A stretch of DNA of 59,813 nt, the filler included, from Jimgerdemannia flammicorona (Eukaryota): assembly GCA_003990765.1 (NCBI GenBank). It is 3 parts of 3 records of this genome, joined end to end, with 100 filler letters (N's around TTAATTAATTAA, not from the genome) between each part and the next. Parts side by side here need not be neighbours in the genome. Positions count along the whole stretch, not along the records: positions 19,978 to 39,846 come from RBNJ01001820.1; positions 39,947 to 59,813 come from RBNJ01001821.1; 1 more part is not named here. One strand, given 5' to 3'. The position numbers were made by a program, and so were the translations under genes. This document shows positions 1 to 59,813 of this stretch, one piece after another. How positions within the stretch are numbered: position 1 is the first letter of the stretch; each line of letters opens with the position of its first letter. The notes below the pieces were generated by a model, which was not told the DNA's origin, did not search any database, and saw only the letters and a program-made list of their open reading frames with translations.

Positions 1-1074
1 ATGTCCCATGGATTTTTATTAGAAGGGAACCTAGACTATATAGGCCAAAACCCTCCCCCACCACCCACTAAGTACTGCCCCCCCATTAACCTAGGCTAGC
101 TATTGTCCAGCAGCTCGACTATGCCAGGTGCAGAAGGGCTAATGTAGGCCCATACCTCATTCTGTGCACCATGCTCTCCCTACCACCAGGGGAAACCCAA
201 CTATTCACCAATGACCAAAAGCACATGCCTGAGAACCCAACGTATGTACAAGGCCATGCCCGAGCCAAATAGAATAGTCCCTGCCACCTCAAAGAGAATG
301 ACAGGCAAAGAAAAACCCTCATCAAAGCACAACACGGTGGGTAGGGCCTGGTTCTCCCAGTCAAGGTGAGTAAAGGACTTACACATGAGGTGGGAGGAAA
401 CCCCCAATACCCCACTACTCAAGCCTGTGGGCCTCAATCACATTGCCATGTCAGCTCTCCATTCCAGTTGAGTGCAGCCAAGATGCCTGAAATGGGTAGC
501 CTCAGGCCCCCCGACTCCCCCCGATGACTGGGGCCCAACCCCGCTGACTGCCAAAAGAAGCTGAGAGAGACACCTACCACCTAACCATGCTGTATCAATC
601 ACAAGGCCCCACTGAAGCAGCACCTGCCCCAGCCCCAATGACTGCCCCCAGCCTAGCACCCTACTGGTTCACTGTTATCACCCTTCCTCCTATCTGTGAC
701 AGCCATCTCCCCTCCCATCCCAACAACACCTGAAAAACAGTCACCTACACCAGAACCGCACTTGCTGGGAAGCTCGCCAAAGCCAGAGGGCCCCACCACA
801 GGCACTGAGAACCTGCAGGTAACCTATACTGAGCACTTGATGCCCAAGGTCAGCCGACTCCCTACATAGCCCGAGACATACCGAGACAACTCCCTGTTGG
901 CGATGGCAAAGGAAGAAGGCACTGCACCAAAACAGGTACACCCCAGATGCAGCTGAAGATACCAGAATCCACGAAAAAGTAGAGGAAGCACTGATCCAAC
1001 ACCGATAAAGGGGCAACTCATCACCATTGCCCTCCTCCCACCATGCTCCTGCAGGCACAGCAAATCAACCTGAG

Positions 1075-4000
1075 GTAGAGGGGGTAATAATAGGGGAAAG
1101 GGGACTCGGAAGGTCGCCTACCAAACCTTGTGACCAGTAAGGTAGTGGAGAAAGAAGCTGAGGGCAGAAGGTCCTTGATAGTTGGGTCTTGTTATTGTCC
1201 AGCTAAGAGGGAGGAGAGAGTGGAGTAGATTCAAGAGCTACAAGAGTCTGGAGAAGTGGTGGAGATAGGAATCAATTATCTAGGAGGGGACTTTAATATG
1301 ATATATGATGGAAAGCTGGACAGAACTGATCAGAGAAAAGGAATAACAGATAAGAGTAGTGATATGGAAGCCTGGGAGGAAGTTGAATGTCTGAGCTCTT
1401 TAGTAGATGCCAGGAGACTTGGATAGGGGGATTATAGGGTTTTCACCCATTGGGTAGCAGAGCTGGGCTCAAGAATTGACTGGATATTGACTACTGATTA
1501 CTAGAGTATTGATATCTAGAGGACTTTGGAACCATTTAGTGTTCATGGTCAGATTACTGGAATCTTCTAGGAGGAGGGTGTTTAGGAGGAAATGGGGAGG
1601 GGTCCAGACATTGGTGACTGAATACCTTCTTGCTAAAAGAGGCCTCTCTATGGAAGGTGTGAGTGGTAGATATTAGCTCCAGGGTTCTTGGTTGGTGAGC
1701 AGAGGGGCTGAGGATTGGGGATCATTGGATAAGATTGAAATCTGAGACACAACAGTGCTGGGGGGAGATAGAAAGGATGTGGGGTGCTCAGAAGAAGAAG
1801 CAAGTGAGGTAGACCTCCCAGAGGTTGGCAGGGTTGATGGCAACTTGGACAGATCTACTGAAAGATGGTAAGAAAGGGGAATAGTGAATACAGTGGATCA
1901 GGCTAAAGGTGGAGGAGCTGAAGGGTATACTGAGGCAAGTGAAAAACTTACAGATTAAGGGCATAGCAGCCAGGCTTTAGTAATAGGAATTAGAGAAGAG
2001 AGAAAGGCTGACTAAGTTTTTATCACAGCTTCTGTAGGGAAGGAGGGTACAGCAGCAGTGTGTGGGAGTTTTGAATGAGGCTGGAGTATTGGTTGTCAGG
2101 GTACTGGAGATTTTGATTAGTTGAGCAGGTGATGGGGATATCTGTTGAGCAAGGAGGATAGAGGGGTGGGGGTGCTGGACATTGACAGACACTTGGAGGA
2201 ATGGCACTCTGATCTGGCAGCAGGCTTAGGTGACCTTGATGCTGCTGTCTAAGGGAAAGAGATTCAGTAGGTTCTGACAATGATAAGCTCAGAGACAGTA
2301 TCAGGAGATGATGGCTTATAGTGGAATTTTTGGAAGAAGATGATAGGAGTCAAGTTGATTCTGGAGGAAATAGCAGTAATGTATGATGAAGTGATTGGCT
2401 CAGGGGCTTGAATTGGTGGACAGAGTCTGGGTCATGTAGCTTTGCTGTTTAAGAATATGGAGAGGAGAGAGGAGTAGAAGAACTGAAGACTGATCATGCT
2501 TTTGGATACAGATTGCAAACTGATTATAAAGATCTTAGTAGCCAGGCTGCAGGGAGTAGCTCAACAGATTCTGGGGGTAGAACAGTGAGGTTTTGTAGGG
2601 AGATGTCTAATTGGTGATGGGACAGCCTGGGTATATAGTGTCATTGAGAGAGCTCATACTGCTGGAGTTAATGAATAACTGGTTTTCTTGGACCAAGAGA
2701 AGGCCTATAACAGAGTCTGGTGGGTGTAGTTGAAAGGAGTGCTAAAGTGCATTGGAGTTCCCTCAGAGATCCAGTGGGCCTTGATTGGTCTGCTGAAAGG
2801 GAGTTAGATAGCAATCATAATAAATGGATACAGAGAGGTCTCATTCCCTCTAGGTAGAGAAGTGTTGCAGAGGGATCCACTGTTATCAATTCTATATTCA
2901 GTCCCTGAAGCCTCTTATGGATAGAATATGGTTTAAGGTGAGAGGGCTGGACATTTTTGGGGTTAATTGGAAGGTGGGCACCTTTACTGATAATATAGTA
3001 GTTGGGCTGGGGTAGGTTGAGGATGTTACAATACTGAAAGATATATTAGAGTAGTATGAGAAATGCTTAGGTACTAAGCTCAACTGGTATAAGTGTGAGA
3101 CTTTGGTGTTGGAAGGTGAGATCATAGATAGGGACATCATTGGAATAATTGTCTCTATAGAAGAGACTGTATACTATTTGGAGATCTACTTTTTGGTATA
3201 TGGTTCTTTACTACTATGTGGATAGCAGGAGCAGTGGTAGGCAGAGTAAGGAAGTCCTCTATTGGAGTGGAGTGGTCACTATATATCTCTGGCAGAAAGG
3301 GTGACAGTATTGAATGTTTACTGATTGCCTAAGCTATAGTGTCTAGGGTACTACTTGAACTTTCTGGTATAGGCAGTCAAGTAATTGTTGAAGATGGCCA
3401 GGACCTGGATATAGACAGGGTGATGGAGTCAGATTGATTGGAAGGAGTTGACCTGGCCCATAGACTGGAGAGGCCGGGGTTTAGTAGGTTTTTCCAAGTA
3501 TCTTCACTGCTTGAGAGTATGGTAGCTGAAGCTAGCAAGTGAGTTGAGGGGTTGAGATTGGGTTCCCCTCATGTAAAAGGTGTGAGAGGCCCAGTTCTCC
3601 TCTCAGGGTGCAACTGGGGATCTTTTGTCTCTAGTGGAATTAGAGGAGAGTCAGAAGATATATTATAGAGAATTCTGATAGAGAGTAGCTGATGGGGTAC
3701 ATCATAATGATCTCTGATAGCAGAGTGATGAGAGAGAGGTGGAATGGAGACTCCAGCTATAGAGGTGGGACTTTCTTCTATTGGACAGAGCACCAGTAGA
3801 TAACTTCTACTTAGAGGATAACATATATATATATAGTATCTTCAGGAATATTGACAAGATCTGTGATCTGAGGTATAGCAGGGAGTGGAGATTGGAGAGA
3901 AGTGGGACTGGAATAGTATTTGGCTATAGGGCAAGCAGGTGGGCAAGTAGGTGGCAAGATACATCCCTCCCATGTTCTAGGTAGTATAGTGGAGATTTCT

Positions 4001-4634
4001 ATAACATAATGTTATATTGTACTAGCAGATAGATCACTTGATATAAGGAGGCACCCAGGAGTGTAAAGAGTATCTGAATATCAGGTATAAGAAATGGGTG
4101 ATACAGACTCCTGAATATTGGTTAGAAGAATATGAGGTGATAGGTGACTTTTGAAGAGAGATTGAGATATAGCTAGGGTAGCACCCACCAGAGTTAGTAG
4201 AAGGTGGGAGGTGGGGTGACCTCTGGAGGAGGTTGGTGGGGGGGTTGGGAGATGAGTGGTTGATATTAAGATGGATGTTGATGATTTGGGTTGGGCTTGC
4301 AGGACATTGGCTATATATATTTAAGAAGAGACAATAGTTGACTTTGGGGATAAGAGTGGTTAGATAGGAGTGGTGACTGATGGATATATTAACTGGGTGG
4401 TAGAGAGATAGGGGTGTAGGTGGGAGGTATCAGAGGTGATTGGTAGAGACAATCTGTAGGAAGAGTGGGGAGAGGTTTGGGGTGGCTCAAAGATTGGTAG
4501 TATTTTGGGAGAATAGTGTGAGAGAGAGGGAGGTTCTGAGTGGGATTGTGTGAGGGGGTTCTTCTGTATTAGTATTTATAGACCATTTGGTAATAAAGTG
4601 GAAGTCCTTTTAACTATAAAAAAAAAAAAAAAAA
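1075..4634 (+). mobile_element. Degenerate L1/Tx1-like LINE: ORF2 (APE endonuclease, RT, C-terminal region) with poly(A) tail
   Basis: Manual translation gives YLGGDFNM (~1280), SRIDWIL (~1470), N*RLIMLLDTDCKLIIKIL, EQ*GFV, LVFLDQEKAYNRV (~2690), GREVLQRDPL and SLAERVTVLNVY, with many stops. AATAAA at 4592-4597 and poly(A) at 4618-4634. Confidence 0.9.
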
Positions 4635-4739
4635 TAAGTACTGAAAACCTATAGGTAATCTATACTGATACTTAATATATAAGATAATCCAACTTTCTAT
4701 ATAACTTATAACATACTAAGACAATATCTTATTAATAAT

Positions 4740-4960
4740 GGTCAAAGACAGAAGGGGTCTGAAAGATGAGATTCTCTAGATACTCTTCAGATGATCTGCT
4801 ATCATTGGTTACCCTGAGTGACAGTAAGTGATTACAGTATAAGAACTTCTGATAGAAAGTGGTGAATAGTACTCATCATATTGATCTGTGCTGATAGGAT
4901 AATAAGAGAGAGGTATAATGAGTTCTGGCAATATGGAAGTAGAATAGACTACTGTTGGGT
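4740..4960 (+). mobile_element. Old LINE 3'-region fragment
   Basis: Aligns by eye to 18850-19060 and 53230-53430 (gatgagattctc...ctgctatcattgg...gacctgtgctg). Confidence 0.6.
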
Positions 4961-5121
4961 AGTTCTTTGCTTCTGAATTTTGATATTGATACTAAAGTAG
5001 ATTACTAACAAGGAGCAGAATAAGATTTGTGGTTTATTGTCTAGTAGATAGCTGATATTAGAGAGGAGTAGAACTGGGCTGAGATCTGATTCTAAAGTGC
5101 TGAGGTATAGTAGTAGGTTTC

Positions 5122-6503
5122 TGTAAGTACACAACCTCAAAACCGCTGAAATCATATATTACCCTCAGAACAAATTCAGAAATCATATGCAAGATCATAA
5201 AGCTGAGTCAAACTGAAGTCTTAAATCATGAAGTTGAGTCAACTTAAAGTCATAAAATATAAGAGATATAGAAATAGAATCTTACCAATTTGAAATAAAA
5301 GTTTATATATAGAATATATAGTATATCAAAATAGAGAACTATAATAAACCAAAACAATAACTCCAAATCTCAAATATATATCTAGTTATAACTACTATAG
5401 TCTTCAACTGCATCTGTGCTGATATTTGGAATACCATTATCAATAAAGCTACAGCACTTCTGCTCCTCATGAATATCTATAGCTTAGCACCCCTCTACTT
5501 TGTGGAAGTATAATAGAATACTCTGAACATACTTAGTAAGACTCATAGTATCAGACAAATCTCAAGCTACTATTAGATCAGCTGTCACCTGGAGAAGATA
5601 TAGTTAACTACTACCATAATACAGATATTACTAAAATATTGCAACACCAGAAACTCATTGCTTGCAAATACGTATCTTTATTCCCTACCTCTAAGTTACT
5701 ATTTCTGAAATAGTTACCACTCTCAACTATGGCCAAATTGACAATATGATATAAGAACTCAACCATAAATATATCAAGTATACCATGTATATTCAAACTA
5801 CTGACAGACTCTTTTAACATCCAGATAATCATATCCTACAAATTCTCTAAGTTGGATATTATAAATAATATCTACAATATAATTCAGTTCAACAATGATA
5901 AAGCAGAAGACAATAATCTCCCTGATAATGATATGACCTCTAGCCAAGAATCTCTATCAACTCTGATTACTTAACTAATCTTATAAATAAACTTAAAATA
6001 GTTTATAACTGCCTATGAGTATATTGGAATAATAACTACTAGTATAAGTAACAATCTATATTCATATATAACTACTTCAACTATAATGAGAAAATAGGAG
6101 AATACAATCTGTATCTCCAGACAACCCTTGAGGTAGAACCCATGACCCCACTTCCTAAGTATGAGTGATATGAAGAGCCACTACCAGTTTACTACAACTT
6201 GGTAATACACAGCATTGAAATACTGAAGATATACTGATAGTGAATCTGATGAAAGTAAAGATAATATACTCCTTCTCTACTCACCAATACTATATTCAGT
6301 ATATAAGACAGATAATGCTGTTCTATAGAATGAAAACTTTGTTTCAATATACTACTATATGAATGAACAAAGAGATATAATCCAAGAATCACTCTTTCTA
6401 GATAACTACTTTATCAGAGATAATATTATCAATGGTGATCTCATCAAAGAGTATCCAGACATTGTTTAAACCTATAAATACTCAGCAGTTATTAGTATAG
6501 TTA
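5122..6503 (+). mobile_element. Truncated long LTR (second copy of the 34822->27520 LTR) with decayed internal ORF at ~5388-6469
   Basis: Starts TGTAAGTACACAACC, exactly as the reverse complement at 34822. Colinear with 33449-34822 and then 27810-27866. The ORF ends DLIKEYPDIV* here and DIIKNYPDSA* in the other copy. Confidence 0.8.
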
Positions 6504-6773
6504 AAAGATATTTTTCCAGATTTTTAGAGTATATGATATATCTGGCAGGTTTCATATTATTGCTATAGAGATATATCTCTACATTTTCTTTTTCTTGAGT
6601 ATAGATAATATTATTATCTCCTAGTTTGATAGATATAGAGTGTTTGAAAGATGCAATATAGAGAACTATTTTCTATATAAAATTATATATTATATTGCTC
6701 CAGAATTCATTAGTCAGACATTATTATCATTAGCTACATTTGGAGCATATTTGTCAGATATATCACTGATATC

Positions 6774-6775
<2 letters not shown>

Positions 6776-6812
<37 letters not shown>

Positions 6813-6817
6813 CTTTT

Positions 6818-6875
<58 letters not shown>

Positions 6876-9800
6876 ATACCTACCACCTTTGTTTTTTTTA
6901 TTTTTTTTTATAATCACTTGGACTTCAACTTTATTACTGCTATTTCAATGACAATTAACTATAACCACTACTGTAATATAATATATAAAGGTAGGGATGC
7001 TCAGCCAACTCCTTCCTTCCACCTAATCTTATGATTATTTAACATCAGGTACTCTTGACTCTGCTGTATAATGTCCTGCACCTTCTTCAAGGTCCCTGGT
7101 TGAAGCTACATCTCCTGATACCACCACCCTTATACCATCTTTCAGAGAAGCCATTTCCACTGCTCTACCAGCTCACCAATTCCCATCTACAGGTCCTGCT
7201 TAAACTCTCATTGCCAATATACTGCCATCAGAACCCAGACCCCCAGGACCTGATCTAGGCCTCTCCAGACATCACCAATCTCCCCCACCAGCCAGTGCTT
7301 GACCACCAGACTGACTGGATCTCCTGACCTTCGACTCTCAGGGCCCCAGTAATCTTCCAAACTCTGTCAAACCCCTTCAACACCAGGGCAGGCTACCAGA
7401 ACATGCTCTGGTGTCTGAATTACCCTACCATCCACCTTACTGTACCACTTACAGTCCCAACAGCCATCTACCTCCATCCAGCCTGTCCTATAACTCAGTA
7501 TCACATTTCTTCTCAAAAGTACCACCATACTACCCAGTACTTGGGGAGTACCACCTTGAGCAAAGAAGCTCTCCAATTCTAGACTCAGTCCCACTCCCAG
7601 CCTTCACCAAGTTCTGCTCTCTGCCAACCTGCTGGCCATCTCTCCAGAGGGCCAGACATGATTCACACCATCACCTCAACTAGCAAGTACTCCTTCAGAC
7701 TATGGCCACCAATGCAGAGGTCTCCCAGTTATCACCACTCTGCTCAGGGTTCTCACCCACCTCTATCTCTGGTCCTCCCAACCCCATGGCCAGCCAGGCC
7801 TCTACAATACCCCACCAGAAACTCTTATACCACAGTTTACATACATTTCTAACCTGAAGCAGACCCCACATATCCTTCCAAACCTCACTATAGGAGTAGA
7901 ACCAAATCTCCCAATTGTCCATGGCCAGTCTGCCCCAGCCCTCCTCATCTAGTACTGCCAATCAGCACTTCCACCAACTCTGAAGTACCTTCAGCTGGCA
8001 CCTGAAGTCCACCAACCCCAGGCCTCCATCAGTTGACTGTATCACCAACATGTCTCACCCAATCTGCAGCCGCATTCCATGCCACAACCACCCTTCTACA
8101 ATCTTCTTCAGCTGCTGCACTATCTACCCTGGAAAATACAGGTGATATCCTAGATACCACAATTTGGACAACCAATATACATTAAAGACCACCATTCTGC
8201 CTACCAAGGAGAAGCTCCTCCCTGACCAACCAGTCAAAGTGCCTTCCAACTTCTGAATCAAGCCACACCACCACTCCTTTGGCTGGACTGTCCTATACAC
8301 TGAGAACCCAATATCCAGATATTAAACAGCACTCTCTGTGGCCACTAATTGACCAAATTGTCTATGTACCCCCAGGCCAGCACTAAGTTCCATCATCTCA
8401 CACTTGCCTCAATTCAGCTTAGCCCCTGCCAGCCTTTCATACTACCCAACCCCTTCCTGCAAAAGGTCCACATCCTCCATACTACCCAACCCTATCACCA
8501 TGTTATCTGCAAAAGCACCTAGCTTCCAGACTACATTACCCATTTGTAGTTCAGAAAGCTGCCCCTTCAGTCATACCAACAATGGCTCCAGAGAGAGTAT
8601 ATAAAGGAGAAGGGAGAGAGGGTCCACCTATGGCACACCTCACCCCAAGGCAAACTCTGAGCCACTCCATCCATTCATCATAACTGCTGCTCGGTATCCC
8701 TGGACTAAGCCCATCAATCACCCTGTCTCTGCTACACTAAATCCTACCCTCCTCTGAACAGCCTCCAAATAATTCCACTGCACTCTATTATAGACCTTCT
8801 CTTGATCCAAGAAGACCATCCGGCCATCCACCTGCCAGCTCCTACAGCCTTCTAAGACATTCTACACTCAAGCAGTACTATCTCTGATCTACCTCCCCTT
8901 GACAAAGCCTCACTGCTCTTCACCAACTAGCATACCAATACACTGCTGCATCCTCTCTGCCAGAAACTTTGAGAGCAGCTTTCTATCCACATTCAGCAGC
9001 ATGATAGGCCACCAATTATGTTATACTCACTGATCTCCCTTTTCCTTATATAGAAGGGAAACTAATCCCAAGGAACCATTGCCAATCCAACTGTTCTCCT
9101 TTAGAATAAAGTTGGCCATCTCTACCAACTAGCCATCAAACTCTGTCTGGAACTCCTTCCAGATTTCACAGGGCAACCCATTCTCCCTAGGCAAAGAACC
9201 AGTCTGTGTTCTGTACCTTCTATAAGGTCCCTGGCTGAAGCTGCCTCCCCTGATATCACTACCCTTGTACCACCTCTCAAAGAAGCCACTTCCACCACTC
9301 CACTAGCTCACCAATCCCTAACCATGGGTCTTGCTCAAACACCCATCTCCAATGTACTGCCATCAGAACCCAGACCCCCAGGACTTGACATAGGGCCATC
9401 CCAGATATCTCCTATCTCCCCCACCAGCTGGCACTTGACCACCAGACTGACAGGATCTCCTGTCCTTCTGCCAGCAGGGTGCCAGTAATCTTCCAAGCAT
9501 CGCCAGAACCCTTCTACACCAGGGCAGGCCACCAGAATATACTCTGGTGACTGACCACTATCTATCTCACTACACCACTCACAGTCCCGACAGCCATCTA
9601 CCTCCATCCATCCTATCCAATACCCCAAAATCACATTTCTTCTCAGGAAGTGCCATTATACAACCCAGCACTTGGGGGCACCACCTTGAGCAAGGTGGCT
9701 CCCCAACTCCAGATTTGGCCCCACTCCCAGCCTTCACCCAATCCCACCTTCTGCCAACCTGCCAGCCATTCTCCAGAGGGCCAGACCTGATCCACTCCAT

Positions 9801-12800
9801 TGCCTCAACCAATGAGTACTCCTTCAGACTGACCACCAATATGGAGGTCCCCCAATTGCCACCATCTCTGCTCAGGATCCTCACCAACCTCTATCTCTGG
9901 CCCTGCTAACCCTATGGCCAGCCAGGCCTCTACCATGCCCCACCAGAATCTCTTATACCACAGTTGACTGATATTTCTAACCTGAAGCAACCCCCACATA
10001 TACTTCCAAACCTCACTATGGGGGCAGAACTGAATCTCCCAATTGTCCATCACCAGTCTGCCCCAGCCCCCTTCACCTAGTTCAGCCAATTGACACCCCC
10101 ACCAACCCCTAAGTACCTTCAGCCATTGCCTGAAGTCTATCAACCCCAGGCTGCCATCAGTTGTCTGTATCACCAATGCATCCCACCCAATCTGTGGCTG
10201 CTTTCCACACCATAATCAGCCTTCCACAATTTTCTTCAGCCACTGCACTACCCCCTCTGGAAAGTCCAAGTGATACTCTAGATACTACAATTTAGGCAGC
10301 CAATATACATTCAAGACCACAATCCTGCCTATCAAGGAGAAGCTCCTCCCAGACCAATCAGTCAAAGCACCTTCTAACTTCTGAATTATACCACTCTACC
10401 ACTCCTTCAGCAGGACTGTCCTATATACTGAGAACCTAATACCTAGATATCAAACCATGCTTCCAGCATCTACCAATTGTCCAAATTGTCCATGTACCCC
10501 CAGACCGGTACTAAGTTCCATTGTCTTGCACTTGCCCCAATTCAGTTTTGCCCCTGCCAGTCTCTCATACTGTCTAACCCCTTCCTGCAAGAGGTCCATA
10601 TCCTCTATACTGCCCAACCCAACCACTATATTGTTTGCAAAAGCACCTAGCTTCCATACTACACTATCCATTTATAGTCCAGAAAGCTACCCCTTCAGCT
10701 ATACCAGCAATGGCTCCAGAGAGAGTATATAAAGGAGGGGAGAGAGAGGATTCCCCTGTGGTACACTGCACCCCAAAGCAAACTTCAGGCCACTCTATCC
10801 ATTCATCATAACTGTCACCCTGCATCTCCATACCAAGTCCATTAATCTCTCTGCTTCTGCTACTCCAAATCCAATCTTCCTCAGAACAGCCTCTAAGTAG
10901 ATCTACTGCACTCTGTCATAGGCCTTCTCTTGATCCAGGAAAACCATCCTACCATCTACCTGCCAGCTCCTACAACCCTCTAAAACATTCTGCACCCAAG
11001 CTATACTATCTCTGATCTGCCTTCCTTTGACAAAGCCTTGCTGCTCTTCACTGACCAGCATGCCCATATACTACTGCATCCTTCCTGCTAGAATCTTCAA
11101 GACCAGCTTTCTATCCACATTCAGCATTGCCAATTCTGCCATACCCACCAATCACCCTTTTCCTTATATAGGAGGGAAACTAATCCCAAGGAACCATTGC
11201 CAATCCAGCTGCCCTCCTTCAGAACAAAGTTGGCCATCTCTACCAACTAGCCACCAAACTCTATCTTGAACTCCCTCCAGAATTCCCAGGGCAACCCATC
11301 CTCCCCCAGTGATGAACCCATCTGTGTCTTCTGCAATACCTCCAAAACTTCATTCAAAGACACTTCACCCATCATTGCCCCCCCTATCTCAGGTACCACT
11401 GCTACTGGTCAATTGTCCACTATATTGTCATCATTCTCCCCCAGTACCACAGCATGCTCCCCTTCATCCTGCCAGAGAGCCTGCCATTGTCCTGAGATCT
11501 CTCCCAACATATCGGCAATCTCTGTGACCTCTATTCTATCTTCACACAATACTGAGACCCAGCTGTGTCACACCCTTCTGACTTTCAGGATTCCAGACAG
11601 GTATTTAGTTGGCCTCCCACCCTCCTCCAATCACCTTACCCATAGTCTGGCAAGTAGGCCATCCACTGCCCTATTCTCAGCAGCCCTCAATTCAGTTTGC
11701 AACTCTGCCACCTCTACTGCTAGCTGGTGGCACACCTCCCCAGATAGGTTCCCCCCTTCCATTAGCTTCAATTGCCACCTCAGCCCCTTTTCAACCCTCT
11801 TTGCTTTATCCTTCTGCTCCTTCCCAGCTACTTCACCAATATCCTGCCAGTAAGCACCAGCCAAATGTTTGAATTTACCCCACTATTCCACTATTAACTG
11901 CCCTTCATTCTGCCAATACATTACTTCCTGTCGCACAATGTCCACAAACTGATCTCTCTCCTTCTTTCTCCTGAGTAAAGCCATATTGAGATGCCAGCAC
12001 CCACCACCACAGCTCACCACTTAGAATCTGCCACATATCTCCACTCCCCAATGATCTGACCAAGGGCACCAATGCACCTCTGCAATATCCAGTACATTAC
12101 CCCAGCACTCAGCTACCAGTACCCAATCAATTCATGTCTCAACCAATCTGTCTCCAACCAGGTGCCACTGGGTGAACAGTCCTGACTCATCACCCTGATG
12201 CTGACAGACACCATCCATCAGTCCCATATCACGCTCCACCTGAAGCCACCAAGTTAGCCCAGAGGATACTGCGATGCCTGCCCCTCCATCTGACCTATCT
12301 AGTGTCCAATCACACACCATATTGAAATCTCCCCCCAGAAAGTCCAGTGCAACCACCTCCTGACCATCCCAAGCCCACCATTCCTCAACCCATTGCTTTT
12401 GCTCTCTGCCAACTACAGGGAGATAAACTGAGCCTACTGCTAGACCATCACCTGCCCCTCCTTTTAATCTTCCCCACACCAATCTATCACCATATACCTC
12501 GACCTCCACCAGCTCACCTTTATCTACACCAACCAGGATGCCCATCTGCTTGTTCCAATCCATTCCACCATGCCATTCTTTACTCCACACCTCAAAGTCC
12601 TGCTCTCCATATGCCTGAATATCCTGAAGAAAAACAATATCATATCTTCTGACTTTAAGCTATCAAAACAGCCTCCACCTCTTAACACCATCACACAATC
12701 CATTGGCATTGATCAATAAGATGTGTAAACTGTTCATCATCATCAAAGAAATGTTTAAAGCTCAGCTGGAACCACCACCACTTTCTCAGCCCTTTCTCTA

Positions 12801-15800
12801 ATGATCTCTTACTGATCCTCACAAATTGCCCTCCAGATTCAATCACTATTCACACTGCTGCAGAAAAGGTCCACTCTTTCTGCTGCCACTTTCCTGATGT
12901 CTGCCATCCTGCTCTCATCAACAACATATCCTTCATCATTCAGAAGAGCTGCTACCATTGCCATCACCAGCTTAGGCCCCTACATTACAACATTGAGAAA
13001 TCCCTCCCATGCCTCCTGAGATCCATGAAATACATCCACTTCCTTGATGTCTTCCTCAGCAAGTTCCTCAAGCACTGCCTGATACCAGCTCTCTTCTGTT
13101 ATTGCCAGGGGCCCAGGAGTCAATTGTCTGGGAGTCCTGCTCAGCTCTTGCAGTTGCTCCCTATCTGCTGACACATCTGAAGCCACATCTACCAGCTCAT
13201 CCTCCTCTGCAACCTTCTCCAAATATACCACCTCACCAGCCTCAGGGCATTCCCAATGAATATTCGCCACCCCAGCCATATGGGTGTCCTCAACCTACAT
13301 CTCTGGCACCACTTCAATATCTGCCTCAAAGCCTCTTTCTCCCACCTCCTCCTTATCTGCTCACTTTTCTTTCACTGGCACATGTGTGGAGCTCTCCACA
13401 CCACCCAGCTGGGAGAAAGATACCTCTGCCACTTCCATGCCCTCCATTTGATTCTTGGCCACCTCTACCCTTACCTCCTCTTCTACTGCTACCCTTTGAA
13501 GGGCTGTCTGCAGATGCTCTCAATTTCCTTTCTTCCATCTCTTCTGCTTGCCATCTGCCTGAATCCAGACCCAATCCTTGGTAAACTCTTCCCACTTCCT
13601 CTTTCATAACTCCTTTGCAGCCTCTCGCTCCTTCAGAGCAATTGCCAACTCTTCCTCCTCCTGTTCTGCCCCCTTCCTCCTCCATACCTTACACTCTTGC
13701 CCTCCAATTCGAATTCCTTCAGGCCAATCTCATCCCAGACCAGTCACCTCTTTGCCATCCAGTTGCAGCATCACCTCGCAGTTGCCATTTCTCAGTTTGG
13801 TACCCTCCCAGAAAATGAACCTGAAATCCACCATCTCACCATAGCCCCCCAGCGCCTCCACCACCATCTCCTTGGTCTCCTGTCTGCCCAGAGTTGGCAA
13901 ACCCTCCACCACCAGTCAAACAGCTCATGGGTCCCACCTCAAACACCTTGTCATCCCAATCTGAACACCCTTAACTATCTTCCCTTTCTCCAGTGCCTTC
14001 ACCATTGCATCCTCCTCCACAAATCCAATCTCCACAGCCTCTGCCAAAGGGATGAACTTCAAGGATTCTGCCCCAGCCACTTTCTCTTCCACTAGCCTCA
14101 GAACCTCCCTAGCTGACATTGCCAATCCCAGAAAATTCACTGAAACTGCCCATATCAATACTAATTTGTAAAAGAAGGGCCTCACCACCAACTTGCCTAT
14201 CCCAGCCACTAGAGTCACCTTCCCCTTAGTCCCAGAAACACCAGTGGTCACCTCACCAGTCATGGCTGTGCCACTGGCCCAGCCACAGAAGAACCAGTCT
14301 CCAGCATTACACTACCAGACCTCTGTCCCCTGCCAGCCATCTGACCTGTCACCTGACCCATCACCTGACCCCTCCTCCTGTCAAAACTATGCCCCCTCTG
14401 CTCCACCCCAAGGGCCTGGCCACAGCCCTCCTGCTTCCAACCACAGTATGCCAAGCCTCGATTCCACTAGACCTCCCCTGACCACCAGTCTCTCCTGCAG
14501 CCATACCAGCCCCTGCAATAGCTGCAAAGCTCTTGAGAATACTCAGACCAGGCCTCCTCCTCTCCAGATACTGAGAGCTAGAGGAACATTGTCTAGCCAT
14601 GTCACCAAAACTCAACAGTTTTTGCTGAAACTTATTGTGCCTTGTAGATAAACTCCTGCTACATAATATATACCAGTATGCTTGAAATAAAAACTTGTAA
14701 ATATATTGCCTTTCACTAAAAGATGTCTGTGTGACTTAGCTTGCTCCAGGTGGTTTGAGCAAAAGAAGTCCCCCACAGTCTGTGTCTTTCTCAATACCTC
14801 TAATACTTCATCTAAAGACACCTTACCAATTACCACCTCCCCTATCTCAGATAATGCTGTCACTGGCCAATTGTTCACCATATTGTCATTATCCTCCCAA
14901 AGCACTGCATCCTCAGCATGCTTCTCTCTATCCTGCCAGAGAGCCTGCCATTGTCCTGAGATCTCTCCCAATATATCAGCAATCTCTGAGACCTCTACTC
15001 TATCTTTGTGCAACACTGAGGCCCAGCTGTATCATACTCTTCTGGTCTTTAAAATGCCAGAAAGATATTTAGTTGACCTCTCTCCTTCCTCCAACTGCCT
15101 AGCCCACAATATGGCTAGCAGACCATCTACTATCCTGTTCTCAGTTACTCTCAAATCTGCCTACAACTCTGCCACCTCAACTGCCAACTGGTGGCATATC
15201 TCTCCAGACAAGTTCCCCCCTTCTATTAGCTTCAATCACCACTGCAGCCACTTTTCTACTCTCCTTTCCTTGTCCTTCTGTGCTTTCCCAGCCACTTCTC
15301 CAACATTATCCCAGTAAGTACCTGCCAAATATTTGAATTTGCCCCACCATTCTGCTATCAACTGCCCATCATTCTGCTATTGTACTACCTTCTGTCTCAC
15401 AATAGCCACAAATTGTTCCCTCTCCTTCTTCCTCCTGAGTAAAGCCACATTGAGACACCAGTGCCCTCTATCACTGCCTACTACTTGGAATCTACCACAC
15501 ACCCCTACTCTCAAATGATCTGACCAAGGGCACCAATATACCTCTGCAATGTCCAGCACATTGCCCAAACACTTGACTACTAGCACTCAATCAATTTGTA
15601 TCCCAACCAATCCTTTACTGACTGGGTGCCACTGAGTGAAAGATCCTGACTTATCTCCCTGTTCCTGATGGACACCATCTACCAGTCCTATGTCATGCTC
15701 CACCTGAAGCCATTGAGACAGTCCAGAGGACACCATAACTCCTGCTCCACCATCTGACCTATCTAGTGTTCAATTATGCACCATATTGAAGCCCCCCTCC

Positions 15801-18264
15801 AGAATATTCAATACAACCACCTCCTGACCTTCCCAAGCCTGCCAGCTCTCAACCCATTGCTTTTGCTCTCTGCCTACAGCAGAGAGATAAACTGAGCCTA
15901 CTGCCAAACTATCCCCTGTCCCTCCTTTTAGTCTTCCCCACACCAATCTGTCACCATAGACCTCAACCTCCACTAGCTCACCTTTGTCTATATCAACCAA
16001 GATGCCCACCTACTTGTTCCAACCTGCTCCACTATACCATTCTTTACTCCATACCTCATAGTCTTGCTCTCTATAAGCCTGAACATCCTGAAGAAAAACA
16101 ATATCATATCTTCTGACTTTAAGCCATCAGAATAGCCACCATCTCTTAACACTATCATGCAATCCATTGACATTAATTGATAAGATGTGTAAACTGTTCA
16201 TCATCATCAAAGAAATTGTTTAAAGCTCAGCTGGGACTGCCACCACTTTCTCAGCCCTTCCTCTAATAATCTCTCACTAGTCCTCACAAATTGTCCTCCA
16301 GATATAATCATCATTCACACTGCTACAGAAAAGATTCACACTTTCTGCTGCTATCTTCCTGATGTCTGCCATTCTGCTCTCATCAACTTCAATCCTTCAT
16401 CATCCAGAAGAGCTGCCACCATTGCTATTACCAGCTTGGGCTCCTTTATTGCAATATTGAGAAATCCTTCCCATGCCTCCTGAGACCCATGAAATACATC
16501 TACTTTCTTGATGTCCTCCTCTGTAAGTTCCTCAAGTACCACCTGATACCAGATCTCTGCTGTCTTTGCCAGGGGCCCAGGAGTTAATGATCTAGGGGTC
16601 CTGCTCAACTCTTACAGCTGCTTACTATCTGCTGACACATCCAAGGCCACATCCACCAACTTATCCTCCTGCACAACCTTCTCCAAATATACTACCTCCC
16701 CAGTCTCAGAGCACTCCAAATGAACATTATGTGCTTCAGCCATATGGGTGTCCTCTATCTGAGTCTCTGGCATTACTTCAATATCATCTCCAAAGCCCCC
16801 TTCTCCCACCTCTTCCTTATCTGCCCACTTTCCTCTTATCAGCATATATGCTGAGCTCTCCACACCACCCAGTTGGGAGAAGGACACCTCTGCTACTTCT
16901 ACTCCTTCTATCTGATTCTTGGCCATCTCTACTCTCACCTTCTCTTCCACTGCTGCTCTCTGAAGAGCTGTCTGCAGATGCTCTCAATTCTCTTTCCTCT
17001 ACCTCTTCTGCTTGCCATCTGCTTGAATCCAGATCCAATCCTTGGCAAACTCTTTCTACTTCCTCTTTTGCAACTCCTTAGCAGCCTCTCTCTCCTCCAG
17101 AGCAATTGCCATCTCTTTCTCCTCCTGTTATTCTCCTTTCCTCCTCCACTCCTTGCACTCTTGTCCTCTAATCCAAATCCCCTCAGGCCAATCCTGTCCC
17201 AGCCCAGTTACCTCCTTGCCTTCCAGTCACAGCATTACCTCACAGTTGCTATTCCTCAATTTAGTTCTCTCCCAAAACATGAATCCAAAATCCACTATCT
17301 CACTATAGCTACCCAGTGCCTCCACCACCATCTCCTTGATCTCCTGTCTGCCCAGAGTTAGCAGGCCTTCTACCACCAGCCAGACAGCATATAGGTCCCA
17401 CCTCAAACACCTTGCCATCTCAATTCAGATGCCCTTGACAGTCAGCCCTTTCTCTAGTGTCTTCATCATTGTATCCTCCTCCACAAATCTAATCTCCACT
17501 GCCTCCACTGATGGGTGAACTTCAAGGACTCTGCCCCAGCTACTTCATCCCCCACCAGCCTCAGAACCTCCCAAGCTGACATTGCCAATCTCAGGATATT
17601 TGCTAAAACTACCCATATTGATACCAACTTGTGAAAAAAGGGCCTCACCACTAGCTTGCCTGTCCCAGTCACCAGAGTCACCTTCTCTTTGGTCCTGGAA
17701 ACACTAACAGTCACTTAATCAGCCACTACTGCACCACTAGCCATCCTCTCTCCAGACACTGGTCCAGCCACAGAAGAACTAGTCCCCAATGTCACACTAC
17801 CATACCCCTGCCCCCTCAGACATCTGACCCATCACTGGACCCATCATCTGACTCCTCCCTCTGTCAATACTATGCCCCCTTGTCCCACCCTTAAGGGCCT
17901 GGCTGCAGCCCTCCTGCTCCCCACCACCATATACCAGGCCTCGATTCCACCAGATCTCCCCTGATCACCAGCCCCTCCAGCAGCTATGCCAGCCCCTGCA
18001 ATAGCTGCAAAACTCTTAGGGAGGCAAAGACCAGGCCGTCTCCTCTCTAGATGCTGAGAGCTAGAGGAACCTTGACTAGCCATGTCACCATAACTTGACA
18101 GTTTGCACTGAAACTTATTGTGCCTTGTAGATAGACTCCTGCTACACAATGTACACCAGTTTTATCGAAATAAAAACATGAAAACATATTGTCTTTCACT
18201 GAAAGATATCAGTATAGCTTGGCTCACTCTGAGTGGTTTGAGCAAATGAAGTCTCTCCATGACC
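6776..18264 (-). mobile_element. Full-length degenerate L1/Tx1-like LINE (outer element), split into 3' half 6776-9209 and 5' half 14776-18264 by a nested copy
   Basis: Poly(T) at 6776-6873 and ~6889-6909. RT motifs at 8500-9200 (FLDQEK, GVP*VDPLSP, AFADN). Endonuclease at 15500-16207 (GGFNM, WSDH). ORF1 starts MASQGSSSSQ...KSFAAIAG at ~18083. Candidate TSD tcactgatatcac (6763-6775) / tcactgacatcac (18265-18277). Confidence 0.88.
9210..14775 (-). mobile_element. Nested LINE of the same family (ORF1 + ORF2), 5'-complete but lacking its 3' end and poly(A)
   Basis: Flanked by the direct repeat CAGTCTGTGT (9200-9209 and 14776-14785). ORF1 ~14600->12756. ORF2 from ~12743 reads MMNSLHILLINANGL...DIVFLQ, then FLGGDFNM, WSDH, FLDQEKAYDRV and LGAFANN. 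Confidence 0.9.
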
Positions 18265-18399
18265 TCACTGACATCACACTTACTTTCTGTTAAGTGAAAA
18301 GTATTTTGCTATTAATTAGTATTTACAGATAATGAGTTGGTGGATTTGGTAGTTGTGGAACTGCTTGTAGATCTCATGCTGGCAGAACTGTCAGTAGAA

Positions 18400-19877
18400 A
18401 TGGTAGGTGGGGACATCATTGAAACAATTGTCCCTACAGGTGGTATCTGGGCATCTTTCTTTCTGTATATGGATCTGTCTTGCCATGAGTGTGGGGGGAG
18501 AGGAGGGTAGCCATTTGGGGGGAGGCCCTTCAAGGTTGGGGGGGGCGCTACATTTCTCTGGCAGGGTGGGTGTCAATTCTGAATGTCTACTAATTTCCCA
18601 AGCTATGGTATATGGCATATCACCTAGACTTCCCAGCTTGGGTGGTGAAGAGGTTGATGAAGATGGCTAGAGATTGGATTTGGGCTGGGAGGAGGTCCCA
18701 GATCAGTTGGGATACCCTTGCAACTCTGGTGGTTAGAGGAGGACTAAGCCTTGTGGATTTCCCTAAGAGGTTGCACTACCTGCAAGCTTGGTGGTTGAAG
18801 AGAGCTGTTGAATTGCAGGGAGGGGATTGGGTGCCACTGCTGTAGAGGGTGTGGGAGATGAGATTCTCCCCTCAAGGGTTCTTGGGAAATTTGCTCATGC
18901 TGGTGGGGCTGAATGGATGTCAATGGCTGTGGTTTAAGAGCTTCTGGTGGGGGGTGGTAGATGGAGTACACTGAATAGACCTGTGCTGGTGGGGCAATGA
19001 GGGAGAGGTGCCTTGGAGTCCGAATATATGGCAATGGGACAGATTGCTTCTGGGGGATACTCTGTTTGCTGAGTTTGACATTGGGGATGGAGTGGAGTAT
19101 CAGCAGAGTTTTGGCCAGAATCTTTGGCCAAGTGGATGGCAGGTGGCAAGGATTGGCGAGGAGTGGGACTGGGCAGGTGTCTGGTCATGGAGTGCTGAGG
19201 TGTGAAAGTGGCTTCCTCCCAACTTCTGAGTGATATAGTAGTGGATTCTGTGGAGGAACATCATGTTGAATTTCCATGCAGGGCATTTGGTGGATGGTGG
19301 CTGATTAGATTGTGAGGAGTATTATAATGTAGGGCAAGTTGGGGGATTTGTGCAGATACCAGAACATTGGCTGGGAGAGTGTGAGGTGCTGGGGACTTTT
19401 GGATAGAAGTAGGAAATCAGCTGGATGTAGAGCAGAGGCTGGATGATGAGCAAGGCCACTGGGAGGATTTGAAATCTCAGCTAGTGGGTGGTGTGGGTAA
19501 TAGTTGGCTCACTGTAGGGTGGGTTTTAGTGGTGTGGATAGGATTAGCTAGACATTGGCTCTTTGTCTTTGAGGAGGGGCAATAGTTGGGTTTACAGAAG
19601 AAGTTGTTGAGGTGAGAGAGATTGATGGAGGATCTGCTGTCTGGGTGGTGGGTGGATTGGGGTCCCCAGAGTGGGCGATGTTGTGGTCTGGTGGAAGGGA
19701 TCTGTGAACAGAGTAGTGGGCAGGTGGCAATGGTGTTAGACAAAGTAGTCTTTCATTGAGTGGTGGTGGGGGAGAGGGGTCCCCCTAGGGGGATTGGGTA
19801 AGAGGTGTGCTCAGTCTATTTGTATGAGATAGATTGGTGTATTAATAAAGAAAGGAGTCCAAGAGACTATAAAAAAA
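18400..19877 (+). mobile_element. 5'-truncated LINE (post-RT region and 3' end), related to the 1075-4634 copy
   Basis: YLGIF...ISLAGWVSILNVY*FPKLWY...WIWAG...GGLSLVDF. AATAAA at ~19844, then gactataaaaaaa at the contig end. Confidence 0.85.
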
Positions 19878-19977
19878 NNNNNNNNNNNNNNNNNNNNNNN
19901 NNNNNNNNNNNNNNNNNNNNNTTAATTAATTAANNNNNNNNNNNNNNNNNNNNNNNNNNNNNNNNNNNNNNNNNNNN
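19878..19977. other. Artificial contig linker (44 N + TTAATTAATTAA + 44 N)
   Basis: Identical in structure to 39847-39946. The 12-mer carries stop codons in all six frames. Confidence 0.97.
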
Positions 19978-22204
19978 TGATGAGACTTTCCAACAGATAA
20001 ACCGCCAATTCCGTCCAGTCGATACGATTCCGTAAACTGCGGGTAGAACTGGCTCACGCTTTCGTTTAAGTTTCTGAGAAGTGACAGAATAAAGTTGGAA
20101 ATCAGACAACGGTGAGAGAATAAACGAATTATGGATAAGGCAAAAATTGATACCTCAGAAGCAGTATGCAACTGAACAAGATTTTGTGCTACTCCTTGAG
20201 GAAATGACAGCATTTTGACCTCGGTAACTAAGATGGCAAAAGTCAAAAGCAAAATCGCATAGTCCACTTTCCCGAACCCGAGACTTCCATTGAGTTCATG
20301 CTCGACTGCTAACTTCAGCTTAAGTGTTGGATTCTGGTTAAGGTTAAGTTTGCATACTGCTGTGATCATGAACGGATTGATAAAATTTCTTGACGTGGCT
20401 TCGTTTCTAGCAACGTCGCCATTGAAAGCTTCGAAAATGTTCCTTAAGTTTTGGATGAATGCAGTCGTTTCAGATTCGGTGAAATCAATTGCATGCTCCG
20501 TAAGAAGTTTTTCTTTGGTAGTATGGGGCATGAATTCGTTAGAACAATTTATACGCTACTATACCAAAGGCTGATTTATATAAAGAGAGTTTACCTATAT
20601 CCAGAGGGGGCAAATCAGTATAATCTTGAATCTCGGAATTTAAGACATCTTTAAGAACTTTGATTGACCACTTATTATATGCCTTCTTTGCTGTTAAAGT
20701 GGTCACAAGAGATTTATGAGCGCTCTCGGCAACCGAAGGCTCAAGAAAACAGTTGATTGAGTATACGTACGAGTCTGAAAATCGACGGTAAATTTCTTAA
20801 TTTCTGACTCCGCAAAAGCTTTAAGTGTCGTTCGCAGGTCTGTATCATCCACCATGATTATACTCTCCTTGTCGACGAAAATCACGACTCTGGCGTTTTC
20901 GGCCTCTTCCGTCATCTCAGGGTAATTCGCGGTAATTTTATTAATGAGATCGTTGATGGTGCATTCGTTGGTGTTCACGTACCAAGCAAATGTCGTCGTC
21001 GTTTTAGGCTTGCCAATAATGTGAAAAGCTTAAATAATAAATAAATAAATTAATAAATAAGTAAATGGTGAAATAAATGAAAATTATGCCAAAAAGCAAG
21101 TCATACTTTGGATTTGGCGGCGTTTGGAGGATTCCGCTTGGTTCGCTTGAAGTGTAATTCAAAAATAGATAGAAGTGCAATGTAGATAGATTAGTGGTGA
21201 ATGTCACAAGCCAGACACAAGCCTTCTAAGAGTGATCGAGAAGTATGTGACAAATGCCAGACACAAAACCCTCTAAAAGCAATATGACGTATTCTTTTCA
21301 TTTCCTTATTCCCGTTGTCTCCCATCCAATTAAACTATGGCTTACCTATACGAACGAATAAATTATTGATGTGAGAAGTGCAATGTAGATAGATTAATGG
21401 TGAATGTCACAAGCCAGACACGTGAGAGGTAACAATCGTGAAAGCATGAGGGGATGGATGAATAGAATGGGATAATAAGAGTGAGACGGGAATGAACGGA
21501 CAATATTGTTGGATGATAAGATGGATCAAGTAATGATGTAGACAGATGAAAGATGGCAAAAAGAGTAATCGTTATGACGCGATGTAAACGGATGGATGGA
21601 GAGAAAGTCAGGGCGTCTCCTTTTTTCAGAGCACTATAGAAAGATGGGTGGATGAATGGAAACGAGTGAACACGATAATCCATACCCTTTAGTTTTTCGA
21701 CGTGTCCGGCGATGACGGACGCCGGTCCGCGTTTCATCTCATCAGCCATAAGGTCATCCTTCGTCAGCGTTAGGAACGAATGGCCTCCAATTCTTTGCGC
21801 TATCAAAATGTCGAAGTCTTCTTGCAGAAGTTCACCAGGGAACGTTTCTTGAAGGTGTTGGATAATCTTTTTTGTATCCCATTTTTCGATATCGGTGGCT
21901 GGAGGTAATTGTGCGGCTGTGGAAGATCTTCCGAGGGCCTGCACAAGGGAAGCCTGCGCAGCGGAAGAGCTCACAGAAACCTGCGTACAGTCAGTGGCAA
22001 ATAGCTAAAAGCTCAACTGCGGCATAGTTTATATCGAGAAGACGTACTTCGCCCTTGGTAGTTGTTATCCCTTTACCCTACGGAACAATGTATGTGGGTG
22101 AGCACGGAAACCAACGCTGAGAAATATAATCAATATAATCCTTTGCAAGATCGATACCAGGAACTAGCTAGACGCGACTATCGCACCTTGGACGATCTTT
22201 CCAT
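19978..22204 (-). CDS. Crinkler-like (CRN) protein with SAM-like domain, ubiquitin-like domain and PD-(D/E)xK REase domain; spliced, 3' end cut by contig end
   Basis: Phase-consistent exons 22204-22187, 22077-22048, 21980-21686, 21145-21107, 21028-20771, 20690-20595, 20512-20154 and 20073-19978, all with GT-AG introns. SAM-like IEKWDTKKIIQHL...IGGHSFLTLTKDDL...GPASVI; Ubl-like FAWYVNTNECTINDL...FQTPKKAYNKW; REase NEATSRNFI, ELNGSLGFGKVDY, VTEVK, QGVAQNLVQL, KRKR, VYGIVSTG..WRF. The first two exons are less certain. Confidence 0.82.
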
Positions 22205-22229
22205 ATTCTCTCGCAATTGGATGATTCTT

Positions 22230-22911
22230 GTAATGGCGTTGGCTTTTCTTTCAGTGTTGTTGCATCTGAGGAAATTGTCGCAATCCTTTCTTTTCATGCC
22301 CCCTATTTCGAGGGTCTTGTTCTTTGCTGTGCACAGACTGAATTCGCCTTGGAATTCAGGTTCAATGGGTTTACTTAAGTTTTTGGGGATTTATATACCA
22401 GTTTCAGTTCTGGCAGAAGATAGCTAGGCTTCTGGAGTTTAGTCAAAAATACTAGAGTCACTTAGATATCATTACTAAGACTTAAGGGAATGTGTGTGTG
22501 GAGAAGACTTGATTCTTGTATCAAGGACTGAACTAAAACTGCTTTATTTCCAATGGAAATTGGGGGGTATTTATACAAGTTGGTCCACGATTTCTGACTA
22601 AGTATGAGTGACTAATTTGGTAACTATAATGAGGTTTGTGATCGCGACCTTTGTCAGGTGGTTTTTGGTAAAAACAACTTTGTGATCAGGACCTCAATTA
22701 CTAGGCAATGATCAGCTACTGTGGCAACTGTTGCTGCGGCGCCGATTGTTGGGGATAAGCTGGATATCGTTTTCCGCGTCGTTTCGCATCGTTCGTCATT
22801 CATAATTCGTATGTCGCGCTTCGTTCGTATGATGACGTCATCGCCGCCGGATCACGTGATCGCTCGTCTCGTCGCGTTCCATCTGTTCGCTTGCTCGTTC
22901 ATTCTATTACA
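22230..22911 (-). mobile_element. LTR-like segment with a CpG-rich U3-like part, interrupting the Gypsy RNase H and lying just upstream of the CRN-like gene
   Basis: Begins TGTAATAG at 22911 immediately after RNase H AEINYAT. TATAAATACCCCCC at ~22575 and AATAAA at ~22549. The 3' boundary is uncertain and no TSD was found. Confidence 0.5.
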
Positions 22912-25900
22912 GTTGCATAGTTAATTTCGGCATCATTGAACTTGTGGGAATGATAGGCCACCAGGTGTCCTTCTTGCATGAGCATGGCTCCAAGGGCTAG
23001 GTCAGAAGCATCAGTAGTAACTTCATATGGCAGGGCAGGGTTTGCCACTTGAAGTACTGGGGTGATTATCAAGGCATCTTTCAGTGCTTGAAAGGCTGTA
23101 TCTTGTTCAGGTCCCCAATTTACAAGATTGTTGAAGTCTTTCTCTTGTTTCATGGTCCAGGGCTGTTCTCCTTTCTTGTTGTACTTGGTCATTTGGGTAA
23201 GGGCAGTAGTAATTTTAGCAAAGTTGGCAACAAATCATCTGTAATAGTTTACTAATTCCAGGAATGACTGTAGGTCCTTCAACTTCTTGGGTCTGGGCCA
23301 ATCCTTGATTGCAGAGATTTTTCTGGGGTCCACTTTGATTCCATTTGGGGTGACAATGTGTCCAAGGAATTGATTTGCAAAGAGTCGATTTTCTCAGAGT
23401 TTCAGTAGACTAGTTCAAGGTGTTTGAGATGTTTCTCCAGGGTTTTGCTGAAGACTAGGATGTCATCAATGTAGACAACAATAAATTTGTCTAGATATGG
23501 GTGTAGGATGGTATTCATCAGGGTCTGGAAGATTACTAGAGCATTAGTTAAGCCAAAAGGCATAACCAGGAATTTGAAGTATCCATAGCAGGTTCAAAAG
23601 ACTGTCTTGTAGATGTCTTCTTCTTTCATGACAATTTGCCAGTAACTATTTTGTAGGTCAAAAGAGCTCATAAATTGTGGATTGGTGAGCCTATCGAATA
23701 TTTCATCGATTCTGGGTAGTGGGCAATAGTTCTTGATGGTCTATTCATTGAGATCATGGTAATTAATGCATATTCACAAGTCTTCTCCTTTCTTTACAAT
23801 GAAGAGGACTGGTGCACCATAGGGTGATATACTAGGTCTGATAAATCTTTGTTCTAGAAGTTTATCAATTTCTTTCTTGAGTATATCAATTTCTCTCAAT
23901 GACATATGGTAGATTGACTTGAAGGCTGGCTTGGTATCTGGGATGGTCTTGATGGTATGGTCTACTGCTCATTTAGGAGGTGGGCCTTTTAGAAGTTTCT
24001 TTGGGAATATGTCTCTGAATTTCTGGAGTAGTGGTCTGACATAGCTGTCAACTTTGGAAAAGTCTTCTTCAGAGTTCTCAGGTTCTCCTTTGGATGGGCA
24101 GATGGAGATGGTGAAGAGAGGACATTTCTTGGCTAATTTTTTGAGTTATAGCTTGTTGATATGTATGATCTTTGGTCTAGGGTCACTAGAGTTGAGTGAG
24201 TCCTTTTTGCCTTGCAGCTTGAAGTTGTAGCATTCTTTCTTAATAGTCAGAGAATGGTTTATCCAATTGATCATAGGGTTCTCTTATTTCAACCATGGGG
24301 TTCCAAGAATGATCTTGTTGTCAGGAAGTAGTACAATTTGGAAGGTAACATGTACTCAGTAGTCACTAATTCGGAAGAGTAGATTGCAGACTTTCTTGCT
24401 AATAATATATGAGGTTCTATCAGCTATAGCAACTGCTTGAGTTTATTATACCAGAGAGGTGAAGACCTTGAGTCTATTGGCTGTTTCTTCATTGATGAAG
24501 TTGCCTGAGGCACTGCTGTCTATCATATTCTTGACAGGTGCTTGGTTGATAAAAGCTTGGAGTGTAAGTAGTTTGTCTGATATAATAGTGGTGATTTCAG
24601 TTATAGGAACTTTCCTTCTGTTGATTCTTCTTTGAGCCAATTCATTGACATAAGAGAAGCAATCATCAATCATTCAGGAAGAGTACATTTCAATGCCATG
24701 GGGGCATCGGCTGCTTGGTACATATCCATCTTCGATTTTCTTGTAGAATTGTTCTTCTTTATTTATAGTAGGTTGGGCTGGGGTCTTGTTTGATGAGCCA
24801 AATCCTTTGGATCCTCAGATGGTAGGTAGTAGTTCAGGGACTTCCTTAATTGTCAGAGTTGACTCAATTTTTTTAAATAGGATCTGGGCAATACAGAATC
24901 CAATGGAAATCTTGAAAAGTATCTAACTGTGGTTTCAGATAAGGACAATAATTTTGCCTGTGTAATCCTCATCAATGACTCCTCCTTCTACTGAGAGTCC
25001 TTTCAATACTAAGCTGCTACAACAGCATATGCTTCCAACATGTCCTTCTGGAATTTGGATGCTGATTCCTGTATAGACTTACTTGACTTCTTAGTTGGAG
25101 ACTGTAGCTTCTTCAGCTACATATAGGTTATATCCAGCTGCTTTTTGACTTCCTTTGGTTGGGGCCTTGGCAGTTTGTCTTAACTTGACAAAGTCTAGTA
25201 TTCTGGTGGTCAGGTTATTGAGATGGTACAGAGTAGTAACAGTTGCTCATATTGCTGTTTGGGGTTTTCAGTTGAGGTAGGTACTGGTCATGTGTCCTGT
25301 CTTTCGGTAGTAGAAGCATGCTCTACTTTTTCAAAGTTCATTCCTTTCTCCTTTGGTGAGTTTCTTGAAGGTACTTGGCTGAGTGAGTTTATGATTTCTG
25401 GGTGTCCATGAGATAGATGTGGAGAGAGCTCAAGATGCTTCATGCTTGGGTTCTTCTTTCTTGGTCCAAGTCTTTTCCTTGTTGTTGAATTGTCTTTGGG
25501 GCAGAATGGGTCCAGCTGTTAGGATTCACTTGACCATAGTCTTGATTCTTGTCAGGCACCATTATTGGTGATCACAACTAACTAGACAGCCTTGTTCTTG
25601 GATTTTCCTAGTAAGCCATTCAGGCAGGGCATCAAATAAATGGTCTGCTCTTGTACCATTTTGTGCTTCATCATTGGCAATATATCCTAGGCCAATAGTA
25701 TTCAGGAGTGACTCAAGTTTTGTATAGAAGGTTTCAAATTCTTCTTTGCCATATATATCAAATTTGAGGTTGTGGAGTTTTACTCGAGATTCGGCAATCA
25801 TGGTTTCACTGTGGTATTGAGCAATCATAAGTTGTTTGAGTCCAGGGGCTGCAGGATGGGCTCCATATCCTGGGATATTGTTTGCTACATTCTGAGCAAC

Positions 25901-27866
25901 TATTGCAGATCAGGGGTCCCATGTGAGGGATTTTTCAGGAAGGGTTCGCCACCATTCTTTAGTGGGTCCTTGGAAGAATGTAACAACTCAGTGAACATAG
26001 GCTGTAGTGGTAGCAAAGAGTTGTTTCAGAGTATGGTCTTGATTATTTGTCAGAAGACAGTTAGCAACTCACTCATTGGTCCATTGATTGGCTTTGAAGT
26101 TGGTGTCAACTACACTAATGAAACTTTGGACTTCTTGTGTAGTACCATTGAAGGTAGGTAGACTCAGATTTTTAGTAGGTTGGGTCTGTTCAGCTAAGGC
26201 AGTAATGGTTGCTGCCATTATGGCTACCTGGGCTGTGAGGTCTAGAATCTGTTGGTTTGCCATATTATTTACTGAAGGCAGTTAGACTACTGATAGTGAT
26301 GTTACTAGTACTACTTGAGATACTAGTACAAAGTGTGATGGGGTTCTTTGAGTCTGTGTAAGTTGTTGGAGTAGTAGTTGTGGGTCTGGAGTGAGGGCTT
26401 GATAGATAGCTGTCTATTGCTATATAGGTGTATTCTGTCCTAATGGAGGTATGTCTCCTTCGATAGTATATCTGAGATTGAATTCACTGAGATACTCCTC
26501 CTCTTCTTCAGTTTGGTCCCCATATAATTGGATTTGCTCGGCATCAAAGTAGATAGAATCAGTTGTATATCTGATTTCGGATGGACTTAGTTCAAAATCA
26601 AGTTCTGGTTTGATATTGGTTTCAGGTTCAGGTAGGGCTATAGCTGGGCCTGCTTCTGGTTCAGGGTCAGGTTATTGATGAAGGGTTTCTCTTGCTTCTT
26701 CCTTAAGGATATGGTGGGCCTTGCTGTTCTGGAATCAGTAGTATAACATGGTCTTGCTCCTGGTATGGTGAAAGTCAGTAGAGTTAAGCCACTTAGCTAC
26801 AGAGGCTTGGGCTTCATGAGGAACTAAGGCTAGAAAGACTGCTGCTGGTTGTCCTAGGTTGCTTAGATTTGTGGAGCTGACAAAACTCTTATTGAGAAGA
26901 GTAAAGAAGGCTTCAATAAGACCTTTTTCATCCTGACTTGCTGGATGTAGTGCAAGGAGTTTAGTGAATAGGGTTTTGTCTATTTGCTGGTTTAATCAGA
27001 GTACTTCTTTCTTTAAATGAAGTTTGTCACACTTGTTGCAGATGTGAAGGTCAAATTGTCCTTATATGTCAGGTTCAATTCTCTCCAGATTATCAGATGG
27101 TTCAGAATAAATTCCAGTTCAGAGGTTGGGCTTTATACCAACTTGTAGGAATTCTCAGAGGGGTTTTGTAGTAGGGTGAGGAAGTATCTTAAAGTGGAAT
27201 TGGATTGTAAACTGCTGCTACTAAGTTGTAAGAGAGTTGCTTTTTTGAAGTAACTATTATGTAGTTCTGGAAGGATTTTCTGGAAGTTCTAGATATTCTG
27301 AAAGACTATTTTCTTATGGTCAAGATCAATTTCATATAGAGTACATCCTCTATGCTTATTGATTTCAAGATCAGGTTGATGTCTCAACTAAAGTCCTTTT
27401 TCAGACTAGTTTTAGATATTTAGGATTTTCTGTATTTCAGAAAGTTTGAGAAACTAAGACTAGCTTAGTTGAATTGGCATATCACTGCAGACAATACCCA
27501 ATTAGGAAATTTCATAATAGTGTTAGGAGTGAGACCTAACAGGGAGCAGATTTACTTAAGAGTGGTTTGTAGGTTATTAAATAGGTTTATTTGCTATTTA
27601 TGATATTGCTATACTAGGAGTAGTTGTATGAAGGGATATTGTGGGGAAGTATTCAGGAATATTCTTATATGTTTGAGTCTGAGATTCTGAGGTCTGAGGG
27701 AGGGGGTATTTATACTAGTAAGGGGCTATCTAGACTATGCTAGATATGGATGTAGCACTAAGTGCCTTGCTGAGTCAGAATATAGTTATATAGTATAAGA
27801 CTAATCTAACTATACTATGACTGCTAAGCTATCTATAGGTTTAGGCACTATCTGGGTAATTCTTAA
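22912..27866 (-). mobile_element. Ty3/Gypsy relic: LTR end, long pre-gag ORF, gag, dUTPase, protease, RT and partial RNase H (integrase absent)
   Basis: gag MANQQILDL...LPTFNG (26263); knuckle ACFYYRKTGH (~25300); protease MIDSSASGNFI (~24510); [31 protein letters not shown] (~23460); RNase H VTTDASDLALGAML. LTR TATAAATACCCCC at ~27714. Confidence 0.92.
24790..25198 (-). pseudogene. Retroelement-encoded trimeric-type dUTPase domain between gag and protease
   Basis: All five motifs are recognisable: KAAGYNLY, CSSLV, GGVIDEDYTGKI, FCIAQI and TI*GSKGFGSS. Confidence 0.92.
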
Positions 27867-28555
27867 TAGTGCTCTCAATGAATTGAATCGAGTTGAATTT
27901 GACCTCAATTCAATTCGATTCGAAATATTCAAGGGCCAATTCAATTCAATTGAATCGAATCAAAGGTCCAATTTGATTCGAAGTTTGATTTGAACCTTAA
28001 TTTTTCAATATTCAACAACTCAACGAAAACATGTCCAAAATTAATGAATTTTAGCTTGTTGGATTTGCCTTATTTAGGCGAATCCAACACAATAAAGAAT
28101 AACAAATTTGGATATGTTTTCGTCAAGTTATTGCATTTTGAAGTTTAGGTAGTACTCCAATGAATCGAAATTCGATTCAAATCGAATCAATTTGATTCGA
28201 ATGAATCAAATCAAATCAATTTGATTCAAACTCGAACGGATCGAATCAAATCAATTCGATTTGAATCTAAATATAATAGTAATTCACACACATGGTTTAA
28301 TATACAACAACACTCTCTCAAAGTAATCAAGCATGTCCAATACACTTTTGATATCACTATCTATGGAGGATACTATGATAATAGCTTCAGTGTTAGATGC
28401 AAGTATAGCTACAACAAGTGTAGTCTCATCACAGATCTCATCATGGTCTGAGAAAGGAAAAGAATGCTCTGACATTTAGAAGGAGTTCACAAAGGAGCAT
28501 ATGGAAAATGGAGATGTTTGAATCAAATATAACTACCCTCCACTATATTACCGGT

Positions 28556-29302
28556 CACAACATGGGCAACACGGGCAACACGGGCAACACGGGCAACACG
28601 GGCAAGACAGGCAAGACGGGCAAGACAGCAAGATGGGCAACATGGGCAAGATGGACAGATGGCAAGACAGGCGACATAGGCAAAATGGGCAAAATGGGCA
28701 ACACAGGCAACACGGGCAATACAGACAACACAGGCAATATGGGCAATATGGGCAACATGGGCAACATGGGTAACACAGGCAACACGGGTGGGCAAGACAG
28801 GCAAGATGGGTAAGACAGCAAGATGACAAGATGAGTGACATGGACAAGACGGGTAAGATGGGCAAGATGGGCAAGACAGGTAAGACAGGCAAGATGGGCA
28901 AGATGGGCAAGATGGCAAGATGGCAAGATGGGCAACATGGGCAAGATAGGTAGCAGCAAGACAGGCAATACATATGGGCAAGATGGGCAAAATAGGCAAA
29001 ACAGGCAAAATGGACAAAATGGGCAAAATGGGCAAAATGGGTAACACAGGCAATATGAGCAACATGGGCAGGCAATACAGGCAACACGGGCAATATGGGC
29101 AGGTAACACAGGCAACATGGGCAACACGGGCAGGCAACAAGGGCAACATGGGCAACACAGGCAACACAGGCAGGCAACACAGGCAACACAGGCAATATGG
29201 GCAACATGGGCAGGCAAGACGGGCAAGATGGGCAAGATGGCAAGATGGGCAACATGGGTAAGATGGGCAGACAGTAAGACAGGCGACATGGGTAAGACAG
29301 GG
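28556..29302 (+). repeat. ~9-bp minisatellite (GGGCAACAC / GGGCAAGAT variants) inside the transposase BED region
   Basis: Directly visible tandem array of about 750 bp. Confidence 0.95.
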
Positions 29303-29452
29303 ATCAAATGTAACTACTGTAGAGCATCATATAAAGCTATTGGTAGTTCAATAATAAATTTGTGGGCACATTTTAATAAGTATCATAAGAGTCATCAAGG
29401 AGGAGGAGGGATAGAGTTATTTTTTTTGCAAGTATGTTTTTTATATAACTTG

Positions 29453-29509
<57 letters not shown>

Positions 29510-30086
29510 TTATTGTTATTAATTTATTATTATCTTACAATATTCAAAAATAGCCAAAATTCTCCATGCCATTATTTTGAGAAAAGCTTGTTTGCTAGAT
29601 TATTAGTAACAGTCAGTCTTTTATGGTTGTTGAGAATTTGAAGTTGAAAGATGTTTTTTCCCTTTTAAAACCAGACATTATTATGCCTTCTGCTGGAACT
29701 ATATGAAATGAAATTAAACTGGTCTTTCAACAGAAGCATGATACCATCAAAATTATGTTACAGATAAGATCTAATATTTTGACATTGAATATTAATTCAA
29801 ATATTCGAATTAATCTTATTGTATTCGAAAATAGAATATATAAGGTCAAATATTCTTCACTATTGATACATGGATATCTCCAAATATGCATGCATTTCTT
29901 GGAATTAATGCATACTGGATCTATCAGAATTGGCAACTCAACTATATACTGATTGATTTTGTTAAGCTATCAGGATCTCATTCAGGTAAAAATATCACTG
30001 ATGCCTTTGGAAGATGTGTTCAAGATTTTGACATACAGACAAAGGTATGTAGATCATATTTTGAAAAGGTCAAAAAAAAAAAAGTC

Positions 30087-30212
30087 AGGATAGTTGGGAT
30101 TTTCGAAAAGAGTGGAATTTTCAGGATTTTTCGAAAAAGAGCAGGATTTTTCAAAAAAGGGCAGGATTTTCAAAAAAGGTCAGAATTTTTGAAAAAGATC
30201 AGAATTTTAGAA
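30087..30212 (+). repeat. Short degenerate tandem repeat (ggatttttcgaaaaag-like) in a transposase intron
   Basis: Visible repeated units between the donor gtatgt (~30045) and acceptor (~30248). Confidence 0.7.
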
Positions 30213-31879
30213 AACTTATATTTCGAATTATTGATCTTTCACTCTAGATATTAGCTATAACAACAGACAATATATCTAACAACAACATGTTTTTTCAAGT
30301 AATTGGAATAGAGTTTGATACTGGCCTTTATCAGCCAATACAATATGTTCACTGTCTGGCTCATATTATTAATCTGGCTGCTTAGGCCTTTTTAATTTGT
30401 ATGAAGGCTGATGATGATAGGGAACTAATTTCAAAACTCCAGACAAGTATTATCAAGATTCAGTCATCACCACAATGTCTTGATCGATTTAAAGCACAAT
30501 ATAAAGCTTTTGGAATCAGCAATCCAAAAGAACTTATTCTGGATATTAAGACTTGGTGGAATTCGATGTATTTTATAATTGAATGGGCCTTAGAATTATC
30601 AGAGGTAAGTTTTATATTATATTATATTATATTATAATTTATATTATAATAATTTATTTATTAATAAATTAATTTTTATTAATAGCTCTTAACCACAACA
30701 ATTATGGCTGATAAAGATTTGCAAAAATATGCCATTAAAGATATTTGGCAGATGCTAAAAGATATTATAAAAATTCTAAAAAACTTTCAAAAGGTGACAG
30801 ATCTTGTAGCTAAGCAGAAATATACAACAATTTATATGGCTATTCCAATTTACAACTATCTGCTGAATAAGTTGGAGGATGATAAAGATATTCAAATGCC
30901 AAAGATGAGAGAGCCAACAGATGAGCCGACAGATGAGCCAACAGATATTATTCACCAGACAATAACAGCAGCTATTGATAAGTTGAAGATATATTATTCA
31001 ATGATAGATGGTCTTTATTATATTAGTACTAGTAAGTAAATATTTCAATAAATCTATTTTGAAATTTGCTTGGTACTAAGACAGTTTTGAAATTCGATCA
31101 GTTGGTCACTATGAATCTATTTTTTAGAATGAAAACCAGTTCTCAATCCCAGGATTAAACTAGAATATTATTCATCCCATGGTTGGGAAGATATTTGGAT
31201 TCAAGAGGCTGAAAACACACTTCATACAGTTTATAACAAAAACTATACCCCTCCATCTGGATCAGTTTATCACACAATTTCCAACATTGATGTCAATGTC
31301 AATATCGGCATTGATGTCAATGTTGATGTCAATGCTGTAATTGAAGAATGATAATGACATCCTTGCTGAACTAGATGAATATATATTCTATAGTGACAAA
31401 AGACAAAAACTGACAACAAATCCTGAGCAGGAGGTAGATGCTTATTTAAAAAGTAAAATTGTTAAATTTCAATCAGGAGTTGATATATTATCATGGTAGC
31501 AAGTGAGTTGGGCCTTCATATTTGAATTTGGTCTATATATTTCCAAAGTTTTTTTCTAATTAATTCAATTTATTGGAAACATTAGAGCCATAGCAGAGAT
31601 TTCCAAAATCTAGCAAAAATGGCATATGACTATTTAGCTATCCCAGTAACAAGTGCTCCAATTGAGCAGGTTTTTTCAAGTGGTACAGATCTTATAACAT
31701 CCAAAAGAGGCACTTTAGACTCTGAAACAATCTGTGAATATATGTGTTTAAAGGCATAGCAATCAGTCTAGTATTCTGATCTCGAAATATAGTATAATCT
31801 TGAAATATAGTTTCTCAAAATACCAAATATATATACATACCTGATCATTATATTGGAATTCTGAACAATGAAGTATCTA

Positions 31880-32320
31880 TATTTCAAGCTCTTAGCTTGC
31901 TTGTCTGCATCATATTAGTTCACTGCATTACCACCAAAGCTACTTGTTTGCACTATTGGCACCACTGAAGCTTCCTGGCATCACTACTTCGAAACTCTCC
32001 TGCTCTGTACCATATTGGCTCCATCAAAGCTACCTGTCTGCCAAAGCTTCCTGATGGCATTACTGCCTCAAAGCTCTCTATATTGCCTCACTGCATCACC
32101 ACTATATTTGAAGCTCTCAGCATTATAGCTATATTTGAAGTTCTTGGCTTGACTGTGTCACTACTATATTCAAAGCTCTCCATATTGGCTCATTGCATCA
32201 TCACCACTATATTCAAAGCTCTCAGCATTACACTGCTATATTCAAAGCTCTCGGTGTCATGCTTCGAAGCTCTCAGCATCACACTACTATATTCGAAGCT
32301 CTCAGCATCATGCCATATTT
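31880..32320 (+). repeat. Degenerate ~26-30-bp tandem repeat (cactatattcaaagctctcagcat) inside the hAT
   Basis: Repeated aagctctc-containing units. Confidence 0.75.
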
Positions 32321-32398
32321 GAATCTAAGCATCAGATAAAAAACATATAAATAGGCTGTCTAAGCTACACTTCTGTCTGCATTTTGAGCTAAAAAAAA

Positions 32399-32990
32399 AT
32401 GACCGATGAATTTCAAAATTACCTTCACCATTTATCTCTGCAAGTTTATCTTGAAGACTTCTCCAAGCACTTTGAGGAAATGAACAAGACCATCAGCAAA
32501 GTTTTCAAATGGCTAAATAATGACAATGATGACAAGACTGATGAAAACTACAAGAAAAACAAGAAGAAAATAGAGAAAGCACTTGAGAGATTTATCTCAG
32601 CCAGCTATACCCTTGCCAACCCTCAAGTCCAAGCCCCTGCTGGCCCTCAAGCCCAAGCCCCTGTTGGCCCTCAAGCCCAAGCCCCAGCCAGCCCTCAAGC
32701 CCTGGCCCCAGCCCCTCAAGCCCCAGCCCCAGCCTCTCAAGCTCTGGGCCCTCAAGCCCTGGCCCCTCAAGCTCCGGCCCCTCAAGCCCTGGTCCCTTAA
32801 GCCCCAGTCCCTCAAGCCCTGGCCCCAAAGCCAAGAAGAGGATGATATATTACAAGTTGCCATAATTGCAGAGTGTATGGTAAACATGTCATACCATTCC
32901 CAGGATTTGTCAACATCTTGATCCAACCATTCCCGATATTCCTCCAGACAAAAGACCATATGATAATATACATCGGATAGCAGCTGCTAT
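32399..32990 (+). pseudogene. Second ORF carried inside the hAT: charged N-terminus, Q/A/P repeat, SCHNCR motif; function unknown
   Basis: ORF 32399-32800 from the track. The repeat continues past a TAA into PRRG*YITSCHNCRV. Confidence 0.4.
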
Positions 32991-33448
32991 GGCCAGGCAT
33001 ACTGGGAATGCTTGAATTTGTATATCAGGTGATGGATCGCTGTCGGTGGTGATATATAGGAAGAAAATGGATGTAGCAACACTGGAGATGGTGGCAAGTG
33101 GTGGGGGGATGTGCTGGGATTGGCCAGGAATGCTGAATTGTGAATAAATTAGGATAGGAATTAGGATGCTTGAATGAATAGTGTGAAAATGAATTGTGCG
33201 GCAGATACCAGAAATACTGAATTGTGAAAATTGATTACAAATAAAAAGATTGATAATACAAGATTGATGATGTAAGATTCGAATTGAACCCTCAATTTGA
33301 TTTGATTGAATCAAATCAGACCCTCAATTCAATTCGATTTTGATTTGATTTGACTTTGATTTGAATCAAAAAATCCTCAATTTAATTCGACTCCAATCAA
33401 TCCCAATTCGATTTGATTCGAATTGATTTGATTCATTTGGGAGCACTA

Positions 33449-34822
33449 GTTCTTGATGATATCACCATCAATGATATTATCTCTGATGGAGTAGTTGTCT
33501 AAGAAAAGTGGTTTGCAGATTACTTCTCCTTGTTTGCTGAGGTAATAATACATATATTGGAACTTTGTCATCATCCCACAGGATTGCATTGTCTGTCTCA
33601 TATGCTGAATAAGGTATTGGTGGGTAAAGAAGGAGTGCATCATCTTTGCTTTCATCAGATTTGCTATCTACATATCTTCTATAGATTACAGTACTATGAG
33701 TCACAGGGTTATAGTAAGCTGGTGGCTGTGGTTCATGTTGTTCATACTCAGGTGGTGGAGTTGTTAGTTCAATATTGCAGGTTGTCTGAAGGTACAGGTT
33801 GTGTTCTCTGGTCTCTTCATTATAGTTGAAGTAATCAAGAGTAAATGCAGGTTAGTATTCATATCAGTGGTCATTGTCCCAATAAGTCTCGTATGTAGTT
33901 ATGAACTGTTGTAAGTTCATCAGCAGTATTGGTGGTATGATCAGGGTTGGCAGAGATCCTTGGCTTAAGATCATGTCAGCATCAGAGAGATCATTGTCTT
34001 CTGCTTCATCTTCATTGAACTGGATTATATTGTAGATATCCTTCATAGTATATCCAACTTGGGGCATTTGTAGGATGTGGTTATCAGGGTGCAGAAAGGT
34101 TCTGTCAGTAGTCTGAACATACTTGAGATACTTGTGGTTGAGTTCTTATATCATATCATCGATTTGGCCATAGGACAGGGTAGCAACCATTTTAGTGATA
34201 GTAACTCAGAGATAGGGAATAAAGGTGCTGTACTCATAAAAGAGTTCTTGGTATTTGCAGGCAATGAGTTTCTAGTATTGAGACATCTGGGTAATATCTG
34301 TATCATAGTGGTGTTTGACTATATCTTCTAGGAGGCAGCTGATCTGGTAGTAGCTTGAGATTTGTCTGATTTAGTGGGCCTCATTAAGCATGTTTAGGGT
34401 ATTCCATTGGGCTTCCATGAAGTAGAGGGGTGCTAGGCTATGGATATTCATAAGGGGCAGAGGGAGTGTGGTTTGATTGATAATAGTATTCCAAATATCA
34501 GTGTGGATGTGGTTGTAGATCTCAGTGGTCATGTTTGTGTATATTTAGAAGTTATAGTTATTGTTTGTTTTGGTTCTCTATTTCAATGTGTCTCAGTACT
34601 TGGTATATATGTATTTAGTCCTGATTGGTAAGATTCTGTTTATATAAATCTTGTATTCTGTGACTTTGTATTGACTCAGCTTTGTGTGCTGTGACTTCAG
34701 TTTGACTCAGCTTTGTGATCTTGCAGGTGATTTCCAGATTTGTTTGGAGGTCACAGGTGATTTCAGTGGCTTGTTCAGAGGGTGACATGTGATTTCAGTG
34801 GCTTGGAGGTTGTGTACTTACA
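33449..34822 (-). mobile_element. Distal (U3) part of the long 5' LTR of the 22912-27866 Gypsy, containing a ~365-codon decayed ORF starting at 34532
   Basis: TG terminus shared with 5122. ORF MTTEIYNHIHTDIWNTII...LFLDNYSIRDNIIDGDIIKN continues across the hAT to a stop at 27843-27841, upstream of the TATA box. Confidence 0.75.
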
Positions 34823-35195
34823 CTAATACTATAGTGCAAACAGGAATTATAACACAAGCTCCCAAAGGTACATATATCTGCCTTGCTGAGCAAAGCAGCC
34901 TAGCTAAAGAGTTCAATATTGGGCTAGGAGGAGGAGTAGTTGACCAAGAATTTACTGGTGAAATCTGTATCATCTTGTGAAATTTTGGAGACATATCATT
35001 TGAAGTCAAAGTAGGCCAAAGAATTGCCCAAGCAATCATTGAAGAAATCTGTCAAGATCTCACCATCAAAGAAGTCATCAAGCTCTCTCAGACAGACTAT
35101 AGCAAGAAAGAGTTTGGATCAACCAACAAACCTCCTAGTCAAAGGGTCACCACTATGAAGGAAGATGATGAAAACTGGTATAAGAGAATTACAAG
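34823..35195 (+). pseudogene. Gypsy dUTPase fragment, inverted relative of 39125-39510, truncated by the LTR at 34822
   Basis: QSSLAKEFNIGLGGGVVDQEFTGEI, GQRIAQ, TDYSKKEFGST and MKEDDENWYKRI. Confidence 0.9.
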
Positions 35196-35489
35196 TAACA
35201 ATATCTATCACACAGATGGACTTAGATTGGTTTTGATATTATCAGCTTTCCTAAGTTCTATATGAAGTATCTGTCATTATCCAGTAGAGATGATACAGAT
35301 GGTATGAAATGAAGTTGTTCAAATGTGTTTTGCTATACTATACTAGATTGTCCTTTACCTGAGTGTCTTTTTGTTAATTATAGTATTTCTTTTTTTGCAA
35401 TATTCAATATTATATATTTTTGGATAAAAAATATATAGTATCCTCCTGTTTGCTATATGCTCTAATTTTTAAAAGCTGCAGTTTCTTCC

Positions 35490-38400
35490 TCTGGTGGGGG
35501 GTGAGTGTTTCCATATAGTCCTGGAGGACTTTATATATATTCTCCAGAGCTTCTTCCTTTTCTCAGATAGTATTATAGATGGGATAATCTCTCCACTTGA
35601 TGAGGAAAAACCACTTAACTATTTTGGGATATTTGCAGATCTTGTAGTCAAGTACTTTCTCAATTTTGAATTTCTCATAATTATTGATCCTAATTGGAGA
35701 GTGGTGGTGGAACTATATACTCAGAGAATGAGTTCTCATAGTAGTCCACCAATTGACTTATATGGAATACTGAGTGTACTCAAATATTATTAGGAAGTTG
35801 CAACTTGTAGTTGACTTTGCTGACTTTTTGCACAATCTTGTATAGTCCAATTCTTCTAACACAGAGTTTCTTGGCTAGTTGTTATGCTAGAGTATCTGGG
35901 TGAAGGTAGTCTGTTCTAAGCATAACTATGTCACTAATATTGTAGAAGACTTCTCTTTACTTCAAGTTTGCATAATTGGTCTAGTAGTCCTGTGCTTCTA
36001 TGAGAGCATCTCTTATCATTTGGGTAAGATCAGAAATAGTCTCAGCCAGATCTTGGGCTACTGGGACTACTGATTTTGTAGTAGTACTCAGAGTCCTTGG
36101 GTGTTGACCATAGTTCAGAAAAAATAGAGTCTTCTTTGTAAAGGTTTTCTGGCTATTATTATAGGCAAACTCAGTATGAGCAAGATACTTGTCTTAATTA
36201 TTCTACTTGTAACAGCAAAAGATGCTAAGTATCTATTTGAGGGTCCTATTAATTTGCTCAGTTTGACCATCAGTCTGGGGGTAGTAGACAGTAGAGAACT
36301 TTAGCTTGATTCCATGGAGAGAGAAAAATATCTTCCAGAAATTGCTTATGAACTTAGTATCTCAGTCAGATACAATAGTACTAGACATATCATATAGCCT
36401 GAATACTTGGTTGAGAAAAATCTCAGCAATCTCTGGTACTATAGTAGTAGTCTTGGTGGGTGCAAAATGGGCTTGTTTGCTTAGGCAGTCTATAAATAAT
36501 ATAATGGCATCCTATCTTATCTTGGTCTTGGGGAGCTGAATAATAAAGTCTATTGCAATCTGATCTCAGTTATGACTCAGGATAGGCAGAGGTTATAGAA
36601 GTCCTGCTGGTACATAGCTTGTTACTACTTTTGAACCTTTGGCATATCTTGTATAAAGCCACAAAGTCTTTGATGTCCTTAGTCATCCTTGGCCAGTAGA
36701 ACTCTCTTAAGAGGAGATTGTAAGTCTCCTCAAAACCAAAGTGTTCTGCTGCAGGAGTATTATGGAGTTCCTGTATGATCTTGAGCTATAGAGTATCATT
36801 GTTGAGTACAACTACTCTATCATAGTCCCTATAGATAAGTTCATTATGGTAAGTGAATCTCTTGGACATTTGCCTCATTGATTCTGGGACCTTGGCCTCT
36901 GGGTCTTGGCAGGATTGAAGGAAATTCATTAGGGGGCTATCTTGTTGGTAGCCATTCTTGATCATCTGGTTAAGGTCTTCAATTACCTCGACCATAAAGA
37001 CAAGTTTGTCTTCCATATACCTAGAGAAACCATCAGCTACACAGTTAGTTTTTCCTGGGATATACTTAATTTCCATATCAAAGTTGATAATAATTTTCAT
37101 TCAGTGGGCTTGTCTGTGGATCAGTATAGGCTAGGTGTGAATATACTGTAGAGTATGGTAATCAGTATAGGCTATAAATAGTTGTCTTAGGAGGAAATAG
37201 CACCATTTCTGGAGTGCAATAAAAATGGCCAGGAGTTCCTTCTTATAGATAGTATACTAGGTCTCAGCTGGCTTGAGCTTTTGGGAAAGGTAGGCCACTG
37301 AGCAATCTTCTTGGCTGAGCACTGCCCCAATGGCAATGTCAGAGACATCTGTGGTCAGAGTAAATGGCCTAGTAGGGTCAGGTGCAATTAGTACTGGGGC
37401 CTCTGTAAGGAGTCTTTTGAGATAGTCCATAGCCTGGGTATATTTGGGGTTCATTTGGTCTTGATATTTACTCCTTTGTGGACCAGACTGGTCAGTAGAG
37501 CTGCAATAGTAGAGTATCCTTAGATAAATCTTCAGTAGTAACTAGCAATATTCAGAAAGTACTAGAGTAGCTTGAGGGTAGTGGAGATAGGAATATCCTT
37601 GAGGGCTAATATCTTTCAAAAGTCCATATTGATACCTTTAGCAGAGATAATATGTCCTAGATACTCAATCTGATCTTAATAGAACTTGTACTTACTCATC
37701 TTGGTATAAAGCTAGTGTTCTCACAGAAGGGTCAGTACCTGTCTGAGATAGGTGTGGTATAACTCTACTGTTTTGCTGTAGATTAGTATATTATCAATAT
37801 ATATAAGGATACAGATGTTGAGGAGTGGTCCAAAGATATCATTCATCAGATACTGGAATGTTGCTAGTGCATTGGTCAAACTAAAAGGCATATGTAGCTT
37901 AGAACTAGTAGTGTCTAAACTGTGTTTAGAAGGCTGTCTTTTCAATGTTCTTCTCATCAATGAGAATCTGATGGTAGCCATTTCACAAATCTAGTAGGGA
38001 AAAGGTCTTAGTCTTGAAGATTTGATGCAACAACTTATCAATCCTAGACGGGCATACTAGTTCTTGATAGTGATCTTGTTGAGAGCTCTATAGTTAATAC
38101 ATATTCACAGAGTGCCATCCTTCTTCTTAACAAATAGAATAGAGGCTCCAAATGAGGAGCAGCTGGGTTTAATATATTCTTGGGCCAGTAGTTTGGTCAA
38201 CTCATCCTTAAGAGTGTTGAGTTCAGATTGGGCTAGTTGATAGATACTCTTGTATCGGGGTTCAGATCCTGGAATGAGATCAATTCCATGTTAGATTTGG
38301 TACTTGGGTAGAAGTCCTTGAGGGTCTTGAAATACATCTTGGAATTCTTAAAATAGTTCTTGAGCTTCTATTAGAATTGGGCTACTTATAGCTTCAGTGA

Positions 38401-39846
38401 CTTCTTATATAGTATAGATGAAATAGGTATTTCCCTTTTTTCAAGAGAGTCTCTTCATTTGGATGGCAGAGATAATTTCGATTCCTTGATAGTTGGTACC
38501 TTTCTGGGGTATCAGGGTGATCTTTCTACCTTCATGGGTCAGATTAATCTTATTGGTCCTCCAGTGGATGTCTGGGTTATGCTGGGTCAACTAGGCTTTT
38601 CCTAGAATAATGTCTTGTCCTAGGAGATCTATAATACTGAAGTCTAACTTCTCTTGATATTTGCCAATCTTAAGCAAGAGATCTTTGCAGATCTTGGTCA
38701 GTGGTGCATGTTTTACTATCACCAAAGATAATACCCCTTTTCTCATTAGTTGGTCTGCTTTAGGCTCCAATCCTCTTAGCAGTCTTGGTACTGATATAGT
38801 TTCCAGTAGCACCACTATCAAGCAAGATACTGACATTCTGTCTGTAGACTTGGTCTGTGAACTTGATACAACTGTCCTTCTTCTTAATAGTATTGAGCTC
38901 TTCATCCTCATTATTGTCCCAATTGCTGTCAGTTTCCTTGAAGTCAGTTTCTCCCCATTCTTTATAAGGAGAGTGGTCTTGTTTAAATTTCTCAGTCTGT
39001 TGGATCTGGTTTCTTTCAAAGTTAATTTTGAAAACTTTAAAGAGACATGTATGGCATTCACCAATATGTTTCATGCAGTATATTCAGATAGAATGAGAGT
39101 ATCATCCACATGGTATATAACTATCTGCAATTCTCTTATACCAGTTTTCATCATCTTCTTTCATAGTTGTGATCTTTTGACTGAGAGGTTTATTGGTTGA
39201 TCTAAACTCTTTCTTGCCATAGTCTGTCTGGGAGAGCTTGGGGACTTCTTCAATAATGAGATCTTGATGGATTTCTTCAATAATTGCTTGAGCAATTCTT
39301 TGGCCTGTTTTGACTTCAAATGGGGTATCTCCAAAATTTTGCAAAATGACATGGATTTTGCCAGTAAATCCTTGGTCAACTACTTCTCCTTCTAGCTCAA
39401 TATTGAATTCTTTGGCTAGGCTGCTTCACTCAATAAGACAGATATATATATATATACCTTTGGGAGCTTATATTACAATCTCTGTTCACACTGTAGTATT
39501 GGTACTTAGTGGAATAGTGAGGTCTTAGCTACTGTAGAGGTCGTACCCAGCATCAGTAGGGTGGACCTTAGTGGGGATAATAGCCTTGTATCATATCTTC
39601 TGTACTTTAATGATATTCTCAGGGTTCTTCTTTTCTGGACCTTCTCCAATGACAGTAATGTTCTAGTTACTGAGTTTGCCTGATCTGTTTCTCTTCTCAG
39701 AGTATTTGAATGAGATGTATCCTGCCTTCCTGTAGATGAAGCATAATTCTTTTTCATAAAGCTACTTCTTTTTATCCTCAGTGAGAGGTCTTAGTTCTCT
39801 GGGGTTTTGTTGGTTTCTTTAATCATTTCTTTAGTCTTTTTTTTTT
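35490..39846 (-). mobile_element. Chromovirus-type Ty3/Gypsy relic: gag end, dUTPase, protease, RT, RNase H, integrase, chromodomain
   Basis: Knuckle CFIYRKAGY (~39740); protease [33 protein letters not shown]; RNase H TTDVSDIAIGAVL, YIPGKTNCVADGFSR; integrase STVYYPQTDGQTE (~36270); chromodomain FLIKWRDYP...I*EKEE (~35560). Confidence 0.92.
39200..39610 (-). pseudogene. dUTPase domain between gag knuckle and protease
   Basis: DAGYDLYS, SSLAKEF, VVDQGFTGKI, GQRIAQ and TDYGKKEFRST. Confidence 0.9.
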
Positions 39847-39946
39847 NNNNNNNNNNNNNNNNNNNNNNNNNNNNNNNNNNNNNNNNNNNNTTAATTAATT
39901 AANNNNNNNNNNNNNNNNNNNNNNNNNNNNNNNNNNNNNNNNNNNN
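39847..39946. other. Artificial contig linker (44 N + TTAATTAATTAA + 44 N)
   Basis: Same structure as 19878-19977. Confidence 0.97.
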
Positions 39947-42900
39947 GACGGCTTTGGGTACATTGAGGCAGGCCTTTCCGACTTGAATGGGGATGTCTCT
40001 GACAAGTCCAAGGGGTGTGGAAGCTGATCCATCAGCCATGATAACTCTTGCTTTGGTTCCTTCATCTATTCCCCATCCAATTCGCTCCAACATCCTTTGG
40101 GTGATGATGCATACTGCTGCTCCAGTATCAACGAGAATTCTGGCATTTTCACCATGCACTTTTCCATTGGTGAGTCTTGTAGATTGATGTTCATGTCGCT
40201 GGCTCTCATGGACTGTGTGGATAGTGCTGGGTTCTTGAGTGTGTGGTCCTTGGACTGGAAGTCTCTTGGTATCTTCCTTGGCTTCTTTCAGGAATTTTCG
40301 CCTGACCTCTGGTGCATTCTTGAGGACTTGCTCAACTATAAGACCAGCATTCTGTAGGTGGATATGTTTCCAAAGTGAGGCTGCTGTATGGGGCTTGCTG
40401 CTTCTTTGGTGTCTTGGTCCCTTGGGGTGTAGTCTCTCATTCCTGATGGGCATTTCATCAGCTGAAGATTCTATACTCATATGCTCATCTTCTTCAAGGT
40501 CTGGCAGGATAGAGCTGGGGGTTGTCCTAGATGGTCCGGCTTCTGGTTCAGGAGTATCTCTTCTAACTCGCTTCTCCTGTTCTTGTGGAGTGTCTGAAGA
40601 AGAATGGCCATGTTGTGGATGCTTGCCTGTGGATATTGTTACTGGCAGTTGAGGTGGGGGGTTCCTTCGTGGTCTTCCTTGTCCTCTGGTCTCTGCGGGG
40701 GTAGCTTCCCATGTCACCTTGGATGGAAAAGCCTCGAAGTATGGGTAGACATCATCTTCTTGACCATGGAGCCAGGCTGCTTCTTCTTCCATTTCCTGAG
40801 TCTCTTCATCTACCTGAAAGAGGTTGACATTTCTGTCATTGGACTGGGTGGATTGATTCCTTGGACAATTCCTCTAGATGTGGCCTTGATTTCTGCAGTT
40901 GAAGCAGGTGGGACCATAGGAACCAGTCGCTGATGAGACTATAGTTGCAGCTGGTAGTGCGGGAGCAGGACCTCTGTTGTCTTGTTGCTGGTAGTCTGGT
41001 CTATTATCATGACGGTAGTCTTGTTGTCTTCTACCTTGGTTCTTCAGCTGGGCAACCACAATGGCCAGGTCCTTCATTTGCTTGGTGAGTGTCGTCATGG
41101 GGTCTTCTTGAACTCTTGATGGTGGCTGCTGCTGTGGTTGCCTGAATGGAGTCGGATTTGTGGGTGCTGGTCTGTTCTCATACATAGTTGGCTATCTGGG
41201 CTCTGAGGAAGGCATTCTCTTGCTCTATAGTTGTTCCTTGGGTCCTTGGGGTTTCAGCTTGGATTGGCTCATAATAGCCTTGTACTTGTTGTACTGGTCT
41301 ATAATCTGCTTCCCAACATCCTTGTGCTCCAGCAACTTGCTGTTCAATGTTTCGATATCCCATTCTGATAACTTGCCTTCGGAGTTCTGGGTATAAGCCA
41401 TTGAGGAAGGTAGTTGAGGCTAGAGCCAGTTGGACTGCTGGTTGAAGGTTTGCCTTGATCATTTGAGCTTGAATCTGATGGTAGAAACTCTTGGGAGTTT
41501 CATTGGCAGCTTGGCTCATATAGGTCAAAGCCTCCTGTACTTCTTGTTGGCACTTGAATCCATTGAACTGAGCATGGAGCCAGGCTTTGTGAATCATGTA
41601 CCTTGCTACATGGTTTCTATCAGGTTGAAGGCCATCATTCAGTTCCTCTGCATGGATTTCACCTCCGGCTTGCTTGGCTTGATTATACCTCTGTAGGGCT
41701 AGTCCTCTCAGGAGTGACTCCACAATTCTGAGTTTTCTTACAGCATCCCATTGTTTGGCAGCTGCTTGAACTTCAATTTCTCCAAAGAATTCCTCAATAT
41801 CTTCATTATCTGCACCATGGAACTTCTGAAGGTAGCTCATGTCTGGCTTGTCTTCACTATCTGAGTATTGTTCAGGGGTAGGGGATCTGGCAGATCCTCG
41901 GGGTGATGGGGAAGGTGGTGGTGCTAGTACTTGATGATCTAGTGGTACTGGCAGAGGGCGGTGTCTTGGTGAGGGTGAGGGTAATCTGGCTCTTCTAATT
42001 AATGCTGGGGTTGAAGTCCTGGGTAGTGGTGGAGATCTTCTGATTGACTAGTGATAGTGGCGAGGTGTGAGTGACCAGGGTACTGAAGTTCGAGCAACTG
42101 ATGGTGGGAGTGGACTGATATAACTGATAGTGAGTTTGTCTGCCCCTTGCTGTTGTAAAGTAGTGAGGTCTTGTTCGCCTTGTTGTGGGTTTGTGTCACT
42201 GTCTAGATAATAGTATAGGTTGAATTCATCTCTTTGATGGTCTGATCCCCAATCGTCGTCTTGCTCTGGTTGATATGGATGGTAGTCCTCTTCTCCTTCT
42301 GATGTTTCAAAGTATACCTGGTCCAGTGGAGTGACTCAAGTAACAACAGTAGTTATGTAGTCACTTCTGTCTGAGTTCTTCCTATAGATAAGGGTCTGAT
42401 ACTCCTCAGAGATATCTTCTTCTTCTTCTTGGCCTAAGTCTTGGATCTGAAGGGGTAGTTCTGGTTGTCCTCTGAGTTGTCTCCTTTCTCTTGAAGTCAA
42501 GCCGTAATCTGGGTCACTTCTTTCTTCTGATTCAGTTTTCTGGCTACTGGTGTTAAATAGGGTCCTGGCTACTGTTCTGACAAGGGTGTGAGCTTTCTTT
42601 TCTGCTGAGGAGGGCTGTTGCTGCCCCTGGTTTAGTTGCTGACTTGGTCCTGCTAAGTTCTCCACTGTAGATAGCTGGGTTCTTGAGCCAAATGATCAAG
42701 TCTTTTGAAAACTTTCCCAGTTGAGCCCCCAAAATGTGGCATGCAGTTTGTATCTCTAGTTGCTTCAAGCATGGCTCAATGTGCCACTTGATGAAGTGCG
42801 CAGTATAAGACTGAGTGCATTTGCGATGGTTGCAGGTTGATGGTCACATGATCAGTTCATCCAATTCATACTGTGGAGGCTCAGGGCGAATTACTTCTTG

Positions 42901-43543
42901 AATGTACACAGTTCATGGTGCAGTAGGGGATCGTTCGGGTCAATGGTTCAGTCAAACATTCATTCTTAACTTGAGGGTGGGTTCTGGCAGTCGTTTGTTC
43001 ACTGGCGGTCTTGTTCTAGTATCCTTGGGTTCCTTGGCTGGGTTTCCGGGCCTTGAATCTCGAATGGTGGTCTGAATGGTGGTCTGAATGACAGCGGTCT
43101 TAAATGCACAGTCTTGAACCTCGAATGGCGGTTGGTTCTGAATGCACAACAGTCGGGTCGAATGCACAACAGTTGGCAGTTTTTTTTGTATGGCTTTCCT
43201 TTAGCAGCGAATCTTGAACATTTTCTGTGGCAAGAGAAAATTCTTTGACTCAAACCTTGAGTGATCGTTGCTCTAGTTATCTTGTTCTCAGAATTTATCC
43301 AGTCTCTTGGAGGCAGTGAGATTTCTCTGTAATCCTTTTTACTTTTAAATACAAACTGACTGAGGTTTATTCACTCTAAGATATAGGGTTATTTATACAA
43401 ATTTGCTAGCTAGGGGGGGCTAAGGTATACTACATTGTAGTGGTTTAATTGCTAAATATGGGTGTGACAATTGTTTGCACCGAATTGGGATAAGATGAGT
43501 GCTAGTGCTGGATATGGATGTTGTGGGTGGTATTACTGAAAAC

Positions 43544-43737
43544 GGATGTTGCTGACTTGCTGACAAACGTTGGCTGACCGGACTGAGGAAATGGACGTTG
43601 GATCACTGAATTGGAATAAGGCGAGTGCCAGTGCCAGGTTCAGTTGTTGGGGGTGATAGCACTAGAAATGGATGTTACTGACTTGCTGACAAATATTGGC
43701 TGACTGGACTGAGGAAACAGACATTGGATCACTGAAT
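43544..43737. repeat. Direct duplication (~126-bp period) within the putative LTR
   Basis: ggatgttgctgacttgctgacaaacgttggctgaccgga... (43544) versus ggatgttactgacttgctgacaaatattggctgactgga... (43670). Confidence 0.85.
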
Positions 43738-44106
43738 GGTAAAGTACCCTTCATCAGTGAACCAATCATCTTACTGGGTTGTGACTTCTTCATCCTGTTC
43801 TTCAAAGGGTGGGAGCACTGGCCAGGAGGTGAGGGGGTAGAATTGTGGCCAATCATCTTCGATGACATTCTCCAACCCTTGGACTGCTTGAAGGCAGACA
43901 GAGGATTAGTAGATTCTTTGTTCCTCCTCTTCTTCTTCCTCAGATCCTTCAGTTTCCATATTGGTAGAGACTTCTGGGACTTCTTGATTTGGTTCCCAAA
44001 CAATGAGGTGCGAATTGTAGCTGACAGAGTAGTGAGTAGTTGGGGTTGCTCCAACAGGTGTTGTAATGGTAATGGGTAGTTCTTCGAAGATTTCCATGAG
44101 ACTCAT
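43662..44106 (-). pseudogene. Accessory ORF B, acidic, upstream of the LTR TATA box; function unknown
   Basis: MSLMEIFEELPI...GSEEEEEEEQRIY* continues in frame through stops (ENVIEDDWPQFYP...EEQDEE). Confidence 0.4.
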
Positions 44107-44190
44107 TAGGTGACCTTGATAGTTGTCTCGGAGTGGAGTGGTGTGAAAGCCTGGTTGAGTGGGCTCAGTTTGTTGGCTTCCTACAGCAAC

Positions 44191-44600
44191 TCAGTTACTA
44201 CCAATAGAGTCAGCTACTTCTGATTCTATCCAGTCTGCATCTTCAGTTGAGAGGCAGGCGAGACTTCCAGCAGTCACTCCTTGTAAGTATGCTATAGCCC
44301 AGGGAATATAGCAGAAGATTTGGTAGACACGGAGGGCTCTCTTGATTAGCTGGCTGGTGGTTAACATTTCGGCAATGAGGTCTTCCTGATCACCTTCTTG
44401 GGTTTCATTATGAAGGCGGTGTCCAATTTTGTAATCATGCCAGAGGGTCATTCATTCAGCAGTATCTTTGAGCTATTGGGTCATTATGTACCGGTAATTG
44501 ATGAAGTGTCCAAGATCCTCGGTGTAGAAGTTCAGATGTTCAGAGGTATCTGGGCACCAAATAGCCTTCTTGATAGCTTCAAGGATTAGAATCTTTGAGC
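44191..44600 (-). pseudogene. Accessory ORF A (YKIG..L...ALRVYQIF...AIAYLQGV motif) upstream of the LTR TATA box
   Basis: ORF track 44191-44451, extendable upstream through stops. Homologous by eye to 50341-50540. Confidence 0.6.
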
Positions 44601-44863
44601 CAGGCAAGGGGGAAGAGCAGCGGGAGGTCTGGTTGGGGCAGTGGATAGGAGGTATTGTGTGGTGGGTACTTGTTCTTTGGTACTGATTCCTGAGGCGGAG
44701 TATGGTTCTTTAAATAACATAATCTTCCTTTTGGCTTAGATTATCATTGCTCCTTTTGGGGTAATCACCTAATGGGTCAGGCTATCTATTTGATTATCAT
44801 GCCATTATGTCGTCTGATCTTAGCAGTCACTGGTACTCCATTGTCAATTGCGTACATCACAAT

Positions 44864-45109
44864 AGTCATAACTTAGCTACCATATAGCTAGCAAAATTGT
44901 ATAAATATCTCCAGTATCTAGAGTGAATAAACCTTAGGTCAAAATAGTTCAAACCAAAGAAAAAGTAAGAGAAATAGTAAGCCTATAGACAGTTATACTT
45001 CAAACTTACCTATTCTATAACCTGAGGACTCTGTAGAGTTAAAGAAGATTAAGTTTTTAAGATACAGAAATTTGACATATCTACATAGTTACATATCTAC
45101 TATATTACA
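44864..45109 (+). repeat. 5' LTR (~245 bp)
   Basis: Direct repeat of 50881-51126, ending tattaca, with TATAAATA followed closely by GAGTGAATAAACC. Confidence 0.88.
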
Positions 45110-47289
45110 ACTTAGTATCTATTGATTGATAATTTAAGATGAATTCCTCACTTTCAAACTGAACAACAAATAACTTACTACCACCAAAATAAACATATAA
45201 ACTGAACTAAGATATCTAGACAAGATAGATATAAGACCACCAGTGTTCTATAGATATACTTCAGATGAATTAATCATTATCTTTATTAATAATTTCAAGT
45301 AGTATACTGCTGTAAGAACTCTGACAGTAAGATAGCAAGTAGCTCTCATATCCTTTAGTCTCTGAGGTCCTACAAGAGCAATATTCACAGCTACAACCTA
45401 TATAGAAAATAATGATAATACTGTACTGATAATACAGAAGACCTGACTCTAAGTTACCTACTATATAGATAAGATCAAGCAAGTCCTAAAGGATTAGCTT
45501 AATATAATATATTAAGAAATGAGTGCGAATCTAAACACATTCTATACCAGAATCTAATATAAATAATTCTTATAGATTATAATAATGCTATCTGAGACTA
45601 AGTAGCTGAGATAACCTTTATAAAGAGAGTCTACCTAGAGATAGCTATGGCTATCCACTTATTACCAGTAGTTCTGGATTAGCTACAGAAGATTACCTAT
45701 ACTCAGTGATATTGGATTGTCAGACATCTACAGAACTATACAATAGAAAGAGTCACTAGAGTTAGAATTGAAGTACTCATGGCAATTGGCATAATCTCTA
45801 CTATAGTAATCAATCAAAATATATCTCAATCAAGAGCTACAGAGCAGCAGAGAAACAGTGACCCTATAGAGGAACTCACTAAGAAGTACTCTGAAATAAC
45901 TACTCATCTAGGAGATATAATAAAGAAAATAGAGAAAGAGACTACCAATCAGTTCAAAAGTTGGCTGTGATCTCAGACAAGAAGAGAGATATCTGCTATA
46001 TTTATAGAGAAAAAGACTATTACTCATATAAATATATAAGCAAGTCTAAACATAAGACTCAGCCAAGCAATATTATACAAAATAAGAAACAGATCAACAC
46101 TATTACCTTTGAAGAGATCAGAGAGTCAGATGATGAAGGATGGAAAGCCTACTCTACCCAGACTACTATAAAGGATATCTATAAGGAATCTTATAAGAGA
46201 CCACCAGAGAGATCTAAGAACTTAGTAAAAAAACAGATAGATATTGCTACAGAAAGCCAAGCTAAAGAAACAGATCAAGATTTAGAATTGGAGCAGACTG
46301 TTCAAGATATCATTTGAGGAACTACTCTAGCTAGTGAGAGAGAAAAGGAGAAGAAGCTTTGAAAAACCAAGACCTTTAAGTATAATATCTTCAAGGATCT
46401 CAGCCAATGAAAAGTCAATACAACCTTCAGCCAGCTGGCAGAAATATCCACATTAGACAACAAATGAGATTTGGACTAGCTGAGATAACTAAGTATTAAG
46501 ATTGGAAGATAACTAAGGTCAAAAATTTTCAAGAGAACTTAAAAGAAGAAAGTGAAGACAATTACAAGACCTCTGTCTATATAACCTATCAGATTAAATA
46601 CAGAGTCTTCAAAGCCATTATTGATACTAGAGCAGAAGAATATCTTCTCAGTAAGAAAGCAGTAGACTGTCTAGGCTAAGAGATTGAAGAAGTAACTAAG
46701 TTGATATTTATTATAGTAGATAGTATAAAAGCCATTTCTCTAGGAAAGATTTGAGATATTCTCATCAAGTTTGGAAGAGCAACTATTCCAGTAGATGTAA
46801 TTGTAATCAATATAACTAACTATGATATTTTTATTAGTAACCAATAGCTTTATAAAGCTAGAGCAATAATTGACCTAAATGCTCAGAAGATATAGATTAT
46901 CTATTATAGATAGAAGATGTAAATCTCCATCAATATCAACAAGAGAGTTCTATCTAAAATAGAGGAAGAAGAAAGTAAACAAGAGAAAGCTATATAGTAA
47001 TTACTCAGAAGAAGAAAAAAAAAATCAGATAGATTAGTAAAGAAGATTGATACAAGAATATCATAGAAAGATATATACTATAAGAAGTCTGGCCCTATGG
47101 GATCAAGATGTACTATATGGAGTATATTAATAATTACTATCAGTATACTAACAGAATTAAGAAGATCTACCATAAATGAAGACAGAAGGCTCTCAAGAAA
47201 TAGGTAAGAGAAGAGAAAGAGAAGGAGGAAGAGGGTGAACCACTAGCCCTTCTAGAAGACAGTAATGATAAAGAGGAAATCAAGATTAA

Positions 47290-47700
47290 GATTTGGAAAA
47301 TTTACTCTAATATAGTACTACTAGAATATAAGTCAGAGAATAATAACTAGAATGGATATTACTATAGTAAAAGAAATTGTACTTAAACTACAGATAACTA
47401 CCCTACTTATAACTAGTCTTAAGATAACTATTTCAAAGGATTATATTGGGATTCTCAAGATAAGAAGCAGTCTGACTAGGAGTGAGATTATTATTGAAAG
47501 AGAAGTTATTGATTTAGATTATATCAGAGAAATACTACTTATTGCTAGAAATCATAACTCTATAATTTCATTTTCAATCAAGAAGAAGAACTGACTGATA
47601 CAGATGTTAATCTTCACAGTTCTTCAGTTAAAGTTCATGGAAGTTAAGAAGTTAGAGGAAACAGAAAGAGGAAGAAAAGAATTCAGATCTACAGAAAGAG
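47290..47700 (+). pseudogene. dUTPase domain between protease and RT
   Basis: MDI..., KIRSSLT, EVIDLDYIREI (decayed GVIDxDYxGEI), LIQML and ETERGRKEFRSTE (decayed TERGxxGFGSTG). Confidence 0.85.
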
Positions 47701-50169
47701 GAGTTTTCATTAGTACTAGAATTACTAAATTAGATCACAAGAAGGAGGAAACTATAAATAAGTATAGCTATACTATTAGGAATTAATTTCCACTCAAAGA
47801 GGAACTCAAGAAAATACTCTAAAAATTTGAGAATATCCTTAATATAGATTTCAAAGATATCAAAGGAAAGATACCACACTACTATCATAATATAGATATA
47901 GGGGATACTAAACCAATCTACTAAAAAGTAAGATCAATTCTGCTGGCCTACTGCAAATGACTCAGAGAAGAAATCAAGCAAATAGAAGAAGCTAGTATCA
48001 TTAAAAAAGCCAGCAGTTCTTGGGCATTTCCAGTTGTACTGCCCTAAAGATAGAAAGCAAGTTAGGAGAATTTTTTCCAAGATTCTATACTGATTACAGA
48101 AAGTTCAACCAAGTTACCAAGAAGGACTAATAACCACTACCTCTCATCAGTAATATTCTTGTAACTCTAGAAGATAAAGTATAGTATTAAAGTACCTTAG
48201 ATTTATATTCAGAACTCTATCAAATTGGTCTTACAGAAGCAGTGAGTGAGAAGTCAGTCTTTATCACTCTAGATAGAACCTACATCTATCTGTGAATACT
48301 ATTCAGAATATGTAATGCACCAGCAAGCTTTTAGTAAATGATGAATAAAATCTTCTACTATAATATAAGAAGATAGATAATAACTTATATGAATGATATT
48401 ATCATTTATAGCAAGACATCAGAGGAATATCCAGTATATCCAGCAGATGATAAAGAAGCTAAGAAAGCATAGTCTATATATCAAGTCCAAGAAATGAAAA
48501 TTTGCAAAAATTGAGATCTCCTATCTTAATTATATCATTAACTAAGATAGAATATATACAGATCTCTTCAAGATATAAATAGTAGTAGCATACCTAAGAT
48601 CTATTATTGTTATTAAAGCATAAGCCATCATGGAACTTACCTTATACTATCACAGATTTATTAGAGAATTCTTCAATATTACAGGCCCAATCTATGAACT
48701 CAACAAGAAGGATATTAAGTTCCAATAGACAGAAAGGCAACAAAAAGTATTTGATGAGCTCAAGATCAGATTGACCCAAGTATCTATTCTCAGAAGACCT
48801 GATTGGACTCAAAAATTCATCCTGTAGACAGATGTATATAAGAACTAGGAGTAGTTCTGACTTAGAAGAAAGATAAAGTAAAATATATCATTATATATCT
48901 TAGCTGAGGAATCCAAGGTACTGAAAAAGAATATGAATTCTATAAGTTGGAATATCTTGCAGTTATCTGAGCTATAGAAAAGTTCTACTACTATCTCACC
49001 AGAAGATACTTCACTATCTAGATAGACTATTAGCTCTCACTTAGCTACTGACCACTAGGTAATCCAAAGAAATCTATGCCAGATAGATTATGAAGTTGTA
49101 AGCCTATAATGTAATCATCATACATTACTCCAGAAGAACTAATACCAATGCAGATATCCTCTCATAGATACTTAAAAGGACTTATAACCAATAAACCAAC
49201 TATGAATAAAGAGCTCTACTATAGAATTATCACTTATCTAGAATAGTGAAAGATACTCTAATATCTGAAAGAATGGACACAAATAATTATCAATAGGATA
49301 TAAAATAATTTGAAACTGATGGAGAAATATTAAAGAAGAGAAAGCTAGTACTCTTTGTATATATTACAATAGATATAATTGACTCTCTACTCTTAACTTT
49401 GACTGATAACTAATATATCATTATTATTGTAGATCTTTTTATAAAATGGAGAGAGGCAGGACTCCTCAAAGAAGTCAATATATAGTCAATTGCTGATTTC
49501 TTCTATAAAGAAATTATCTGCTAATTCAAGACTTCAATATAAGTAACTATAGACAGAGGAACAGAATTCATAAACTAGTTCTCTACAAAAAGTACAAGAT
49601 CCAGTATATTTGGATTATAGCCTATCACTTTCAGAGAAATTGATAAGCAAAAAGAATCAATAAAACGCTCAAGAACATTATTACTAAGATCTGCAATAAC
49701 TACAAAAACTGAGATTACTATCTGCCAATAGTATTATCTGCTCTTCAGAATATCTGATTATAAAGTACTCATTTTATCTCTTAAGAAATGCTATTTAGAA
49801 AAGAAAGTTCTTAAGGAACTTTATCATTCAATAGAGATACTATATGGAAATGTATGAATACTGAGATACAGAGACTATACCAAATCGGAAAAAAGGTCAA
49901 GAATTATATAACCAAAGTACAGACTCTATAATAGAATAATATAGAAAAGATTCATAAGCTCTTAGAGATTATTAAGATAAGAGACAAAGCTCTAGTATAT
50001 TAGAATATAATAGAAGCTTTATAGTTATGGAAACTGAAGCCTAAGTGAGAAGGATCTTACCTTGTGCAAGATATAAAAGAGACTACCTTTTGGCTACAAA
50101 AACTGTCAGATATAATTATCTCTACCACTATATACTGAAACTGACTCAAGAAATATTATAACTAATCAA

Positions 50170-50665
50170 TGAAGTAATACTGTAGACCTCAAGATCACTA
50201 GTGCTATGCAGTAAGCTATAAAAAGATAGTAGTATTTCACCAAGCTACCAAACATAGAGAAATCCTTTGACAATATTCAAAGTATAGTATAGATATACTT
50301 ATTATGAAATTTATATTTCAAGATCTATCAGAACTAGACTGAGTTTCAGGAATACTTCAAGTTAGGACAGCTACTAAACTTAAAATCAAAAATAAAAAAA
50401 GAAGATTAGATCAGAGAGTATCAGCTCTCCTATACTCAGATTACTATTACTAAGAGAGTGTACAAGTTATTCAGAAAAGACAAACTAGCCCTAGCTCATT
50501 TTTAAGAAGTAGCTCTAGGAGACTTTGAATATATCAGAAGATAATATTAAAAGAATGTAATGATGCAAATTATATAGAACAAAGAGATTCAACTAATTAA
50601 GGCTTGGAAGTTTGAACAAGATATTTCAGAGATGAATTACTTATTTAGGAGGAAGTTGTAATAAT
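50170..50665 (+). pseudogene. Accessory ORF between integrase and 3' LTR (env position), homologous to ORF A at 44191-44600
   Basis: From 50341: EFQEYFKLGQLLNLKSKIKKED*IREYQLSYTQITITKRVYKLFRKDKLALAHF*EVALG. Confidence 0.6.
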
Positions 50666-50880
50666 TGATCTAAATTAGAAATATAAAATAGAGGAATAGA
50701 TATTTGATCATAGTATCTAAATCTAATTTTCAAATATAGCATAATCTTATAAAATAGTAGTTATTTTGCAAACATAGGAACTTTAGCAATTACTAAAGAT
50801 TCTATATATATTGAAATATTTACAATTATAGTAGATATTAAAAGATTCAATACTTGTGAAGAGTGACTTATAGGAAATAT

Positions 50881-51126
50881 AGTTATAACTTAGCCACTAT
50901 ATAGCTAGCAAACTTATATAAATATCTCTAGTATCTAGAGTAAATAAACCTCAGATTAAAATAGTTTAAAGTAAAGAAAAAGTAAGAGAACTAGTAAGCC
51001 TATAGGCAGATATACTTTAAACTCACCCACCCTGCATCCTGAGGACTTTACAGAGTCAAAGAAGATTAAGTTTTTAAGATACAGAAATCTGATATACTTA
51101 TATAGTTACATATCTACTATATTATA
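50881..51126 (+). repeat. 3' LTR (~245 bp)
   Basis: Direct repeat of 44864-45109. Confidence 0.88.
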
Positions 51127-51829
51127 CTATATATAGTTATACTATATTTGGTATCTATAACTACTAGTTGAAAATTCCAATAGCTTATAGATATATATAT
51201 AATGATTTATTATATCCTTCTCTTCTTTATCTGAACCTATTTATTAGATTTAGTACTAAACTCTAAATATTTATCAAACTAAAGAACAATATACTCAATT
51301 ACTTAAAAAATAATATCACTCTATTATTCATTACTCAAATTGATAATGTTCTTAGAGGATACTCTATAGAGATAGTTGAGAACTTGGGATTGAGTGTAGA
51401 AAAAAATATAAAGTCTTTTGATAATAATATAGGTATAGTTATTAATGAAAAGATAGACTCATTGTTTGATTCTACTGAGAGTAGCTTATTGATAGATAAG
51501 GTATCTGATCTCATAAGATTTCTTTAATTCTTATTGATAATAAAAGGTCTGAAAATATTAGATTCTTCTAAGATATTATTGGACTTTATTTAGGTCTGAA
51601 TCTCTAGAGATTTATATATTGATAGAGAGTAGTTTAGTAAAATTCTATTAGTATTTAATAATTATAAGAAGAGTAGTAGTGATCTTATTTTGGCTTGTTC
51701 ATAGTATCTTTACTGAGTATACATATTATAGTAGGTTATCTATATAGATTGTTGAAGTTATTTATACTTCTCTTCATTAGGAGTATTTAAAAATATAACT
51801 GTCTTTCAGAAATTCTATCAGAATTTTCA

Positions 51830-53030
51830 TTATACCAGATATCTGTATTAAGTTACTACTTTCTCTATATTTGACAAAAGATCATCTTCTTTTTCTCAGA
51901 GTATATTATACTTAGAATATTCTTTTTATTTTATAAGATAGTACTGGATGAGCTTAGCAGCTCATCTGAATTAGTAATTCTTATAATCTAGAATTAGTAC
52001 TCCTAAACAAATCAAATCAAATTAGAGTTTTTTCAATTTAAATCAAGTTTGAATAGAATTGAATTTGAATCAAATTAAGGGTTCAAATTAAATCTCAAAT
52101 TAAATTGAATCTTTGATTTATTGAGAGTACTATCTAGAATATAATTAACTTTGTATTCTAGTTCTTAGTTGATGATAATCAGATCTAGAGATAATACTAT
52201 TCTTTCTTCAAAGATATTTTCAATATATAGCTAGAGTTGAGATATATATATAGAATACTGAGTGGATTTTTTCTAAAGTTGCTAGAAGGTCTAACTTATA
52301 TATAACAAAACTATACTTCTTTAAGATCTTGAATGGTCTAATATAGTAGAGTCTGAATTTCTTCTTTAGTTTTAGATTACTAAGAGTCAGATATTATATA
52401 TTAAGTAATACCTATTTATCTTTTTTATATATGACTTCTCTTCTATTTTATAAGTATATACTACTTGTATTATACTTCTATAAGAATATTACATATTTGC
52501 TGAATAGTATCTTATATAGTATTGACAACTTCTTATACTACTGATATTATTGCTTATATGATAGTTATAGAGATTTAGAGATATTGTTTATAGTTCAAAT
52601 AGAATAGAGTCATTTTTTCATCTCAATTATTCTACTTGTAGTTATAGTAGATATTAAGTATCTACTTTAGAGTTTGATTGGTTTATTCTATTTAGCTATC
52701 TATCTATAAGTAATAGATAGTAGATATTTTGAGTTAAAAGAGTACTTGCTAGAAGTTACTTGTGAATTTCATATCTCTATCAGAGATGATTGCTGATGGT
52801 AATCTATAGAGATAGAATATATTATTAATAAACAATTATACTATTTCTGGAGTCTTTGTAGTAGTTATTATTACAAAAAAAATGAACTTATTTACTGAGG
52901 CAATTGATAAAGACAACAATCACATCCCTTTCTTTTCTCATTTTTGACAGTTAGACAATAAAGTACATTCTGATATAGTTCTAATTTTGGATAAGAATTG
53001 GTAGTAGCTGAAGTATTCCTAGATAGTAAA
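51830..53030 (-). mobile_element. Extremely AT-shifted chromovirus integrase and chromodomain relic
   Basis: VFINCLSK*VHF, LPSAIISDRDMKFTSNF, KISTIYYL*IDS*IE*TNQTL (decayed STAYHPQTDGQTERTNQTL); chromodomain EYKVNYILD...YLIK*KEY...*EKEDDL. Confidence 0.82.
51995..52132 (-). mobile_element. 138-bp MITE derived from the hAT family at 27867-33448
   Basis: Ends tagtactcctaaacaaatc ... tattgagagtacta match the two hAT termini. Perfect 8-bp TSD TCTAGAAT at 51987-51994 and 52133-52140. Confidence 0.92.
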
Positions 53031-53034
53031 GAGA

Positions 53035-54030
53035 TTATTAAAGTTGGTTAAGGAATAGATTTAGACTGGAAAATTATATCAGATCAGTTGGGATATTTTG
53101 GTAATATCAGTAAACTGAGGAGGTCTTGGTCTGATAGACTTCTCTAAGAAGTTTTATTACCTGAGAGCTTGGTAATTAAAGTAGACTATAGAGTTATGAG
53201 ATAATAGATGAGTGCTACTGATGTAGAAGATCTGAGAGATGAGGTTTTCCTTTAAAGACTTCTTAGATAATCTGCTATCATTGGTCAGACTGGGTGGTAG
53301 TCAGTATCTATAATATAAGGCTTCTGATGAGAGATGGCAGATAGTATATATTGTATTGAGCTATGCTAGCATAGTGCTGAGAGAGAGATATATTGGAGTC
53401 TAATAATGTAGTAATAAGATAGATTATTATTAGATGATTCCCTATTAGTAGACTTTGACATTGGTACTGATGTGAACTGCTAAAGTGAAATAGGACAGAA
53501 CTTGTCTAGCAGATGGCTGGAATTGATAAGAAGTATATAGGACTAGGTGTCTGACTAATCCTAGAGTGCTAAGGTATAGTAGTGACTTTCTCTAAAGTTC
53601 TGAATAGTGTAGTGGTATTTATTATAGAGGAATATCATATTGAACTTTCAGTCAGATCACTTAGTTGATGGTGAATACTTTGATTATAAAGAGTATTATA
53701 GTGTAGAGCAGGAGAGGGGCTTTATCCAGATATCTGAATATTGGCTAGATGAGTGTGAGGTTCTTGAAGACTTTGGGATAGCTATTGGGAATTACCTGGA
53801 AGTAGTGAGGAGAGAGGATGATGTGAGTGATCAGTGGGATGATTTGAGAGAATAATTGATGGGTTATATTGGTAATGAGTAACTCATAGTTGGATAGGTC
53901 TTAGTAGTATAGATGAGATTGGCTAGCTACTGGCTATATATATTTAAAGAGAAAAGACAGATGAGTTTGAAGGAGTATTTGATTGGGACAGACTATTCTT
54001 TAGTGAGAGCTAATATGATAAGTAAATAAT
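53035..54030 (+). mobile_element. Old LINE 3'-region fragment
   Basis: QISWDIL...GGLGLIDFSK; colinear with 18660-19600. Confidence 0.78.
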
Positions 54031-54044
54031 ATAGTATAGTTAGA

Positions 54045-54500
54045 TGATATACAAAGAATACTTAGCATAGTTACTCTATATAGTTACTATATATATTACT
54101 AATTTGTATAAATAACTAGATATACCAAATTAGAATAAACTGTCTTCTGAGAGAATACTTATCTTCTAAGAGAATACTCATCTTTTGAGAAAATACCTAT
54201 CTCTTGAAGGAATACCTACTCCTTCAAGAGAACAAGTAGTCATACTTTTTCTAAATTAGCCTTTCTGTATATTCTATAATTACTCAGATATGTAGCAACC
54301 AGAGAGCAACCATACTTACATAAAATACCCCAGAGATTTGAGTGAATAAACCTCAGTCTGAAATACAAGTTGAAAGCAAAAGACAAGTTTATCTAATATA
54401 CTTTGAGGAATATGCTGTCAAAAGCTACTTGATCTAAGAAAAGGATTACAATGCTTAAGAGAGATACTCACTCTAGAGTCACTATTAAGGAGATTGTAAG
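54045..54500 (+). mobile_element. LTR-like segment with ~19-bp tandem repeats (54143-54232)
   Basis: cataaaataccccc (~54320) followed by GAGTGAATAAACCTCAG (54340), as in the other LTRs, and aaggattaca as at ~43330. Boundaries are approximate. Confidence 0.55.
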
Positions 54501-55023
54501 CTACTTTCTGATTTCACTCTGGTCCTCTTGCTGAAAGTAAGACAATTCCATTTTGAGTCATTTTACATTTGGTCTGCTTACCAGATGAAGCCTGAAGATT
54601 GTCACCAAGTTCTAAGGATAGAACTCTGCCTATTTTGTGATAATTCTGAGATCCAACTAAGACAAATTATTGAACATTTTGTTACTTTTTGACAAAGTAA
54701 CTGGGGGCTCAAGCCAACTTGCAAAGCTGCCCCACCTTGTAATTTGCCTCTATTGAGCCGGCACGTTAATATAAATTATGTATGTCTAAGACAAATAAAG
54801 CATGTCATTTCCTTCTGAACGGCAGAAACCAACTCTTCACGATCCGGAACAAAGCGACACTTAGTTTACATTATACGCATACATGTTATAAAATGCACAA
54901 ATAATTTAGCGCAACGGACACATAATAAAGCACCCTACTTTCTTCCGTGCATCACTCCTACGTTCCTTTCAACAAGCGTAAACAACTCGAAATTCGCCGT
55001 CCGTTCCTCCAACCTCCGGGCAT

Positions 55024-55795
55024 TTACAATTGCCTTCTGGTGGACGTGTTCTCCAACCTGAACCCCTGCTCGTCCTGGTTCCGCATTATCGCGGTGCCCT
55101 CGGCCCGCGACCGCTTTGCTCGCCATGATTGGAATACCAGGTATGCGCGGATGCTGATTAGGATCAGCCCAAAGAAGGCGCCAACCCCGATTCCGACGTA
55201 CTGGCCGGTCGTCAGTCCTGAGCGCTGGCCGTCGGTCGTGAACGTGGTGCTGCTCGTTGTCGACAAGGCGGCGCTCGAGATAATTGTTGATGGGGGTGAA
55301 GCGTTGCTGGCAGAGAGTTGCTGCTTAGCGGCCGAGCAAATTTGATTTACGGTGGTGTTTTGGGTCTGACCCAGAGCTGGACGAGGAGATTGTGGGGGTT
55401 GGTGAGGAGTAGTTTGCGGTGATGTTTGTGGTGCGAAGCGAAAAATACCAGGGTCCAGAACGAGTGGCGATGACGTACCTACCATAGCTGGGTCGTCCAG
55501 ACAGTTGCTATAGCAGAGCTGGAAAGCTTTTTGAAAGGGACACAGGCAGGCATTATCGACGGTGCCGCAGCCTGATACCTTGAGGTTGGCCGTTGCGGTG
55601 CTGTTGCAAGCGTTGAAGCTGGAACGAAACAAGGCGAGATCAGAAGGGTCGGTTTCCATTTGAGAAGGTCACAAGCATGAGCGGAAGTCCGCCCGGCACG
55701 AGAACCTACACAGCTTGCTTTGCGCACACTGCGTCGACCGACGGCGCAAGCACGACTATAGCGATGAAGGTGAGCAGTGCTGGGGCGACCGACAT
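55024..55795 (-). CDS. Putative type I membrane/cell-surface protein: signal peptide, 8-Cys extracellular domain, Ser/Thr stalk, TM helix and short cytoplasmic tail
   Basis: Exons 55795-55710, 55618-55479 and 55376-55024 give MSVAPALLTFIAIVVLAPSVDA-VCAKQAVFNAC...CGTVDNACLC...LCYSNCLDDP...QICSAA, an S/T tract, YVGIGVGAFFGLILISIRAYLVF and WRAKRSR. CpG content is normal. Confidence 0.8.
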
Positions 55796-56541
55796 GATAA
55801 CACATATATGCTGTCAAACACGGCAAATTACGTCCCGACTACAGTCCTGTGCTACGCGATTTCAATGGTCACTAAAGAGACCGAAGCTCCGCGGTTACCT
55901 AGTCGGGACGTTGCAGAGGAATCGGCCGAACGAAGGTACAATGGGAAGGGCGTAGGGTTTGCGGAACGTGGTTTCTGTCCTGCGGCATATAAGATGCTCG
56001 CATTATAAATCCCTCCAGTGTATGCAAAAAGTTTTAGAGGCATCACATGATTATATGGAAACGTGATCCGCCAGCCTTCAACGCCGAACCATATGAAATT
56101 TTAATACAGGTGCGTATAAGGGATCTTGTATACCCGGCCGAAAACAGCTCCATCAAGGGAGATTGTGCCCCCGGAGTTGACCATGTGAATAATTGTCACT
56201 ACATGTTTTCCTTTTGACGGGACCACATGACGGAGCGCGCCACAAAATTTAGTTTTATAAAGACATCTCACCAACAAAATGTCGCAGCTGCCGCACGTCC
56301 CCACAAATCTACACGTGCCTATAGAGAATGCAAAACTGTAATAAGCGTAAGATATGCCGCCACCTCGCCATCGTCAAAACACTAGGACGGACCTCTCCTG
56401 GAGCAGCGTGTGCCGGGTGTAGCGTTGATAAATAGCAATGCCTCGGGCCTGCTCCCTGCACCCAGCATCACAGGACTTGCTCCAACACCGAAACTTATCA
56501 TATGCTCATCAAATGCCGATGCGACCAGTTGACCTCTACAA

Positions 56542-56967
56542 ATGAAGATGAAATCATGGAGGCAATCCACGACCCTAAGATTATTCTCTGTATCAGCGAC
56601 GCAGAGCTTCGGAACAGCGATTCCAAGCGTCGCAAAGTCCCGTGACCAATGGCACCTGATATGCGTTAAGGAGTACAGTGGGTTGTATAAGCTCCAACTT
56701 CTCAAAAGATATGGAGAGCCTCTCCTTTCCCAAATACAAGACGTCACATCTAAATGGTTTGCCGATGAGCAGGCGATAAATGCCATCCCTGCCTTCGACG
56801 AGGATGCCGAAATAGACGACACTAACTTCCGCCAATTTCAAGAATTTCCGGTAAACCTTGAGCGAAGGAACCACTTCGTATTTGTGGCCTTTTTTTTTTT
56901 TTTTTTTTTTTTTTTTATAGTCGTATTTGTGGCCTTGACGAACAAGGCACTTTCGAACTGTATTTGA
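56542..56967 (+). CDS. Hypothetical ORF, possibly an exon or pseudogene, carrying an in-frame poly(T) retro-insertion
   Basis: 141-codon ORF in CpG-normal DNA with no recognisable domain. Confidence 0.25.
   Translation: MKMKSWRQSTTLRLFSVSATQSFGTAIPSVAKSRDQWHLICVKEYSGLYKLQLLKRYGEPLLSQIQDVTSKWFADEQAINAIPAFDEDAEIDDTNFRQFQEFPVNLERRNHFVFVAFFFFFFFFFIVVFVALTNKALSNCI
56892..56920 (-). mobile_element. Minimal LINE-type insertion (CTAT + poly(A)) with 16-bp TSD
   Basis: TCGTATTTGTGGCCTT at 56876-56891 and 56921-56936 flanks T25-ATAG. The reverse complement ctat(a)n matches the LINE ends at 4614 and 19867. Confidence 0.8.
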
Positions 56968-59813
56968 TCCCGGTCAACGTGCGGGTCACTTAAATCCACC
57001 GATACTGTTAGTACGACCGAACTCACACACATATATTGAAAGACTTTAGATAGTTACATAGATTTTTATTGTCATAAATATTTGTGAAAACATTAAAGTT
57101 TCTTCAGCAATGTTAAATTATAAATAAAATAAACACTGCACTTTCGTTTTCAAAGTACCAAAACAGGCTTCACAACGCCTCACACTTAAACTAATAAAGC
57201 CAGGTGTATTCCTATAAATGTTCCGCTTGCTCGAAACAGGCACATTTCACGTCAAATCTGGGGGACACGTGGTCGGATTTTTGCACATTCTGCAAAAAAG
57301 TCTTTTGCTTACCCTAAAATGCATTCGTGGAATGGAAGCAATCCTGGGCCCTTCCAGAATATCAGCAACGGCGTCACAGCACGTTTTGGCCGTCACGTTG
57401 TCTTTTTGTGAGCATGCTCCAAAAGCGGCTTAAATTGCCCGTCACTTGTCCCCAAATGAGTCTCCGAATGCCGAACGGAAACAACCAAGTCTTCGGTTTG
57501 TTCGTTTGGTAGGTCAGATAACCTCTGTTGTCAATACTCCAACAATTTTTGTTCGGAGGGTGAGATTGAAAACTATATCCCGAAATATTGGAAAGTGGAG
57601 CATGGGTGCTCCATTCCGTAGCGTGACACCATTGTTGGATTTTTAAGTCCTGAGAAGCGATTGAATATCGATCTGTTGAGGATTTGCGAACAGAATACTC
57701 AGCGAGGATGTTTTTAAATCCATCAACTATTTAAAAGGAAATATATGTATATATATATCGCTCCGTCAATAGTAAACTTCACGCAATCTCCTCTCTCTAG
57801 CGACTTAAAAGAAATGTATATATATATAAAAAAACGTCGCTTTGGTAATAGTAAACTTTCACACAAAATCTTCTCTCTTTTCCTTTCAAAAACCCATCCC
57901 TCACGGTGCTCACTATCGTAAATTCCCATTCCAGCTTCTAGCAGATCGTTATACCCAACCTTTTAGGCAAAAATATGATGGACTTTTTTTAGCTTCAGTA
58001 GTCGAGCATTTGAACTTATTTAGCAGCACGAACAATACTAAACCGCGTGGGTAGTCCTTGATTAGTATGAACCATGTAAATGCGGAATTGTCGGGATCAC
58101 TCTGGGCATAATCAACGTGTGAACCATGCCCTTCCTTCCTGGTTAAGGTTTGCCGTAGCTTGCCTGAGACGGGTCGGGGGTCATCGAGTTTGAAAATGCG
58201 AGGTAAGTCGGCGGCGATGCAGGGTGCCGCCCGAGTCGTCGACCACCATAGCGGATCCGAATGACGTTGTTATTGGGGGGAAGATGACCAGGAGGTATTT
58301 TGGTCGCCCAACATTGCTGTTGGTCAATTAAGTCTAAGGCTATATTTATAAGAAACGACCTTGTGATTTAACTAAATGCAGGCCCCGGAAGGCAACTCGC
58401 TTTAACCTTGCAATTACGCCACTCTCTAGCAGTTATGAAAGCACAACTTACTTAGTCGCCTCACTCCACCTCACCGATCCACCGTGTAAGTTTCACCGAA
58501 GTGGGCTCCTCCGCATGAAACGATCTGGTCTCATTGCGTAAAAAATCTATTCTCAAGTGGGTTCCAACAATGCACGCCCTTCCATGCAATGTATCAATCA
58601 CACCAGACTTAGTCATCGTACACCCACCCCTCCCATCCCGATTTGGCTCTTTCAATAAATGGCCCCTTCGTGAATTGCGACCTTGGAAGCGTGCAAGCTT
58701 CCGACCGGCCAACTCAAGGCACATCTCCATTCCGTCACGCGAAGCTTTGTCAATAAAAGTCGTGCCTTGAAAATTACACAAACCGTTCTTCCGATAATGC
58801 CTAGGATAAATAATTATTCCGATTGTCTTGACTTTCTTGACGTGTGAATATATTCTATCATGAAGGTAACTCTCTGTTACTTGATTCGGAGACGCGCAAT
58901 ATTCTCACTGAGTTACGAAGAGGGAGTTTAGCGATAGGCCAGACAATTGGTATTTGTAGAATAGTGCCTGGTTAGAATATTCGCTTTAGAATTTTCGGCC
59001 CGATGAGCGTAACAGTGAGATTCCCACACTTATGCTAGAGAGAATGTTGCAACCAGCAGCATGACATTTAGCCATTCCCACCACAACTTATATCCACTGT
59101 ACCCTGTAAATTGAATAAATCCGAAATCGCTGTTAGAAACCGTTTATTAGTACTACGTATATGTTAGCTTGATATGTTGTACTTAAACGACGAGGCATAG
59201 AACAGGTTAAGTTGCCTATGAGGAAGTGAGTGACATCGGAGCCACATGTCGTCGACATGGAATCGGTTTATGTAATCACTACATAATTAACTAATTTATC
59301 CCAACATAAGCGGAAATGGCGCTACGAAGTGTGGGCCATCTCTGATCACCATTCGAATTCTATGGATGTGGAAGTAAAAATACTGAAGCGATTACTCTAT
59401 TTTGTAATTCTACCATGCACAAAAGGCTTGAGATAGATAAAGCTCTTATAAAGACGAGAATTCAGATATCAACGACAAGCAACTCACTCAAGCGATCGCA
59501 AAAATAATCGTGGATTCTTCCCAAATTATAGCCAAGTACCAGTTCAGTCCCAGGTCCTCAACATCAAGAATCGCGATTGCCTTTTTGGCTCGCCAGACCC
59601 ATGACCGTTCAAGATTGGGAAGGTGCCCCAGCCGACGTTCTTTTTAAATATAAGTCCTGGGTTCCCGATTGTGTAGGTAGTTCCTAACTCCAAACAGTGC
59701 ACTTAATGAGGCCCCGAATGATTCTCCGCACAGCGATCCGTATGTATACAAAATAATGACAATTACCTCTCGTAATGATCTACGCTGACGAATCACGCGG
59801 CGATTACCCCCCC

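Follow-up and report, generated by a model that had tools for sequence, protein, structure and literature searches.

Elements in the window

The window, which is the whole 59,813-nucleotide stretch of Jimgerdemannia flammicorona DNA that we analysed, holds three copies of a small Cys/His module, each in frame between the dUTPase and the protease of an LTR retrotransposon (Table 1). The Pol order of protease, reverse transcriptase (RT), RNase H and integrase, together with the presence of LTRs, places the host elements in the Ty3/gypsy group, as judged by Pfam, translations and the paired LTRs of element C. Each of the three copies represents a different family (A, B or C), and they lie on two contigs that are joined by an N spacer in the window. 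Element A is 87% identical over 4955 nt to sister locus L101, and element B is 85% identical over 4652 nt to L110. All window copies of the module-bearing elements are dead.

Table 1. Retrotransposon features of the window, with strand and supporting evidence.
Feature	Position	Strand	Evidence or remark
Element A: LTR, gag, knuckle, dUTPase, module, protease, RT, start of RNase H	22911..27810	-	Translation; truncated, many stops
Protease of element A (aspartic), downstream of module	24257..24571	-	Pfam RVP_2 over cut-off
Module, family A (chromovirus)	24626..24757	-	Core 24736-24650; outside-only profile, 58 bits, E 1.6e-19
dUTPase of element A, upstream of module	24785..25186	-	Pfam PF00692, E 2.6e-28; tblastn
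Inverted partial family B duplicate: part of dUTPase and only the first module helix	34822..35193	+	Inverted repeat I1
Element B: Gag knuckle to integrase end	35187..39832	-	Comparison with L110; cut by assembly gap
Protease of element B, after acidic linker	38561..38861	-	Pfam, translation; frameshifted
Module, family B (chromovirus)	39021..39152	-	Core 39131-39045; outside-only profile, 35 bits, E 2.3e-12
dUTPase of element B	39186..39608	-	Pfam, E 1.4e-20
Family F element (gag, protease)	39948..41684	-	Sister copies; cut by gap
Element C with both LTRs	44862..51124	+	Repeat D11; LTRs 246 nt, 87% alike
Protease of element C, upstream of module	46569..46895	+	Pfam below cut-off, E 0.004
Module, family C (no chromodomain), most decayed	47039..47170	+	Core 47060-47146; outside-only profile, 10 bits, E 1.7e-4; sister copies
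dUTPase of element C, downstream of module	47349..47699	+	Pfam, E 9.1e-13

Families A and B, as well as a further family, D, are chromoviruses. A chromodomain motif is visible by eye in L101, L102, L110, L117 and L247, and the RTs form a chromovirus grouping (support 100/97) that includes the Pfam-chromodomain proteins P0219 and P0226. No chromodomain was seen by eye after the integrase in families C, E and F (L242, L244 and L245), whose RTs lie outside that group. In families A and B, the dUTPase is also preceded in frame by a Gag knuckle.

The original prediction had presented three peptides as copies of one unit. Their translations are as it gave them, the ungapped alignment is reproduced, and both Pfam and tblastn recover the proposed domain orders of dUTPase-module-protease for the first two copies and protease-module-dUTPase for the third. 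A profile built from 11 outside proteins only, without the window copies, matches the window at exactly these three places. The next-best match reaches -1.4 bits and the reversed window -0.7 bits at best, and because the three copies score well above both, we do not regard them as chance matches. Genome-wide, an exact DNA pattern for the module core yields 1242 matches versus 0 for the reversed pattern.

The copies had also been read through presumed C>T and G>A decay, and comparison with sister copies agrees with this reading: such changes make up 66-74% of the differences between each window copy and five sisters, and Tyr at ligand positions is encoded by TAT or TAC. Trp in place of the first Cys of the third copy is private to that copy, as the position is Cys in 19 of 25 loci retrieved with it and Trp in one. 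Strong C>T decay is seen in the repeats of this genome.

Boundaries and conservation of the module

The module is almost certainly a real domain under selection. The 29-residue unit delineated earlier captured the conserved core but proved too short, as conservation begins approximately 17 residues ahead of the first Cys and continues for 8 past the final one, and the module occupies approximately 44 residues of dUTPase-carrying Ty3/gypsy polyproteins. Its ligand pattern, C-x-H-x12-C-x2-C, has four near-invariant positions that are kept 13, 13, 13 and 12 times in 13 tallied alignment rows, and a middle Cys and His are each kept in only seven. When 16 rows from separate lineages are compared in pairs, identity averages 0.82 at the knuckle and 0.57 at Cys-x2-Cys. 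It is 0.27-0.42 in the rest of the module, and only 0.07-0.08 in the distant flank on one side and 0.12-0.13 in that on the other. Given the conservation of the four ligands, they very probably hold one zinc ion. The net charge ranges from -4 to +4 and is negative in 11 of the 16 rows, which makes the module unlike a basic nucleocapsid.

Distribution and association with dUTPase

Outside relatives of the module are few and are mostly gene-call fragments. Among 1.84 billion proteins there are 14 true module matches (clusters), 11 of them with a dUTPase; the other three are pieces of 63-157 residues that bear no Pfam enzyme domain. P0013, one of 15 representative matches, was removed as an ephrin-receptor-like repeat protein. 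Metagenome contigs contain the module at 2 loci of 202 candidates, none of 149 pattern matches in viral contigs was confirmed, and phage records contain no match to the module. An RT search of this genome, with 150 of 19,832 candidates listed, provided 30 loci for examination, and these are family B wherever upstream domains are visible.

The tie to dUTPase is evident within this genome and beyond it. Among the retrieved loci, a dUTPase lies within 700 nt of 169 of 175 module matches. Either order of dUTPase and protease around the module is represented, in 83 and 79 of the 175 matches, with dUTPase-module-protease found in chromoviruses and protease-module-dUTPase in chromodomain-less elements. 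Its spacing from the protease is about 20-100 residues, and from the dUTPase about 10 to more than 250. In a sample of the 120 Pol proteins nearest to the family A protease-RT, all 117 that are without a dUTPase also lack the module, and two of the three with a dUTPase have the module or a short variant of it. No unbroken element was found with the module but without a dUTPase; the dUTPase-less matches are fragments or decayed copies.

This link holds in one direction only: the module implies a dUTPase, not the reverse. The module is present in none of 119 other dUTPase proteins. Family D, a large dUTPase family of this genome, is devoid of it and joins the protease directly to the dUTPase in all loci that reach the protease (26 of 28), and the module-less P0221 likewise has its dUTPase joined directly to the protease. 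Thus, the proposal that the module travels with the dUTPase stands for unbroken elements, where the module is only found beside the enzyme, but not for family D and P0221, which have the dUTPase alone. The stricter proposal that the module is always between dUTPase and protease fails, because a short variant in P0219 lies upstream of the dUTPase, between it and the Gag knuckle, with the dUTPase directly joined to the protease. In sister copies of the family F element, a short variant with the pattern C-x-H-x10-C-x2-C separates the protease from the dUTPase. Taken alone, this motif is only suggestive of a relationship to the module (hhalign probability 26%, with 2 of 100 ligand-fixed shuffles as good); combined with P0219, the probability is 94% and none of 100 shuffles is as good. 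None of the contrary observations that the original prediction had named for itself was made, these being loss of Cys/His conservation, a match to a known pol linker and equal frequency in dUTPase-less elements.

Predicted structure and domain identity

AlphaFold2, given the 16 alignment rows, returned a model with pLDDT 87 and pTM 0.67, compared with 67 and 0.31 when the first helix was omitted. The predicted order is a helix, a short hairpin with the Cys-x-His knuckle at its turn, a short helix and a long C-terminal helix, and Cys-x2-Cys is predicted to lie on the first turn of the latter. A treble-clef finger builds one zinc site from a knuckle and the opening turn of a helix. The secondary structure of the model is compatible with this arrangement, and the fold searches (Foldseek and VIA-align) gave no clear match.

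The original prediction assigned the module to no known Gypsy domain, and Pfam likewise offers no family for it: in 16 proteins no Pfam family exceeds its cut-off at the module, and the best E-value among eight alignment members is 0.039. A sequence search of the PDB had 0 matches at E up to 10, and Foldseek against the PDB and viral models had nothing at E 0.001 or better. The best VIA-align Z was 4.1 for the full model, which is helical noise, and 2.4 for the core, values that establish neither a new fold nor a distinct one. In the ESM Atlas, the matches were confined to clusters without a name, at 0.88-0.90 and poorly recognized, and none of the named matches was usable.

Three familiar zinc units were considered and rejected. 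The retroviral zinc knuckle PF00098 has the pattern C-x2-C-x4-H-x4-C, which differs from the spacing of the module, and it is found in Gag, not at the module. A B-box has eight ligands, two zinc ions and a final His pair. The module has four conserved ligands, no closing His pair and no Pfam B-box match at E <=10, and the B-box reading was dropped because the middle pair varies. The C2H2 beta-beta-alpha finger combines a C-x2-4-C hairpin with an H-x3-5-H helix; the ligand order of the module differs, and the low-confidence model of its core resembles such fingers only at noise level.

Phylogeny and possible exchange between lineages

All 11 dUTPases that are accompanied by the long module or come from family F fall with that of P0221 on one side of a branch with support 84/85, whereas the RTs of the same elements split between chromovirus and non-chromovirus at 100/97. 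This disagreement suggests, with moderate support, that dUTPase plus module moved between gypsy lineages. A chromoviral dUTPase clade of families A, B and D is rejected (p-AU 0.007), and the grouping of every retro-dUTPase in one clade is not (p-AU 0.063). The dUTPase tree has long branches and no starred support for any deep grouping, and P0014 and P0017 shift between runs. The P0219 dUTPase is host-like in this tree, and since the short variant stands beside it, a single cassette does not fit this protein.

A bolder reading, which we consider unlikely, is that the module is the first example of a new type of small zinc fold and, together with one dUTPase lineage, makes up a mobile cassette that chromoviral and non-chromoviral elements have passed between them, with permutation on the way. 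It would then be a dedicated device, unrelated to nucleocapsid, that places dUTPase at the reverse-transcription complex or engages host uracil control. If true, the short form of P0219 and its independently captured dUTPase would imply that the pairing arose or re-formed more than once.

Proposed role

We tentatively favour the view, with a probability of about 0.4, that the module is a one-zinc adaptor that makes protein contacts on behalf of the dUTPase. The module would be an accessory of the enzyme, retained with it through moves between lineages and through the flip in dUTPase/protease order. Once the protease has processed the polyprotein, the module could remain on the dUTPase, three per trimer, and use protein contacts to keep the enzyme at the reverse-transcription complex within the particle, such that dUTP would be removed at the site of cDNA synthesis. 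This is the same job as has been proposed for the nucleocapsid (NC) part of betaretroviral NC-dUTPase, but would be accomplished via a protein surface. Against the adaptor stand family D and P0221, whose dUTPase works unaided by the module, and families A and B, in which a second tether may be redundant because a Gag knuckle already precedes the dUTPase in frame. We suppose that the module is helpful to the element rather than essential. A predicted complex of the module with the dUTPase trimer (pieces of P0009 with zinc, the alignment unused and controls not folded) scored 0.02 versus a mark of 0.34, a value that speaks neither for nor against the adaptor.

It seems rather unlikely that the module is instead a zinc finger that binds element RNA or cDNA and thereby keeps the dUTPase beside RT, as betaretroviral nucleocapsid might. 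Conserved aromatics next to the zinc knuckle, basic runs flanking the module in families A and C and its position N-terminal to the dUTPase in families C, E, F and P0219, as with nucleocapsid in NC-dUTPase, are all consistent with such a tether, and the rotifer Juno elements are described with an extra Zn knuckle after the dUTPase (PMC5408684). However, the net charge is near neutral or acidic, the best-conserved charged residues are acidic and CCHC spacing is absent. The weak fold matches of the core are mostly to C2H2 fingers (three of six VIA rows, Z 2.0-2.4; four of five Foldseek rows, E 5-9), but these are at noise level.

The location of the module between the two enzymes in both orders, its predicted long terminal helix and a distance to the protease that varies less than that to the dUTPase could also reflect a rigid or self-associating spacer, which lets a trimeric dUTPase and a dimeric protease share one precursor or times protease activation. 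This steadier distance, and the protease near almost every element, count against the adaptor and may reflect a protease-related role. We consider the spacer unlikely, since it would be needed only where both enzymes adjoin, yet family D, P0221 and P0219 fuse them directly and the P0219 variant lies away from the junction. Moreover, a spacer has no need for 0.8 identity at its knuckle.

We judge it highly unlikely that the module is released by the protease as a free protein that, in the pathway also served by the dUTPase, targets a host protein involved in uracil or nucleotide control or in silencing. The predicted fold is self-contained between flexible, often acidic linkers, several more Cys motifs and, as judged by eye, a repeated unit are present in the linkers of the C/F group (L200 and L241), and the strong C>T decay of this genome's repeats would also suit this idea; however, no search points to a host partner, and a free protein need not stay beside the dUTPase. 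That the module is a passenger, captured along with the dUTPase from a donor gene and kept without function, is exceedingly improbable and already largely refuted: loss is possible (P0221), but the module is far better conserved than its flanks among lineages with dUTPases of only about 35-40% identity, and the 119 other dUTPase proteins are without it.

As a small domain found only with dUTPase, the adaptor candidate gives a handle on the placement of the enzyme in the particle, and it can also mark where domains have passed from one gypsy lineage to another. Catalogues of the Pfam or GyDB type would gain one family from it and perhaps a small zinc fold. The understanding of gypsy elements is unchanged, as the window copies are dead, the distribution is narrow and related elements manage without the module. 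The module is a modest addition to the known parts of these elements.

Comparison with known systems

Like B-box and treble-clef domains, the module is predicted to pair a Cys/His knuckle with Cys-x2-Cys at a helix start, and its six-ligand copies resemble a shortened B-box. It differs in its shorter spacings, variable middle Cys and His, lack of a closing His pair, additional N-terminal helix, which the model needs, and lack of a Pfam match.

The domain is not described in the titles and abstract openings of the literature searched, a scope outside of which lie subscription papers, Repbase, GyDB and supplements, including Additional files 1-2 of PMC2864245. Fungal Ty3/gypsy elements with a dUTPase include PosPlaTy3-3, -4 and -5 of Postia placenta and elements of Phanerochaete and Tuber (Tmt1), in which independent captures were proposed for dUTPases whose place in Pol varies and can be ahead of the protease or between it and RT, and the role of dUTPase in LTR retrotransposons was called unclear (PMC2864245). 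The elements studied here are similar in having a gypsy Pol with a captured dUTPase, including dUTPase before protease. In contrast, the main text of that paper is free of the word 'zinc', names CCHC and HHCC as its only Zn motifs and describes no domain between dUTPase and protease.

In bdelloid rotifers, the Juno LTR retrotransposons carry a further Zn knuckle that lies between dUTPase and RT (PMC5408684). This is likewise an additional zinc motif beside a retrotransposon dUTPase in Pol but, by its description, does not adjoin the protease as the module does. For betaretroviral NC-dUTPase (MPMV and MMTV), the attached zinc unit was proposed to bring the dUTPase to reverse transcription, and the protein also binds integrase, capsid and NC (PMC4531489). 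Both systems appear to adjoin a zinc-type unit to a dUTPase, that of the module being the probable site proposed above; the betaretroviral unit is a basic CCHC nucleocapsid, whereas the module is a separate, near-neutral C-x-H-x12-C-x2-C domain that can stand on either side of the enzyme.

Copies of the module in the window and the genome

The window consists of three contigs, linked by N spacers, from a eukaryotic assembly that spans 231 Mb and is rich in repeats; the character of the window and its elements suggests a fungal host. As the original prediction proposed, three peptides carrying the Cys/His module are found in the window, one in each of three decayed Ty3/gypsy elements representing families A, B and C, and by Pfam each module is flanked by a dUTPase and an aspartic protease, the dUTPase leading in A and B and the protease leading in C. 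With a profile built solely from 11 outside proteins, these three places score 58, 35 and 10 bits and are the sole matches in the window above 0 bits; the best score in the reversed window is -0.7 bits. Each window copy retrieves at least 150 scored matches in the genome, where the exact core pattern has 1242 matches versus 0 for its control.

Departures from the Cys/His pattern in the window copies are mostly Tyr codons, one transition away. When the window copies are compared with their sister copies, C>T and G>A changes together account for 385 of 579, 459 of 621 and 1033 of 1487 differences. Among 40 loci chosen by the core pattern, with family A-type matches deliberately excluded, Cys occupies the third ligand position in all 40 and the fourth in 31, Tyr taking the fourth in the other 9. 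The Trp of copy 3 is private to that copy.

The window is strongly CpG-depleted: CpG is nearly absent from repeats (window 1000-54000, mostly 0-5 per kb) and reaches 39-83 per kb in gene-like stretches (20000-23000 and 55000-59813). This loss from repeats, with CpA/TpG undepleted, makes the decay look methylation-driven rather than a product of classical CpA-directed RIP. Other features are listed in the table, including family A ORF3, a sense reading frame (~400 codons) that follows the chromodomain and precedes the 3' LTR, for which Pfam gave no match over cut-off (best E 0.033).

Coordinates of module copies and other features
Feature	Location	Strand	Remark
Module, family A	window 24626-24757	-	
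Module, family B	window 39021-39152	-	
Module, family C	window 47039-47170	+	
Family A ORF3, L102 copy	L102:7425-8663	+	
Family A ORF3, decayed copy	window 33451-34822	-	
Family A ORF3, decayed copy	window 5140-6503		
Probable non-LTR element, decayed tandem copies	window 7000-19300		spacing ~2.1 and 3.5 kb
Endonuclease-like ORF of that element	window 12132-12659	-	
9-nt tandem array	window 28529-29304		upstream of hAT-like remnant
hAT-like transposase remnant	window ~29800-31040		
15/24-nt array	window 32596-32826		within proline-rich ORF
Family F protease-dUTPase linker region, L200	L200:1501-3231	+	sister of window 39948-41684
Stand-alone dUTPase, L121	G000:C6287:6598-6984	-	

Extent, ligands and predicted fold

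Among 1.84 billion representative proteins searched, 15 matched, one of which (P0013) is a false positive. Two others, P0001 and P0003, nearly duplicate families B and C, so the independent matches number fewer than 14. Over 16 rows from separate lineages, 11 of them found by a pattern requiring all four ligands, identity is 0.27-0.82 inside the module and 0.07-0.17 outside, and the conserved span begins 17 residues upstream of the first Cys and ends 8 residues past the last one. Of 13 rows tallied in a pattern-free alignment, 13, 13, 13 and 12 preserve the respective ligands and just 7 each preserve the middle Cys and the middle His, which indicates a single conserved metal site, not two. Judged by these residues, the module probably binds one zinc.

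AlphaFold2 models the module (pLDDT 87, pTM 0.67) as a helix followed by a pair of very short strands that bracket the Cys-x-His turn, then a short helix and finally a long one that starts at Cys-x2-Cys. Confidence falls to pLDDT 67 and pTM 0.31 once the first helix is removed, so the 29 residues originally proposed are too few. Neither Pfam nor the sequences of solved structures match the module.

Association with dUTPase

The proposal that the module travels with the dUTPase stands when read from module to dUTPase. Among 175 module matches in fetched loci of the genome, which include some places fetched twice, 83 have the order dUTPase-module-protease and 79 the order protease-module-dUTPase. 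The remainder are cut at the locus end (7), have a dUTPase with no protease found (3), or have a protease with no dUTPase found (3, two being visibly truncated or deleted copies). A dUTPase is present in 11 of the 14 outside matches; the three without one are short fragments. Nor is the module equally frequent in dUTPase-less elements: it is absent from all 117 dUTPase-less proteins among the nearest 120 of the 7646 Pol proteins matched by family A's protease-RT, many of which come from plants and algae. It is likewise missing from all of 119 other dUTPase proteins.

Read from dUTPase to module, the proposal fails. The Pfam dUTPase model was used to fetch 30 loci, of which 28 belong to family D, a chromovirus with a dUTPase and no module; the others are one family A locus and one stand-alone, probably host, gene. 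The outside protein P0221 likewise has a dUTPase without the module. The module is a real domain confined to dUTPase-carrying gypsy elements; it is dispensable and narrow in range.

Its position is also less fixed than the supposed constant place between dUTPase and protease. In P0219, which is a complete chromovirus polyprotein, a variant with the spacing C-x-H-x10-C-x2-C follows the Gag knuckle and precedes the dUTPase; hhalign gives it a probability of 94%, matched by 0 of 100 ligand-fixed shuffles. Family F has a similar short motif in its linker from protease to dUTPase, present at 17 of 20 loci, which taken alone is only suggestive.

In the family F locus L200, the linker from protease to dUTPase (~400 residues), in which Pfam found nothing, contains the short form of the module and two further motifs, C-x-C-x5-C-x2-C and C-x2-C-x4-H-x3-C. 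In the first 700 nt of L245, also of family F, an apparent second degenerate dUTPase-like domain is seen by eye after the dUTPase and before RT. The family F copy L194 has lost its dUTPase to an internal deletion that fuses the short module straight to RT at a short shared sequence. In L241, a metagenome fragment, the module is followed by more Cys motifs and, by eye, a stretch resembling the start of the outside protein P0016; this layout points to duplication of a unit, giving two modules.

Evolutionary history

The RT tree separates families A, B and D, which have a chromodomain, from C, E and F, in which none was seen, with full support. The dUTPase tree, which has moderate support, long branches and two rows that moved between runs, disagrees: D joins host-like enzymes (81/92), whereas the dUTPases of A, B, C, E and F and the outside long-module proteins fall together on the opposite side of an 84/85 branch. 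An A+B+D dUTPase clade is rejected (p-AU 0.007; p = 0.046 with three outside proteins added); one clade of all retro-dUTPases (p-AU 0.063) and one of module-bearing dUTPases (0.27) are not. These results are most simply explained if a single dUTPase moved with its module between gypsy lineages and D took its own dUTPase separately. P0219, which combines a short module with a host-like dUTPase, does not fit neatly with such a transfer. The family D enzyme groups with L121, probably the host dUTPase gene, and not with those of A, B and C.

Linkers of the C/F group contain, by eye, repeated Cys-rich units, and duplication followed by loss might therefore be one route to the flipped order of dUTPase and protease.

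Proposed role and comparison with known systems

The established function of dUTPases in retroelements is to prevent uracil from entering the cDNA. By analogy with betaretroviruses, the module would keep the dUTPase at the site of DNA synthesis, and we put the probability that it does so through protein contact at roughly 0.4. Nucleic-acid binding could serve the same end but is the less likely means, at perhaps one chance in four, given that the module is not basic (net charge -4 to +4) and conserves hydrophobic and acidic residues. We consider it somewhat less probable again that the module is a spacer or timing device for the dUTPase-protease junction. An accessory protein set free is improbable, and a mere passenger more so.

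The module is apparently unnamed so far: among the papers listed in literature searches, titles and abstract openings mention nothing of it. The main text of PMC3248453 contains neither 'dUTPase' nor 'zinc'. Fungal gypsy elements with a dUTPase at varying positions are already known (PMC2864245; PMC6431247). In betaretroviruses the dUTPase is retained as a fusion with nucleocapsid and binds to integrase, capsid and NC, and it has been proposed that the enzyme is thereby kept where DNA is synthesised (PMC4531489; PMC12789967). In the Juno elements of rotifers, an additional Zn knuckle follows the dUTPase (PMC5408684).

Follow-up and report, generated by a model that had tools for sequence, protein, structure and literature searches.

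We analysed a 59,813-nucleotide stretch of the Jimgerdemannia flammicorona genome (the window), which consists of three contigs joined by N runs. Contig 2 carries, on the minus strand, the putative long terminal repeat (LTR) of a degraded Ty3/gypsy element, here called element A. The LTR is found in two parts. Part 1 (33449..34822) comprises the 5' terminus TGTAAGTACACAACC, a ~290-nt non-coding leader that contains tandem repeats and a TATA-like motif, and the greater part of a decayed open reading frame (ORF). Part 2 (27227..27858) comprises the last 6 codons of the ORF and its stop (27858-27841), followed by the TATA box TATAAATA at 27714-27707, AATAAA at 27591-27586 and the 3' end CTTACA, so that both signals lie between the ORF and the end of the LTR. 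The unit begins with TGTAAGTACACAACC at 34822, and this 15-mer has two exact matches in the window, the other being at 5122 on the plus strand of contig 1, where a second copy of the unit starts. One X3 contig departs from the window at 34823.

The two parts are separated by a hAT DNA transposon inserted in the ORF (27867..33448, plus strand). Its terminal inverted repeats start with TAGTGCTC, subterminal repeats are present, and the insertion is flanked by 8-bp target duplications (33456-33449 and 27866-27859). A hAT dimerisation domain is recognized by Pfam (Dimer_Tnp_hAT, 3.9e-12). The empty site is represented by one X1 soil-metagenome contig in which 27858 and 33456 are separated by 7 letters.

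Proposed LTR boundaries and internal region

By sequence, the LTR of element A most likely ends at 27227. The hexamer CTTACA at 27232-27227 matches TGTAAG at 34822-34817 exactly in inverse orientation, so that the TG...CA termini of the unit form a short inverted repeat, and the bases that follow match the junction between LTR and primer site in a further retroelement of the window, element D; these two observations are why we favour this end. Directly after it lie three bases and then TAGTAGCAGCAG (27212..27226, minus strand), which we take to resemble an initiator-tRNA primer-binding site; no tRNA genes were found in the window. The 13-mer ACAACTTRGTAKC occurs exactly both in element A (27217-27229) and at the LTR/primer-site junction of element D (45107-45119). 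A third match, at 17620-17632, was dropped because it falls within the 5' part of a LINE; none of 100 shuffled sequences reached 3 matches. Element D has an LTR pair (44862-45107 and 50879-51124) that is 86.6% alike, and the bases after CTTACA in element A have 17 of 19 letters in common with D exactly where D's two LTRs diverge. Taken alone, the match has E=0.46 in its search; it carries weight because of where it falls. The two elements share the junction (TTACA AC TTAGTA) and the order of TATA box and AATAAA. Unlike that of A, the LTR of D is 246 nt long and contains no ORF, and it shows no overall likeness to the LTR of A or to its last 580 nt (z about 0).

After removal of the hAT and one copy of its duplication, the LTR is probably ~2006 nt long. 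This end and length replace those of the original prediction, which had proposed an LTR of ~1.7 kb ending near 27520. Other parts of that prediction were confirmed: the unit starts with TG and has a terminus in common with the second copy, it is split by a hAT, and its ORF is followed by TATA and AATAAA signals and gag, upstream of the genes of a dUTPase-bearing Ty3/gypsy element.

The internal region of element A (22908..27211, minus strand) contains a gag-like frame, dUTPase, protease, reverse transcriptase and RNase H, as identified with Pfam. The gag-like frame is long and starts just after the primer-site-like motif. The dUTPase lies at about 24791-25171 (1.5e-27), and pol is represented by RVT_1 (2.5e-19), RT_RNaseH_2 (3e-18) and protease families. 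The element is truncated in RNase H near 22908, which explains the missing integrase, and the window contains neither a complete element nor a complete solo LTR. Neither a second LTR of element A, nor a polypurine tract beside a TGTAAG start, nor a target duplication was seen. Among the best 120 long pol relatives listed, nine carry an organism name (six Chara braunii, two Closterium, one Malus, none fungal); the closest named proteins, from the charophyte algae Chara and Closterium, share 33-52% identity with the pol of element A.

The ORF and its predicted product

The decayed ORF of ~365 codons (27841..34532, minus strand) is composed of the pieces 34532-33449 and 27858-27841. It starts with the ATG at 34532 and, with the hAT and one copy of the duplication taken out, ends in YPDSA-stop at 27843-27841. 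Both end points agree with the original prediction, but the frame between them is not open. Reading straight through gives 361 codons with 9 stops; the true path contains six in-frame stops (codons 54, 87, 109, 129, 223 and 227) and a frameshift near 33554. Across the ORF region the three reading frames hold 9, 19 and 38 stops. Between the two window copies, transversions per site amount to 12/316, 15/317 and 29/318 at codon positions 1, 2 and 3, and to 23/258 in the 5' non-coding part. Positions 1 and 2 are changed about half as often as position 3 (Fisher p=0.005), and the bias is seen in transitions too.

Two intact metagenomic proteins are the only homologues among 1.84 billion representatives. 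P0002 (128 aa) corresponds to codons 1-128 of the ORF at 76% identity, and P0001 (247 aa) extends from codon 115 to the conserved C-terminus at 59% identity. The contigs encoding them are short (1180 nt for P0002, 998 nt for P0001). Together the two proteins tile the whole ORF, whose intact form is known in these two pieces only. All six in-frame stops are sense codons in P0001 or P0002, and the position of the ORF stop is kept in three sequences. The intact homologues and the codon-position bias show that the ORF used to be a genuine gene. In the window it survives as two dead relics, eroded by C>T and G>A transitions. A shorter true ORF, to which the stops at codons 109 and 129 common to both copies might have pointed, was rejected: P0002 reads through codon 109 and P0001 through codon 129, and a few coincident stops are expected from the heavy transition decay.

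The encoded protein matched no family and no known LTR-encoded protein in Pfam (E<=1), PHROGs or PDB sequences, the PDB sequence search returning only rows at E about 0.5. In the ESM Atlas, P0001 is modelled at pLDDT 0.39 with no usable neighbour. AlphaFold yielded pLDDT 29 for the C-terminal 247 aa and pLDDT 53 for the N-terminal 128 aa, the latter all helical, and Foldseek against the PDB gave no match at E<=0.001. The ORF protein is an orphan, lacking a family, fold or homologue beyond P0001 and P0002. The suggestion of an unknown encoded protein holds for the past; in the window, neither copy of the ORF is still alive. At its N-terminal end the product would have been helical; its C-terminal portion, acidic and with much Asp, Pro, Tyr, Glu, Thr and Gln, would probably have been disordered. 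We would guess that it acted as a regulatory or adaptor protein serving element A.

The second copy and competing explanations

The second LTR copy (5122..6503, plus strand) is 3'-truncated and more decayed than the first. Starting with the 5' terminus, it extends ~35 nt past the ORF stop and shows 72% identity, its counterpart in the first copy being 34822..27807 (about 1426 nt). Its reading frame is worse, and its ORF ends in YPDIV-stop at the equivalent place, as anticipated. Homology between the copies begins exactly at TGTAAGTACACAACC, and the upstream flanks are unrelated: that of the first copy is an inverted dUTPase fragment of another family (family C), that of the second a repeat (F) running up to base 5121. 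Repeat F is not resumed to the right of 6503 (52 observed versus a shuffle mean of 54.7), nor is the family-C flank resumed after 27807 (46.5 versus 44.2). With the flank resuming in neither of the two copies, the common 1.4-kb part does not appear to be a complete free-standing insertion. The original prediction had named, as the finding that would count against it, a 1.4-kb unit bounded by termini and a target duplication of its own; this was seen in neither copy. The last ~580 nt of the LTR have no counterpart in the right flank of the second copy (48 observed, shuffle mean 58).

Further copies were sought in DNA and RNA collections. Of the sequencing runs searched, those of one soil-metagenome study alone share words with the sequence, at a small share (0.11), and no RNA run is among those listed. 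No outside DNA copies were found in JGI metagenome contigs, in prokaryote genome contigs or in IMG/VR, for which one tblastn relative was reported without a locus; a degenerate-motif scan gave 8 loci, none related by tblastn or blastn. Four X1 contigs, namely the empty-site joint and three loose ends at 27858, run from the last codons of the ORF into 27858 and below. That the ORF part is continuous with the TATA/R/U5 part is thus seen in the first copy and in these few X1 contigs, whose distance beyond 27858 is unreported. Summed contig depth in X1, a quantity that cannot rank parts of the sequence, is about 1745-2168 over 27281-27842, about 2-3 times higher than the 261-901 over the ORF; it is 142 in the sequence immediately upstream of 34822, and most of the hAT has low values. 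The excess over 27281-27842 could reflect short LTR variants without the ORF.

We consider it probable, at roughly 0.6, that 34822..27227 (minus strand) is the 5' LTR of a degraded dUTPase-bearing Ty3/gypsy element with an accessory gene embedded in it. The ~365-codon gene would be placed between the 5' end of the LTR and its TATA and AATAAA signals. A different partition would make the last ~580 nt (about 27806..27227) the true LTR and the 1.4-kb ORF unit a separate repeat, either an element of its own or an LTR from a different family, that just happens to adjoin it in the first copy. This would account for the second copy stopping at 6503 (the equivalent of 27807) and lacking the last 580 nt entirely; the 580-nt part is also laid out like an ordinary short LTR, with a TATA box ~90 nt in and then AATAAA, and the X1 depth over it is a weak pointer in the same direction. 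However, the sequence after 27807 lacks a TG start and an inverse match to CTTACA, to which the TGTAAG at the start of the ORF unit corresponds exactly. The missing return of the interrupted flank in both copies, the lack of a visible target duplication around the second copy and the four X1 contigs that continue across 27858 likewise speak against two separate units, and we regard this partition as unlikely.

The symmetry of TGTAAG and CTTACA bears equally on the idea that the ORF is an 'ORF3' from the 3' internal region of an upstream tandem element that shares one short LTR with A. Ty3/gypsy elements often carry additional ORFs downstream of pol. Many ORF3 types are described for dUTPase-bearing rotifer elements (PMC5408684), and the ORF does lie just upstream of a segment resembling a short LTR. 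Yet both copies begin at the same nucleotide next to unrelated flanks, and pol sequence is absent upstream of either, which makes a tandem arrangement very improbable. Least credible of all is that the frame was never a gene and is a chance feature of an A/C-rich LTR. It is broken in both window copies and has no family, fold or other homologue, as would fit a chance frame; but two intact predicted proteins from other sources tile it completely at 59-76% identity, its codon positions differ in transversions and transitions alike, its stops are unevenly spread over the frames (9, 19 and 38), and its own stop position is conserved in three sequences.

Possible expression and relation to known elements

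Within the embedded-gene reading, the ORF would lie in U3, upstream of TATAAATA and AATAAA, an assignment made from motifs only; TATA-like motifs are found on both sides of the ORF, TATATAAA upstream and TATAAATA downstream. A gene in U3 would be copied by reverse transcription to both ends of every new insertion, and we infer that the 3' LTR of element A carried the ORF as well. The ORF would presumably have been expressed and functional. Transcription could have started from its own promoter at the 5' end of the LTR, composed of the 31-nt repeats and TATATAAA, and used the LTR poly(A) signal; or the gene could have been expressed, like MMTV sag, from the 3' portion of element transcripts. 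The candidate promoter (34639..34717, minus strand) consists of a 31-nt tandem repeat at 34651-34717 followed by TATATAAA at 34646-34639, ~110 nt upstream of the ORF ATG, and its role as the ORF promoter is possible. It is tempting, though doubtful, to view the whole LTR as a self-contained gene cassette with enhancer-like 31-nt repeats, a TATA box, an orphan ORF and the LTR poly(A) signal. The accessory gene would then exist as dispersed copies, each able to be expressed independently, in every 5' LTR, 3' LTR and solo LTR; the gene would outlast loss of the element by recombination, and a Ty3/gypsy lineage could spread and dose a helper or host-manipulating protein.

Retrotransposon LTRs are normally regulatory only, and genes inside LTRs are textbook cases in a few vertebrate retroviruses. 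MMTV sag is a superantigen gene in U3 of a betaretrovirus LTR, and nef and bet overlap 3' LTRs. The arrangement proposed here resembles that of MMTV sag in that a protein-coding frame, a few hundred codons long, is contained in the LTR ahead of a TATA box (with U3 assigned from motifs only) and would be duplicated at both ends of an integrated element. It differs in that there is no sequence similarity (no Pfam match at E<=1) and that the carrier is a Ty3/gypsy retrotransposon rather than a vertebrate retrovirus. If this reading is true, the gene-in-LTR arrangement arose outside retroviruses too, a conserved orphan gene would account for the unusually long LTR, and the ORF would offer a way into an unknown class of retroelement accessory proteins. 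Annotation would also be affected, as LTRs of this kind would be taken for host genes, and solo LTRs for gene families. No report of a Ty3/gypsy retrotransposon with a protein-coding LTR was found in the literature by phrase matching, which covers wording only and is therefore weak evidence that such LTRs are absent from print.

Element A also has relatives in architecture among dUTPase-bearing Ty3/gypsy elements. These include the PosPlaTy3 families of Postia placenta and elements of Phanerochaete and Tuber (PMC2864245), as well as bdelloid rotifer families with diverse ORF3s of many types (PMC5408684). Like them, element A has gag, pol with dUTPase and an extra ORF of unknown origin. The extra ORFs of those families are described as internal (ORF3, 'add. 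ORF'), whereas that of A lies inside the LTR. The dUTPase of element A precedes the protease, as in PosPlaTy3-3, whose dUTPase is placed at the Pol N-terminus (PMC2864245).

Structure and decay of the ORF-bearing unit

The decayed ORF (~365 codons) in the putative LTR of element A, a dUTPase-bearing Ty3/gypsy relic, is split by a hAT element at 27867-33448. The ORF frame on the minus strand reaches ...ATCATCAAGAAC at 33449 and picks up again after 27859. The ends of the inserted element begin TAGTGCTC, and it contains subterminal repeats, a hAT dimerisation domain (3.9e-12) and a weak BED finger. The 8-bp copies flanking it, tcaagaac and ttaagaat, differ by transitions only. In the soil-metagenome run X1, one contig joins 27858 to 33456 with seven letters in between, and three more pass from 27858 directly into the end of the ORF. 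These contigs are empty hAT sites; they were matched at 80% likeness in a metagenome and represent family copies, not necessarily from the same organism. The 8-bp flanks, the hAT domain and the empty-site contig bear out the original prediction that removing the hAT rejoins the ORF-bearing unit. Inside the hAT element, an imperfect tandem array of ~740 nt (28557-29300) can be read without stops in several frames of either strand, giving ORFs of 200-267 codons, and many X1 contigs repeat it, with joints of 189 nt.

Self-comparison aligned 34772-33453 (-) with 5140-6447 (+) at 72%. A finer alignment placed the start of homology in both copies exactly at TGTAAGTACACAACC (34822 and 5122), confirming the identical terminus noted for the second copy. 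Homology stops at 27807 in copy 1 and 6503 in copy 2, ~35 nt past the common stop. Straight translation from ATG 34532 encounters 9 stops in 361 codons, the final three of them after a frameshift near 33554; the other two frames contain 19 and 38. The shifted frame is open, ending ...DGDIIKN and then YPDSA-stop across the hAT site, and copy 2 ends ...GDLIKEYPDIV-stop. The predicted start and the equivalent stop in copy 2 stand, but the frame between them is not open, given six in-frame stops and the frameshift.

Two intact predicted proteins match the ORF: P0001, the one near-length match among 5.8 billion proteins (1 of 215 candidates), and P0002, one shorter match (1 of 8 candidates). P0001 (247 aa, 59% identity) runs from codon 115 to the C-terminus, ...EYPDSI, and P0002 (128 aa, 76% identity) from the common Met-Thr-Thr-Glu start through codon 128, so that they jointly tile the frame. 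Wherever the window copy has one of its six in-frame stops, P0001/P0002 have a sense codon. A three-sequence profile run against 1.84 billion representatives recovered no protein besides these two. The two window copies differ by transversions at 12/316 first, 15/317 second and 29/318 third codon positions and at 23/258 sites of the 5' non-coding part (Fisher p=0.005), with the fewest transitions at codon position 2 (p=0.0004). The substitution spectrum between these copies is mostly C>T and G>A, and where the X1 contigs differ, they mostly have G/C against A/T in the window. The broken frame, the tiling by P0001 and P0002, the codon-position bias and the C>T/G>A spectrum identify the frame as the dead remnant of a gene that was once under selection.

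No family or solved relative was found for the ORF protein, and structure prediction, proposed as a check on the original prediction, gave no confident fold. The N-terminal 128 residues are predicted with low confidence to be helical; the C-terminal part, with a pI of 4.05, is acidic and has a high content of Asp, Pro, Tyr, Glu, Thr and Gln.

Extent of the putative LTR

CTTACA at 27232-27227 is exactly inverse to the TGTAAG of the 5' end; after it come ACT and TAGTAGCAGCAG. The same junction occurs at 45099-45117 (17/19 letters), at the point where likeness between the LTRs of element D, another Ty3/gypsy element, ends. Exact matches to the 13-mer ACAACTTRGTAKC are found only at the A and D junctions; a third match, with one mismatch, sits in a LINE and was taken as chance. 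Straight after the TAGTAGCAGCAG motif starts a long gag-like frame, followed by dUTPase, protease, RT and RNase H, the last cut off near 22908. Given the inverse CTTACA, the junction common with D and the gag-like frame directly after the motif, the putative 5' LTR of A most likely spans 34822..27227, a length of 2006 nt with the hAT and one duplication copy left out. Neither a 3' LTR nor a polypurine tract nor a target duplication was seen. The repeat end originally placed at ~27520 (~1.7 kb) is without support, and one X1 contig crosses ~27520. The join of the ORF part to the last 580 nt is based on copy 1 and a few metagenome contigs. Upstream of the ORF, the first 290 nt hold a 31-nt tandem repeat and TATATAAA; TATAAATA lies 127 nt past the ORF stop, followed by AATAAA and ~360 nt more to the LTR end.

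Under the scenario named as refuting the original prediction, in which the 1.4-kb shared part is an independent element, the interrupted flank would be expected to resume beyond its end. The upstream flank of copy 1 is a 370-nt inverted dUTPase-gene fragment of a different Ty3/gypsy family, that of element C (34823-35193, 84% identity to 39126-39503), and that of copy 2 is repeat family F, which reaches base 5121. Right of 6503, neither repeat F (observed 52, shuffle mean 54.7; left-flank control 400) nor a counterpart of A's LTR tail was found, and family-C sequence does not resume after 27807 (46.5 vs 44.2; control 631). With flank resumption failing at both copies, an independent element is unlikely, and copy 2 is read as a truncated LTR. 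Next to it lie an unrelated AT-rich stretch of 272 nt and a LINE's poly(A) end.

Between the primer-site-like motif and recognisable gag, 26230-27190 (-) spans ~330 codons in the gag frame, with nine stops only and no Pfam match; it may be an N-terminal gag extension or a further ORF.

Comparison with known elements

MMTV sag exemplifies a gene carried in an LTR, and MMTV was the only comparable case among the literature matches listed for LTR ORFs. Pol relatives of element A numbered 807 at E<=1e-10 among 6695 candidates; within the best 120 of these 807 long relatives, nine have an organism name (six Chara braunii, two Closterium, one Malus), at identities of 33-52%. These results give no support for a fungal host. 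Ty3/gypsy dUTPase domains are described in basidiomycetes and Tuber in passages of PMC2864245. For bdelloid rotifer Ty3/gypsy elements, passages of PMC5408684 describe dUTPase domains together with varied ORF3s; unlike the ORF in the putative LTR of element A, these extra ORFs are described as internal.

Surrounding elements and decay

The window, made up of three contigs with N runs between them at 19878-19977 and 39847-39946, is decayed repeat DNA throughout. CpG observed/expected is 0.25, no frame of at least 150 codons is open in the region of the finding (standard code), and the longest open frame in the entire window has 324 codons. C>T and G>A decay is heavy in all repeats, far past CpG sites, and older copies have a GC content of 0.24-0.30; this pattern suggests methylation-linked or RIP-like mutation in the host.

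Element C (34823-39846, -) is a second dUTPase-bearing Ty3/gypsy element with ~40% protein identity to A, encoding RT, RNase H, an integrase zinc finger, SH3_Tf2-1 and a chromodomain-like end. The inverted dUTPase copy, from C's own family, lies directly after its pol end. Element D (44862-51124, +), a very AT-rich Ty3/gypsy relic, has 246-nt LTRs (44862-45107 and 50879-51124) that are 86.6% alike, protease-like and RT-like frames on the plus strand, and the LTR-end/primer-site-like junction of element A. It is inserted alongside an LTR-element relic (39947-44860, -), whose gag zinc knuckle and protease lie at the start of the contig, with ~3 kb of unannotated sequence upstream of gag.

LINE-like sequence at 7072-18253 (-) shows RVT_1 (3e-15), endonuclease-like residues and an extreme GC skew (~-0.45 on the plus strand); a long T run (6776-6909) marks the poly(A) end. 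Its A-A'-B-B' layout (11321-14770 vs 14779-18253, 81%; 7072-9209 vs 9207-11327, 81%) may be genuine tandem duplication or an artefact of assembly. Repeat family F (53018-53992, 18637-19617 and 4700-5121) has a strongly positive GC skew, and LTR copy 2 is inserted into one of the F copies at a site corresponding to 53590.
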